Of a DNA stretch of 64,000 bases, positions 1 through 64,000 are shown one piece after another (the first letter of the stretch is position 1; the number at the start of each line of letters is the position of its first letter). The notes beneath the pieces were generated by a model. That model worked only from the letters and a program-made list of their open reading frames with translations. It made no database searches and was not told the DNA's origin. This stretch comes from Stegostoma tigrinum (Eukaryota), in NCBI RefSeq assembly GCF_030684315.1, contig NC_081396.1, forward strand, positions 3,410,001-3,474,000, in the 5' to 3' direction. A program made the position numbers and the translations under genes.

Positions 1-410
1 TGTCCGGAGAAAGCTGAATTAGCAGTTCAAATCCAGTGACTGTTCAGAAAACTGAGCTCTGAGAAACAATCACCGGGCTGGGGCCATTGACACTGCTTTC
101 TCACCACAAATTCTGCCCTTCATGCTCGGTTTCTCCTTGAATCGATGATTGTGTTTCAGATGTCCAGCAGTTGCATTTATTTAATTTAGCATAACTGTGC
201 CCTGAGACAATACTCAGAGTACTTGTGAAGATACAAGGTGGTTTCTTCAATCGGAGATTCTGTTCAAACAATTTGTTGGAATTCAGAAAGGAGCAACATG
301 AGTTGTGATGAAAAGGAAAATTTGCAGGCCGACTGCACTGAGGCTTCGAAAGGCTGAAGTCAACGTTTTCGTGGCAAATCAAAGCTTTTGCTGTTGGAAA
401 TAGAATACAA

Positions 411-655
411 GAATCCCCTCCCTACCTCCCCACCTCTACTCTCCTCTCAACCTATCTTCTTTTCTCTCTATTCTTGTCCGCCTCCCCCTCTCTCCCTATT
501 TATACCAGAACCCTCTCTCCACCCCACTCTCTGATGAATGGTGCAGGCTCGAAACGTCAGCTTTTGTGCTCCTGAGATGCTGCTTGGCCTGCTGTGTTCA
601 TCCAGCTTCACACTTTGTTACGTTGGATTCTCCAGCACCTGCAGTTCCCATTATC
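411..655 (+). mobile_element. Penelope-like element 3' end (pLTR fragment) with degenerate minimal hammerhead core
   Basis: Pyrimidine-rich tract, then CTGATGA(531)..GAAACGTC(558) and GCTTTTGTGCTCCTGAGATGCTGCTTGGCCTGCTGTGTTCATCCAGC; this tail recurs at 27.6, 32.5, 47.1 and 52.2 kb. Confidence 0.65.
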
Positions 656-919
656 AGTGATAAAAAGATAGGTTTTTTGGGAAAAAAATAGAGAAAATCG
701 TAAGCAGGAATTCTTTTCTAATTGGAAGGATGAGACAAACTGAATCGGTCTATGTTGGACTCTCTATGCAGGTACTGTCAACAATAACAAAATGTGCAGC
801 AATGTAAGATATGAACAAACCCAGAAGTCGAAAAATGAAGAACAACTGAAGAATGCAAAGTTTCAGAAGAATTTAACTGTTTCACGTGCACACATCATAA
901 ACAATCAGTATTCAGTCAC

Positions 920-1390
920 AGATCATTATCAGGAAGGCAAATGAGATGTGACCCTTTGTGGCCAAATGAGTTGAATATAAACGTAACAATGACGTGATTT
1001 ATTTCGACATGGCATTAATGATATTATGACACCATACCTAAGTGGAGCTTTCTTCTCAGTTTTCACGAAGGATGTAAGTATAATTGGTTCACGGGAGATG
1101 TTGACTGAACAAAGTGGAGTGTCGTGTCTGAATAGCTTGGAGTGAAGCTGATCACTAGTGAGTGGTGACTTGATTTAAGTTTGCACTTTCCAGAATGATC
1201 TTGGCAAGGGTTGCACACATATTGCCTTCTTCACCAGTGCACAAATATGAACGACTATTTTCAAATTGGCATCTGCAGCGATAGCAGAGAGACAAGGTCG
1301 TTGTTCACTTTTGAAACTTTGATTCAGAAGACTGTGGAAGCAGGAACATGAAATGCTTCAAGAAGTAAATCGATTCTTGATGAGATAGAG
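920..1390 (+). mobile_element. Highly decayed CR1 LINE 3' fragment
   Basis: Degenerate match to the CR1 ORF2 C-terminal region (KANGML..LVRPHLEY-like); boundaries approximate. Confidence 0.45.
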
Positions 1391-2087
1391 ATTCATAGAT
1401 TCGTACAATCATGAAGTATGGGAACAGACACTCCTTTCCAAACAGTTCGTGTCATAAATAATTCCAAACTGAAGTAAACCCATCTTCCTGCACCTGGATA
1501 ATATAACTCCGAAACTTTCCAACTCATATTTGCATCTAAATGTATTTTAAACTTTGTAATTTTAAACTCATTCACCACTTCACCAGGAAGTTCATTCCAC
1601 ACGAGAACCACAATCTGTATAAAAAGGAACCTCATGTCTTTTTTTAAATCTTTCTCTTCTCACTTTTAAAATGTGGCCCATCGTCTCTAATTTCGCTTCC
1701 TTTGGGGGAAGCGAACTACCAATGATTCTACCTGTGCCTTTTGTTATTTTATGAACTTCTACCACGACACCTTTCAACCTCCTGCGCTTCAATGAAATAA
1801 AGGTCGCAGCCTATCCAGTCTTTCCTAGTAGCTCAAGCCTTCCATCCCCGGCAACCTCCTGGCTAATCTCTTCTGAACCCTCTCAATCTCAAGAACATCC
1901 TCCTATAACTGGCTGACCAGTACTGGAGAACCTATGCCAGAAGAGGTTTCATCGATCTCCTGTCCAACATCACAAACGCGCCAAACCTTATGCTCAAAGG
2001 ACGAAGCAATGAAGACAAGCTTGCAAAACACCATTTCAATCATTCTGTGTTCATATGAGGCTCACTTTCAAGAATTACGTGCCGAGT

Positions 2088-2601
2088 AGCGAGTTTTGAA
2101 AGATTTGTGGCTCAGTTTGAGTTTCTGGATGTGAGCTTGCTCGCTGAGCTGGAAGATTAGTTTTTAGACGTTTCATCACCATTCTTGGTAGCATCATCAG
2201 TGAGGCTCTGATGAAGCGCTGGTGTTTTGTCCCGCTTTCTATTTTTCTGATTCGGTTGCCTTGGGTTGGTGATGTCATTTCCTGCGTTGGTGATGTCATT
2301 TCCTGTTCTTTTTCTCAAACAGAGACACACACGAGAATTCCTGCAAGCATGGCATTCCAACCGGAACTCCATCAACAAACAAATTGATTTGGAGCCAATC
2401 TACCATCATCTGAGAAAATGAACAAGAAATGACATCACCAACGCAGGAAATGACATCACCAACCCAAGGAAACCTAAACAGATCAATAGAAAGCGGGACA
2501 TAACACTAGCGCTTCATCGGAGGCTCACTGATGATGTTAACTAGAATAGTGACAACACGTCTGAAAACTAATCTTCCAGCTCAGCGAGCAGTCTCACATC
2601 C
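2088..2601 (+). mobile_element. 5'-truncated Penelope-like element with inverted pLTR (fold-back) and 15-bp TSD
   Basis: ~2128-2315 is the reverse complement of ~2411-2601; the centre encodes KQRHTREFLQAWHSNRNSINKQIDLEPIY (GIY-YIG C-terminus-like); flanked by AATTACGTGCCGAGT (2073-2087) and AATTACGTGCCTAGT (2602-2616). Confidence 0.85.
2167..2200 (-). ncRNA. Minimal type I hammerhead ribozyme core in Penelope pLTR (stem II partly decayed)
   Basis: Minus strand reads CTGATGA-TGCTACC-AAGAAT-GGTGAT-GAAAC-GTC. Confidence 0.55.
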
Positions 2602-3456
2602 AATTACGTGCCTAGTTCCCAAGATTGCTCCCCTAGACTGCTTTGCCATTAATTGGTGTCTGCTCTATCCTTCTTATTTGGAACAAACTGCCATGCCTCG
2701 CATTCATCCAAACTGAACTCGTGGTTCCATTTTCACCCTATTAACCATTTGATCAAGACCCCTTTGTAATATTAGAAAACCTTCTTCACTGTCTACAAAA
2801 CGGACAAATATGATGTCGTCCACCAACTTAATAACTATACTTGTTATCTTTCTCAGTAAAAAAAAAACACACAAATGACAACCAAAAGAGGACCCAGAAG
2901 CAATCCCTGTGGAAAACCGCTGGTCGCAGTCTCCGGTCAGAAATGCAACGTCTCCCATTTTTTCTATCTCTGTTTAACCGTTCCCTGATGGTATCGCGAA
3001 CTCAATAGCTGTGAAACACGACTAGGGTACAAAGAAGAATAAAGAACCAGTTAATTGAATGTAGGCATAAATGCAAGGGTTAGGTAATAGAAGAACAGTG
3101 AGATAAATTGCACTGATCAACTGTGATCCCTCATGCCAGTCACATGCTCGGTGTGAGCCTTGTATTGCACACTACTTTTGTTCCAAATTTTAAATGTCTG
3201 TCTTGCAGTTGGTCTATTGTTTAAGGTACGGCAGGGGAGGTGCTGTGACGTGTTGGTCATTTCCATGCTTGTTAGTAATTGCTCTCCATGAATTTATCAG
3301 GTCAATCAATAATTGATTCTACTAATGATGACGGCCATATTGTGTAGAAATAGACAAATAACATTCAGTGACAGCTCGTACCATTAGTTGATGTAGAAAA
3401 TAAAATGTCATTCACTCTTCACAGCAGGCATTGTCGAGGTGGCACTGTCAGCGCTC

Positions 3457-3464
3457 ATGCAAAT
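3457..3464 (+). promoter_or_regulatory. Perfect octamer ATGCAAAT ~260 bp upstream of the V pseudogene exon
   Basis: Motif seen directly; any function is inferred from position only. Confidence 0.3.
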
Positions 3465-3721
3465 TTAAACACTCGTATTAAGGATTTAACTCTTATCCAC
3501 ATTTTCAATTAATTATCGTCGACTGGCAAAGACTGTATTCCATTTCACGGTGTCTCAAATACAGCACAGCACTGACTGTTCTCGCAGCTGCCCTGAGAAG
3601 ATTGCGCATGGGTCATTTCTGACGGGTAATTGGCAACCTAATTCGTTTCTTTCTTTAATTTAAAAAAGATATCTGCCTTGTTAAAATGAACAAGTCTATT
3701 CTGTTAAAACATATTCCTCAG

Positions 3722-4006
3722 TTCTGATGTTTGAAGATTCTGTCACTCCACTCCTGTCCTCAAAAAAAATCTAAGAGTAAAAACAATTACTTCATATTTT
3801 ATCCATTACAACACACGGAACGTCAATTGTTTATGTTGGTAACCGTGAGATTGCATTGACAAATATATCAGTGGTAATGAAGATAAACCAAATTGTGCAA
3901 AGGCCATTTCTTCTGCAGAGTTTGAAATCACAGCTAAAATCCTCACTTCATCGATGTCGTCTTGGTAGCTCGCTGATACCACAGTTTGTTACTGCGCCAT
4001 GAGAAG
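3722..4006 (+). pseudogene. TCR alpha/delta-like variable segment pseudogene
   Basis: Acceptor ttcctcag, then LMFEDSVTPLLSS (GDSVTQ-like FR1); CLCW* at the LYWY position; ends DTTVCYCAMR (DTAVYYCA-like); contains stops and frameshifts; followed by an RSS-like signal. Confidence 0.7.
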
Positions 4007-4045
4007 AACGGTGATGGAAGTCAGTCAACCTTTAAAGCAGAAACT
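4007..4045 (+). other. Degenerate 23-RSS of the V pseudogene
   Basis: AACGGTG - 23 nt - GCAGAAACT; the essential CAC of the heptamer is lost. Confidence 0.65.
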
Positions 4046-4448
4046 TGCATCGATCTGAATGCTTTAGAAACACTTGTTTGAACAAGATGCAGCAGGTGTC
4101 AAATTGATGATGAAACGCAGCGTGCCTGGCCTGTCAAACATAATGGGACAGCCCCAGGAAGCAGCCCATTGTATGAAGCTATCAATGTAGTCAGGTAATG
4201 ACGCAAATTTATCATTTCAACCTCTGAAAGGCATGGTTGACACGTGAATGAAAACGCCCAGATAATTTCAGAGCCACCACTGGGATTGAGTCGGCCAATC
4301 GACATCTGCAATCATCACAATTTAATATTGAGGTCCATAATTGGACAGCCTGATGATCTCATGTTATGTTCTTTACTCACGATCAAAACCCTGGCCCTGA
4401 CATGACACGAGGTGCATTCATCACAGCCAACCAATTTGCATTCACAAA

Positions 4449-4706
4449 TGATATGTTGTTGGGAGAACAACGCATTGATTTCTATATTCTTGAGAAATCA
4501 ATTGTTTTTATCTACTGTCACAGGGATACACGGACACTGTCTTAAAACTTCCTTCTCGACTAGATTTAAGTGTGAAACTTTGTAAATCCTTATTTTCCAA
4601 CACATAATTAGAAAGACACTGCCTCGAGATTCCTGCCTGAATAGAATTAGGTATAAGCTTTGTTAGTCTTTATCTTTCCGCACTTCGGTATGTGGAAACT
4701 GTCTCA
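4449..4706 (+). repeat. ERV 5' LTR (258 bp, TG...CA)
   Basis: Colinear with 12059-12316; ends TGATA...TCTCA; identity continues 6 nt further (AATAAG), so the right boundary is uncertain. Confidence 0.8.
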
Positions 4707-5122
4707 AATAAGACTAAGTTGGGCAGCGTTTCCTCAGGTAACTGGATTATCCGGGAGGTTAGAGTCCTTCAGTTGCCGGGGTTAGTGTGCCTAGGTCAGG
4801 TAAGTGGAAAGTCTGGGAGGTGAGATTCCCCCGGTGGATGGGGTCAGAGTCCTTAGGCCAGGAAGTAAAACTGCCTTCGTAAGTCTTGGGGTGTTCGATT
4901 CAGATTGGAAAAGTAGGATAAGTCTTCAGACGTAGGTTTCGGATAGTTACAGTACCTGTCTGTCTCAACCACCCTGCCTTAGATCGGTTGTTCAGAGGGG
5001 AAATGCCCGACGCGAATGTTGGGTACCCGAAGTGGGTGCTGAGACGAAGGAGACTGGTGTTGTATACAGAAATAAGTAAAAAGTAAAGGCACTAAAAATG
5101 GGACAAATGTTAGATTCGTCGG

Positions 5123-7218
5123 GTGTCGGAACCCCTTTTCATCGATTTTACCAGGATGACCTCGAATAGGAAATACAGTACCGAAGTCTGTTGGAATGCC
5201 AAAACAAAAAAAAAGGAAAATGAGAATCGCCATGAGGTGGAACGTGGGATATTGATCTATGTGCTAAAGTACGAGAGGCAATATCGACACGTAATGCGGG
5301 AAGTAAATGGAAACGGTTGATGTCATCCCGGAAAAAAAAGAGAGCTGAAGAGCTGAATGAAACATCAAAAATGGCTAGTTGGGTGGAAAATGCACTGAGG
5401 AAAGGGATTAGTGCATGTGATAGTCAGGGAAAACCTAAACCTTGGGAGATTTTAACGCCTCAGTGTGAGGATCATGAAATGAATGAACATGGAAGAGTTA
5501 AACAAGAAAGGCTGGAAAGGGAACGTTGGGTCAAAAAACGGGGATGAGAACTGCTGACAGAAGATACAAAAATCGGAGGTAACTCCTGACATACCTGGCA
5601 TGCCAATGTTTATCAAAAAATAATGACACAGGTCAGCAAGATGAGGAGAACTGGGGAAGGCACCCCTTGTCCCATCGGGACTACGAACCCCTCCACAACT
5701 CGAACCATCCTTGATCAACCTACATCTGCAGGCGCCCCAATACTGCCATCAGTCTCAGGAATCGCCCGGAGCCCGATTACTGTTATTGCACGCTGACCAC
5801 AAGAAACCTCCTACGACAGAATTCCCAAGTCCTTCAGAAATCAGTCCACGTGAACCTTCTGACAAACCCATGGCTTGGACAGGCTCTATTTCCTGTCATT
5901 GTACATCTGAGCCTAAACAGACAATCAGGAAACAAAATACGGAACAGACCACAAGTGGACAAAAGGAGTGGGGTTCATCACTCTTTTAAAACCCACAGGG
6001 GATGCCTGAAAAAAATGTCAGCCCCGCATGCAGTTTCCTCAGCCCACGAGTTCCTGTCTTGTGTCACCTCGCGATGCTGCGAGTGGTGAGAAGTATGTTA
6101 GTTCCGATTCAAGGGCTGATGATAATGAACCTGAGGACAGCGCTTGGGAGAGACCCTCGGACACCCCTCCCCGAAAGAAAGACCCCCATAAAAGAAATCC
6201 ACAATCTCTGAATCGTACGATCCATCACCTGAGCCCAACACAGGGGGATCAAAATACCATGCAGGCCGACACTCGTTGGAAGCTGCAGGAGATGTGTTTA
6301 ATTATGCAAAGAGCCACTCATAGAAAGACTAATCCTGACGACTTCATAGGCTATGTCCTGAGCACTATTCATATGCACCAAGGCACCCCGCAAGCCCTCT
6401 TTAGACTGCGCTGTATGGCTCTTACCCTCAGTGAATTTTCTCTGTGGAAAATCCCCCTGGGAGACCCAGCTCCCCAAGACTGGAATGCTTTTATAGGTCT
6501 TGTAGCTAAAGGTCTTAAGCTACTAACCATTAATGATCCCCTCAAGCGAACATTGCAGCAACCAGTAGATGTTCCCAGAGTGTCAGAGTGCAAATCCAAA
6601 CGCGGGGAATGAGTTCTGGGAATGTTTCAGTTCCACATATGCCACCTACTCTGGTAATACTGCCTACTTTGCAGGGAATCCCTCACCACAGTTCAATGCT
6701 CTTTTGCTGCAGTGTATACCTGAGGCTGTGGCGGTGGCTATTCGTACCAATAACATGGATTGGCCAGATAATAACCGTCCTCAAGTGGGAAGGGCCTTAA
6801 CTTATTACCGGAAGGAATCCTTACTGACCAGAGTCACAAATGACATGGTGTAGCATCACCTGTGCCAAGCCAGGTCCAGAAAACCAGCTCATCCAGCATT
6901 GGGCTTCCAATTAGTGAGGGCATTTCACACAGAATCCCAATACTATTTTCCTGCTGCGTCGACAATCATGGTAACGGTTTTGTCACTCACCCACACGGTC
7001 CTAATGCTCTTCACTGTGGAGCACCATATGCACCCGCTCCACCATTCCGGAGACCCAGTGCCACTTTGCCGCGAGGCGCAACACCACACTCTACTGACGG
7101 ATGTTTTAACTGTGGCAGTTGGGATCAGTGGATGAGGACTTGTGCTCAGAATCAAGGTCAAGGGAGAACACAAGGAAGAAGGCAACCCTTTTCCACTAAT
7201 AATCCTTTTTCAGCCTGA
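5123..7218 (+). pseudogene. gag: ERV gag, disrupted
   Basis: Pro-rich and capsid-like ORF fragments; degenerate CCHC knuckle CFNCGSWDQWMRTC (7102-7143); TGA at 7216-7218; start approximate. Confidence 0.7.
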
Positions 7219-10200
7219 TGATCTTCACCCCATAATCTGCACATTTTAAAGAGAGATCCGGAGGATCAACCTATGTTAATCTAACTGCACAAAGGGTAGC
7301 AAGTTCTTTTGTGATTGTTACTGGGGCCAAGACATCTATGTTGGATGCATCATGTGTACAGCAATATGGGTTTACACTCTCACCCGTCTCAGTAAGCCTT
7401 AATGGACAGACTGGACAGGCAAATGCATACTCTTTAACAGAACCATTGGCAGTTCAATTTGGCCCTGAAAACTGTATTATTTATTTTGCCCAGACACTCA
7501 CTTTGGGAGCTAATTTAGCCGGGACAGATTTGTTGTGCCTTCTTCAAACTGAAATTCTGTGTCTCAAGAAGGGCATTAGTGTCAAAAGTGACCCGATTAT
7601 GCGACATTTTTGGGTTCATCGATCGCCACAATGATGGACAATCGACTTATCTCTGTGAGATATCTCCCTTTTCCTCCAAATCCCTCGTCCTCAAGTTGAC
7701 TTGTGTTATGACCCTACAGGGACTTCCTGTTAATTGGCTGGTATTTACCCCCTATCTCGGATCAAGTTTATCTGTCACTATTGTCGGGTATATAGAGGGA
7801 AAGGAAGAATCAGCGTTTCTGGCGGAGGTGCCACCCCATCTATGCCATGAATCGTTCCTGGTATTCCCTTACTTCACACTGGCTGTGAGCACCGGCTACA
7901 ATGTCAAGTCCTTGGGATTTCTAGTGCACCTCTTGATCCCACAATCATACGTGGAAGTGAAGGGTTATTCAGCGCAGGTGGCTGATGGTCTCATTACATA
8001 TTATAGTGATCATTTTCTTGTCTTTGGGCCATTACATCGCCACCATGCTCATCATAGTGCCTCTAAGGAGTCTTCTCCAGACCTGTGGTCTACTTCCACA
8101 CCTGAGGTAGGATACACTCCGGTCACCATCGTAGGAGTGCGCTTACCCTCAATACCTCAGTACCCCGTCAAACCTGAGACAGTGGAAGGAATAACCTCCC
8201 TGATCAAGTCGTTCCTCCAACCAGGTATATTGTTCCCTTGTCAATTGCCTTGCAATACTCCTATTCTGCCCCTCCCTAAACCCGGTCGCCAGGAATGGCG
8301 ACTGGTCCAGGACCTCAGACAAATAAATAAGATAGTGCGACCCTGACATCCGATTGCCCTTAATCCTGCCACTATGCTTAGCAACATCCCCTCAGATGCG
8401 TGTGTCATCACCGTTTTGGACTTGCAACATGCATTTTTCATGATTCCCTTGCATCAGGGGTCTTAATATCGGTTTGTCTTTTCCTTTAAAGGACAGCAGG
8501 AGACCTGGACTTGTCTCCCCCGAAAGTTCATTCACTCGCCTGCCCTAGTTTCCCAGGTCTGGCATCGCCAGCTCCAAGATCTCCGACTCTTGGATGGCTC
8601 CACTGTTATCCAATATGTTCACGATTTGCTCTTAGCAAGCCCATCATAATCCAATAATGTTTTGGATGCAAACAGCCTTTTGAACGCTCTTCAATCTTGG
8701 GCATATCTTATGACCACTGTGAAGGTTACGTGTAATCAACAGCAGGGGCCGTTCCCAGGAATTCTGCTCAGCGCCTGGGAACTAACGCTGACCCCTCAGC
8801 GCATTGCTCTTATTCAGATGAACCACGCCCATCACCCCAAAACAAGTAAGGGCCTTTTTCGGCTTGGTAAATTATTGTTGACAGTGGCTCACGACTGTCC
8901 CTTTGCTTTAAAAAAAAAACTACCGACCCCTTTAGCTTCTTGTAAAAACCCAAAAAACCTTCACCCTCTCTGACAAACAACAGTCAGCCTTTGCAGACTT
9001 AAATGCTGACCTTGCAGCTTCCCCGGCTTTGGGAAGACCTTTACATGACAGACCTTTCCGGCTATATGTTAATGTTGTGTATGGGTGCACCACTGGGCTA
9101 TTGACACAGACTCGTGGCATGGGCAAACAATCGGCCAACGACGACTCTACCTGCCTGGACTCTGTCGCACATGGGCTTACACCTTTGTTCCAAGATTCTT
9201 CTTGCAATTTATTCTTCAGTCACTGCAGCCTCTAAAGTTACTCTCCACCAGCCACTTACTGCCAAAAACTCACATGCCATTGACGTGATCCTCTCCTCCC
9301 ACCAGACTCAACACCTTACCCAGGCACATTTTAGCTGCTACGAAGTCGCACTCCTTAACAATCCGCTCTTGACATTCTCTTTCTGCTTCACAAATAACCC
9401 AACCACGTTTTTGAGCACCAAACTCCGATGAGTATTTAGCACACCTGCATGACTGCTTACGAAGGAACCAATTTCTAACATTTCTGCGCCTGTACCTGAT
9501 TAATGTCACGGTCCCTTCTCCGGATGTTATCCTGTTTGTTGATGGCAGTTCCTCCAAGTTCCCCTTGGGTAACAGTCTGGACATCCAATTGTCGATGTTG
9601 CCTCAGATTAGAATCAATGGTATTTGAGCCCCCAGTGTCCGCTCAGAAAGCAAAACGTTTTGTCCTTACTGTGCTTGCATCCTAGCAACAGGGAAGTCAG
9701 CGAATATTTACACCAACTCTCCGTATGCCTTCAGAGTCACCCACAACTTTGGCCAGTTATGGTGTCAGTATGGGTTTTTAACATCTTCAGGTTCACCCTT
9801 CCAACATTCCTCGTTTGTTAAAAACCCTCTCCAGACAATCCTCTTCCCTAACCAAGTGGTTATTATCAAATGCGTTGCCCATGCCTCCGACGAATCCGGA
9901 GTTACTCAGGGCAACACTCGGGCTGATGAGGCGGCCAAACAGGCAACTGCAGATCAAACCTTTACTGTGCCATGTACGAACAAGCAGGTGGGAAATCCAA
10001 TGCCTCATTCGGACTAGATGGGCATACCAGAAATAGTCACTGTTCAGCACCTACAGGGCGATGTCCCTGCTTCTGAAAAGGACATTCGGACGGTGCATGG
10101 ATGTTCGTAATTTGCATCGTCAGGCCTTTGGATTACCCTCGTCGGCCAAGTGTGTATACCTGTTGCTTTGTTACCAATGCTTGTTGACTGTCTGCATTCT

Positions 10201-11190
10201 CACACCTATGTTGGCAAAGAGGCAATGAATGGTATTATGCTCCGTACCTTGTGGCACACCCGACTGGCTGAGGCACCCGCCCCCCGGCCCAGTCTCAAAG
10301 ACCATCATTTCTCACATGCAAGCAAAACAATTTTGCTCTGGGGGAGACGTGCTCACCCGGAAAAAAAATCAGGTGGACCGTTTGAATGCATTTAACTGGA
10401 TTTGATTGAATTACCTCGTGTAATTAGTTGTAAGTATTGTCTTGTCATTGCACATTCATTCAGTAGGTGGAGAGAAGCTTTCACACTGACACAAAACAAA
10501 GCCTCAACAGTAGTGAAGTTATTATTCATTGAAATAATGCCAAGGTTAGGTGTGACTCGACAATTTAGTTCTGTCAATGGCATCACTTTGTAGGAAAGAT
10601 TAATAAGGAACTCTGTGATACGTTATGCATCCAGCAGCAATTTCAACGTTCATACCACCCCTCAGTGTCAGGGATAGTGGAAAAAGAGAATGTAACGCTC
10701 AAAGCGAAATTGGCCAAGTTGATATTAGAGACTGGCCTTAGCTAGTTAAAGGTTTTGCCGCTAGCTTTGCACCACACGCGAATAACACCCTATTCTAAGA
10801 CTGGACTCACAGCAACAGAAATCGCCTATGGCTGACCCAGCAAAACACCCTGGGATGCCAATACCAGCCCACCCACCCAAATTGACTTGAATGTTGTGGG
10901 AGAAGAAATGCAAAGGTATTTTCTGCAGCCAACATCGTCTCCAAAGTTTCTCCATTCACTGGTGAAGCTGGTGAAGTGTACCATTGGAACACCGTTGCAG
11001 GCACTAGACCAAGACCTGAAGCACTAGAATCGCTCTTCATGACGACAGTTTGGAGATTTCGTACTTGTCCGAGATGGGGATCACCCAAATCTTGGGTGGA
11101 GGTGGAACGGGCCATTCTTAAAACTCCAACAGCTCTATAAGTTAAAAGACAGAATCGTTGGATCCACCGCAGGAACTGCAAACGACAGAT
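7219..11190 (+). pseudogene. pol: ERV pro-pol (protease, putative 2H domain, RT, RNase H, integrase), disrupted
   Basis: IVTGA (DTGA-like); PCNTPILPLPKPGRQEWRLVQDLRQINK; VLDLQHAFF; YVHD at 8614 (YVDD-like); LFVDGSS; GPFECI.LDLIELP; YHPSVSGIVEKEN. Confidence 0.9.
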
Positions 11191-11199
11191 TCCCTCTTC

Positions 11200-12030
11200 C
11201 CCTTGCAATTAACCATTTGAATGAGGATTATTCTGACAGTGCATGTCCAGCAAACAATCTGTTGCACAGAACACACGTCCAACTGCACGGGAATCAGACA
11301 ACATGTTACCTGCTGCCAGGCAAGAAGGGATTCGTTTTCCTTCTTCATGAGACCTTCACGATTGCCACTAAAATTTTGCTGGTGCTGTTTGCTGTTGGGG
11401 CCATTGGGCGCCTCATGGTCTCTTGTCCCCAATGAGCGTGAATTCAATGGCGAATTTCCTCACGCTTCCTGAGCCTGTAGTTTTGCGATGCATGGCAGGA
11501 TCCAATTGCCTTGGGCTCTTCCTTGTGTTATGGCTTCCTTGGAACTGTTAGCTTGGGAGGATCCCCGCGGTGGAGTCCGTAAGTAAACCGAAATTACCTG
11601 AGATGTAGACTCACCACCCTGGGAAACAGCACAATGAAAGCATTGGAGGCAGTCAACCGAGAATTTGCCAAACTTCATCTCTGTGCTCAGTAAACCCGGT
11701 ATGCAATGGACCATCAACTGGCTCAGCAAGGTGGAGAATGTATTATCATGGAGGACAAGTCTATGACCAAGTTACAGATGAGTCCTATAGTATTACCCAG
11801 GATATGCAAGCCATACAATGGCACTTGGAACAGTACAGACAGGGGCCCTGACCGGGGCAGTGTGGCTCTTTAGCATGGTTTATGGGCGGGTCTTGGGTCT
11901 CATACCTGCTACATGAGCTAGTTATTCTACAAGTTGTCATAGCGTTTGCTGTGTGTTTATTGTGTGCCTGAAATCTTGATTCAGGCATGCGTTTGCCAGA
12001 TCAGCAGCTCCCTTCTTGTCCCTGACATAA
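11200..12030 (+). pseudogene. env: ERV env remnant
   Basis: Fusion-peptide-like YGFLGTVSLGG; immunosuppressive-domain-like Q*TRYAMDHQLAQQGGEC (11688-11741); hydrophobic anchor LVILQVVIAFAVCLLCA. Confidence 0.7.
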
Positions 12031-12058
12031 GTTAACATGAAATAATAAACGGAGGGAA

Positions 12059-12316
12059 TGAGATGTTGTTGGGACAACATCCCATTGATTTCCACATTCT
12101 AGAGAAGTAAATGCTCTTTACCTGCTTACCCAGAAGTATGTGGACAATGCCTTCAAACTTCCTGCCCGACTAGAATTAGGTGTAAAACTTTGTAAATTCC
12201 AATCTTCCTACACATAGGTGGAAAGACACTCCCTTAAGCTTCCTGCCTAAATAGAATTATGTACTAACTTTGCCAGACTTTATCTTCCTGCGCAGGGGTA
12301 TGTGGAAACTGTCTCA
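12059..12316 (+). repeat. ERV 3' LTR
   Basis: Preceded by purine tract AAACGGAGGGAA; TGAGA...TCTCA terminal inverted repeat; aligns to the 5' LTR. Confidence 0.85.
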
Positions 12317-12939
12317 AATAAGTTGAGGTGTGTAGTGTTTGGAAACGTGTGAGACTTCTGAAATCCTGTAAAGAATGTAACTTCTGTTTCTGCTAAATGG
12401 GCCAGGGCACTGAATATTTTTTTTTCAAGCCAGACACTTTGGCGTCTTGAAGTTACATTCTTTCAGTTCAGCTACTTGAAATCGTCTCCTGCTCCGAGCA
12501 GTCACTTCACGAATGATCGATACTGCATCCTGCTGTCTGCATGTTTTTCATGTTGTAATTGTTTGTGTATCATGTCATTGCCCGATGTAGAGATTGTTTC
12601 ATGCAACATGCCATTGTGAGATGTAAAGTTGCTTTGTCTGTTATGCGCTCGATAAGGTATAAAAATTGGGGACTGTCCACTGCTCGGGGACAATCGCTTC
12701 TGAGACTCTGCACTCTGTGCCAGGTTGAGTACAGTGATCCTCCACAGATTGTACTTGCTTCCTAATACTGGATTTGTGTTTTTTTCTAAACAGGTCAGTG
12801 TCTTGTTGTTGCATCAAGTACGTCAAGGTCTCCGAAAACAAACATATCAATAAATGGTCCCTATTATCAGTTTTTCTTGCTCCCCAGCTCACCATTACGC
12901 ACAATGTTTGTCTGCCCAGCTGCTGTTCTCTTTGAGGTC

Positions 12940-13510
12940 ACAGAACATAGAACATCGAACACAGAACAATACAGCACAGAACAGGCCCTTCGGCCCTCGA
13001 TGTTGTGCTGACCGGCAAAGTAATCTAAGCACATCCTACTTACACTATCCCATCATCATCCATTTGCTTATCCAAGGACTGTTTAAATGCCCCTAATGTG
13101 GCTGAGTTAACTACAATTGCAGGCAGAACGTTCCAAGCCCTTACCATGCTCAGAGTAAAGAATCTGCCTCTGACATCTGTCTGATATCTATCACCCCTGA
13201 ATTTGTAGCTATGCCCCCTCGTACAAGCTGATGTCATCATCGTCGAAAAAAGACTCTCACTGTGCACCCTATCTGATCCTCTGTTCATCTTATATGTCTC
13301 AATTAAATCCCCTCTTAGACTTCTTCTCTCCAATGAGAACAGACCCAAATCCCTCAGTCTTTCTTCATAGGGCCCTCACTCCAGACCAGGCAACATCCTG
13401 GTAAATCTCCTCTGCACCTTTTCCAATGCTTCCACATCCTTCCTGTCATGGGGCGACCAGGACTCTGTGCAATATTCCAAATGAGGCCGCACTAGCGTTT
13501 TATATAGATC
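12940..13510 (-). mobile_element. CR1 LINE 3' end
   Basis: LYKTLVRPHLEYC..LEKVQRRFTRMLPGLE and LGLFSLERRSLRGDLIETYK..WNVLP; (AGAACAT)n-type tail. Confidence 0.9.
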
Positions 13511-15044
13511 CATCTCAATCTGTCTCCATCTTACTAAATGCAACCATCCATGGCTACCCGACTTTCCCGTTTCCTTTGCATACAGATCTCTGTTTCCAGG
13601 TGCATTTGGCTCTGAAGAAGCATCACTGTACCGGAAATATTGAGGCTGTTGAATTTCCAAAGATGCTGTCAGGCCCCCTTAGATCCGAATCAATTTCTAT
13701 TTCAGCCTTTTTTTGAATTTTGTTGGAATGATAACACTGTCGTCTATGTGTTTATTTCTAACAGCCAGAACTCCAATTCGTTGTAAATTCTTTCACGATG
13801 TTACCGCATTTCAGGACCAGATGTTGAAATACTTGCTTCATCCCCACAGGCATTCATCTTTTTGAGGTCACCAATAGTAAGATCCAATTTTCTCCGAGAC
13901 TGTCAGGCAAATCCGGTTTCCAAATGAAGGGGAATTTCAATCAATGAGGGATACATGGGCTCATGCACCCCAATAGTTGGATAAACAGCCTCTGGCTCTC
14001 AGCACTCATCCCACTCAGGTCATTCTCTTGGCATGGGGATGATATCAATCACCCAAGGTCCACACTGACGAGGAGCATGCGCAGCAGAATGGGAGTAAAG
14101 CCTCCAAATGTGAGGGAGGATTGAGGCTATCAGTTGAATGAGAAGTTTCAGTAACACCTCGGGGAGGTTGCCAGGCCTGATTGTCAATATGCTACTACTT
14201 CCTGGTGTAGAGTTTGTCAAAGAGAGCAGGGCCGGAATTTCCTGGGTGAGGTCTGAGGCCTCGAATAAGAGCATCTCACGTTGCGACTGTACCCCGCCGG
14301 CCTGACTGGCGGCTATCGTAGTGAGAACACCATCAAATGCCATTTCTGTGACAGAATTCCTATTTTGTGTCAGTCTTTTGCGTCATTGAGAGTTTGCTAA
14401 ATTCACTCTGAGACAGCTGACTCTGAGTTTAGACTATGATCCCTAAAAACATGAAAAGGGAGTGAGAGTGGCATCCAGGATTAACAAAAACAAAACCAAT
14501 CATCGTATATAAATTAACCCAAACGAATCTGTCAATTGTTGGGGATGGAGATGAAGCATGCAAGATGTCAGTCACCTGGTGTGAAAATCCTTTGTTCATT
14601 GGTTTACTTTTCAGTTTGTCGACCAACTGGAGAAATGAACCCAAACATGGAATAGGATTGGAGAACACTGAGATTTGAGGAAGGAAATAATGGGAATGGA
14701 TTTGTATCTCAACCCATAGAAACTAGCATTGTCTCATTAGTCGTCTTTTTTGATCCTGTCGTTATATTGACGTCTTTTGTAAACTCCTTTCATCGAGTGG
14801 TGCAAGCTTTAGATGGAAACGCAAACCAAAGAATGCATCAAACTTTGACCGTCTCCTTAGTTATCTGGGTCTGAATGTCATCGCTCTTTATATATGATAC
14901 AACTAATATTTGTTCGTTCTGTCTGTGCGAAAACTGTTCAAAAATCAGCAAATTCTGTGACGTACACACACAATTCAATGCGAGGTTTCGACCTCACTGT
15001 ATGTGGAAACAGTTTTAATTGGCAATATTTTAAAAAAAATCTTG

Positions 15045-15345
15045 TGCTGTTCACATTCACAAGAAACTAAGTGTTCTGACGGTAAATGAGGCTTCATCTG
15101 ATCATCCAATCTGCAGGGACACCTGGAAACCAGCAAAATGAAGAAACTGTGGTAATGTAATGATTATGGGAGAGTATTTAATTATCCATCCAGGTTACTA
15201 AAGGTTGACCACAGACATAAGGAGACCAGCACCACACCATATCCATGGATCTGTGAGCACAGTCAAGAATGCGATTGTCATTCCTTTCTGGGATATTCAC
15301 ACAGTGAAATGAAGATGAAGTCATTTACTTGCTCTGTGTGTGGGA
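15045..15345 (+). pseudogene. Possible highly decayed Ig-superfamily/TCR V-domain remnant
   Basis: AVHIHKKLSVLTVNEASSDHPICR..KLW*..DIHTVK.EDEVIY.CSV gives roughly V-set spacing of C, W and DxxxYxC; no RSS found. Confidence 0.3.
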
Positions 15346-17700
15346 AGGAATTTATTAAGTCCAGCATCCTGCTGTCATATGTGTGTTCTCACATTCAAGA
15401 TTAGCCATTCTGCTGCACTGTCTGTGGAAGGAGGTCCAGGCGGTCATGTGAATTCATTACTTAGCAGCGAATTGGCACTGGAGAGAGGCCATTCACCTGC
15501 TCAGCATGTGAAAGAGATTCGCTCAGTCATCCAATCTGCTGAGGGTCCTCCCTGAGTATGCTCACAAATCAGACAATGTACCATGGCATGTAAACAACAC
15601 AAAATGTGATTTTTAAAAAAATTACTGCTGGAGGCAACACATACACCAAAATATGTTAAAATGAAATTTAGAATGAAGTCTCTGATCTCACCTGGAAAAC
15701 AGCGTCCACTTTCAGACCTTTTTTTTTGAAAGAAAGGAAAGTCATGAAACAGAGGCAAAACAAAATCACCGTGCTAAAGCGCTGTTTCCGGGGTGATGAG
15801 CTTTGCGAAGGCTGGCCGATCCTCCACTGTTTAACAACAATTTTCAATTTGGTTGAATTCCATAAAATGCCACTGCGTTTTAGTGGAGTTGTACAGGGAG
15901 AACCTGCTTCTATTGAAGAAGGATTGTAAACATTCAGACGTCTGTCAAATATAACTGGCAATTAGAACAACTCAAAATTAGATAAAGTGAAGCTTATTTT
16001 AATGCAGTGACTGTTTCAGAGAGTTAAACCTGCTGCAAACTCCGCTGTGAACTCGGGATTATGCGCGGCACTCAAAGGTATTGTAGCCTGGCGAGATGGT
16101 TTGAAACAATATTTGTGATTTATCAGCAATGATGTAGGTGTCTGTGAAAAAAAGTAACCAAACAAATCTGTTCGAGCATCTCCCATATTTTGCAGCACAG
16201 CTTCTATTGTCAGTTTCTACTTAATGCTTTGTTTCCAATCAATGCCTTTGTCGTTTCGGTTTCCACACTGTAAATCTGTTAGCGTACATCTTTTCTACAC
16301 TTCGCACGTTTAAAAATTCCAGCGGTGGTGAAAGTATGTGACTTTTGCTCCAATAGTTTGGAAGAGTCTCTCTGTGTACCCAATTTAATTCAAAGATCAA
16401 TTTCTCTTTTTTGAATTTGCATGTGTGTAATGGTTGTATGTAGTAAAGTTGATCATTAATCTCTTGTCATGATATAAGGTTCAATTTTAAGGATTAAATG
16501 GTAATTTGAGAAAATTACGAAAATGCCAGAAATAATTATCTAGCTTTTAGTGCTCCAGCCAGACCATGACATCAGATCTAGCCGAAGAAAATCTTCATTG
16601 TTTGGTGTTTTGAAACAGCCGGTTTCATAAGAAATTTGTATTACATGCGTAGCTCCCGCGTAAGTAAAATATAACGAATGTAGAAAGGTTCAGTGCATAT
16701 AGAACAGGCAGTTTCCAGACTCTGAGAATGTTTCCTTTTTTGACGCTGAATTATATCTTGTGCCCCATATGTCTCAATGTATCTGTATTCTTGAGTGAAT
16801 GTGATACTTGTGGCTGATTAACATTTAATTGGACATGTTTGGTCGAAATGTATTCATTGGGAACTCATGGTCTACCGACGTTGGATGCCTTGTGGTTTTA
16901 GACAGAATCCAGTGAACTTTTAACTCCATTGCGTGTCTTTCGCAGCTTTCTTGTCAAACAATGGTCGTGATGTTTTTATAAAGGCTGTGACCTTTTGTGT
17001 ATCAGAGGAAACATTGATGGCCTCGTTGCACTTTCATTCTGCCTGCAGATTATCCTATCAGACATATCGAGTGAAAGATGAGTTTACATTAATCGGCCAC
17101 AAGTTAGAGAAGCATTAACTGAAATGAATTCATGAAACGAAATCTGACATAAGTGTGTAGCATTTGACTGGAATCGGATCTAGGCGGACAAACTTGGGAA
17201 AATATATCATTACTGTTGGCCCTTGAAGTAAGAATTAAACAATTTCAAGTTTCATACATATTCATTCCACATTTCTTTACCGTTTCAGACAGCATTTTTA
17301 TCGAAACGTTTCTGTTAAAATTACCAAAAAATAACATAATTACCCGATGCCACATTGAGGTGATAATGCATGACCTCTGAGCTCAATAACCAGAAGAAGA
17401 AAACATGGGGTCAACATAAAGGACAGACATCAATTCGGATCAAGAATAACAAGAAAAAAAAGCACAAGTTGACTTCAAACAACTGGAAACCTACAAATTA
17501 TTGAAAAAAATAGCTATTTCGACAATATGAAACAAGGTTATTTGGAAAACCCATAGAATATTTTCTCAGTTACTCACATAAACTATTTTTTTTTTCCTCA
17601 CTGCTAGTGTCGACAGCAGGAGCGATTGTACATTTGGAATTCAGTGGCCTCGATAAACGTAAAATTTATTCAAGGAATTTCCTTGGGGTCACAAATTCAT

Positions 17701-17709
17701 TCACTTGAC
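17701..17709 (-). pseudogene. IGHM: Remnant TM2 exon (VK*)
   Basis: ttttttcag|GTC AAG TGA, identical to the functional TM2. Confidence 0.85.
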
Positions 17710-17848
17710 CTGAAAAAAGAATGTTTAGGTAATGATTTAGATGTTTATGATCAGAACATACAGGTTTTAATTTTAATTCAATGACACACATCAAGATTTC
17801 ACGAGCCACAATGGCCTGGTGATGTGTGAAAGATTTCATTCTTCTCAC

Positions 17849-17965
17849 CTGCACCAGTGTGACAGCAGCACGAGAGAAAATGGTCAGGAAGAAAAAGGTG
17901 ATGAATGTCGAAGCAGAAGATGTTATCATCCTCAAAGTCTTCAATCCAAATATGATCTTTCAAAT
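17849..17965 (-). pseudogene. IGHM: Remnant TM1 exon, frameshifted
   Basis: 117 nt versus 128 nt in the functional copy; AG/GT sites intact; DLKDHIWIEDFEDDN followed by the frameshift; FYS changed to FSR in the ancestral frame. Confidence 0.88.
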
Positions 17966-20760
17966 CTATGAATTTAAAGCCAAGATAACGGAATTAGAAT
18001 GTTCATTTATCCAATCCGATGTATCTTTATCTAAATAATGTAATCAGGGTCCATAACACATTCTTCAAACCGTCAGGTTGTCCTCAAATGTGTTACTTGA
18101 TCTCTATCTATTATTGTGTCAGTTACTCTCAGCAATAACTTGCTAACACTAATTGCACACGTTCTTCCTTTGTTTTCCATGTCTCAACATTTTGACACAT
18201 TTTTTCATTTAAACTGTTCTGGGAGAACATAATTATTGTTATCATTCCGGACATACTGATTGGGAAAGATGATATTAATTCTCTCAATATTTTTTCAATA
18301 CAGGCTTTTACAGCTGTTACGTTGAAAATTGTGGCCATCACTGAAGATGATTTCAAATGTGATTATTCATCTTCTTTATTTATATGCGTTCAATTGCTTG
18401 AAAAATCAGAAGCAAAACTTAGATCCAGGGCAAGATTTTTTTTCACTGTGAACTTTCCCTAATTTTATTTCAGTCTGTCACTTACTGTGCATTTTTTTTT
18501 CTTTATTGTTTGGTTATACGGTTATCAGGTTCTCTTCCTTCGCACTTGTCCACATTGAAGCTTGTGCATGATTGAACATATTCCTGTTGCCTTGTTGCTG
18601 GTATGATCATTCACATCTTTGTGCTTGTGGAGGTAAATTGTGTTCATTCCACAATGTGTCAAAATCATTTTTTTGACACGTCACTTCATTTGGTGATACC
18701 TATCTTTATTTTTTCATGACTTTGAGTTTTTTTCTTTTACGTCGTGCTCCGGAAAATGTGTGTTAATGCATCGATTACAGATTCTACCAGGCTGAAATTA
18801 TTTTCACGTTTACACTCCATCAATGTGTTAGTTTTTTATGTACCTTAATGTTTTGCTTGATGAGTATATTTAAGTGATGATATGGTTTCCTTGGGAATGC
18901 ATCCTAAACCATCTTCTGATAGGATTTCTTGTGCTGTTGCACCTGAATGTTTACTGATGTTGAGCCATTCCCCTTTTGTTGCAAATACCCGACTGTGTGT
19001 TGAAATATGCACTTCTGTGTCTGCACGTGAGACTCATGAATTGTGTTTAAAAGTGTCCGTGTTTATGCGCTGATCATTGATGGTTTAAAAGATGCCACTA
19101 AGCTGCCTCTTTGTTCATATGACTATATTTCTTCAAGTGAGGTAATAATGAGATTAAATTTATCTCTGTGATCTTATATATGTGCGTGTGAGTGAACCTG
19201 TGGGAGGATATGGCTCGGATATTTATATCTGTTTATAATTGCATGTCTGTACGTATGAATATATGAAAGGATATGGATTCATGAACATTTGTGTGCTGAA
19301 ATGTATCTATGATTTCAAGTTCATGTGGAGTTACCATTTTTTGTTTGGGTGTGTTTCTTTCCATGCACTGGATGTTTTTGTGAGAGTCTATGTGACAGCT
19401 CATAGATCATATGCAAATATTCCTCTCTGCATGTATGCATATGTGACAGCTTATCTGTATGTGCATTTATATTTGCACATATGTATGTCCCTTTCGGCGA
19501 AAGCTTATGGATGTGTGTCTTCAGAGCAGTTGTGGCTGTCTGTATCTGTGTTTCTTTCTGCTCTAACACAGGCTGTGTTTTATTTTTCATTATTTTGCAA
19601 TTTTAATTGATTTGCAATGACTATTTCTGATCCTGATGGTATAGGGAACATTTCTCGTCTGAATTAAAGATAATCACTTTGTGATTGACGTTTGATGCAA
19701 AGGCAGAATTTCTGTCTCTGTGATGAAAGACCTGAGATCAAATTTCCACGACTCCAGAGATGTGAAGCAACATTTCTGTGTATGTTGGATATAAAATATG
19801 TCCAAGGTAATTGAAAGAAGATGACATCCGGTGTTTGTACAGCAGAACTGATACCACGGGTTCAAGGAATTTTAGTCAAGTCTGTGGAAAATAGCTACAC
19901 TAATGCTTATTTGGTTTTGTATGATGCGGAATCAATGTTAACAGATGATTAATGGAACAAGCATGTCCAACATACTTCAAAGGAAGTATGTGGCATGGAA
20001 AAATTAACTCATTGTTCAGTCAGGAAGAAACTGACTGTTCCTGTTCGGTACAAAATCACATAACAGAGGGTGTACAACGTGAAAACTTGGAGAGTGGAGT
20101 AAGCTGAGAGCTCGTTAATTGTATTCATTTCTCCGTCTGCTTGACAAGAACAAAATTTCTTTTTGTTATCTTTGGTGTGGAATTGAAGATACATTCTGTC
20201 AAGTGGTGCGCTGCTGCAAGATCACTGGACGCCCCAAGTTAAAACAGAAAAATTCAAGTCATTCTGAACCCTATAAAATAAGTGTCCAAGTCAATGCTAA
20301 CTTTTCAGTGTGTTCCAATAAAAAATAATGTTAAAATTCTCTGAAGTTGATCTTGCCAGTTAATGCAGTGTGGCAGTTTAACGCTGGCATGAAATTTACA
20401 GATATGTCTCATTGAGGACTCATCAAAACAAAGATCATAATTGGTGCTGTTCATTTGTGATGAAATGGGCATTGCAAAATTTCGTCGCTTTGTGATTGAA
20501 GTTGCAGAAGGTAATTTCTAGAATCCTGCAATGAATGAGCATCAGTCTGTCACTGAAAAGGACCAATCTAAGCAGGGAGCATTAACTGCGCAGGCTAAAG
20601 TACTGGAACTGCTAATTATCGACATTACCTAGAAGGACAGAATATTATAAAACGTGGGAAATCAATCAATCAATTAAACGGTTGTCTATTTAGAGAACAA
20701 TTGGAGGAAAGAAAACAGTTTATTATTTTTATTGAATTCTTATGTGTATCCTTGAGACTT

Positions 20761-21099
20761 TCATTGGCATGAATTTATGGTGTCCATCAGTGCAAGCGAA
20801 ATATTCACAAAACTCGGTTTCCCGCTTGATTTATCAACTGTTCTGTTGATGATCTTCAATGGGATCACTTCGTGTCCCACCACACAGTGGTAAGAAGCAC
20901 CGCTGGCACACTCCTCCGCAGCAATGGATAATAGGATGTATTAGAAGAAGGAGGTGTTATCGCTCTCTGTCGTCACCTCGGTGTTCATATTGTTCGTCGG
21001 ATTAACCGGCTTGTCATTGGTTGTCCACTTGACGAAGCTCTTTCGGGGCCTGAAACCTCTCACTAAACAGTTGAGTGTCTGTGCGGACACTTCTTCTGT
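20761..21099 (-). pseudogene. IGHM: Remnant CH4 plus secretory tail
   Basis: 22 mismatches in 300 nt versus 36581-36880; in-frame TAA at 20941-20943; 9-nt deletion; internal TM donor GT changed to GG; 5' end and acceptor missing. Confidence 0.93.
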
Positions 21100-21159
21100 T
21101 CGAATGGCCTCTTCTGTGCTGCATTGTTCCATGTTCTGTGTCAGCAACCAGTTCTCAGT

Positions 21160-21285
21160 TCTGCACAAGGGCCACCCGTCTGAAAATGTTAAGTCTGCTT
21201 TTCTTTTATCACAGATGCTTCCAGACCTGTGGGCTTTTCCAACTGATTTATTGCTTTCACAGCTCTTTCTGGTTTATTTTTCGGA
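21160..21285 (+). mobile_element. Penelope-like pLTR fragment
   Basis: GAAAATGTTAAGTCTGCTTTT..ACAGATGCTTCCAGACCTG resembles the terminus of the element at 61800-61900. Confidence 0.5.
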
Positions 21286-23399
21286 GTAGAAGTGCAATTA
21301 TACGTGAAACGTGAATGAAAGGAAAACCTGAAATGAGAAAAAAAGTTAAGTCTAATGGCAACAATGTAACCAGAGTCATTCGAAAATACAAAAATAGCCT
21401 CTTTGACCATGTCCATTACCAAGGAAATCTGTAGGCATTACTTGGTCTGGCCTTCATGTCACTCCAGACGCACAGTAAAGTAATTGCCTGCTTTCTGGAG
21501 GGGCAGTGGCAAACTCCTGAATGGGTGACTTGGGATAATGACGCATTATTGCCGAGACAGCAATGTCGACATTCCATAATTTAATAAAATAAAATATGAA
21601 CGTGACTAAAACTCAATAAACAATATCAATTAATTTAAATTGCTGTGGCAGGTCCTAATGTCCTTTCAAGCATTTTTAATGGAAACTCTGACACGAACTT
21701 TGAGCGATGTTGAGCTCTTGGAAATGTTTTGGTCAAAACGGATTAAAGTGTAATGAACTGAATGTTCAAAGTAAATCCAATTGCACAGAAGCGTTTACTT
21801 AAGTGTGGCTTCAAAATATTCCTGACTGAATTCCTAACTAAAATTAAACTGATAAAATTCGAGCCTACTGTTTGGAAATAAATGGCATTTGTTGCATTTA
21901 ATTGTCAAGAAATTTGCATTCATTTCTGCTCACTGTCAACATTCTTAAAATGAACTTGTTTCGATTTGAAACTGGCCGATAAATAACTTCGATCAACTGC
22001 ATTTGTCTCCATCAGCAGTTCTTTGTAGCTGCTGAAGCGTTTATGTAAATAAATGCAGAAATAGAACTCTCAGAATAGATTATACAGCAACAAAAACACA
22101 ATTTATCCGTTCCCACAAACACAGCACACTCTTTGAATATGAATTGACGTGAATGTGTTTGAGCACACATTGTTTTATGAGAATACAACCAAAGTAATAT
22201 CAGTTTTCACCGTCAACCAAAACATGCATCTCGAATTGCAAGATACATTGGCACAGCCAATGCTTCTATCTCTGCCTTTGTATCTCTCTCTTTCGCACTT
22301 CTCATCCGATTTTCTCGCCTCCATTCTTTGTTTTGTAACGACGTGTTTTGCTGATCCCCCATCGGAAAATGTTTTCCTCCATAACATGAAGTTGATGTAC
22401 AACTAACATATCCTCTCAGTCCAAGTAATGCGTCGATATTCGAGTCTCTTGAGGAAGGTTTTCTCGAAAATCTATCTTTGTGTATCCAGCAATCTTGAAT
22501 TGCTTAACAGGAACGGATGGAGTGGCCTTTAAACAGGATCTAATCTGTCATGTGTTGAGAAGGTGAGGCTTTACTGTGATAGTGTTGAAATGGCTTTTCA
22601 TTGTGTCTCATCAGTATTTCTAATAGCTGAAGAATGCTTGATGGCTCAGTGCAATGCACGGTTAATCTATTATTAATCTTTCCTGCATATCTCATGGAAT
22701 GTTGAAAATTAAAGTGAATTGGGTATTTACTCCTTGTCGAGAATGTGGTGTACATGCCCGAGGAGTGTTTGCGTTAAAGGGAATGTTGAAAGCAATTCGA
22801 CTCTGCATCTAAGTCAGATTATATTTGACTTGATTGTGTTAATCTGAATAAAATAGAGGAATATTTCTTCTCAACATACTGTGACCGTGCAATCACTACC
22901 AGCATCTGATGCAACAATGTTAACACTTCTTTCGCTCCTGCCATTGTTTCCTGGTTTCGCCATGTTTGATATCAGAAAAAACAGGGACAAATTCCCGCAT
23001 CAAACTTTTACATTGCAAAGTTCGGTCTTGTGTTTGTAGAGCTACATGATATATGATATGTGTAACATGTGTACATTTCATGCCTAAAGGCCAATTGTGT
23101 GTGACATAGGTTAGTTTATGTGATTTTGATCTGCCTTTCACCTTATCTCTTTGTTTTGCTTTGTTTGACGAATATTCAACAACAGTAAAGGTATATAGGT
23201 TTAGTTGTTATTTTCGAGAAAGGATGCAATCTCACCAAAGTGGGAGAGGGAAGACCAATGGATGATGCTAGGAGGAGTATATTTTTCAAGAGGAAGTGAA
23301 CGTGAAGAGCCTCGTTTGTTCTTGTAAAACATGAAACTCAGGGTAAATATGAAACAGGATTTTCATAATTCTCACTGGCAAACTGAGAGCAAATGTCAT

Positions 23400-25390
23400 T
23401 TTTAATGCCAGAAGAATTGGAACCAGAAGTAAGTATTCTTCCGATGGAGATTTTTCTACCATTCAATGACATCATGGTTGAACATTTAATCCTCACCTCC
23501 ACATTTCAGCCTTGACCTCACGTGCATTGATTCCATTACCGATTCAAAATCTGTCCTTTTTGCCCTTGAAAATACATAACAAACCAACCACAAATTTCTT
23601 CTACGGTAAAGAATTCCGCAGATTCACGATATTTTGGGAGTAGAAATTCTCAACTGCATTAAATTTGTGACCTCGAATTCAGAAACCATAACCTTTGCTC
23701 CTAAACTCTTTCACAAAAGGAAATAGCATTTCTAAAACAATAAAACTCCTGAACACAAAGAAATACATCTTTCAGTATGTCAACATTCAATATTCTACAT
23801 TTTGTTAAGAACAGGCCCTGGAATACTCAACCTTCACTCAGAAGACACTCCCCACATCCTCGGGGTCATTCTACTGAATCACATGTCGATGATCTCGCTT
23901 TCGACTGGATCTTCTGTTTGATCTAAGGCCCAAAGCAGGTCCCAACATTCCATCTGTTGTATGACGACTGCTTGTATAGTTTTAACAAGGTGTATAGTTT
24001 CACAGAAACGTATTATGAGAAGAAAACCTTTCAGGATAACTTATTGCACCGATGAGAGATCCCAATCTAATTGAATACCACTGGTAAGCATTTGGTCCTG
24101 ATTCCTCTAAATTATTCGCTTTCATTTTGTCATCCAGGTTCGTTGTAAATGTTGTAATTCTATACATCTACATTACTTCTTCTGGCAGCCCCTTCCACAG
24201 ATGCAGCACACTTGGCGTGAAAATAAAATTAAACAGTCGATCCTTTGTAAACATTTCCCCTCTCACCTTATTAGAATGATCTCGATTTTCGTACTCACAC
24301 ACGCCAAAATTATATATATATATATATATACACACACAAACTATCAGCTCACCCGTCAAACATCTACAGTCGAGAGATAAAAGCCACAGTCTACTCAGCC
24401 CCTCCCATTGTTAAAATCTCCTGTTCCAGAACATGGGATAACTTTGTCAAACATTTTTCAGGAGAACACAGAGTAATTTTATAAATGCACTTCGGACAAC
24501 AGATTAGCTGGTGAGATATTAGGTCCCCCAGAAGATTAGCAAGGTGATAGGCCAGAAGAAGGTTGTCAAATTTGGAGGGTTTCAACTAGAGGGAGAGTCT
24601 GATTGGCTGAGATGATCTTCCATGGAGCGTCAGAGGCTGAGGGGTGAACTGATAAAGGTTTATTAAATCATGACGGGCATGGATATAGTTAACAGACAAA
24701 GTCGTTTCCCCGCTATAGGAGTGTCACAAAACCAAATGACGTAATTTTAAATTGGGAGCACAAAGATTTGGAAGAGACCGAAGCAGCAACTCTTACCTGC
24801 AGAAGTGGTGCACGGACGGAATGATCTGCCGAAGGAAGTGATTGAAGCTGGTGTCATTGAAACATTGAAAATGCATCTGGATGGGGAGATAATGAGAAGA
24901 TTTTGTACGGATGTACGCGAAATGCTGGCAAAGAAACCCGATTAATTTAGAATATTTGATCAGCACAGACAAACTGGAGCGAAGTGTCTGCTTCTGTGTT
25001 GTTCATTTCTATCAATCTATGACTTAATACAGTCTCTCCTCATAATTCAGAACTTCCATTCCCACAATATCCTGATAAATCATTTCTCCAAACTCTCCAG
25101 CCTGATAACATATCCCCTATAATCAGGTAACTAGAACAGGATACTGTCCAGCAGCAGAGGACTAATCAGCCTCCCGTAGAATGTCAATATTGATTTGCGC
25201 CTCCAATATTCAAAAGCCTGAGAAATGAAGGCATGCATGCTTAACGCCTTCTTAACCATTCTGACATCATGTGAAACAAACATCAAAGAATATGTCTTGA
25301 TGCACTAAAATACCACATAAAGCACCAGTTTCACGGTAAAACAAAATGGCCTAGTTGTTTTACCAAAACACTATACCTTGAATTGAAATT
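23400..25390. mobile_element. Cluster of decayed CR1 LINE fragments in both orientations
   Basis: e.g. plus-strand 24560-25020 (ERQRLRGELIKVY..RNDLPKEVIEAG) and minus-strand LWKGLPEEV. Confidence 0.6.
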
Positions 25391-25396
25391 AAAAGA

Positions 25397-27390
25397 ACAC
25401 AGAACATAGAACAGTACAGCACAGTACAGACCCTTCAGCCAATGATGTTGTGGCGACCCGTTTTACCATTGAGATCAATCTACTCTGCATACCCTACATT
25501 TTACTCTCCTGTATATGCACCTATCCAAGAGTCGCTCATAAGTTTCCAGAGTGTCTGACTCCACTGCCACTGTTGGAGGCATATTCTACGTGCTCACCAC
25601 TCTCTATGTGAGAAATTACCTCTGATGTCTTCTCTGTCTTCCTCCAATCACCTTACAATTATGCGCCCTCATAATAATCATTTCCACGTTGGAAAAAAAA
25701 TGTGTCTGACTATCCACTCTATCTATGCATCCCATCATCTTGCACACCTGTAATTAGTCTCCTCTCAAACTTCTTTCCTTCACTGGAAAAAGCCCTAGCT
25801 CCTCAAGCTTTCATCATAAGATATGCCTTTCAGTCCTGGCAGAATCCTGGTCAACCTCCTCTGTACACTCTCTGAAGATTCCACATCTTTCCTGTGATGA
25901 GGTTGACCAGAACTGAACACAATACTCCAATTGTGGTCCCAACGGTGTTTTAAAGTGCTGCTGCATAATTGAACGGATGTTAAACTCTAGGCCCCTGCAA
26001 AATGAAAGCCAACACATGACACAACTTCTTTACAACCGTATCAAATTTACAACAACTTTTAGGGAACAATGGACATCGACCCCAAGATCCCTCTGTTCGT
26101 CCACACTGTTGAGAACCCTGTCATTATGCCCGCATTCTGCATTTAAATTCTACCTTTCAAAATGAATCACTTCACATTTTACTGGGTTGAATTCCCTCTA
26201 CTATTTCTTTGCCCAGCACTGTATTCTGCCAATGTTCTTTTGCAACATACAACAAGAGCCCTCCATGCTGTCCACAACCCACCAAACGTTGTGTCATTAG
26301 CACACCTATTGACCCACCCTTCCACTTCATCATCCAAGCCATTTGTAAAGATCACAAAACACAGGTCTCCCAGAACAGATCCTTGGGGAACACCACTGGT
26401 CACCAAGCTCCACGCTGAATACTTTGCATCGACTAAAATCCTCTGTCTTCTGTTGGAAAACTAGTTTTGTATCCAGACAGCTAGATGCTGCTGATTCCCC
26501 TGCCTCCTTACTTTCTGAATGAGTCTACCATTTGGGCCATTGCCACATGCCTTGCTAAATTCTATACATAACACATCCAATATTCTACCTTCATCAATGT
26601 GTTCTTTTCACATCCTCAAAGAATTCAATAAATCTTTTGAGGCATGGCGTGCCCCTCACATAGTCAGGTTGACCATTTGATATCAAACTGCTATTTTCCA
26701 AATAACCAGAAATGCTGTCTCTCAGACTCTTCTCTAATAAACTGTCCACCACAGATGGAAGGCTGACCGGTCTGTCATTTCTAGGATTATCCCTATTACC
26801 TTGGTTGAACAATGGGATGACGTCTGCCACCCTCCAATAATCTGGTACTGCTCCAGTGGACAGTTACGATGCGAATACCATTGTCAAAAGGGCAGAAATC
26901 GCTTCCCCCGCTTGCTGTTATAATCTTGGTTCTATCCCTTATGCCCCAGGAGACTTATCTGTGCTCATGATTTTCGAAAGGTCCAGCATATCCTCCTTCC
27001 TAACATCAAGCTGTTCGAGCATATCTGCCTGTTTCATGTGACACTCACAAACCTCAACGATCTACTCCGTGGTAGATACTGAAGCAAAGTGCTCATTAAG
27101 AAGCGCAGCCACCTCCAGCTGATTCCATGCGCAGGTTCACGCCACTATCCCTGAATGGCCCTACCCTCATTCTGGCTATTGTCTTGTTTCTCATATAAAC
27201 GTAGAAAGCCTTGTGATTTTCCTTGATCCTAATCGTGAATGTTTTCTTGCACATGCTTGAAGCTCTCAAACGTGCATTCTTCAATTTCTTTTCGGTTACC
27301 TTGTAGACCTCAAAAGCGCGACCCGAATCTTGCTTCTTAAACCATAAGTAATTTATCTGCTTCAAGTCGATTTGCCACTCCCCGGTCCAC
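25397..27390 (-). mobile_element. CR1 LINE (RT region and 3' tail)
   Basis: VTSGVPQGSVLG..CANDT; ADVIPLFNQGNRDNPRNDRPVSL; PQLEYCVQFWS; AGAACATAGAACAGTACAGCAC tail. Confidence 0.9.
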
Positions 27391-27394
27391 AATC

Positions 27395-29740
27395 TCAATC
27401 AATCAAGATATTTTAATAATCTTGGTTTTTTTTCACTGTCAACGACAAGACCTAGTTTGGTGCCATCCACAAACAAACTAGTCATGGCTTCTATATTTTC
27501 ATCGAAGTCTTTCACATAAATGATGAACAAAAAGGGACCCAGCACTGAACCTTATTGCACACTAATCGTGACAGACTTCCATTCTAAACAAAAACAACGC
27601 TCCACTGAAGGGTCGAGACCGGAAAAATCAGCCTTTCTGCTCTTCTTATGCTGCTTGGCCTGCTGTGTTATTCCCGCTCTACACCTTGTTATCTCCACCA
27701 CCATCTTTTACTCCTGCCATTAAGCGAATTTAACATCAAATTGGCACCCTCACCCTGAATCATAACATAGCTAATAGGTCGACCAAACGGAAACTTGTCA
27801 AAGTATTTAAAAAAGTACAAGTCAACACAATCTACAGCACTGCCCCATCAATGCTTTTGGTCACTTCCACAATAAACTGAATCAATATTTTGAGGCAAGA
27901 TTTTCCACGCAAATGTCATGATGACTATCTCTAATCAGTTCTTGCTGTTCCAGATGCATGCAAATCCTGTCCCTCAGAATCCAACAACTCACCCATTACT
28001 GTCTTACAGCTCACCAGTCTGTTGTTCTATAGATTTTCCATCTTGCCTTTCCTATTTAAATAGTAGAACCACATGAGCCACACTCCAGGCATCCTGCATC
28101 TCACCTGTGGCTATCTATGGTACGAACATCTCAGTAAGGGGCCCAGAAATCTCTTGCCGAGATTTCCATAAAGCTCTAGGGAGCACCTCATCATTTTCAT
28201 AGTTTCCGAGTTCCCGAGTTTCCACTCCCCTCTCCACAGTAAATTCCAACACAAAATATTTTGTAGAACCTTACTCATCTCCTCTGGTTCCACGCATAGA
28301 CGGCCACGTTGTTCTTTAAGGGTCTCTATTTTCTACCTAGTCACGGAATTGTCCTTAATGTAATCACATAAACTTTGAGATTCTCATTCCTTCCATTTAC
28401 CATTCGATCGCATGTCCGCTTTTGTCCTCTCAAGATTTCTCTCAAATAAACTTCGACTATCATTATATTCTTCTCAATATACGCTCGATCCGAACTGTCC
28501 ATATCTCATAATTGCCCTCCTTTATTTGGCTGGAGACTGAAATTATCTCCTCATCTAGGATTCCCTACACCGAGCAGTCTTACCCTTAACACAAACAGGT
28601 AAGAGCTGGATCTGAACTCTCGTTATCTCATCCTCAAAGTCCTCCGGCTACCCAATCATTCCTTTTGAATGTCGTCTCTAAATCAATTTCGCAAAGCTCC
28701 TGCCTCAAGCTATCAAAATTAGCCTCACTCTAATTCAGAACTTTATTTTTTAAGCAGTTATCTCGTTTTCCTGAACTGTTTCAAAACTGATAGAATTGTG
28801 ACCACTTGCCCCAAAGTTCTCCCCAAAGACTTCCATTAATTGACCACTGTTACATCCAGACTGAACGTCAAACAAAATTTCTTCTCCAGTTGGTACAATC
28901 ACATATTGAATAAGAACGTTTTCTTGTACACAGTGTCAATTTCCTCAACATCCAAGCTCTCAACTGGGTGACAGTCTCATTCTGTGTGTGGAAAGTTAAA
29001 ACCCTGTACCATTCTGCTACTTTTCTTACAGATACCTGCGATCCACTTACATATTTGCTTCTGATTTTCCCACAAACTGTTTGGAGGCCTCTAATAAAAA
29101 CACAACAAAATGATCATCTTCTCTCATTTTAAAATTGAACCAAATGACTTTATTGGCCAGTTTCACAGCAATATCTCCACGTTGTACAGCTGTAAAGTTC
29201 TCACAAAGTAGAAGAGCCACTCTCGCTCCTGCCTTGCTTCCCATTTTTCCCTGACGTGAGACATACCTCTGGAACATCAACTACCTGCCCTGTCCATCTC
29301 TGAGGCATTTTGTTCTAATTGAGATCTTCCCAGTCATGCCTTCAGCCCATCTGAATTCTCTGTCAGTCCTGCTGCTTTCAAATAACTCTGGTTAAATTTA
29401 TCAGTCTTACTTTATCTCTGTCAATCTCTTGTTGTTTTTGACTATTAAATTGTTCATATTACCTACTGCACTGGTCTCAGCCTTACTTTAATCTCACTAT
29501 TGCCATGGTTCCCACCAGTGCCATACATTCCCCTGACTAACTTAAAGCCTCACAAGTAGCGAAAGCACATTCCCCTTCAAGTATATTGGTCCTCTTCCAA
29601 TTCAGCTGCAGCCCTTCCCTCTCACACAGGTCATTTGTACCACTGAAGAGACCCAAATGGTTAAAAAAGGCGAATCTTGTCCCCTGCAAGACATAATCAG
29701 CCACACAATCACGTGCCCTATCCTTCTATTCCTGCCCTCA
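27395..29740 (-). mobile_element. Older CR1 LINE (ORF1 end, endonuclease, RT)
   Basis: QGSVLGPFLF near 27530; endonuclease-like fragments at 28.8-29.3 kb; EGLQLNWKRTNIL (ORF1 esterase end) near 29.6 kb. Confidence 0.7.
27604..27693 (+). mobile_element. Short Penelope pLTR fragment nested in CR1
   Basis: GAAGGGTCGAGACCGGAAAA..TGCTGCTTGGCCTGCTGTGTT; flanked on both sides by CTCCAC. Confidence 0.6.
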
Positions 29741-29759
29741 AAGGTATATTAGATACAAA

Positions 29760-31350
29760 ATAAAGGCCAAAACTAATTTCGCCTTCCTTATTAATGGGTG
29801 TGAAATTAAAAAGTTAGATTTTTTTGTGATTTAAGGACCAGAACATGCAAATGTGTTGTGTTGATTTCTGAATTCATTTCAAATTTCAATAATGTTTAGC
29901 CACTCTGTTTTACCTCTCAAACTGCATAATCTCACTTTTTCCATCTATTCTCAGTTATTTCATCTTTTGGCATGAATATGCCAAGATTTTATTTTCATAT
30001 TTTGCTGACTCTCAGGTACAGCCAATATCCCTCAACAATTTCTTTTGTGTCATATTCACCATTTCCCTTTTCTGATATTCTTGTTTCATTTGCAAACTTA
30101 CCAACAACACATTGATTTTTCTCATGTAAGTCATTGTTGTATCTTTCAATTATTTGTGCACCAAACACTGATTCCTGTGATGCTACCTTCGTCAGAAGTT
30201 GACATCTTGTGAAGTAAAATTCTTCATCTAAATATCTTTCTACTTTGATTTTAGCAATCCTCTGTCCACATTAATGTACTGCCTCCAAAGTCACGGGCTC
30301 CTAGCTGGTTAAGTTATCATACGTGTGGCACCGCATCTAATGTCTTCAGAGAATCTCAGCATCTTGAAAGTCCTGATCCCTCCTTCTATTGTATTCTACG
30401 TTATCAAATCTTTCTACGTTATTTATCAGGCAAAATTTCAATTTCATAAAACTATTTTCTGTCCTCTTGATTATGCTATGTAATATTGAAATGTACTGTG
30501 GTTACATTTATCAGTAAATGAAGTTAAACAAAATGGCGTTCCTCACCCTTCATGTTGTCCTCTTCTTTTTAAATAAAGGTGTTATCCAATCATCAGAGTC
30601 TTTTCCGAAATTTTATTACTGCTGTAAAATTAAACCCAGCATAACAAACGCTTCTGTCATTTTTTAAAATCCTTGATTTGATCTCATTATTTGCAATGCA
30701 CTCAGTCATATTTAGTTCTATTAATTTATGTGCTTCTTTTCCCCCAGTGAAACTTTCTTTGTTGTATTCCTCACCCTTATTTGGCCCTTGCATATTCAGT
30801 CATTTTGGAATTCTACTGTGAAGGCAGATGCACAGTATTTTTTCAAAATGTCTATTTCAAAATTGTTCCGAAATATGCATTCTGCAGCTCCAATCATGAG
30901 GGCACTATGTTCACTTTGGCCCTTCTTTTCCTTTCTATATATTTTAGGAAGCGTTTGCTGTCTGTTTTAATATTATCTGCAATTTTAATTTCAATATTTT
31001 CCTCCTCACGCCTCATTAATTTTTTGTTTGCCTTTTGATAGTTCTTCAAACAATCTGAATACTCTCCTGACCTATCATAATGATGACATTTAATGTAATG
31101 CCTCTTTATTCTTTTTTTGATCTCTTTAACTTCCCGCCGTAACTGTAATAACTTGTTTCCTTCTGATAATCATTTCTTCTCACTGGGATATATCTTTGCT
31201 CTGAACCAGGAAATATTAAAATCTTAAAAGTATGCCATTGCTCTTCATACGTCTTTGCTGCTAAACTCGTTGAAGTCCATTCCAGCAAGCTTGGCCCTCA
31301 TTTCTTTGTAATTACTCTTCTGTAACTTGTTTCCAACACAAGTTACTGTC
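29760..31350 (-). mobile_element. Decayed CR1 LINE ORF2 fragment
   Basis: EQWHTFK..QRYIPVR and other degenerate ORF2-like segments. Confidence 0.55.
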
Positions 31351-31359
31351 TCTCCAACT

Positions 31360-32480
31360 GAATGTGAAGTTTTATTGTTCCAATCTAATGTTAGAGTCTG
31401 CCATTATTTACCAAATTTGCCTCTTTCTGCATTACTGGATCCAACGTGTCAAGTTATCAGGTTGGATGCACGACATATTGTTTGAGGAATCTGTCCCACA
31501 TATGGCCACAGTGGACAGGTCTCTGGCAGTGTACCTGGACCTGCAAGACAGAAGTGAATGGGGTAGAATCGGATAGCAATTGTTGTTCGGAATTCAATAG
31601 TAAGACGCACAGAGAGGCAGCTCTGTGAACGCGAACGAGATGAACAGAAAGCATGTTGCCTCTTAGGTGCCAGGGTCTGTGACATCTTGGATTGCGTCAC
31701 TCAAGTTTCTTAAGTGGGAAGGTGAGCAACCAGCAGTCATGGTGCACATCGTTGCAAATGACTAAGGTAGAAAAAAGGACTGAGAATGTGAAAAATGAGT
31801 GCTGGGAGTCAGTTTAGAAGTTGAAGTCCGCAAAAAATTCGTGGACCTATATCTGGATTACTGCCAGTGCCACGTGATAACGAGGTAAGGAATAGGAAGA
31901 GTATGCATCTAAATAAATGGTTACAGGGTTCATGTAGGAAGGAGGATTTCTATTATCTGAATAAGTGGATCATATTCTGGGGAAGGTGGGGCCTGTACAG
32001 AAAGGACGGGCTGGGCCTGAACTGGAAGGGCACAAATATCCTGGGAGGAAGAATTGCTCAAGTTGTACGGGATGGTTTAACCTAGATTGGCGGGGATCGG
32101 GAATGGGATATGTAATTCAGTGGACATGGTATTCAGCTTTCCAACAGACACAACAGGGAGTGAGTTTGTTAATAAAGATATACACTGGATGGAGGAAAAG
32201 TGCGGACACAGGTATGGTTTATGGTGTGCATACTTCAATGTTTGAAGTTTCAGAAATAAGGCGGATGAACTGAGAGCATGAGTCAGTACTTGAAAGTACG
32301 ATGTTATGGCCAATAGAGAAAGTTGGGTCACTCAGGGGCAGGAATAATTTTTGGAAGTTCTGGGATTCAGATGCGAAAAAATAAATAGGGAGGCTGGTAA
32401 GAGAGGCTGAGGAATGGCATTGTTATTTTGGGCTGATATAGCAGCTGCTGAATGGCACTTGGAAAATGATACGTCTGCAG
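31360..32480 (+). mobile_element. CR1 LINE 5' part (ORF1 SGNH esterase and start of ORF2 endonuclease)
   Basis: NSIVR, CCLLGARVCDI, VMVHIVAND, YRKDGLGLNWKG; then ADELRA*..YDVMANRESW. Confidence 0.8.
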
Positions 32481-32486
32481 AAACAG

Positions 32487-32592
32487 AGATAACGGGAACT
32501 GCAGATGCTGGAAAGTCCGAGATAACAAAATGTGCAGCTGGACGAACACAGCAGGCCAAGCAGCATCTTAGGAGCACAAAAGGTGACTTTTT
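32487..32592 (-). mobile_element. Penelope pLTR fragment
   Basis: Reverse complement of the 555-655 family tail. Confidence 0.7.
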
Positions 32593-32816
32593 GCGCACTC
32601 ATCATTCAGCCTGTGGATTAAGCCTTCAGACATATTGAGTGAAAGGTGGGCTTACATTAATGGGTCGCAAGTTATTGAAGCATTAACCTAAATGACTGCA
32701 TGAAACAAAAACAGATATCAGTATTAAGCTGTACAAACTTGGGAAGATATAGCATTACTGATGACCCTTGATGAAAGAATTAAGCAAATTCAAGGTTTGT
32801 GCATATTCATTCAAGG

Positions 32817-32822
32817 TTTATT
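32817..32822 (-). terminator. Candidate polyadenylation signal for membrane IgM mRNA
   Basis: AATAAA ~450 nt downstream of the TM2 stop; mutated in the remnant copy. Confidence 0.5.
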
Positions 32823-33269
32823 TACCGTTTCAGACAGCTTTTGTACCGAAAAGCCCATGTCAAAATCACCAAAAATGAACATAACGACTCGATGCCACAT
32901 TGAGATGATAGTGCATGAGCTCTGAACTCTGAATTTTACGCTCATCGGTAACAGTAACCAGAGGAAAAAATAAGAAATGGGCTCAATGTAAAGGACAGGG
33001 AACAATTCTGAATTAGGAATGAAAAGAACAAAAACACAAATTGACTTCAAACAATTGGGAAGCAACAAAATTTTGCAACAATAATTATCTTGACGATATC
33101 AAACAAGGTAATTTGGAAAACTCATTGAATAGTTTCTGAGTTACACACTCATAAACTGAATTGATCACACTGCTAGTGTCAGCAAAAGGACAGATAGTAT
33201 ATTTGGATCCCAGTGGCCTCGATAAACATAAAATTTCTTCCAGGAAGTTCTATGACGTGGCAAATTCAT

Positions 33270-33278
33270 TCACTTGAC
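33270..33278 (-). CDS. IGHM: IgM TM2 exon (VK*)
   Basis: ctttttcag|GTC AAG TGA, completing the KVK cytoplasmic tail. Confidence 0.92.
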   Translation of the reverse strand, partial: VK

Positions 33279-33417
33279 CTGAAAAAGAGTGATTGGGGAA
33301 TTGTTTAAATATCGATGGTCAGGGCATTCAGGGTTTAATTTTAATTTAATGACACACTTTGAGATTTCACAAGCCACAATGGTCTGTTTGAAGCGTGAAT
33401 GATTTCATTATTCTCAC

Positions 33418-33545
33418 CTTTACCAGCGTGACAGCAGCACTATAGAAAATGCTCAGGAAGAACAAGGTGATGAATGCTGAAGCTGTTGCCCAGATGTTGC
33501 CGTTATCATCCTCAAAATCTTCAATCCAATTACGATCTATCGAAT
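33418..33545 (-). CDS. IGHM: IgM TM1 exon
   Basis: DSIDRNWIEDFEDDNGNIWATASAFITLFFLSIFYSAAVTLVK; CART motif; AG/GT boundaries. Confidence 0.95.
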
Positions 33546-35249
33546 CTATGAGTATAAAACCGAGACAATGGATTTAGATTGTCCATTGGTCCAAATGACA
33601 AATCTTTCTCTCAATAATGTCATCAGGGACCATTACAATTTTTTCAAGCAGTCAGGTTGTTCTCAAATTTGTTTCTTGATTTCTGTCTCTTATTGAGTTA
33701 ATTACTCTCAGGAATAACTTGCTAATACTAATTTCACATGTTCTTCCTTTGTTATCCATGTCTGAACATTTCGAAGCATTTTAGCATTTAAAATGTTCTT
33801 GGAGAGTATGATCATTGTTATCATTCCAGGTGTACTGTTTGGGAATGACTGTAGTAATTCGCTCATTATATTTTCAAAACAGGCTGTGGCAGCTGTTAAA
33901 GTTGAGTATTGTGGTCATCATTGGAGAAGAGTGCAAATGTGATGACTCATCTTCTTTATTTATATGCGTTCAATTGCTTGAAAAATCATGACCAAAATTT
34001 GGATTCAGAGTAAGATCTGTTGTTTTTTTATTTTTGTGAACTTTTCCTGTGTTTTTGCTTTATTGTTTGGGTATGTGGTGATGAGTGTCTCTCCCTTCAC
34101 AGTTTTTCACGTTGAAGCTTATGCATAACTGAACATGTTCATGTCACCTTGGTGCTGATGTGTTCATTCACATCTTTGTGCATGTGTAGGTAAATTGTGT
34201 TCAGTTCAGAAGTGTAAGCCATAATATCTTAAGATGCCACTTCATTCGTTGATACCTATCTTTACTTTTTATTGATTTTGTGATTTTTATGTTGTGTCGT
34301 GCTAATGAAAATGTGTGTTAAAGTATCGATTTTTTCGAAACTCCCAGACTTAGATTATTTTCATGAGTGTACTCCATAAATGTGTTCCGTTAGTATATAC
34401 CTTCATGTTTTGATTGATGTGTATATTTATGTGATAACGTGATTTCTTTGGCAATGCATCCTCACCCATCTCCCTGATACGATTTCTTGTGCGAATGCAT
34501 GTGAATGTTCATTGTTGTGCCATTCCCGTTTTGTTGCCAATATCCCACTGTGTTTTGAACTTTGCACTTCGAAGTCGGCATTTGAGACTCATAAATTGTG
34601 TGTCTGCGTGACCGTGTTTCTGTGCTGATCAAATAGTTTAAAATTACGTAACTGAGCTGCATCTTTCTTCATATGGCTATCTTTTCTGCAAGTGGGGTAA
34701 TAATGAGTTTAAAATTTATGTTGCTCTCATATATGTCTATTTGAGTGCACCTGTGGAAGGATACATCTGGGATCTTGTATGTGTGTTTATAAATGCATGT
34801 CCGTATGTATTATGGTGTGTGAATGGACATGCATTCATGAGCATTTGTGTGCTGAGGTGTGTCTACGTTTTTCGTGATTATGTGCAGTTATCACTGTTTA
34901 TTTGGGTGTGTTCCTGCTATGCACTGGCCTTTGGTCTTTTTTAGTGAGAATGTACACGACAGCTCTGATATCATATGCAAGTATGCCTGCCTGTGTGTAT
35001 CCATCCGTGACAGCTTATCTGTATGTGCATTTCTGTTTGCACACATGTTTGTCCCTTCAAGTGAGAGCTTGTATATACGTGTCTTTAGAGCGTTTGTGAC
35101 TGTTTGTCTGAATCTGTGCTTGTTTAAGGTCTGAAAACAGACTGTTATTTTTTCCTTTTTGAGCTATTTTAATCGATTACCATTGATTACATCTGATCCA
35201 GATGATGTGGGGAACATTTCTCGCCGTTATGGGGAGATAAACACTTTGT

Positions 35250-35570
35250 TAGGGAGTTTTGAGAAGATTTATAGCTCAGGTTTTGGGTGGAAGTTTGCTC
35301 GCTGAGCTGGAAGATTCGTTTTCAGATGTTTCGTCACCATTCTAGGTAACATCATCAGTGAGCCTTCACTGAAGCGCAGGTGTTATGCCCTGCTATTTGT
35401 GTATGTGTTAGGTTTCCTTGGACATCACCAACCCAAGGAAACCTAAACACATAAATAGAAAGCGGGACATAACACCAGCGCTTCACCGGAGTCTCATGGT
35501 TGATGTTACCTAGAATGGTGATGAAACGTCTGAAAATGAACCTCCCAGCTCAGCGAGCAAACTTCCATCC
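35250..35570. mobile_element. Penelope fold-back (inverted pLTR pair) with 13-bp TSD in the CH4-TM1 intron
   Basis: ~35285-35421 is the inverted copy of ~35433-35570; TSD ATAAACACTTTGT (35237) / ATAAGCACTTTGT (35571); empty site in the paralog at 19670-19682. Confidence 0.9.
35325..35358 (-). ncRNA. Minimal hammerhead ribozyme core, sense to IgM pre-mRNA
   Basis: CTGATGA-T-GTTACC-TAGAAT-GGTGAC-GAAAC-ATC; stem II GUUACC/GGUGAC fully paired. Confidence 0.6.
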
Positions 35571-36538
35571 ATAAGCACTTTGTGATTGATGCAGGAATGT
35601 TGAATATAAAATATGTACAAGGCATGTGAAAGAAAGTGACATTCGGTGTTTGTATCCCAGAACTGAGTCCACGGGGTACAGGATTTTGATTCAAAAGTGT
35701 GGAAAATTTTTGGAATAATGACAGTTTAGCTTTGAATGATGCAGAACTAATTTTAACAAATGATTAATGGACCAAGCGTGTCCAACAGGCTTCAAAGGAA
35801 GTATGTTGTGTGGAAAATTTAAATCATTGGTTGTAAGGAAGAAGGTGATTGTTCCTGTAAGCTGCAAAATCACATTGCAGCGGGCGTACAACGTGAAAAC
35901 TCGGCAAGGGGATTGAGCAGATAGTCTGTTAATTGTTATACTCTCTTCTCCCTCAGCTCGACAAGAAAAAAAAAACATTCTCCCTGTCATATTTCACATG
36001 AAAGTGAAGATAAATTGTGTCGACTGATGCACTGTTGCGAGATCCCTGGCAGTCTCCAGATAAAAATAGCATAAATTCAAATCATTCTGAACACTACATG
36101 CTTTTTGCCCAAAGCAGTACTATCTTGTTGGACTGTTCTTTTAGAGAATAATTTTAAATGTCTCTAACGTTTATATTCTCAGTTAGTGCAATGGAGCAGT
36201 TTAAAGCTGGCATGAAATTTACAGACATGGGACATTGAGGAATCAGGGAAATAAAAATCATAATTCGTGATGTTCATTTGCGATGAATTGGGCATTGCCA
36301 AATTTTGTCAAAGTGTGATTTAGGTTGGATTAGGTATTTTGCAGAATCCTGCGATTAGTGAACTTCATTCTGTCACTGAACAGGGCCGATCTGAGCAAGG
36401 ACCATTAACTGTGCAAGCAAAGGTTATAGACGTGCTAACTGCCAACATCGACTGACAGGACAAAATATTTTTAAAAGTGGGAAACACAATCAATTAAACT
36501 GTTGTCAATTTACATCACAATTGGAGGAAAGAAAATGG

Positions 36539-36553
36539 TTTATTAATTTTATT
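36539..36553 (-). terminator. Polyadenylation signals for secretory IgM mRNA
   Basis: Two AATAAA hexamers (36548-36553, 36539-36544) just after the secretory stop. Confidence 0.75.
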
Positions 36554-36580
36554 TAATTCGTAAGTGTAACCTTGAGACTT

Positions 36581-36972
36581 TCATTGGCATGAATTTATGG
36601 TGTCCATGAGTGCAAGCGAAATATTCACAAAACTCGGTTTACCGCTGGATTTATCAACTGTTCTGTTGATGATCTTCAATGGAATCGCTTCATGCCCCAC
36701 CACACAGGAGTAAGAAGCACCGCTGGCCCACTCCTCCGCAGCAATGGATAATAGGCTGTACAAGAAGAAGGAGGTGTTATCGCTCTCTGCCGTCACCTCG
36801 GTGTTCTTATAGTTAGTGGGATTAACGGGCTTGTCATTGGTTGTCCACTTGACAAAGATCTCTCGGGGCCTGAAACCTCTCACCAAACAGGTGAGCGAAA
36901 CAAACTTCTGTGCGGAGACGTCTTCTGTCGTTGGCAGGAGGACAGAAACCGATGGCTCCAACGGATTTATCA
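36581..36972 (-). CDS. IGHM: IgM CH4 exon plus secretory tailpiece
   Basis: [53 protein letters not shown]|[20 protein letters not shown]; internal donor G|GTAAA after 36643 for TM splicing. Confidence 0.97.
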
Positions 36973-37426
36973 CTGCAGAATATTTGAAACAAATATTAAT
37001 TACTTTTAAAAGTTCAAGAAGCAATATTGGAATTTCACCGAATATTCAAATATTCCATGTTTACGTTGGGATTTATTCATTTTCATTTTTTAAAGAAACA
37101 GAATGGTATTCATTCTATTCATTAAAAAAAAAACGTTTCGGTCAATCGTGGTCTCCATGTTATCAGCCCAGAAATAGGAAATTTCGTCCATTTGTCGTCA
37201 CTGGTGTTTACATTACAAAACTCGAGGTCTCCTCCCAATTTGTTTGACTTATCACAACAGAACATCCTTGAGTTCAATTTGTTTTTATCAGTTACTTAGC
37301 TTTCTTGGCAGGAAATGATCTTTAATCCTCCCAGTGGTGTTACTTCATCACCAATCAAAGCATTCTAACAATTTAAGGTGTCTAAACTACAGATGGCATA
37401 TTTTGTGCATTCATTTCTTCACTCAC

Positions 37427-37732
37427 ATTTCTCCTTGTGGATAGAGTGTCTCAGTGGAGTTGGTAGATACTGATTGTTCACCACGCATTCAAATGTATCC
37501 CCACTCAGCCAGGCTTCAGTAGAAATATCTAACTTGCTGATCACACCTTCCGAATGCTCTCCGGACTGGTCAACAATCTCTGATTTCAGAGTCTTCTTGT
37601 CGTGCATCCAGGTGAAGTTGGCTTCAAAATGAAGGTTGTACACAATGCAGGTTAACGTCACCGTCGCCTCCAGTAAGACCTGTTCGACTGGTGGCGGTAG
37701 TATTTTAGCTGTGTAATCATGGCACTCTGAAA
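37427..37732 (-). CDS. IGHM: IgM CH3 exon
   Basis: VSECHDYTAKILPPPVEQVLLEATVTLTCIV..FTW..WLSGDTFECVVNNQYLPTPLRHSIHKEK; 306 nt, phase 1. Confidence 0.96.
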
Positions 37733-39671
37733 CTACATTGGAACAGAAGTCAGAATCAATGAAAAAATGCCTCTTGAGAAAGAAAACACCAGTATTCAGT
37801 CAATTGACTCCCACTTTGAAGAAATCACTTTCGAGAGGGCAACTTCGAACTGTTCCTGCAATGATATTTCCTTTTGTTCATATATTTTGATTTGTGAAAA
37901 CATTGTTGATTACCTATGAGATGCCCTGTGTAATTACTACCAAAGAAAACCAGCTTTGCAACAAATGAATCCTGTGTAAATAAACAAAATCATCACTGGT
38001 ACCACGATTTAACCCATGGACTAATTTCCTTTCAGATTTCTTGTCTCACTTCAGGCCAACTACTGATACTTTTGGCAAAACTAACCTCCAATCAAAATAA
38101 TGAATTTATTCTTTTCCTTTCACAAGGCATGTGTGGAAATGCTGCTTGTCATGGTGGGTGCCAAATCAATTAACAATTTTAGCAAACCTGTAATCTAACT
38201 AGTTAGTTTCTTATTCCTCGTGTAATTATGGATATTTTCCGATGTTACAGAAGTATGGAGCTTCCACGGAAATTCTATTCAATGTAATTTAACGTAATGG
38301 AAATTAAGTTGCATTATTGGTGTGAGATCGTTCTCAAAAGTAGCTCGTGAAATATTATTCCTCGTGTGCCGAATTTGCAGAAGACCTTAAAAAGAGACAA
38401 AGAATACAGCCTTCGAAATAGAGTAGGACACTCGTCCACTCAAGACTTCCCTCCACTACGCCCTCTTCAGTGAGACATTGATTGGGCTCTACTTCCACTT
38501 TATTTAGGGAACGACAATCTTAAATTTCTTCACAGAAAAAAAAAGTCAAGTCGGGAGAGTTTAACATTGATGTGTAAACTCACCTGATATTTGCAGTGAA
38601 AAATTTCAACCTTCCACAACTCACTGCCTCAACATATCCATCCTGAAACAAGGCTAAAATACATTGGCTCTCATGCTGAGCCCATTCATTCCAATTGCGG
38701 CATTCCCAACAGCACAAATTGTCCTGTCATTGCCACTAATTACAGGAAACGCCTAAAACATGCTCGATAAGATCAAGTTTATAACTGTTAATCAAATTGT
38801 ATCCTCAATTGGTCACTGTTTTAGTGCCATGATTAAAGTTAATGAGCCCTGTAACACGTTAAAAAAATCAAGAAAATGCTCCAGGTCAACAGGCAATTCC
38901 TAATCTTGGAACGAAATATTGAACACAATTTGCTTTATTTTCAAATAATAGTCACTTAATACCTTACCATGTCATCTTCTGACTTCAAACCAAAAGAGCA
39001 TAACCAGAAGATTCATTCAGTCAAGTCTCCTCTGCCATTCAATCATGGCTGATATGTTTCTCAAATGCATTCTCCCGCCTTCTCCCAGTACTAAGCACCA
39101 GCCAATCGAACTCTATGTTAAATATTCCCAATGACGTGACCTCCACAGCCCTCTGGGGCAGTGAGATCCACAGAATAGTCACTCCCTGACTAAAGATATT
39201 CCTCCTTGGTCCAATTCTATCTGGTCATCCCTTTGACTTTGAGGCTGTGTCATCAGACCCTTGTCAAATTTTTAGTGAAAACATTTTCTCCACACCAAAC
39301 CTATCCCAGTTTCTCAGTGCTTTCTAAGTTTAACCGAGGTCTGTTCTCGAGGGCTTCAAACCCCACAATTCCTTTATCCTTGAATCCATAACCAGCAGTG
39401 GATTCTGTATTCACACTACCTCTCCAAGTATTGTCAAACGACAAATGAATCCAATTAACGATCATGTGTCATCAAAATAGTGGAAAGCATGATTCTCTGA
39501 TTTGAATTATGAGCAATGGTGATGGAAAACTCACAATGAAATGAGATACACCCTGCATGATCTCAGATTATGAACTGTCCCATGCTGTTTACTGACCTTG
39601 ATACAGTAAGTGTATTGGATTTGCATCAGTGATCAGAATTAGGATTCTTTCTGTAGTAATGCATCTCTTAC

Positions 39672-39983
39672 CCTGTGGCCCAGTGATGTTTTGACGTTGA
39701 ATAAGCCCTTCATGGTCGACCTGACATGTATAGACTGCTCTGTTGAACCATTCACTATAAGGGACTCTCAGCTGACTGGTCGTTGAGAAGTTTCCGTTTG
39801 TTTCACACACGGCAGAAGTGAAGATACCAGATTTTACCTCTCCTCCATTCTTCAACCAAGTCACAGAGATTTGCTTTGGATTGAAGTCAAAGACTGAACA
39901 GACGATGGTTGCAACTTTTCTGTGCTCGATTTCTTCACTGGAACTCACAGTTACGAGAATAGTTGGATGGGCACTACCTTTAC
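39672..39983 (-). CDS. IGHM: IgM CH2 exon
   Basis: KGSAHPTILV..ATIVCSVFDFNPKQISVTWLKNG..EWFNRAVYTCQVDH..NITGPQ; 312 nt, phase 1. Confidence 0.96.
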
Positions 39984-40099
39984 CTTTCGAAAACAGATCG
40001 TGTAAGTTATCTGATTTGAGAACACATATTGTCAGTTCTTCTCTTTCAATGCTCATTGCGGCTAATAGATACTTGATGAAACATTACAAGGATACTATT

Positions 40100-42240
40100 T
40101 ATGCAGAATAGAGCAAAAGGTGTCATTCAGGCAGAAAGATCAGCAGGTTGATATCAAGGCCTAAAATTGGAAGAAACAACAAGTACTCAATGTGGAACGG
40201 AAATTACACATCAATCAAATCAAGGAAAGAATTCCAACGAGTTGAAGAGATAAATGAGGAAATTAAGCAGTTGACATCACAGAGATATGTTGAGAGAGGG
40301 GAACGGCACATTATGACTGGAGATACAGCCTTCAGGTGAGTCACAGAAAGTTATGAAACAGAGGTGGGAGGTGGAGGAGGTGATGGTTTCTGTCGTAATA
40401 TCGAGCAGTATGCCTTCCGTAGTAATGAGGAACGAAATCGTCGATACCTCCTCAAATGAAGGCACATGAAAAGGACCAAAAAACCAAAATAAAGCAAAAA
40501 GCCTGCGAGGAGCGCAAGAAAGGCTCCTTGACAGGCCTGAGAGATATGAGTGCAGATACATCAGCAAATTGTCAGACAAGTGTCCATAAATAGGGTAATG
40601 ATTGTAAGGATTGCGATTTCCCCAATGTAGGCTGGTCATGCATCGTTTCAAGTGTCCAGAAGGAACAGATTTGTGAAATTGAGCTTTTGAAAATAGTGCG
40701 TTGGAGGCTTTGCAAGCGAGGCTGAACGTGGACTTAACTTTAGGTAATGAGACTGAAAAAGTGCTTTATATATCAATGGAGAAGCATTTTGCAGAGATTG
40801 ATCACAAATTCATTGGATTCAATATTGTTCTGCAAAGTGAGAGTAATAGGCCTGAACCCAAATTATGAAACATAAAAAGGTCAAACGTGTAATGATCGGG
40901 TACGATTTGACCAGAGTGAACTGAGAACGGACATTTAATAGTAAATGTGAGTTGGAACAGGAGGGTGCATTCAAGGAGGAAGTGCAAAGACTAAAAGGCT
41001 AACATGTATCAACAAAGAAAGGACATGTGATGAAAAATGAAGTGAGCCCTGGACATCCAAAGCCATACTGGATTATCTCAAGACATTCAAAAAAAGCTTA
41101 TGGCATGCATCGAATGTTCAAAACAGTGGAAGCTCTCAAGACGTACAGAATATGCAAGAGCAAGTTTGAGAAGAGAAATTCAGAGAGAAACACAAAACAT
41201 AAAATTCTGTTGGCACAATATTGTAAAATATGTTAAATAAAAAAAAGAGCTGAGGTACAAGTTGATTAATGACAGAAGGATAACAATGGAAACAATAGGG
41301 CTCATTAAGTGCAAGAGAAGTATTATTTGCCTGGATTAACAGCCCGTCGGTTCTATTATAAATGAATACATTGTGTCGCAGTTCACGATTAAAGTGAAGT
41401 TGCGGGTGTAGAAATCATGGAGAATAATTGTGATGTGTTTTAGGAAATCTGCATTAGATGAATGGATGTTCTGTGTTGTATTACGGTTTGGATGAAATGT
41501 ACCCAGGGGTGTTGACAGAGGAAAAGGAGGAAATGGTTGAGCTGATGGCAATAATTTTGAAGCCATTTTTGGCCTCAGGGGATAGCCCAAATGGCTGTGG
41601 GTCAGTCAAAGTGGTATCACGGAGGAAAAGGGGGCAAAATATAAACCACAGAATCGGGGGCAGTCAAACTCGGCGCAGACGCAGGAAAAATGTTGGAAGC
41701 AATTCCAATAAACACAATTAATCTTCATTTGGAAGAGTTTAATTAAAAAAAAAACTTGTCAAATTTTATTGAGGTGTCGTCATCTCGAACGAACATGTAG
41801 GAATTTTTCAAAGATTGACAATATGGGTAGATGATAGCAAAACTAAGAGGCAATGGGATCTGAGGAAATTTGATTGCATCTAGAACTGGCTGAGTGTCAG
41901 GAATTGGAGAGTGATGGTCGTGGTGTGTTTTTGTGACTGGAGGTCGTTGCCTCGTGGTGGCCTGTGGGTTTCAGCATAAATATTGTTGCTGTTTGTGATG
42001 TCTACCAACAATTTAGGCTTTAATTTGGAAGATTTGACCAGAAGTCTCACAGATGGAACGAAAATTGTTGAGCCGGAAGTATTGACCTCAAAAATTGTGC
42101 AGCATAGGAGATTTGAAAAAGAAAAAGTTGACTCGATGGGCTGATCATGACAAATAGAAATCCTTCTGGGAAAGTGTGAGGTGATGCATGCATGCTGAAA
42201 AAAAGTAAGATTTGACATTGCAAGTAGTGGAATCCTGAGA
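40100..42240 (+). mobile_element. Decayed CR1 LINE ORF2 in the CH1-CH2 intron
   Basis: Endonuclease-to-RT-like fragments (GLDEMYPGVL..IILKPFLASG; IENW-like; NPSGKCEVMH). Confidence 0.65.
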
Positions 42241-42296
42241 TGCGCGAGATTTCTGCATGCCTACCTCTTGCTTATCGCTCAGAGACTTGCCAAAAA

Positions 42297-42720
42297 GTCA
42301 CAGAGTCGTAGATATGTACAGTTTGGGAACAGACACTTCGGTTTAACACGTCCATTGTGAACAGATATCCCAAATAATCTGACAACTTTTGCCAGCATTT
42401 GCCACATTTCCCTCTCAAGCCTTCCAGTTCTTGTACACATCCAGATAACTTTTGAATGTTGTAATTTTACTCCACCAGTTCCTCTGCCATCTCACGTGGT
42501 TCACATGTCTCCCTTTGGATGGCCCCTGTTAAATCTTTGCCTTCTCAACTTAAACCTTTGGCCTCTAAGCTTTGGACTCCCATATCCCAACGAAAACACA
42601 TTGGCTGTGCACTATGTTCATATTCCTCACAGTTTTATAAACTTCTATCAGGTCTCTAGTCTTCGACTCTCCGGGGAAATTAACCCCATCTTATTCAGCC
42701 TTTCTCTGTAATTTAAATCA
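42297..42720 (-). mobile_element. CR1 LINE 3' end
   Basis: Similar to 1393-1860 and 46490-46950. Confidence 0.65.
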
Positions 42721-43040
42721 TCCTCTCGTTTCGAGTGGAATGAATCATTCAGACAAGGTTGGAGTTGATGCTGAGTGCTTGAGAGTCATGTTGAAGCTGC
42801 AACCCTAACGATATCAGAAGCTTTGAGGCAAATACTTGCATTGTCAAATCAACAAGGCAATTGATCCTGTGTTAGTAAATTGTATCAGAATAGTTGTGTA
42901 GTTTTCTTAGATTGGCATTTAATAGATGGGACAAAGGTCATTCTCTCTTGTGCATTTATGATTCTGTGAAAAGTGCAAAGAATCATGCCCTATTCACATA
43001 AAGCACACACATCGGTTTACCTGGTTCCCACAACACTTAC

Positions 43041-43337
43041 ATGGCATTTCAGTGCTTGTGTCGGATCCGCTGTGTCGAACCTCACAGATAATTTTTTCGC
43101 ATTTTGCCTCTGTTTCGGTGAGCACTAACTGACTGGTCAGGGTGTAAGTTCCCTTCTTGTTTCTCACCGATGGATATGTCTTAACTCCATTCGGAATCGG
43201 CTCCCCACCTTTCTTCCAGGTCACTTTGGTGGTGTCAGGAGAATAGTCCATCGCCAAACAACCAAAAATCACAGAGCTGTCAGTGCTGTGGTGCCCACAG
43301 GAGGCTAGTCCATAAAGTATCGGGGAAGACGGTGTCA
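43041..43337 (-). CDS. IGHM: IgM CH1 exon
   Basis: [65 protein letters not shown]; 297 nt, phase 1. Confidence 0.97.
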
Positions 43338-43379
43338 CTGGGAAAGAATGCCAGATTAAGCAAGTTAGACTCTGTTAAT

Positions 43380-43680
43380 TCATAGAATCCTTACAGAGTG
43401 CAAACAGACCATTCAATCCAACACGTCTACACTGCCAGTCGGCACAGCATCCGATCCAGAACCATTTCCATCCCCAAAAATCCTGAATTTCACATGGCTA
43501 ATCCACCAAGTGTGCATCCCTCTGGACACTGTGTGCAATTTTGAATGGTCATTTCAGCTCACCTGGACATCCTTGGACTGTGGGAGGGAATGGGAAAACC
43601 CTTTAGAAACATACGCAGATACGCTCAGAATGTGCAAATCTGGCACAGACAATTATTCGAGGTTGAAAGCGATCGCGGTG
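43380..43680 (-). mobile_element. HE1/V-SINE-like element
   Basis: GGACTGTGGGAGG..ACGCAGATAC..AGAATGTGCAAATCTGGCACAGAC matches the antisense V-SINE core; CR1-like tail. Confidence 0.65.
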
Positions 43681-43908
43681 CTGATAGCAACGTACAATCA
43701 GCTTATTTTTGGTTCATGTTATTTGTTGTTCTGTTATTTCGATCTCCAGAAACACGCCTTATACCTTCACCATTATGTTATCACTAAGGAATAAGAACAC
43801 TCCAAGCTCATCACAATTCAGTTTTGAAAGATTTTACCATTAAGAAGATTGACATTCATTTGGATTACAAGTGAATAGAGGAGACGTTAAACGAATTAAA
43901 ACCAAAGC

Positions 43909-43910
<2 letters not shown>

Positions 43911-43963
<53 letters not shown>
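43911..43963. repeat. Compound (TG)n(AG)n microsatellite
   Basis: Seen directly. Confidence 0.95.
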
Positions 43964-43967
<4 letters not shown>

Positions 43968-46484
43968 TAGTGAGAGGGTCAGAGAGACAGACAGATTTTC
44001 ATTGTTCATTTACCAGGTCTACATTTCTCAATCATGAAAGTTGTGTGAATGATCAATTGCCTTGTCCCTTCTATGATTGCTCTTGTGGAAGGAAGTTCAC
44101 TGCAATTGGTCATCTCATACTACCTCAGATTCGCCATGTGCCCAAAGAATTTAAAAGTGACTGATCCTCAGAAGTGACTGTATAAATTGTACTTACAGGA
44201 TTACAATAAAACAATCAGAATAAAAAGATGAGTGAGGAATATGAAGAGTCTTTTATGACGTGCTGGGTTGCGAGACTTGGAGTGAACGCTTTCTGACTGA
44301 TCCCTCCCTGACATGATACAAATTTGATGTGTCTGAAAGGATATTTGTTCTTTGCAAGCCAATAAATTTCAATTATTTCAACATTAAAGTAAAGTTTCCA
44401 GGGCAGTGGCCAACATTAGAGTAACGTTTCCAGGACAGATGTCAACACTGACTTCTGAGTCCATGAATTGCCTTGAATTGAGAAACGAAATGGGTGAGGC
44501 AGGGCCCTTCTTATCGTCTGATGCTGCCATGCCACAGAATCTTGACTGATAATTCAATGTTCTTCCTATTTGAAAACCAGTTGGAAGACATAGATAATAT
44601 AATGTTTGCAGTGGCTGCGCTCATGGGAGAGACTTCAATGTGCATCACAATACAAGTAATGAAAGGCAAATTGCTGCCCAGTGTGAAACAAAAATTGGTC
44701 CACACATTCGTTGATTATACTTGTACCTGTGATTCGAAATTGCTGTCAACAGAAGCTACCTTTGCCCTTTGCTAATTATCGATGGGGATGTGTGTACCGT
44801 TGCTTTCTTCCAATTTTCATGACCTTACAAAGCACATATTTTCAGTTATGCTTGGACGGGAGTGGTAGGCCCAGAAATAACGTGAAAAAGCGGCGATATC
44901 GTTTAGCATAGAGAATCAATTTCAGTTGGTTGCGTTGTCTTTCATTTGCTGCCCCGTCCTTCTTAGTGGGAGAGGTCCTGGGCTCGAAATTTGCTGGGGA
45001 TGGAGTCTGGCCGTGTTTCGAGAGTGGAACCAGCAGAGAACCAACAACGGTCCCACTGCATTCGAAGTAAAGGAGTGAATATTGCATTTGATAAATGGGA
45101 TGCCAAACAAGTGCATTCCATCATGCTGAATGGTGCAAAGCTTCTTCAGCGCGACTGAAGCTTCACTCGTCCAGAAAAGTGAATAGTATCCCATCACACT
45201 TCTGTCTCGTGCCTTCTTGGTGAGTCGGCGTTTGGGGATAGCAGGTAAATTCCTTGCCGAAAATGTCTGGCCTCAGACCTTTTCTTGGTACCATATCATT
45301 TGCATCGTAAATCATATTCATTTTTATTTTAAATGACAGCCCACAGCATGTTGATGATGTGGGATTCATCAATGATAATAACATTAACAAGATAAGTATT
45401 TAAAGTCAGTCTTCTGAGAGATGGAATATATTGGGCACAAATGCGTTGTGAAACTTATTTTCCATTGTGAATGCAAGTCAGAATATTTATTCTCAGAAGA
45501 AGTTCATTGCAGCAGTGCCCAAAGGATCAGAGGACACGAGCTGTGAGTAGCTCTGTCATATTTGACCTCATGCCAATTATCTGGAAGCTTAAACTGATAA
45601 CGGGCAATTATCCGAATGCTGGAGGCCTCTGCAAATAAGCGGTCCTCCATTGACAATCAGAGACTTTGGTGAACTATAGTCAGCTGCAAATTCCGCAGGA
45701 ACGATTCAAAAAATTAACGTGTGCGCTTTAACTAACAAATTGACACCGAATTCACTGCAAAGCTCTAATTTCTCAGTCTGACATCCACTCCCTCTCATTC
45801 TGTCCTAGAACCTCCACTGATGTTGATCACCCCAACACTGTCACATCGCCATTCACTCTGGAATGCATGAGCGCATTCAAACAATACTACACATTCCAAG
45901 ATAATCATTTACTCAGCTGGATATGTACTCTCGATTCCTTACAATCCATTCCCCTTCTGCCAATCTGCACATGGCCCATTTATATCTGACCCTGACAGTG
46001 CCTGTCACTATCGTGGGGATCCAACTCCCCAACACATGAGTTTAAGGCCTTGATCATTGAACACTCATCTTACCGAATCAAGCTGCGAACATTGCATCCC
46101 ACCTCTCTTCTCATCCGTTGTTTCCTGCCTGCCACTTTGCTAAACTGTGAGGTTTACATTGTGTATGATGCCCTCCTGCCAATTCATTGCTGTGATCACC
46201 TACCACCCAAAACAGTCCCGCATACTGCTGACCTGTCAACTAGCCAGTCTGGCACTTGAGGCACCGACAATATTTCCACTAAAACGACCCCTCACTTTAC
46301 AAGTACCACTCAGTCAAGCTGGTTCCTCGGAACCATAGTCATCTGCCTGGATTCTAAACTGCCCAGCTACATGCATGCCAGCTCATGCAGCAGCCACCCA
46401 ATACATCAAAGCCGACCAGCTCACACTCTTTCCCCTCACTGTCTCACCACCTGAGAACATCAGGCATGCTCCATAATGTGGCCA

Positions 46485-47590
46485 CAGAGTTATAGAGTCA
46501 TGCAGTGTAGAAAACGCCCCTTCAGTCCAAATCACCAAGGCCGACAGCATTCACAAATTAAAGTAAACCCATTTGCCTACATTTGGTGCAAGTGTCTCCA
46601 AAGCTGTTCGTGGACTTGCCGAAATGTCTTTTCAATGTGATAGCTGTACCTGCATCTACTACTTCCTCTGCCAGTTCATTCCACACACCTACCACCCTCT
46701 GTTTGAAAAAGTTCCCCACGGGTCCCGTTTAAAGCTATCTCTGTTAACTTAAAACTATGGCATTTAGTTTTGATCTCCTCTGCAATGGAAAGAAAGAGTA
46801 ACCTTTGCTATTCCCCTTTTCTATTTCCCTCATGATTATACAAACCTTTATAAAGCCACATATACCCTTTTATAAATCTTCTAAAGTCACGAAATTCAAA
46901 GAAACATCCAAAGCAAACAATCACTTTCCATCTCTCAAAACCTCAAGTCTCAGTTACATCCGGCAAATATTTTCTGTACTCTTTCTCAATTCGCAAGATT
47001 ATTCATGCAGCAGGGCAACAAAACCTAAACACTGTACTCCAAAAGTGGCCTCATTAATGTCGGGATAATAAAATGTGAGCTGGATGAACACAGCAGGCCC
47101 AGCAGCATCTCAGGAGCACAAAAGCTGACGTTTTGGGCCTCGACCTTTCATCCCTGCTGTGTTCATCCAGCCTCACATTTTATTATCTTGGATTCTCCAG
47201 CATCTGCAGCTCCCATTATCACTCATTAATGTCGGGTACAGCCAATTGACTGTTGATTCTTATACTCAACGCTCGAAACAATGAACAAAAGCATGCCAAA
47301 AGCCTTCATCACTACTCTATCCGTGATACCTCTTGCAAGGAACGATGGACCTGATCCCGAACGTCCCTCTGTTTGACAACAATCCCCAGTGCCCGACAAG
47401 GAACTGTGTAATTCATGCGCTGGTTTGTCTCATCAAAATACAATACCACTCATTCATCTCAGTTGGACTCTATCTGTCATTCCTCAGCCAATTGATCCTG
47501 CTGATCAAGATCCCTTTGAACATTTAAAAAAAGCTCTTCATCGACCACGTTATGACCCATTTTGTTGACATCACAAACTTGCTGAACATT
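46485..47590 (-). mobile_element. CR1 LINE 3' portion with nested Penelope fold-back
   Basis: Similar to 1393-2950. Confidence 0.7.
47065..47221. mobile_element. Penelope mini fold-back with perfect 15-bp TSD
   Basis: CTCATTAATGTCGGG at 47050-47064 and 47222-47236; arms GATAATAAAATGTGAG..CACAGCAGG / CCTGCTGTG..CTCACATTTTATTATC. Confidence 0.85.
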
Positions 47591-50500
47591 CATTGTTTTC
47601 AAGTTTCAATGCCGAATATTGTGTCTTGTTCATATTTTCCCTCATAACCACGCTTTCCTTTAACAATTTTTTGAAAAAAATCATGTTTTAGCCTCAATCA
47701 CTTCCTTTGGCAGAATATTCAAGAGGTTCCCCACGCTCCAGGTGAACAGTAAACAAATGAGTAAAATTTTATGGGGTGTTAGGAAGACTGTTGCACTCAA
47801 GAAATATCATGATCTCATGAATGGACAAACATTCTTAATGTGCCAAGAGACCTTCATCGGCCTCTAATCAGTATCCTCACATTTTCTCTCGGCAGCACGT
47901 CCCAAAACTGTTGACGTTGAGGACACCGGACGGAGAGGAAAGCAAGTGCTTCACTTGAAACTTCACCTCCAAATCACAGTTGGTTTCACTTGCAAATATT
48001 TCTCTGTCCCTTTCCTATTTCAGGACCACAGTTATTAAAATCACTTTCTAACAGCACTGTAGACCTACAAATGCCACTTGAATCGTAGCAATTCAAGTCG
48101 GCTGGTGCTTACAAAGTTCGGAAGGAGATGTAAGAGTTCTGACACTTCCAGGTAAGTCTAGAGACACAAATAACTATTCGACGGATTGAAATATATTTGA
48201 GGGACTTGTTGAGTGCCCATTCAGGGACCACGTGCCAAACAGCATCCTTCTGTGTTAATCCGCTATGTTTTCACTGAATTAACAGAACTGTCGCTACATT
48301 ATTTAATGGAAATGAAGGTTTCCTCATTTTAAACATCGTAACCATATGTTAATATTGCCTGGAATAACGAAATATCGTGTTTCATTAAAATGGTCTGACG
48401 AACTTGATTGTGCTGTTTGAACTGGAAATTGTCAGAGATTTAAAGTTGATTCTCATCATACTATTTGTCCTGAAACCACGGCTGCAGATTGGGTTACTCA
48501 CTTTCAATGATTATCTGATACTAAATATCACTGAACATTCTTAATTTACTATAACACATTTTCTCGATGAACATCTGAAGTTGTTCCACTGACCTCGAGC
48601 ATGTTTTTACCGAAAAATCAAAACAAACTGAATGTGAGAAGCCTGAAATAAAACCAGAAATTACTGAAGAATCTCAGCCGGTCTGATAAATTCAGAGGAG
48701 AGAAAATGCAAAGATAATTTTTCGAGCACTCTTTAGCAAATTATGTTCATGTTTCCTAGTATGGGAACAAACATCAATTCAGTTCGGCTTTGAGTAAGTT
48801 TGTTTGGCTTCTGCTGGAAAACGGATGCTTCCGAGACGTAATGGACAAACTGAGGTACAAACGAAAGGTTGTCTGAAAATCTGCCACCATTTGCTCTCAG
48901 TGTTGGATTCAGCGGAAAATTCATCCTCCTGAACAGTCAAACTATTCTGATTAGGTACTTTGTTGGTTTGATAAAAAATAAAACAGGCTCAACATTGTCA
49001 CCTCAAGTATTCTTTGGGGGTCTATTCATACGAGGATTTTTAAATTAATATTATTGATAGATGATTAAGTCAACAACTGGAATTTCTGTTGGGAGTAACT
49101 GAATTAACCCCACTCGTATCACCCAAATCCCAAGAGCAAATATTGCTTTTATTTAAATTAAATCGATCTCCCCCAACGCCCCACCCAATCCCAGCTGCTG
49201 TTTAGACAGGTTTTGAATCAGGACTCTATTTCTGAAATTCTGAAAACACCGACAGAAATTACAGTGTTTTTTCTTCTCCGATTTAACCCATTCAGCGGTG
49301 GTATTATGTACCTCTGAAACAGATTGGAATTGAACACGGGCCACATATCTCAAATTCAGGGTCACCACCACTGCACTGCAAGAGACCAGAATATAAAAGC
49401 TCGACACTATCTCGGACAATAGAGCCCACTTGTTTGACAGTACATAAACAATGTTATCTATTAACTCCTTTCAGCAACCAGGCATAGTTATAGAGTCTTT
49501 TCACGAATTTCAAAAATTATTCTAACGCTCTTTGATAGTCCTTCTGAATTAGACAATTTCGACAAGAACTACTGGAATAAAACTGAAATAAACTGGAATT
49601 GCATTTCGATCAATACAGTGTCACTAGATTTTAACCTTGGGGAAGTCCCTTTCCAACAGAATCATGGGTGTTACTGCACCAGACTATCCGCTATAACTTA
49701 ATAAAGAAAAATATTTTGAAGTGTACTTTTATCGTTAACAGTCGCACGAACAGCCCACGATAGCTACTCCAAGAAGAAGATGCAAAATAAATTCTGATTC
49801 TACGTTGTGCCACCTAACTTGTCACGGAAAGCTGAGTGAGGAATAAAATTTACAACACGCTATTTCCACTGCCTCACTCAATCAATCATTTCACTCAATC
49901 AAAAAGCTCCCAAGGCAGACAAATTATTGCTAAAAATCGATTTCAAAAATCCTGCAGTAATTTCAGAATTTTTTGCTCTGATTTTAGCGATTTGGTCAGG
50001 GTTTTCATTTCTGAGGCGCCAATCAAATGTTATTTTACCGGCAGATCAAAGCATTTTTGAAGCAATAGATGAAATTCAACTGCTTCAAATACAGCAGACT
50101 GAACCAGACAATTTACAACGTTCAAGACCACAGATTCACTGTAATTTAACTTTCATAAAACAAACTAGTCAGAGGTAAGCAAAAATGTCAATGGGAATAC
50201 ATTCAAATAGACCAGAGAATACATTCTCCTTTAATAAACTTCATAAATCATCATGATAAACCAAATTTTGAGGTGAGAAATTTCACTAATTTAAGCAAAG
50301 CTCAAGAGGAAATAGAAAATGTTCGAAATTAATTTTACGTATTCTTAAAAGATTTCTTTAAATTTGGAGATTTTGCACGCACTATACAAAATCAATTTGC
50401 ACAATATTGTGGAAAACAATTTCTGTTGAATAACTTAAGGTAAATATTTCCTGTCAGGGTTGCTTTGCAACGGATATTTAGTTTTCTTATGAACTGATTT

Positions 50501-52162
50501 GCAATGAATGAGAAGTCTTTAACATGTATGAATTTAGAATATGTTTCTGCCGGGAGTTGCCTACTTTACCTGATGTCGAAATAAATGATCATCACACTTT
50601 CCTAATATGAACAATATTCTTCAGATGGCTAAGTTGCATCAGTTGGTCAAGTATATTCATTGAAGTAAATATTACTCAATTTTATTGCTTGAAATATACA
50701 ATGTGTTCTAATCCACTGCAGTTAATTCTTCTGCAAAATGGTAAACTCTTCAGATGCCCCAACGCATTGATATATAACACATTCTCTGCATTTGCAGCAA
50801 GTGTTCACAAGATGAGTTCATGCTTGGACAATTTTAATTCATACGAACTCTAACCTTGGCCACATAATCCCTGACATCAGTTGTGTCCAAACGAGTGACT
50901 TTTGAGTTGATGTGACGTTGTAAAACGAAACTCTACATATTTACACAACCTGAATTGGGAAAACATAGAACACCGTGCCAATTATTTCGCTCAGTTAAAA
51001 TTTGTTTTTATTCCCACAAACATAGCTTAATCAGGGATATAACAATTAATTAAAACAAGTTGTTTGTGAAATGATCAAAATAGTGAATTAGATCTGTTCT
51101 TCATCCAAGGGTTTGGAAGAATTAATGATTAGCCTTTGCCAATTAACTTTTCCAGCCATAAAATCTTGTTTGTAATATATGGCGGAATTGAAAGATGATT
51201 GTTGATCAACTTTATGGCATTTTTGTTCAACATCAATAATGAATAGAACAGTATATTATTGAAATTCTGTTCGTCTTTCTCTGTGACTTGTAAACTATGC
51301 AAGGAAAGATCTTACGATTTAAACAGCTGATTGCAAAGCATGGAATAGGTTATACTGCAACTATTACATATCAGTAAAAAGTGTTCCACAGGTTATCTGT
51401 TTTTCCTCAATTTCCAAACCTTTGCCATCTGCCTTTCACCTAATATTTGGCTTCAGGAAATTTCAACTCAAATGCGGATTGCATTAGATTGGGAAACTGG
51501 AGAGTTCCATTTCGACAACCATGTAAACAATGCGAATTTGATGTAGAAATCAGAAATCGCTTCACAAATATTACGACTTTGATGCCCCCAAGCATTTTCT
51601 CTTTTCAATAGAAGAAAAATAGCCAAATCACAACATTAAGGGAGAGGCGTGTGTTTGCAGCAGAAATAGCTCCGCAGGCATTTTCAGCAGAATTGTAACA
51701 TCACAGAAGAAATCTCAAATTGGGATCCATAAAAGCTGCTCACCATTAACCAGCTAATCATTAATTTATATACAAATAAGAAGCCAGAGCAGCAGCCTTG
51801 ATTGCAAGGTGACTTGTGTAACAATACATAAAGCAAAGCACATTTTTAAAATAAAATTTGAGCTGTATTTCAATTTATTTAAACCTGTTTATCAAGTCTG
51901 TCATGTAAATTGTGAGCACTGCGCAGCAGAGCAGCTAGATTCATCTATCGATTCATGACTTGAATGTCAAAACAAGATTAGTTTAATGAACGCATATTAG
52001 CACATTTTCATTGTGCATTATATTAACGTTATTCTCAGTTGTGAACGTTGATCAATTCGACATTTTAAGATGTAAGTTCCAGATTGCATTTATCTGAGGC
52101 TAGTAAGAACAGATTTTACTTATTTTACATTTAGACTGATTTAAAATAATCAATACACTAAA

Positions 52163-52385
52163 ATATCGAGGTGTCGAGCAGGATGAACACAGCAGGCGAA
52201 GAAGCATCATAGGAGCAGTACCGCTGATGTTACGGGCCAAGACCCTTCTTCAGAAATTTGAAGAAGGGTTCAGGCCAGACACATCCGCTTTCCTGCTCCT
52301 ATGCTGCTGCTTGGCCTGCTGTGTTTATCCAGCTCTGCACCTTGTTATCTCAGATTGCCCAGTATCTGCAGTTCCTACTATCTCT
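52163..52385. mobile_element. Penelope fold-back (head-to-head pLTR fragments) in the J-CH1 intron
   Basis: 52165-52253 is the inverted copy of 52258-52350; both hammerhead cores are mutated. Confidence 0.75.
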
Positions 52386-52669
52386 GACTGCACTAAATGT
52401 TGTTTTTATATGCCTTGAACCTTCCGTTTGTCGATGTTAAGTCTGTTTTCAGACAGTTGCAAATGGATATAATGATTTCAATCAACCAATGGCGCCAAAT
52501 AAGTTCAACAAAAGCAGAAAAGATGCAGGAAAAGCAAAGCACTTCGCAAATTTTAGTAATTAAATGTAATCCAAGTGGACAACATTATCAACAGGGAAAT
52601 AAAGAAAGCACCAATTACAGAAAATCATGAAACCCATTTAAAACCCAGCTCTATTCCACAAAGTTAATG

Positions 52670-52940
52670 AAAATCCCAACTACTCAATTCAACAGAGTCA
52701 AGTAAAACAGAATCAGAATTCAACATACTCAAAACAACAAATTCAACCGAAAGAGAAACAGAATGCAATCAAATTAATTCAACAAAATCGAATAAAACAA
52801 ATTCAGAATCTGAACAACTCAAGTCAAAAGAATAAAGTAAAACAAACTCAGAATACAATCAGCTGAAATCAACTGACTGAAATTATTGACAATCATTTTA
52901 GTTGTTCAAACCTATCAACTCAAATCAACAGAATGAAATG
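52670..52940. repeat. Degenerate A-rich tandem repeat (AACAGAAT/ATTCAAC/ACTCAA units)
   Basis: Seen directly; strong strand skew. Confidence 0.6.
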
Positions 52941-53416
52941 TCAAGAGAGAATCTAACGTGTTTATCATCAAGAAAATTAACATTCTAAACCACAAAGTAC
53001 AAGCACAACACAAATATCACATGTAGGAGAAATATATTGAAGAAATTGACAATAATGTTTTAGCACATTTTGTCAATGTTTGTTTTTGAACATTTTTAAA
53101 TTCGTAAAGCTTGTTCTCACTGGCATTAATCATTGTTTAAACGTTGTATTGTTTCAGGCACTTTTTTTTCAATTAACCCAGCTAAACTCTATTGCCATCT
53201 GATAAAAATGAGAGAGCCGCCGAAGAACTGAATCACTCACCAGCACTTTGGTTATTTGCCTGGACTTAAATGAATTTTATAATTACGATGGAGAAAATAC
53301 AATTGGAACAAAACTAAACTCAGGACAGAATCCGTGTATCATTTGAATCATGAATTAATCAAATGAATAGACAGTTAACAAACATAACGGTTGATAGGAA
53401 CATTCAGGTTTCTTAC

Positions 53417-53464
53417 CTGAAGTCACAGTCACCATGGTTCCTTGTCCCCAGTAATCGAAGTAGT
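53417..53464 (-). CDS. IGHJ: IgM JH segment
   Basis: YFDYWGQGTMVTVTS followed by the donor G|GTAAG. Confidence 0.98.
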
Positions 53465-53503
53465 CACAATGTTACATTCCATGGACTGGGTCACACAGTA
53501 ACT
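53465..53503 (+). other. JH 23-RSS
   Basis: CACAATG - 23 nt - ACAGTAACT. Confidence 0.9.
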
Positions 53504-53830
53504 GTCTCTGCACAAAACAAGCAAAAACTGTCATTATTTTAAATCATCATAACTTGAGCCAAAATAAAATAACAACAAATCTTCATTACGTTATAATTGT
53601 GCAAATGGAGTCTGCTCATTCTTGATAACAGATTCTAATATTGTACACTCCTAAGAATAACACATGAAGTGATTGTCAATATCACCAACTAATTATCAAT
53701 AATTATCGCCGTTTTTACAAATTCAACCGTGGTATTCGATAATATCCCACAGAACTGATACTGAACTGAACATTCAGATAGTTTGTAAAAAGTAATTACT
53801 GACCAAGTTCCTAACAATGAGAGATGAACG

Positions 53831-53900
53831 TGTTTATGTATTGATCATATTGGCTGTGCTACCCCAGTAGGTCACTGTGAGATGCATGATATCAAATACT
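53831..53900 (-). other. IGHD: IgM D2 segment (coding 53859-53872, ACCTACTGGGGTAG) with 12/12 RSS
   Basis: 5' RSS CACTGTG-12-TCAAATACT; 3' RSS CACAGCC-12-ACATAAACA. Confidence 0.92.
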
Positions 53901-54214
53901 ATGGTGGGCTGTATACCATAAAATGCAGATACCCATGTTCACTGAATCCTAAATAAAAAGAACTGGTTCAGGCTCCTCTAAAAATGATGCAGTGCAAAAG
54001 TTTAGATTTTACTTCCCATTGTATTTTTAAAGGTGCTTGCAATATAATTTCATGTTTGGTGTATGTTTAACGTGTTGGTCTATCGGAAGAAAGTAGAAGA
54101 ATTCTGTTCATTCATACAAATGAGCTTTATTGGTCTGCATTTTAATTAAGTCTGATATTATTTGTCCCTCCTGCTATGGTCGTAGTCGCCAATTTGAACG
54201 AAACACTTGCCAGT

Positions 54215-54294
54215 GGTTTCTGAACGACGATGCCATTGTTCACATCACTGTGACCCACTGTCGTATCACAGTGATGTAAACCTGCACAGAAGCT
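54215..54294 (-). other. IGHD: IgM D1 segment (coding 54253-54266, ATACGACAGTGGGT) with 12/22 RSS
   Basis: 5' RSS CACAGTG-12-ACAGAAGCT; 3' RSS CACAGTG-22-TCAGAAACC; all three frames open (IRQW/YDSG/TTVG). Confidence 0.95.
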
Positions 54295-54664
54295 GCCTCA
54301 TTGTTTGTTCCATATTCTGCCTCAATTTTAATGTGGAATAGAGATTTAGTACTGATCATTGAGGAATGAATGCCATAACTTGCATAATGCAATTAGCAGA
54401 GATTTCATGAGGATACAGATGAAATCAAATCAGCATAATGTTCAAGTCTTTCATTTATGGAACTATTAGCAGTACGTACGCCATGCCTAATACTTCAGAC
54501 TTTATTTTATTGCTTGTTTTGTAAGTTTTAATTGTTCATTTCCGCTGTAATAGTTTTGTCAGAAGGATTTTGAGGTCTACGTCGCATTATAGTTGTGAAT
54601 GTCACATTGAAGACAAGTACTCACGATTAGTTTACAGTTGTATCTGCAAAGTGTCTCCTCGTGC

Positions 54665-54703
54665 TGTTTGTGTACATGTCCAGCCGTTGTTCCTCACTCT
54701 GTG
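54665..54703 (-). other. VH 23-RSS
   Basis: CACAGAG - 23 nt - ACACAAACA. Confidence 0.92.
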
Positions 54704-55008
54704 GTCTCTTGCACAGTAGTAGATGGCGGTGTCCTCGAACTTCAGGCTCTTCATGTCCAACGCGAAGATGTTGTTTGAAGTGTCTTTGGACGCACTAAAT
54801 CGATCTTTAATCGCTGGCGCATAGTAATTGTCCGATGAAGTATAGTAGCTAACCAACCACTCCAGACCCTGTCCAGGAACCTGCCGGACCCAAGCCATAT
54901 AGTAGCTGCCAAGATTGAACCCGCTGGTTTCACAGGTCAGTGTCAGGGAGCCTCCAGGTTGGCTGTTCCCTGCCTCTGGCTGAGTCAAAGTAACCTCCGA
55001 CTGGACAC
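54704..55008 (-). CDS. IGHV: IgM VH exon
   Basis: [72 protein letters not shown]; open, canonical C-W-C. Confidence 0.98.
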
Positions 55009-55134
55009 CTTCAAAAAGAAAATAAAATATGACAAGTTTTACTGATGAAATGATTTGTACATCTTTTACATTCCAGGACTAGGTGAACACGTGAAAGATA
55101 ACACACAGAAACTTGGAGAAAAAAAAGTACTCAC

Positions 55135-55183
55135 AGGATAAGAAAGTCAGAAACAAACTGAGAAAAATCGTCGACGTTGTCAT
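55135..55183 (-). CDS. IGHV: IgM VH leader exon
   Basis: MTTSTIFLSLFLTFLS + T|gtgagt; 49 nt, phase 1. Confidence 0.95.
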
Positions 55184-55223
55184 TCTGGTAACTTGGGAGA
55201 AAAGGTTCTGTCAAGAATTTTTT

Positions 55224-55320
55224 AACCACACCCCAAATCAAGGAGTGTTGAATGAAGGTGCAGTGACCAGAATTTATATGCTTATCAGAGGTGGCAGGTT
55301 TTGAGGCTCCGCCTGTTGGC
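55224..55320 (-). promoter_or_regulatory. VH promoter: TATAAA (55273-55278), adjacent GATAAG, GGCGGA, and RUNX-like TGTGGTT (55224-55230)
   Basis: Motifs seen within 140 nt upstream of the ATG; no octamer. Confidence 0.55.
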
Positions 55321-56959
55321 TGGAGGCTGTGACCAGATCTTCGTACCACCTACCACAGCCCTCACAGATGGTGCTGATATATTTACATGAGTTTATTGTT
55401 AAGCATGGGCATCTTTCCATCTTGGGATATTTGTTCGGCTGGACATCTTGTTTGGACATATTTTTAGCGATGAAAGTAATATTAAACAGCTACAGTTCTG
55501 GTTCAGATGACAACTTTTCTTCTTTTATTTCAGGCAGTAAAATTTCCAATTGGAAAATAAAACTCTTTATATCTTGAAATTCATTGACAAGCAGATAATT
55601 CTTTTATAAATATTAAAAATATTACCAGCTAATAAAATTGCTGACTCTTTTCGTATACACTCCAGATCACTGTCACACAACAAAATAGCATATAATTCAG
55701 AAGAGGTGTTTCTAAATTCAAGTTTGACAACTGAATGTGGATCATGTCCTCAATGATTATGTTTAGAATACTTTGTATGTGATGAAAAAGTTTACACTCA
55801 GAGATGAGATAAATTTCCTTTTCTTGCAGAACATCTCTCCTTTAATCTTCTTCAAATTGGTTCAGTCGAACATAATCATTTGAAAATGCACAGTCAAGCA
55901 AAGCTGCATTACTGATAAATAAACAGTGAGTTTTCAGTCAAACATTACACTCAGATTGATTTTTGAAAGGTAATCCAATGAATCAAAACAGACCAGTCGA
56001 TAAATTAAGAAAAAATCGCTGCAGCATCCAAATAACTGCTGGCAACCATGTGTGCACATCTGGACCGTATCGTCAGTTAGAGAGTATACAATAATTGAAA
56101 CTGATGCAGGCCACAAACAGGTCATTGGAAGCTATGAGGGGTCCTGTTAAATAATAGTCATCAGTAAAAAGTAAGTATTACATTACACCAGCTTCATACA
56201 TTTGTAAAGGGCCCACTCAACTGAAAAGTTCAGAGAATGGTGCGACAAGGCATCCGAGCTAAAACCAACCATATTTTCAAAATGTACTTTGAGATGATAA
56301 CGAATATCACTGCAAAGCAAGTTTAGATCCATTGACTTCACATTAGAGAGTTTTCAAATAGTTAATAAACAGCTTAAGAACCTCGAACGACCTTTGTTTG
56401 GATGGAATAAAAAAAAATTACTGGCGTACAGTAAATTTCCAGTTTTCTCATAGCCACCCAGTGAATGTTGTATTCAATGACCTTTTTCAAAGAAGACATG
56501 CTGAGAGACAAAGATCGTTTTGTGCAAATGGCAAATTATAATGTGGTTAGTGATGTTTTATCTGAGTTGATTCATATGGCTTTAAGTTGCAAAGCACAAT
56601 ATCTGGCAGAAATTGGGCCGACTGCAGAAAAAGATCCTGGATTTCAAAGCATCATTTAATAGAAGAATCTGCAGTTTCTGGAGAAAATCTGAGATTTTTC
56701 TTTTCGTTACTGTTGACTGCTTGTTTAAAAACCAGTTTCAAAACACGCCCAGCAACTCGGCATAAACAAACAAACCAAGCACCAGCGCAGGAGAAAAGTT
56801 TATTTTTCAATTGTGTCACTTTCTTGTGTCAGGAAATATTTGCACATTTTCAGACACTATGGCAAGATGCACTATCCCGTGGAGGATCGCTTCAGTGCAT
56901 CATGATTTTAAGATAGGCTCCTGGATCGGAAGAATTTTGAAAAAAATACCTTTTCCTCC

Positions 56960-57600
56960 AACCTTTAAAATAATCCTAAACTATGTAATTTGCCTATCCC
57001 AGGGGAAGGACACCTGTCATTAATCTTATCTATACCCCTCACGATTTTATGAACATTTATAAAGACACCATTTCACCTCCTAAGCTTTCACAGAAGAAGT
57101 CTCAGTTCATCCAGACTCTCTTTCCAACGAAAGCCCTCGAATCCAAGCAAATTCCTGGAAAAGATTTTCTCAACACTCTCCAATAAATGATATATTTTCT
57201 ATAACAAGGAGACTATAACTGGAGACATTAGCCCAGAAGAGGCCTCGAGAATGTTCTGTACAACCTCCACATGACTTCCCAGCTCCTATGCTCAAAACGA
57301 CTGAACAATGAAGGCAAGCCTGCTACACGGCTTATTAATCATTCTCTGACACAAACGTCAATGAACTATGATCCTTGACCACTATTCTCTCTGTTTGATT
57401 GAACTCCATCTGCACTCTTCGGCTCATTGGTCTTATTGACCAAGGTCTCTTTGAAATCTTAAATAACGTATTTCATGGTCCATGAAATCAGCAATTTTGA
57501 CCAGTCCAAAAGGAACCCTCCACCATCACTCTCTGTCACTTGCCGTTCAGCCAATTGTGCATCCAAATGGTAAGTTCACCATGAATACCATGTGATCTAG
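56960..57600 (-). mobile_element. Decayed CR1 LINE fragment
   Basis: Similar to 1730-2080 and 2700-2800. Confidence 0.65.
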
Positions 57601-59479
57601 ATGGAAGAATAGAAATAGAGACAGACAAAAAAATGAATGGACGCATGAACGACTAGATGGAATGCCTTATGAATTTCTTGTTTTATCTGAAAATGACATG
57701 GCCTTCGAAATTCTAAATTTTGTTTGCCTGCTTCTTTACTCGAGAGAGGACAATTACTTTTAAAAAGTGTCAGCCTATGACCTTCTGTCCTTCCCCAGTC
57801 CCATTAAAATTAAAATACCACAAGTGTCCTGAAATGACAAAATGAATTTCAGCAATAGCAGCTTGAATATCCACCTACAGTGATCATGATTGCTCTCTGC
57901 TGATTGTAAATCTCCATCTCAAAGATGCAAAAAGGGCACCCGCCGAGATTCAGAGGAATCCTATCACTATTTCAAATATGTGGCTCTGTTACAGTACAAT
58001 CAACATATCTTCACCAAATTTACTTCAATCACATCAAAAGTAGATGCTTATTACACTTGTGTTTTGTTACTGTGATATGCGAGCAATTCAATTGCCCCTT
58101 TTCATACAGTTGCCCCTCTGTTTTGAGACTGATATATTGATGGGGAAAGCCTCCAACAATGCATCAACATGAGAATATTGGCGAATAATCTGCTGGGCAG
58201 GATTCTGTTTTGTTTTCATTGAAAACAGAAGATCTTTTTAAAGTGTTTCATAGTAAAGAAAAATAAACAATTATTATTGATCGGTAATTTCTGAAGTGAT
58301 TTCAGAAATAGCTGAAAAATTGATCAATACCAAGCGGTCCTCCTCACTTTCAGAGGCTTTCTCCCATAAACTAAGATTGTCAAATCAATTTGTGTGCAGT
58401 TTCAATTTGCCTTCAAAAAGCAACGAATAGCAATAACTGTTTCAGCTTCAACGAACAGAAGCAGGGAAATATGAGTAAAATCACAATTCCAGTCCATGAT
58501 TATTTCACAGGCCACCATATTAGAAAGCAATTGACGTTCCTTAAAATGTTCACAATTCAGAAGTATCAATACGAAATTAGTTTTTTTTCATCATGCACCA
58601 TTTCAGTACATTCAGAGTTCCATAATTTCTATTTTCTAAAACCATTGGTTCCTGGTAACTGATTGATGTCTCCCATTTTATTAATGATTACGAACATTGC
58701 AATCACTTTAAATTAATTGTTGAATGCAATCTATTTTTGATCTCCAATCAGCAGACTGATAAAATGCATTTTTGATTCAAAGAAGAATAGCCAGGTTGTG
58801 CACAATTCCGTTGAATTACTTTATAGTTCGAGGTAGGGTCTATGATATGTTTTGCTTCTTGTAGTGGAATTCCCAGAATAATAGAGCTAATGTGGATTTG
58901 ACTTCAAGGCCACAATCACAGTCAGTGCCTGGAGAAACAGAGTAAAACAGAAGAATGGGGCAAGAGAAAACCATTCTACTAATTGAGCCTGCCTTTTTAT
59001 TCATCACAATCATGGTTTGTCGTCCAACCATGCTTTCGCCAATTACCTTTGATCCCAGTCGCCCCAATTGCTATATGTAATCACCTCTTGAATGCATCCA
59101 ATGTTTTGCAATCAAATCCTTCGTGTTGTAATGAATTCCAAGGGCTCACCACTCTTCGAGAGCACAAAAAGACTTCTAATCTCAGTCCTCGATGTTCCAC
59201 CCGAATTATTGGTTTGTGACCCCTGGTTCTTGAAACATTCAACATCGGGAACTCCTCCTAGTAGTATCAGGAAAGTTGCACAAGGGTCGTCATTGGGAGG
59301 TGCACAGTCAGTCTGAGTTACAAATACATCCACAAGTTGCTGTTCAGCCATTGAATGTGTGGGTTTCATTTTATTAATGTCTTCTGCACTGGCAGTAATT
59401 ATCTGAAATGCCAATTGTGGCTCCATTCCCTGAAGTTCCCCGACAGTGTTAAAACTAAGATTCTTCTGCCATCCCAGTT

Positions 59480-59720
59480 TCACACACAGGATTGCGCAGT
59501 GCTATTTCAAAGAACTGAAAGGTAATTGTCCCTGTGTTATTGGTCAATTTTATATTGTTTCAGCCACAGTCACAAAAATAGATGACTACATCATGACAAC
59601 ATTTTTTTTTTGGTAGTCCTTGTGAACACATTGCCTGCTGAAATGTCAACAATACCATCCTGAGTATAATTTGCAGATGCATCTCTTGCTCATAAGCGCA
59701 AGGAGACTCGAGGGAATAGT
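59480..59720 (+). mobile_element. Decayed DeuSINE-like element
   Basis: GCTATTTCAAAGAA..GTCCCTGTGTTATTGGTCAATTT..CACAAAAATAGAT resembles the Deu domain (recalled, not aligned). Confidence 0.35.
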
Positions 59721-61199
59721 GAACCAACCCTCAAATAACCAATTTGCTTTGGTCTTCGTGAAAACTAAGTTGCGTAAATCAATGAAAGGCATGTGTCTTT
59801 ACTTTCGCTAATTTATGTTGCTGCTCTTGTCTGATTAAAGGCAAGTTGACTGTGAAATGGACATGGAATATGTAAGCTTTAATTGCCATGTCAGCTCACT
59901 TTGATCAGTAAGCCTAGAATAGTTCGAATGACTCTAGAAATAAAAAGATAGAACCGGGGCATTCAGCTTCTCAGATCTGAGCCAACTGTTGACAACAACT
60001 GTTGAGTTCATCACAAGCAAAGGTAGCACTCACATTTCGTCCAGAAGCTAGTATTTACAGCATGGGAGATCATATCTGTCTTCAAAACTGGAGTATATCT
60101 TCCACACGTTTTCTGACTGCAATGTTTGCTCATTATCTGTACCCTGTTTTAATCAAATTTTGTTGCAAATTCTCGAGAAAAACGAATGATTTCCACAGTT
60201 CCTGATGAAGCATTCGTCAATGAGCTACCAATCAGTTTTCACCAGAACAAGGAAAACCATGGCAATTGAAACAAATTAACACACCAACACAGACATACTT
60301 GTGAACACGCGCACACACGTACACACAAACACATTGAATACAAAAAAGAACATATGCACACACACTCAAACACACACACAACTCATTATAGACAGAACGT
60401 AAACATGTTGTAGTATGTTTAGTAGGATCAGTTCAGATTGGGAAACAAAAGCACCAGTCAGGAAATTTTAGATTGGGTGGATTTATTCATGTTGGAACAT
60501 TGGAATTTGAGAGGACTTTTTTTTTTCTTGAGATTTACACAAATGTCATGCTGTACAAAAGACCAGAGAAAAGCCTCTTTAACGTAGGAGCATGCTCTGT
60601 CAATAAAATGCTGAGATATAAGTGATCGACAGGGAAGGTTCAGGAAGCTCAGTTCAGAAAAAAGATGGTGAAGGTAGGAACAGTCAAAACATTTAAAATG
60701 TGTTTGATGATATACTTGAAGTGCTATAACCTTCAGTCTTACAGTTAATACGCCGGACAGTAGGCATAGGCTGGAAGGTTCTGTTTTCTTTTGGCACAGT
60801 TCCAACAGGAGAATTCATTGTTTCTGTGGTGAAAATCTTCAATAACTCGAAATCCATGCTCGTGCAATTCAGAGGCTCTAATTCACCTGCTTTATAAAAG
60901 GAATGTCCCAAACTTCCATTTCGATCATCTCAAATTTTAATAAACTTAAACTCTGCCTGTTTAGGGAATTAACGATCTAATGTTCCCCAGACGATGCCCA
61001 GGGCAACGTCCCTTGATTCAGCTAGGGTCAGCAAAATGAATGAACTAAGTTAAAGATATTCAACTTACTTTGACACAAATAAGCCAGGTCCATCTGCAGT
61101 AGACATAACTTAAGTTTCAAAACATTGCACCGCAGATAGATGAGCCCTCATGGCATTAGCAATGGTTTTGTTCGAATCATTTTAGGTGGATTCCTTGCA

Positions 61200-61790
61200 G
61201 CAACGAGTGTGAACAAATTTGTTTGGTCCTCCTTGTGGTTTAACACACTGAATGTTGCTCCAATCCGATTAATTGGACATATCCTTCATAACAGACAGTA
61301 GAGCGAATTCAAGAAATCATGGACCAAAGTCGGCAGTTGTTCTTTGGACTCAAGGAAAGTCCACTGCGGTATTCTGTAGGTGTCAATGCTTCGACTTCTG
61401 ATTGTTTGCTTTTATGCTCTTGACAAAGGCATTGACGTATTTCATAATTTGCTACAACAAGAAACTGGCAACTATTCTGAACCGGAGGAACGTGGTTCAG
61501 AATTTCAGAAGGATCTAGTGAGGTTTGTGGATTGGGTCTCGGAGAGATCCATGAAATTTAGTATAGAAGCTTTTGGCATGATTTACTAAGGGCAGGAAAG
61601 TGTGGAGCGAGAACACAGAAGATTGACTCCAATATGTAACATCGCATAAAAACAAGAAGGATATTTGAAACCTACAGGTTAGATCTCAGTTGGAGTGCAT
61701 CTTCATCTTTGGGTAGCAATTCAAGGCCTGACATAAAACATGTCTTCAAGATTCAAGAATGTGCATCCAGTCAAGGGGCTTTCATTAAAT
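61200..61790 (+). mobile_element. Decayed CR1 RT fragment
   Basis: FQKDLVRFVDWVSERSMKFSIE (LQ.DLD.L..W...W.M.FN-like). Confidence 0.55.
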
Positions 61791-61799
61791 GGCAAGTTG

Positions 61800-63840
61800 T
61801 AGAACAAAAACAAAGTTGCTGGAAAAGTTCAGCAGGCCTGGCAGCATCTGTGGAGGAGAAAACAGAGTTAACATCTGGGACCCTTCCTCAGAACTGATGC
61901 CGGCTGGACAAAACGTCAGTTTACGTGCACAAATTGTGATGTGGCTGGGGTCGGGACTTATGGATAGGAGAGAGCCCAAAGAGAGAGAATGACAGTTGGA
62001 CAGAAAAACGATTTGCTAATGATCAGGCTGGGAGGGTGAAGAGTTGTGAATGGGAACTGTTAGTGACTAACAAACGTCGGGTGTGGAGTGGCAGGCTTTT
62101 GTTAACAAGTCATGGTGTGTGGGCTGGGGAGCTGGGACATGGGAGAGTTTCAGCCCTCAAATGATTGAACTCAATATTGAGTCCAGAGGGCTGGAGGGTC
62201 CCCAAGTGGAAAATGAAATGTTGATTTCAGCCAGCTTGCGCTGGGCTTCACTGGTAGTCTGCAGAAAGACGGAGTCAGAGATATTGGCCAGGGAGCAAGG
62301 TGGTGCATTGAAGTGGCAGGGAACAGATAGTTCAGTGTCCATTTTGTGAGCAGAACGTAGATGTTCTGCAAAGCAGTCACCAAGTCTATTCTTCGCTTCC
62401 CCAATGTAAAAGGGACCACAGTGTGAGCAGGGAATGCAGTAGACTAGATTCCTGGAAGTGCAAGTGATGTGTTGCTTCACCTGGAAGGTATATTTGGCCC
62501 CTTGGACACCAGGGAGGGAGGAGGTAAATGTGCAAGTGTTGCATCTTTGCCAGTTACAGGGGCATGTGCCCTAGGGCTGTGGAGGGGTGCTGCGGGTGAA
62601 GGAAGTATGGACCAAGTTTTCCCAGAGGGAACAGTCCCGGCGGAATTCAGACAAGGGAATGGAAACGAATATGTCCCTGGTGGTGGCATCCTGCTGGAGG
62701 TGGTAGAAATGGCGTTCGATGATTTTCTGGATGTGGATGCTGGTGGGATGGTAGGTGAGGAGAAGGGGAAGGCTATTGCTGTTGTGGGACGGTTGAGAAG
62801 GCATGAGGGCGATAAGGTTATGGTTAGGGTTAGGGTTGGGTTAGGTGCATGAGGTAGGTTGGACATGATTGGGGACAGAGCTGGGGAATCCTCAGTTGAG
62901 GAAGAATGTGGACATTTCAGTGGCTCCTTTGTCGAAGTTGGCTTCAGCCTAACATATGCGATGGAGGCGGAGAAACTGAGAGAAGGATGGAATCTTTACT
63001 GGAGGTGGGGTGTGAGGATGTATAGTCCAGTTAGCTGTGGGAGTCGGTGGGTTTATGGAGGATATTAGTGGCCAGTCTATCCCCAGAAATGGAAAGAGAA
63101 ATGTCGAGGAAGAGAAGGAAGGAGTCAGAGGTAGGCCAGGTGAAAGTCAGGACAGGGTGGAAATTGCGGGTGAAAGTGATGAAGTTTTCCATTTCTTGAC
63201 GAGAAAGGGAAGCAGCACTGATGATATCATCGATATGTCTGAGAAAGAGCCGTGGGTGGCGGCTGGAATCGAACTGGTACAAATAATGTACCACGTACCC
63301 GACAAAGAGACAGGCTTACCTCGTGCCCATGTGGGTGCCCATGGCAATCCCTCTTATCTGAAAAAAAATGAGAGGAGTTGAAAGAGAAATTTTTGAATCC
63401 ATCATAAGACATCAGATGAATCATGGATGTATGTGGGTAGGGATGGAATGGGTAGAGAAGCTTGGGTCAAGGTAGGAAGAGATGAGATCTGTGGGGCATG
63501 AAAAGGCTGAAACAATGTGCCTGCCCGGACAGCCCCGTTTTTGGATTTTTTGAAGGAGGTAGAAACGACTTGTGTGGGTTGAGGGGCTACTAACTTGGAA
63601 GCGGATGAGGGGAGATCACTGGATGAAATGAGATCAATATGCATCGTGGATACAATGGCTGGATGTGCTATGGTGGAGTCATGGTCAAGGGGAAGGTAGG
63701 AGGTGGTATCTGCGAGCTGGTGGTCATCCTCTGTAACGTTGAGATCAGTATACTAGACAACAACAGCACGCCCCTTATTGGCAGGGTTGATGACAAAGTT
63801 AGGGTAAGATTTGAGTGCACAGAATGCAATCAGTTTGGAG
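61800..63840 (-). mobile_element. Penelope-like retroelement (RT + GIY-YIG), frameshifted
   Basis: AMGTHMG and LFLRHIDDII RT motifs; TCTSRNLVYCIPCSHCGPFYIGEAKNRLGDCFAEH GIY-YIG motif; pLTR at 61800-61900. Confidence 0.9.
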
Positions 63841-64000
63841 GCATGTTGTAGAAGTTGAGCAGCTTTTTTGTTACATAAATGTATGAGAGGTGATTTACAG
63901 ATATGTTAAAAATAATAAGGGCCTTGACCGGATAAACAAGTGGACCAACGGTGACTTGAAGAAACTAAATTTCATGATACAATACGGATCTAGGTCGTGG

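What the first reader, a model, noticed from the sequence alone, without database searches (positions are those of the whole stretch)
3722..55183. Intact IgM cluster linked in cis and in opposite orientation to a TCR alpha/delta-like V segment
Seen: a plus-strand V pseudogene (EDSVT..W..CYCAMR, 23-nt-spacer RSS) lies ~29 kb from the 3' end of a complete minus-strand IgM cluster. Established: sharks make chimeric IgH-V/TCR-delta chains. Inference: this window is in or next to a TCR alpha/delta V array, so this VH (23-RSS) or VH-D1 (3' 22-RSS) could join TCR D-delta/J-delta in cis, probably by inversion. One V gene would then serve both a BCR and a TCR.
Basis: partly seen in the sequence, partly recalled or inferred. 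Interest (0 to 1): 0.75.

Follow-up and report, generated by a model that had tools for sequence, protein, structure and literature searches.

The report
Shark IgM beside dead T-cell segment
A complete shark-type antibody (IgM) gene sits 29 kb from a broken gene piece that likely came from a T-cell receptor, a neighbourhood already described in sharks and rays, so this is an ordinary example and does not show that the antibody gene also builds T-cell receptors.

Summary
The anatomy is right. An intact minus-strand IgM minicluster (55183-33270; secreted and membrane forms open) lies 29.3 kb from a plus-strand V relic (3722-4006). The relic is dead: frameshift, three stops, lost first cysteine, signal heptamer without CAC. 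Same-species DNA runs show no indels there. No database search recognised it; by eye it matches nurse shark TCR alpha V families. An LTR-retroelement relic and a dead second IgM 3' end lie between the two. The layout is published: Flajnik 2025 (PMC12227049) lists TCR alpha/delta V segments, pseudogenes included, between IgM clusters in both orientations over about 9 Mb, and offers proximity as the basis of chimeric VH-TCR delta joins. The relic therefore gives neither distance nor orientation to TCR delta D/J/C, and no TCR J was found in the window. Dual use and inversion are untested. The scan noted similar relics 1.3-2 Mb away on the same genome piece. Ordinary.

The parts
55135..55183 (-). 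IgM leader exon
   Evidence: ATG and GT donor; leader-V splice joint 55005/55132 in run X1 of a related organism
54704..55008 (-). IgM VH exon, open, CDR1 GFNLGSYY
   Evidence: Pfam V-set E 1e-17; 79% to Heterodontus HV01, 76-77% to the best Chiloscyllium and Scyliorhinus VH
54665..54703 (-). VH 23-RSS (CACAGAG, 23 nt, ACACAAACA)
54215..54294 (-). D1 (54266-54253) with 5' 12-RSS and 3' 22-RSS
53831..53900 (-). D2 (53872-53859) with 12/12 signals, less canonical than D1
   Evidence: read from the sequence
53417..53503 (-). JH (53464-53417, YFDYWGQGTMVTVTS) with 23-RSS
   Evidence: V-to-JH joints in run X1
43041..43337 (-). C-mu 1
   Evidence: C1-set E 1.4e-14; open splice
39672..39983 (-). C-mu 2
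   Evidence: C1-set E 4.6e-20
37427..37732 (-). C-mu 3 (acceptor at 37732 or 37726, both in frame)
   Evidence: C1-set E 4.4e-9
36581..36972 (-). C-mu 4 with secretory tail; internal donor at 36643 for the membrane form
   Evidence: C1-set E 1e-20
33270..33545 (-). TM1 (33545-33418) and TM2 (33278-33270)
17034..21099 (-). Dead 3' end of a second IgM cluster: 5'-truncated C-mu 4 with a 9-nt deletion and a stop, secretory tail, TM1 with an 11-nt deletion, TM2
   Evidence: 92% (312/339) to the intact C-mu 4 against 77-81% in non-coding parts
4447..12322 (+). Decayed LTR-retroelement (endogenous-retrovirus-like) relic, about 400 nt past the V relic's signal
   Evidence: direct repeats 4447-4712 and 12057-12322 at 78.6%; RNase H E 3.6e-9, RT_RNaseH_2 E 3.7e-4
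3722..4006 (+). V pseudogene, likely TCR alpha/delta type: FR1 frameshift, Phe for the first Cys, about 21 nt missing in FR2, three stops
   Evidence: by-eye match to nurse shark TCR alpha V rows; no indels in runs X2 and X4
4007..4045 (+). Degenerate 23-RSS without CAC (2 + 3 mismatches)
   Evidence: runs X1-X4 read A at 4010, one mismatch fewer; no change at 4007 among the rows shown
3570..3626 (+). Probable decayed leader exon with a GT donor about 95 nt before the V acceptor
   Evidence: read from the sequence; inference; 5' end not defined

Best explanation
This is a complete, intact elasmobranch IgM minicluster lying 29 kb from a broken V segment that is likely of TCR alpha/delta type and likely cannot recombine, the two likely being mere neighbours in the multi-megabase antigen-receptor complex already described for sharks and rays. 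The cluster would work as usual: RAG joins V-D1-D2-J inside about 1.3 kb, and splicing gives secreted or membrane IgM (anatomy shown; use shown only for homologues in a related organism). The V relic, the retroelement relic and the dead second IgM end are birth-and-death debris (inferred): IgM clusters multiplied and died among scattered TCR V segments. The relic marks the neighbourhood but has no part in any VH-to-TCR-delta join, and its strand does not predict deletion or inversion.
For: Open IgM reading frames and standard signals. The relic has four or more lesions and no CAC; DNA contigs of two samples span it with 1-7 substitutions per contig and no gaps (X2 records 11, 13; X4 records 27, 29). 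Paralogues of the relic at about 82% and of the IgM V-D-J region at about 82-89% exist in the same organism. The remnant IgM is 92% in C-mu 4 against 77-81% non-coding, as expected of a once-functional paralogous cluster. The published layout matches: great white IgM at 14.94 Mb has a TCR V 28 kb away and two TCR V pseudogenes of opposite strands 54 and 69 kb away; the text says TCR-type V exons lie between IgH clusters. A relaxed scan found no TCR J in the window.
Against: The relic's class has no E-value behind it: Pfam, PDB and three protein searches found nothing relevant. Over the last 42 codons it shares 13 residues with nurse shark alpha V4.1 but 11 with the window's own VH (by eye), so FR3 alone does not decide. 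No light-chain or NAR-TCR set was compared. The scaffold could not be read, so membership of the complex rests on the relic and on unchecked scan notes. Chimeric joins are called common in sharks, so this VH may still be used that way.
Confidence: 0.8

Rival explanations
1. This VH (23-RSS) or VH-D1 (3' 22-RSS) also joins TCR delta D or J (12-RSS) on the same chromosome in thymocytes, so one V serves both receptors; the join is a deletion or an inversion depending on the unknown orientation of TCR delta. This can hold alongside the best explanation.
For: Signals are intact and compatible (TCR delta signal layout recalled). IgM and IgW V joins to TCR delta are reported as common (PMC12227049; PMC5931798). 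Catshark has an IgM cluster on the opposite strand 83 kb from its TCR delta entry, and stingray IgM clusters lie opposite to TCR delta at 1.7 Mb or more.
Against: No TCR J in the window and no way to place TCR delta. Nothing sets this cluster apart from other IgM clusters. Published maps show dedicated Ig-like V segments next to TCR delta (TAILV, 'Ig-TCRd V') that can supply chimeric chains without an IgM cluster. V orientation in the complex is mixed (16 plus, 12 minus of 28).
Confidence: 0.25
2. The relic is not a TCR alpha/delta V but a decayed light-chain, NAR-TCR, VH-like or non-rearranging V, and the window is an ordinary IgM region.
For: No search classified it. Weak hits to shark VH exist (whale shark VH E 0.015 within the window; 9/28 with the window's VH).
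Against: A 13-nt exact match to the start of nurse shark alpha V2.2; 23 of 32 nt around the EDK motif and the same Cys-to-Trp spacing as alpha V4.1 (by eye); 19 of 24 nt at the 3' end and the C-A-x-R ending of alpha V1.1 (by eye); a signal remnant right after the exon argues for a rearranging V.
Confidence: 0.1
3. The relic's lesions are assembly errors and it is a working TCR V.
For: The window differs from all laid runs at 3980 and 4010.
Against: Contigs of X2 and X4 cover 3230-3970 and 3387-4148 without gaps and with few substitutions, too few to undo a frameshift, a deletion of about 21 nt, three stops and the heptamer.
Confidence: 0.02

Closest known systems
Elasmobranch antigen receptor complex (AgRC), Flajnik et al. 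2025, PMC12227049
   Same: IgM miniclusters, some dead, with TCR alpha/delta-type V exons and pseudogenes between them in both orientations at tens of kb; proximity offered as the basis of VH-to-TCR-delta joins.
   Different: Only one V relic and no TCR D/J/C, NAR-TCR, IgW, UrIg2 or PSMB5 identified in these 64 kb. The paper's main text does not discuss orientation ('orientation' 0 hits; 'inversion' 1, unrelated), though its table lists strands.
Elasmobranch IgM minicluster (horn shark and nurse shark type)
   Same: V-D1-D2-J with 23, 12/22, 12/12 and 23 signals, four C domains, secretory tail, two TM exons; VH 79% to Heterodontus HV01.
   Different: No difference found, apart from a dead second 3' end 12 kb downstream.
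IgH-V/TCR-delta chimeric chains and TAILV (Criscitiello 2010; Deiss 2019; not held, known from citing passages and recall)
   Same: A VH with a working 23-RSS that likely shares a chromosome with TCR-type V segments.
   Different: This VH has its own D, J and C, unlike TAILV; no chimeric transcript seen for it.
Nurse shark TCR alpha V families 1, 2 and 4 (PMC5931798, Table 1 source data)
   Same: DSVT start, EDK motif, Cys-Trp spacing and C-A-x-R end, colinear over the last 42 codons (by eye).
   Different: The relic is broken throughout and only 13 of those 42 residues are identical; alpha versus delta use cannot be told.

Membership tests
Elasmobranch IgM minicluster | One V, two D, one J within about 2 kb with 12/23-compatible signals | tested here: met
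Elasmobranch IgM minicluster | Four C1-set exons, secretory tail and TM exons, open when spliced | tested here: met
Elasmobranch IgM minicluster | This copy rearranges and is expressed | not testable with these tools
   No RNA run of this organism listed; joints seen only for homologues in organism A
TCR alpha/delta V | Sequence groups with TRAV/TRDV rather than VH, VL or NAR V | tested here: inconclusive
   By-eye motif matches to TCR alpha V; no database hit; no light-chain or NAR set compared
TCR alpha/delta V | 3' signal with 23-nt spacer right after the V exon | tested here: met
   Remnant in the expected place, 5 mismatches
Functional TCR V | Open frame, both cysteines, heptamer starting CAC | tested here: not met
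Antigen receptor complex (AgRC) | TCR-type V segments interspersed with IgH clusters | tested here: met
   One likely TCR-type relic beside an intact and a dead IgM
Antigen receptor complex (AgRC) | TCR alpha/delta C, IgW, IgNAR, PSMB5 on the same chromosome | not testable with these tools
   No genome held; scan notes are leads only
Donor of chimeric IgH-V/TCR-delta chains | Transcripts of this VH joined to TCR delta J and C | not testable with these tools
   No RNA of this organism; the listing for a related organism's contigs was cut
TAILV | Ig-like V without its own IgH D-J-C, beside TCR delta | tested here: not met
   This VH has a full IgM cluster; definition partly recalled, named

The most novel reading that the evidence does not exclude
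This intact IgM cluster faces away from TCR delta on the same chromosome, and its VH or pre-joined VH-D1 is captured by TCR delta D/J through a megabase-scale inversion, so the shark 'trans-rearrangement' is a cis inversion that leaves a detectable signal joint and lets one V gene serve B and T cells.
Probability: 0.12. Interest if true: 0.45.

Novelty: new member of a known kind. Interest (0 to 1): 0.15.

Why it matters
Little as it stands: chimeric chains, the IgH-TCR alpha/delta linkage and interspersed TCR V pseudogenes are in print (PMC12227049). What stays open is which intact IgM clusters actually donate V to TCR delta, whether IgH D1 is carried along, and whether the join is a deletion or an inversion. 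This intact cluster is a usable test case once its place relative to TCR delta is known, but the V relic adds nothing to that test.

Tried and rejected
Classifying the relic (81 residues, frame from 3762, X at the three stops; the 5' frame was not included): no Pfam family at E 0.1, 4 unrelated PDB hits at E 0.057-0.76, no candidate at near length, 11 longer candidates and none at E 10, 0 hits among 1.84 billion representatives. No language-model or structure comparison of the relic was obtained. Nurse shark sequences were compared by eye only, for rows of alpha V families 1-7; other families in that file were not viewed. Expression: no RNA holder listed. Run X1 (organism A, RNA by guess) on the V-D-J region: 13 of 15 listed joints go V to JH, one is the leader splice, one is inside V, 62 not shown; 6 loose ends listed for X1, the two at the J end read as C-mu-1-like, none at the V end, 65 not shown across both runs. 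This neither shows nor excludes chimeras. X1 also holds a germline homologue of the relic at a depth like that of IgM introns, so it is no sign of expression. Octamer ATGCAAAT at 3457: 11 copies in the window, dropped as chance. One RSS-plus-WGxG hit at 62118 besides JH lies in LINE-like sequence and lacks the J pattern; rejected. No perfect 23-RSS in the window. Scan notes near the window, by sequence, by words and in relatives: nothing. A paper search for inversion or cis rearrangement in shark IgH/TCR delta gave one newt paper; the two primary papers are not held, so absence from print is not established. The supplementary PDF of PMC12227049 was not read.

Full report
Observation. The window holds a complete IgM minicluster on the minus strand. 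Leader 55183-55135 and VH 55008-54704 splice to an open V with CDR1 GFNLGSYY; the VH is V-set (E 1e-17) and 79% identical to Heterodontus HV01, which places the DNA in a cartilaginous fish. Signals are VH 23, D1 12/22, D2 12/12 and JH 23. J, four C exons and either the secretory tail or TM1-TM2 read open to one natural stop. The cluster ends at 33270, 29.3 kb from the relic.

The V relic. At 3722-4006 on the plus strand, after an AG acceptor, EDSVT stands in one frame and the rest in another. The second frame has three stops. By eye against nurse shark alpha V4.1 the first cysteine is Phe, FR1 lacks one base and FR2 about 21. The signal is AACGGTG, 23 nt, GCAGAAACT: five mismatches and no CAC; 34 sites in the window score as well with a 23-nt spacer. 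That RAG needs CAC is recalled knowledge. DNA-like runs of organism B cover it with 1-7 substitutions per contig and no gaps (X2 records 11, 13; X4 records 27, 29), so the damage is real. All four runs read A at 4010; no change at 4007 is among the rows shown (352 rows not shown). Contigs at about 82% over 3779-4046 (X3, X4) and about 81% over 3381-3656 (X2-X4) show paralogues.

What class of V. Five searches found nothing relevant. The label rests on reading the source data of PMC5931798: a 13-nt exact match to the start of alpha V2.2, 23 of 32 nt around EDK and the same Cys-to-Trp spacing as alpha V4.1, and 19 of 24 nt plus a C-A-x-R end as in alpha V1.1. Against this, the last 42 codons share 13 residues with alpha V4.1 and 11 with the window's own VH (by eye; BLAST gives 9 of 28 for the VH), and no light-chain or NAR set was available. 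I put TCR alpha/delta type at about 0.85-0.9.

What lies between. Direct repeats at 4447-4712 and 12057-12322 (78.6%) bracket a decayed retroelement with RNase H (E 3.6e-9). At 21099-17034 lies a dead IgM 3' end on the same strand as the intact cluster: C-mu 4 cut at its 5' end, with a 9-nt deletion and a stop, and TM1 with an 11-nt deletion. It is 92% (312/339) identical in C-mu 4, 86% (100/116) in TM1 and 77-81% in four non-coding stretches. That pattern fits a paralogous cluster that worked for a time and then died (inference). The relic's nearest Ig neighbour is thus a dead cluster 13.7 kb away. A relaxed scan for a signal followed by [FW]GxG found JH and one hit in repeat sequence, no TCR J. 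tblastn with the window's five domains and ten stored proteins found no other convincing V or C; VH queries would miss other decayed TCR V.

How it most likely works. The IgM cluster rearranges within itself and makes secreted and membrane IgM. Homologues in organism A do so: 13 of 15 listed joints run from V to JH with inserted letters, the leader splices to V, and J continues into C-mu 1 (RNA status is a guess, 62 joints not shown). The relic cannot plausibly be cut by RAG or code a domain. It is a marker of the neighbourhood, left by the duplication and loss of IgM clusters among TCR V segments (inference; similar divergence of relic and IgM paralogues, fits but does not prove co-duplication).

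Comparison with what is known. [quoted passage not shown] In its great white table the TCR and NAR-TCR V entries are 16 plus and 12 minus of 28, from 8.4 to 17.1 Mb, with the TCR alpha C entry at 8.2-8.35 Mb; IgM C clusters are 4 plus and 5 minus of 9 (hand counts). One IgM has a TCR V at 28 kb and two pseudogenes of opposite strands at 54 and 69 kb. Catshark has an IgM opposite to TCR delta at 83 kb. Chimeric chains are also stated in passages of PMC5931798, PMC6795676 and PMC5192425. The primary papers (Criscitiello 2010, Deiss 2019) are not held; PMC11372145 gave only the reference. Whether they show IgH D use or orientation I cannot say from calls.

Earlier scan notes (unchecked) place TCR V and NAR-TCR relics 1.7-2.1 Mb before and 1.3-1.8 Mb after this window on the same piece, one of them dead TCR V segments inverted behind an IgM. 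They agree with the reading, which I had formed, and were not tested here.

Verdict. Observation confirmed; interpretation partly supported. The IgM is a textbook cluster, the V is a fossil, and their linkage is one more case of the published antigen receptor complex. Dual use of this VH is possible (about 0.25) and inversion is undecided (about 0.12 together); neither follows from the relic. Interest 0.15.

Noticed in passing
window 17034-21099 (minus): Dead 3' end of a second IgM cluster, 12 kb downstream of the intact one on the same strand; coding parts better kept (92%, 86%) than non-coding (77-81%). Its TM1 and TM2 splice sites are intact, so read-through splicing from the intact cluster is conceivable but would shift frame.
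   Followed up: yes
window 4447-12322 (plus): Old LTR-retroelement or endogenous-retrovirus-like relic with terminal repeats at 78.6%, RNase H and reverse-transcriptase traces, broken into short frames.
   Followed up: partly
window 35264-35596, 2087-2276, 2452-2603: A short repeat present in the intact cluster's C-mu-4-to-TM1 intron but absent from the remnant, with related inverted pieces near 2.1-2.6 kb.
   Followed up: no
window 53421, run X1: One contig of organism A continues from JH into a divergent C-mu-1-like exon (by eye VPASPPMLY against VTPSSPILY), perhaps another IgM subfamily.
   Followed up: no
window 3980 and 4010: All four laid runs differ from the window at both places; 4010 lies in the relic's heptamer. 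A private allele or an assembly error.
   Followed up: partly
window 3381-3656: Region upstream of the relic is kept at about 81% in paralogous contigs, and holds a probable decayed leader and an octamer-like motif at 3457 that is at chance level.
   Followed up: partly
window 13043-13678, 26182-26863, 62160-63466: LINE-like reverse-transcriptase and nuclease fragments in stop-to-stop frames (names recalled, not searched).
   Followed up: no
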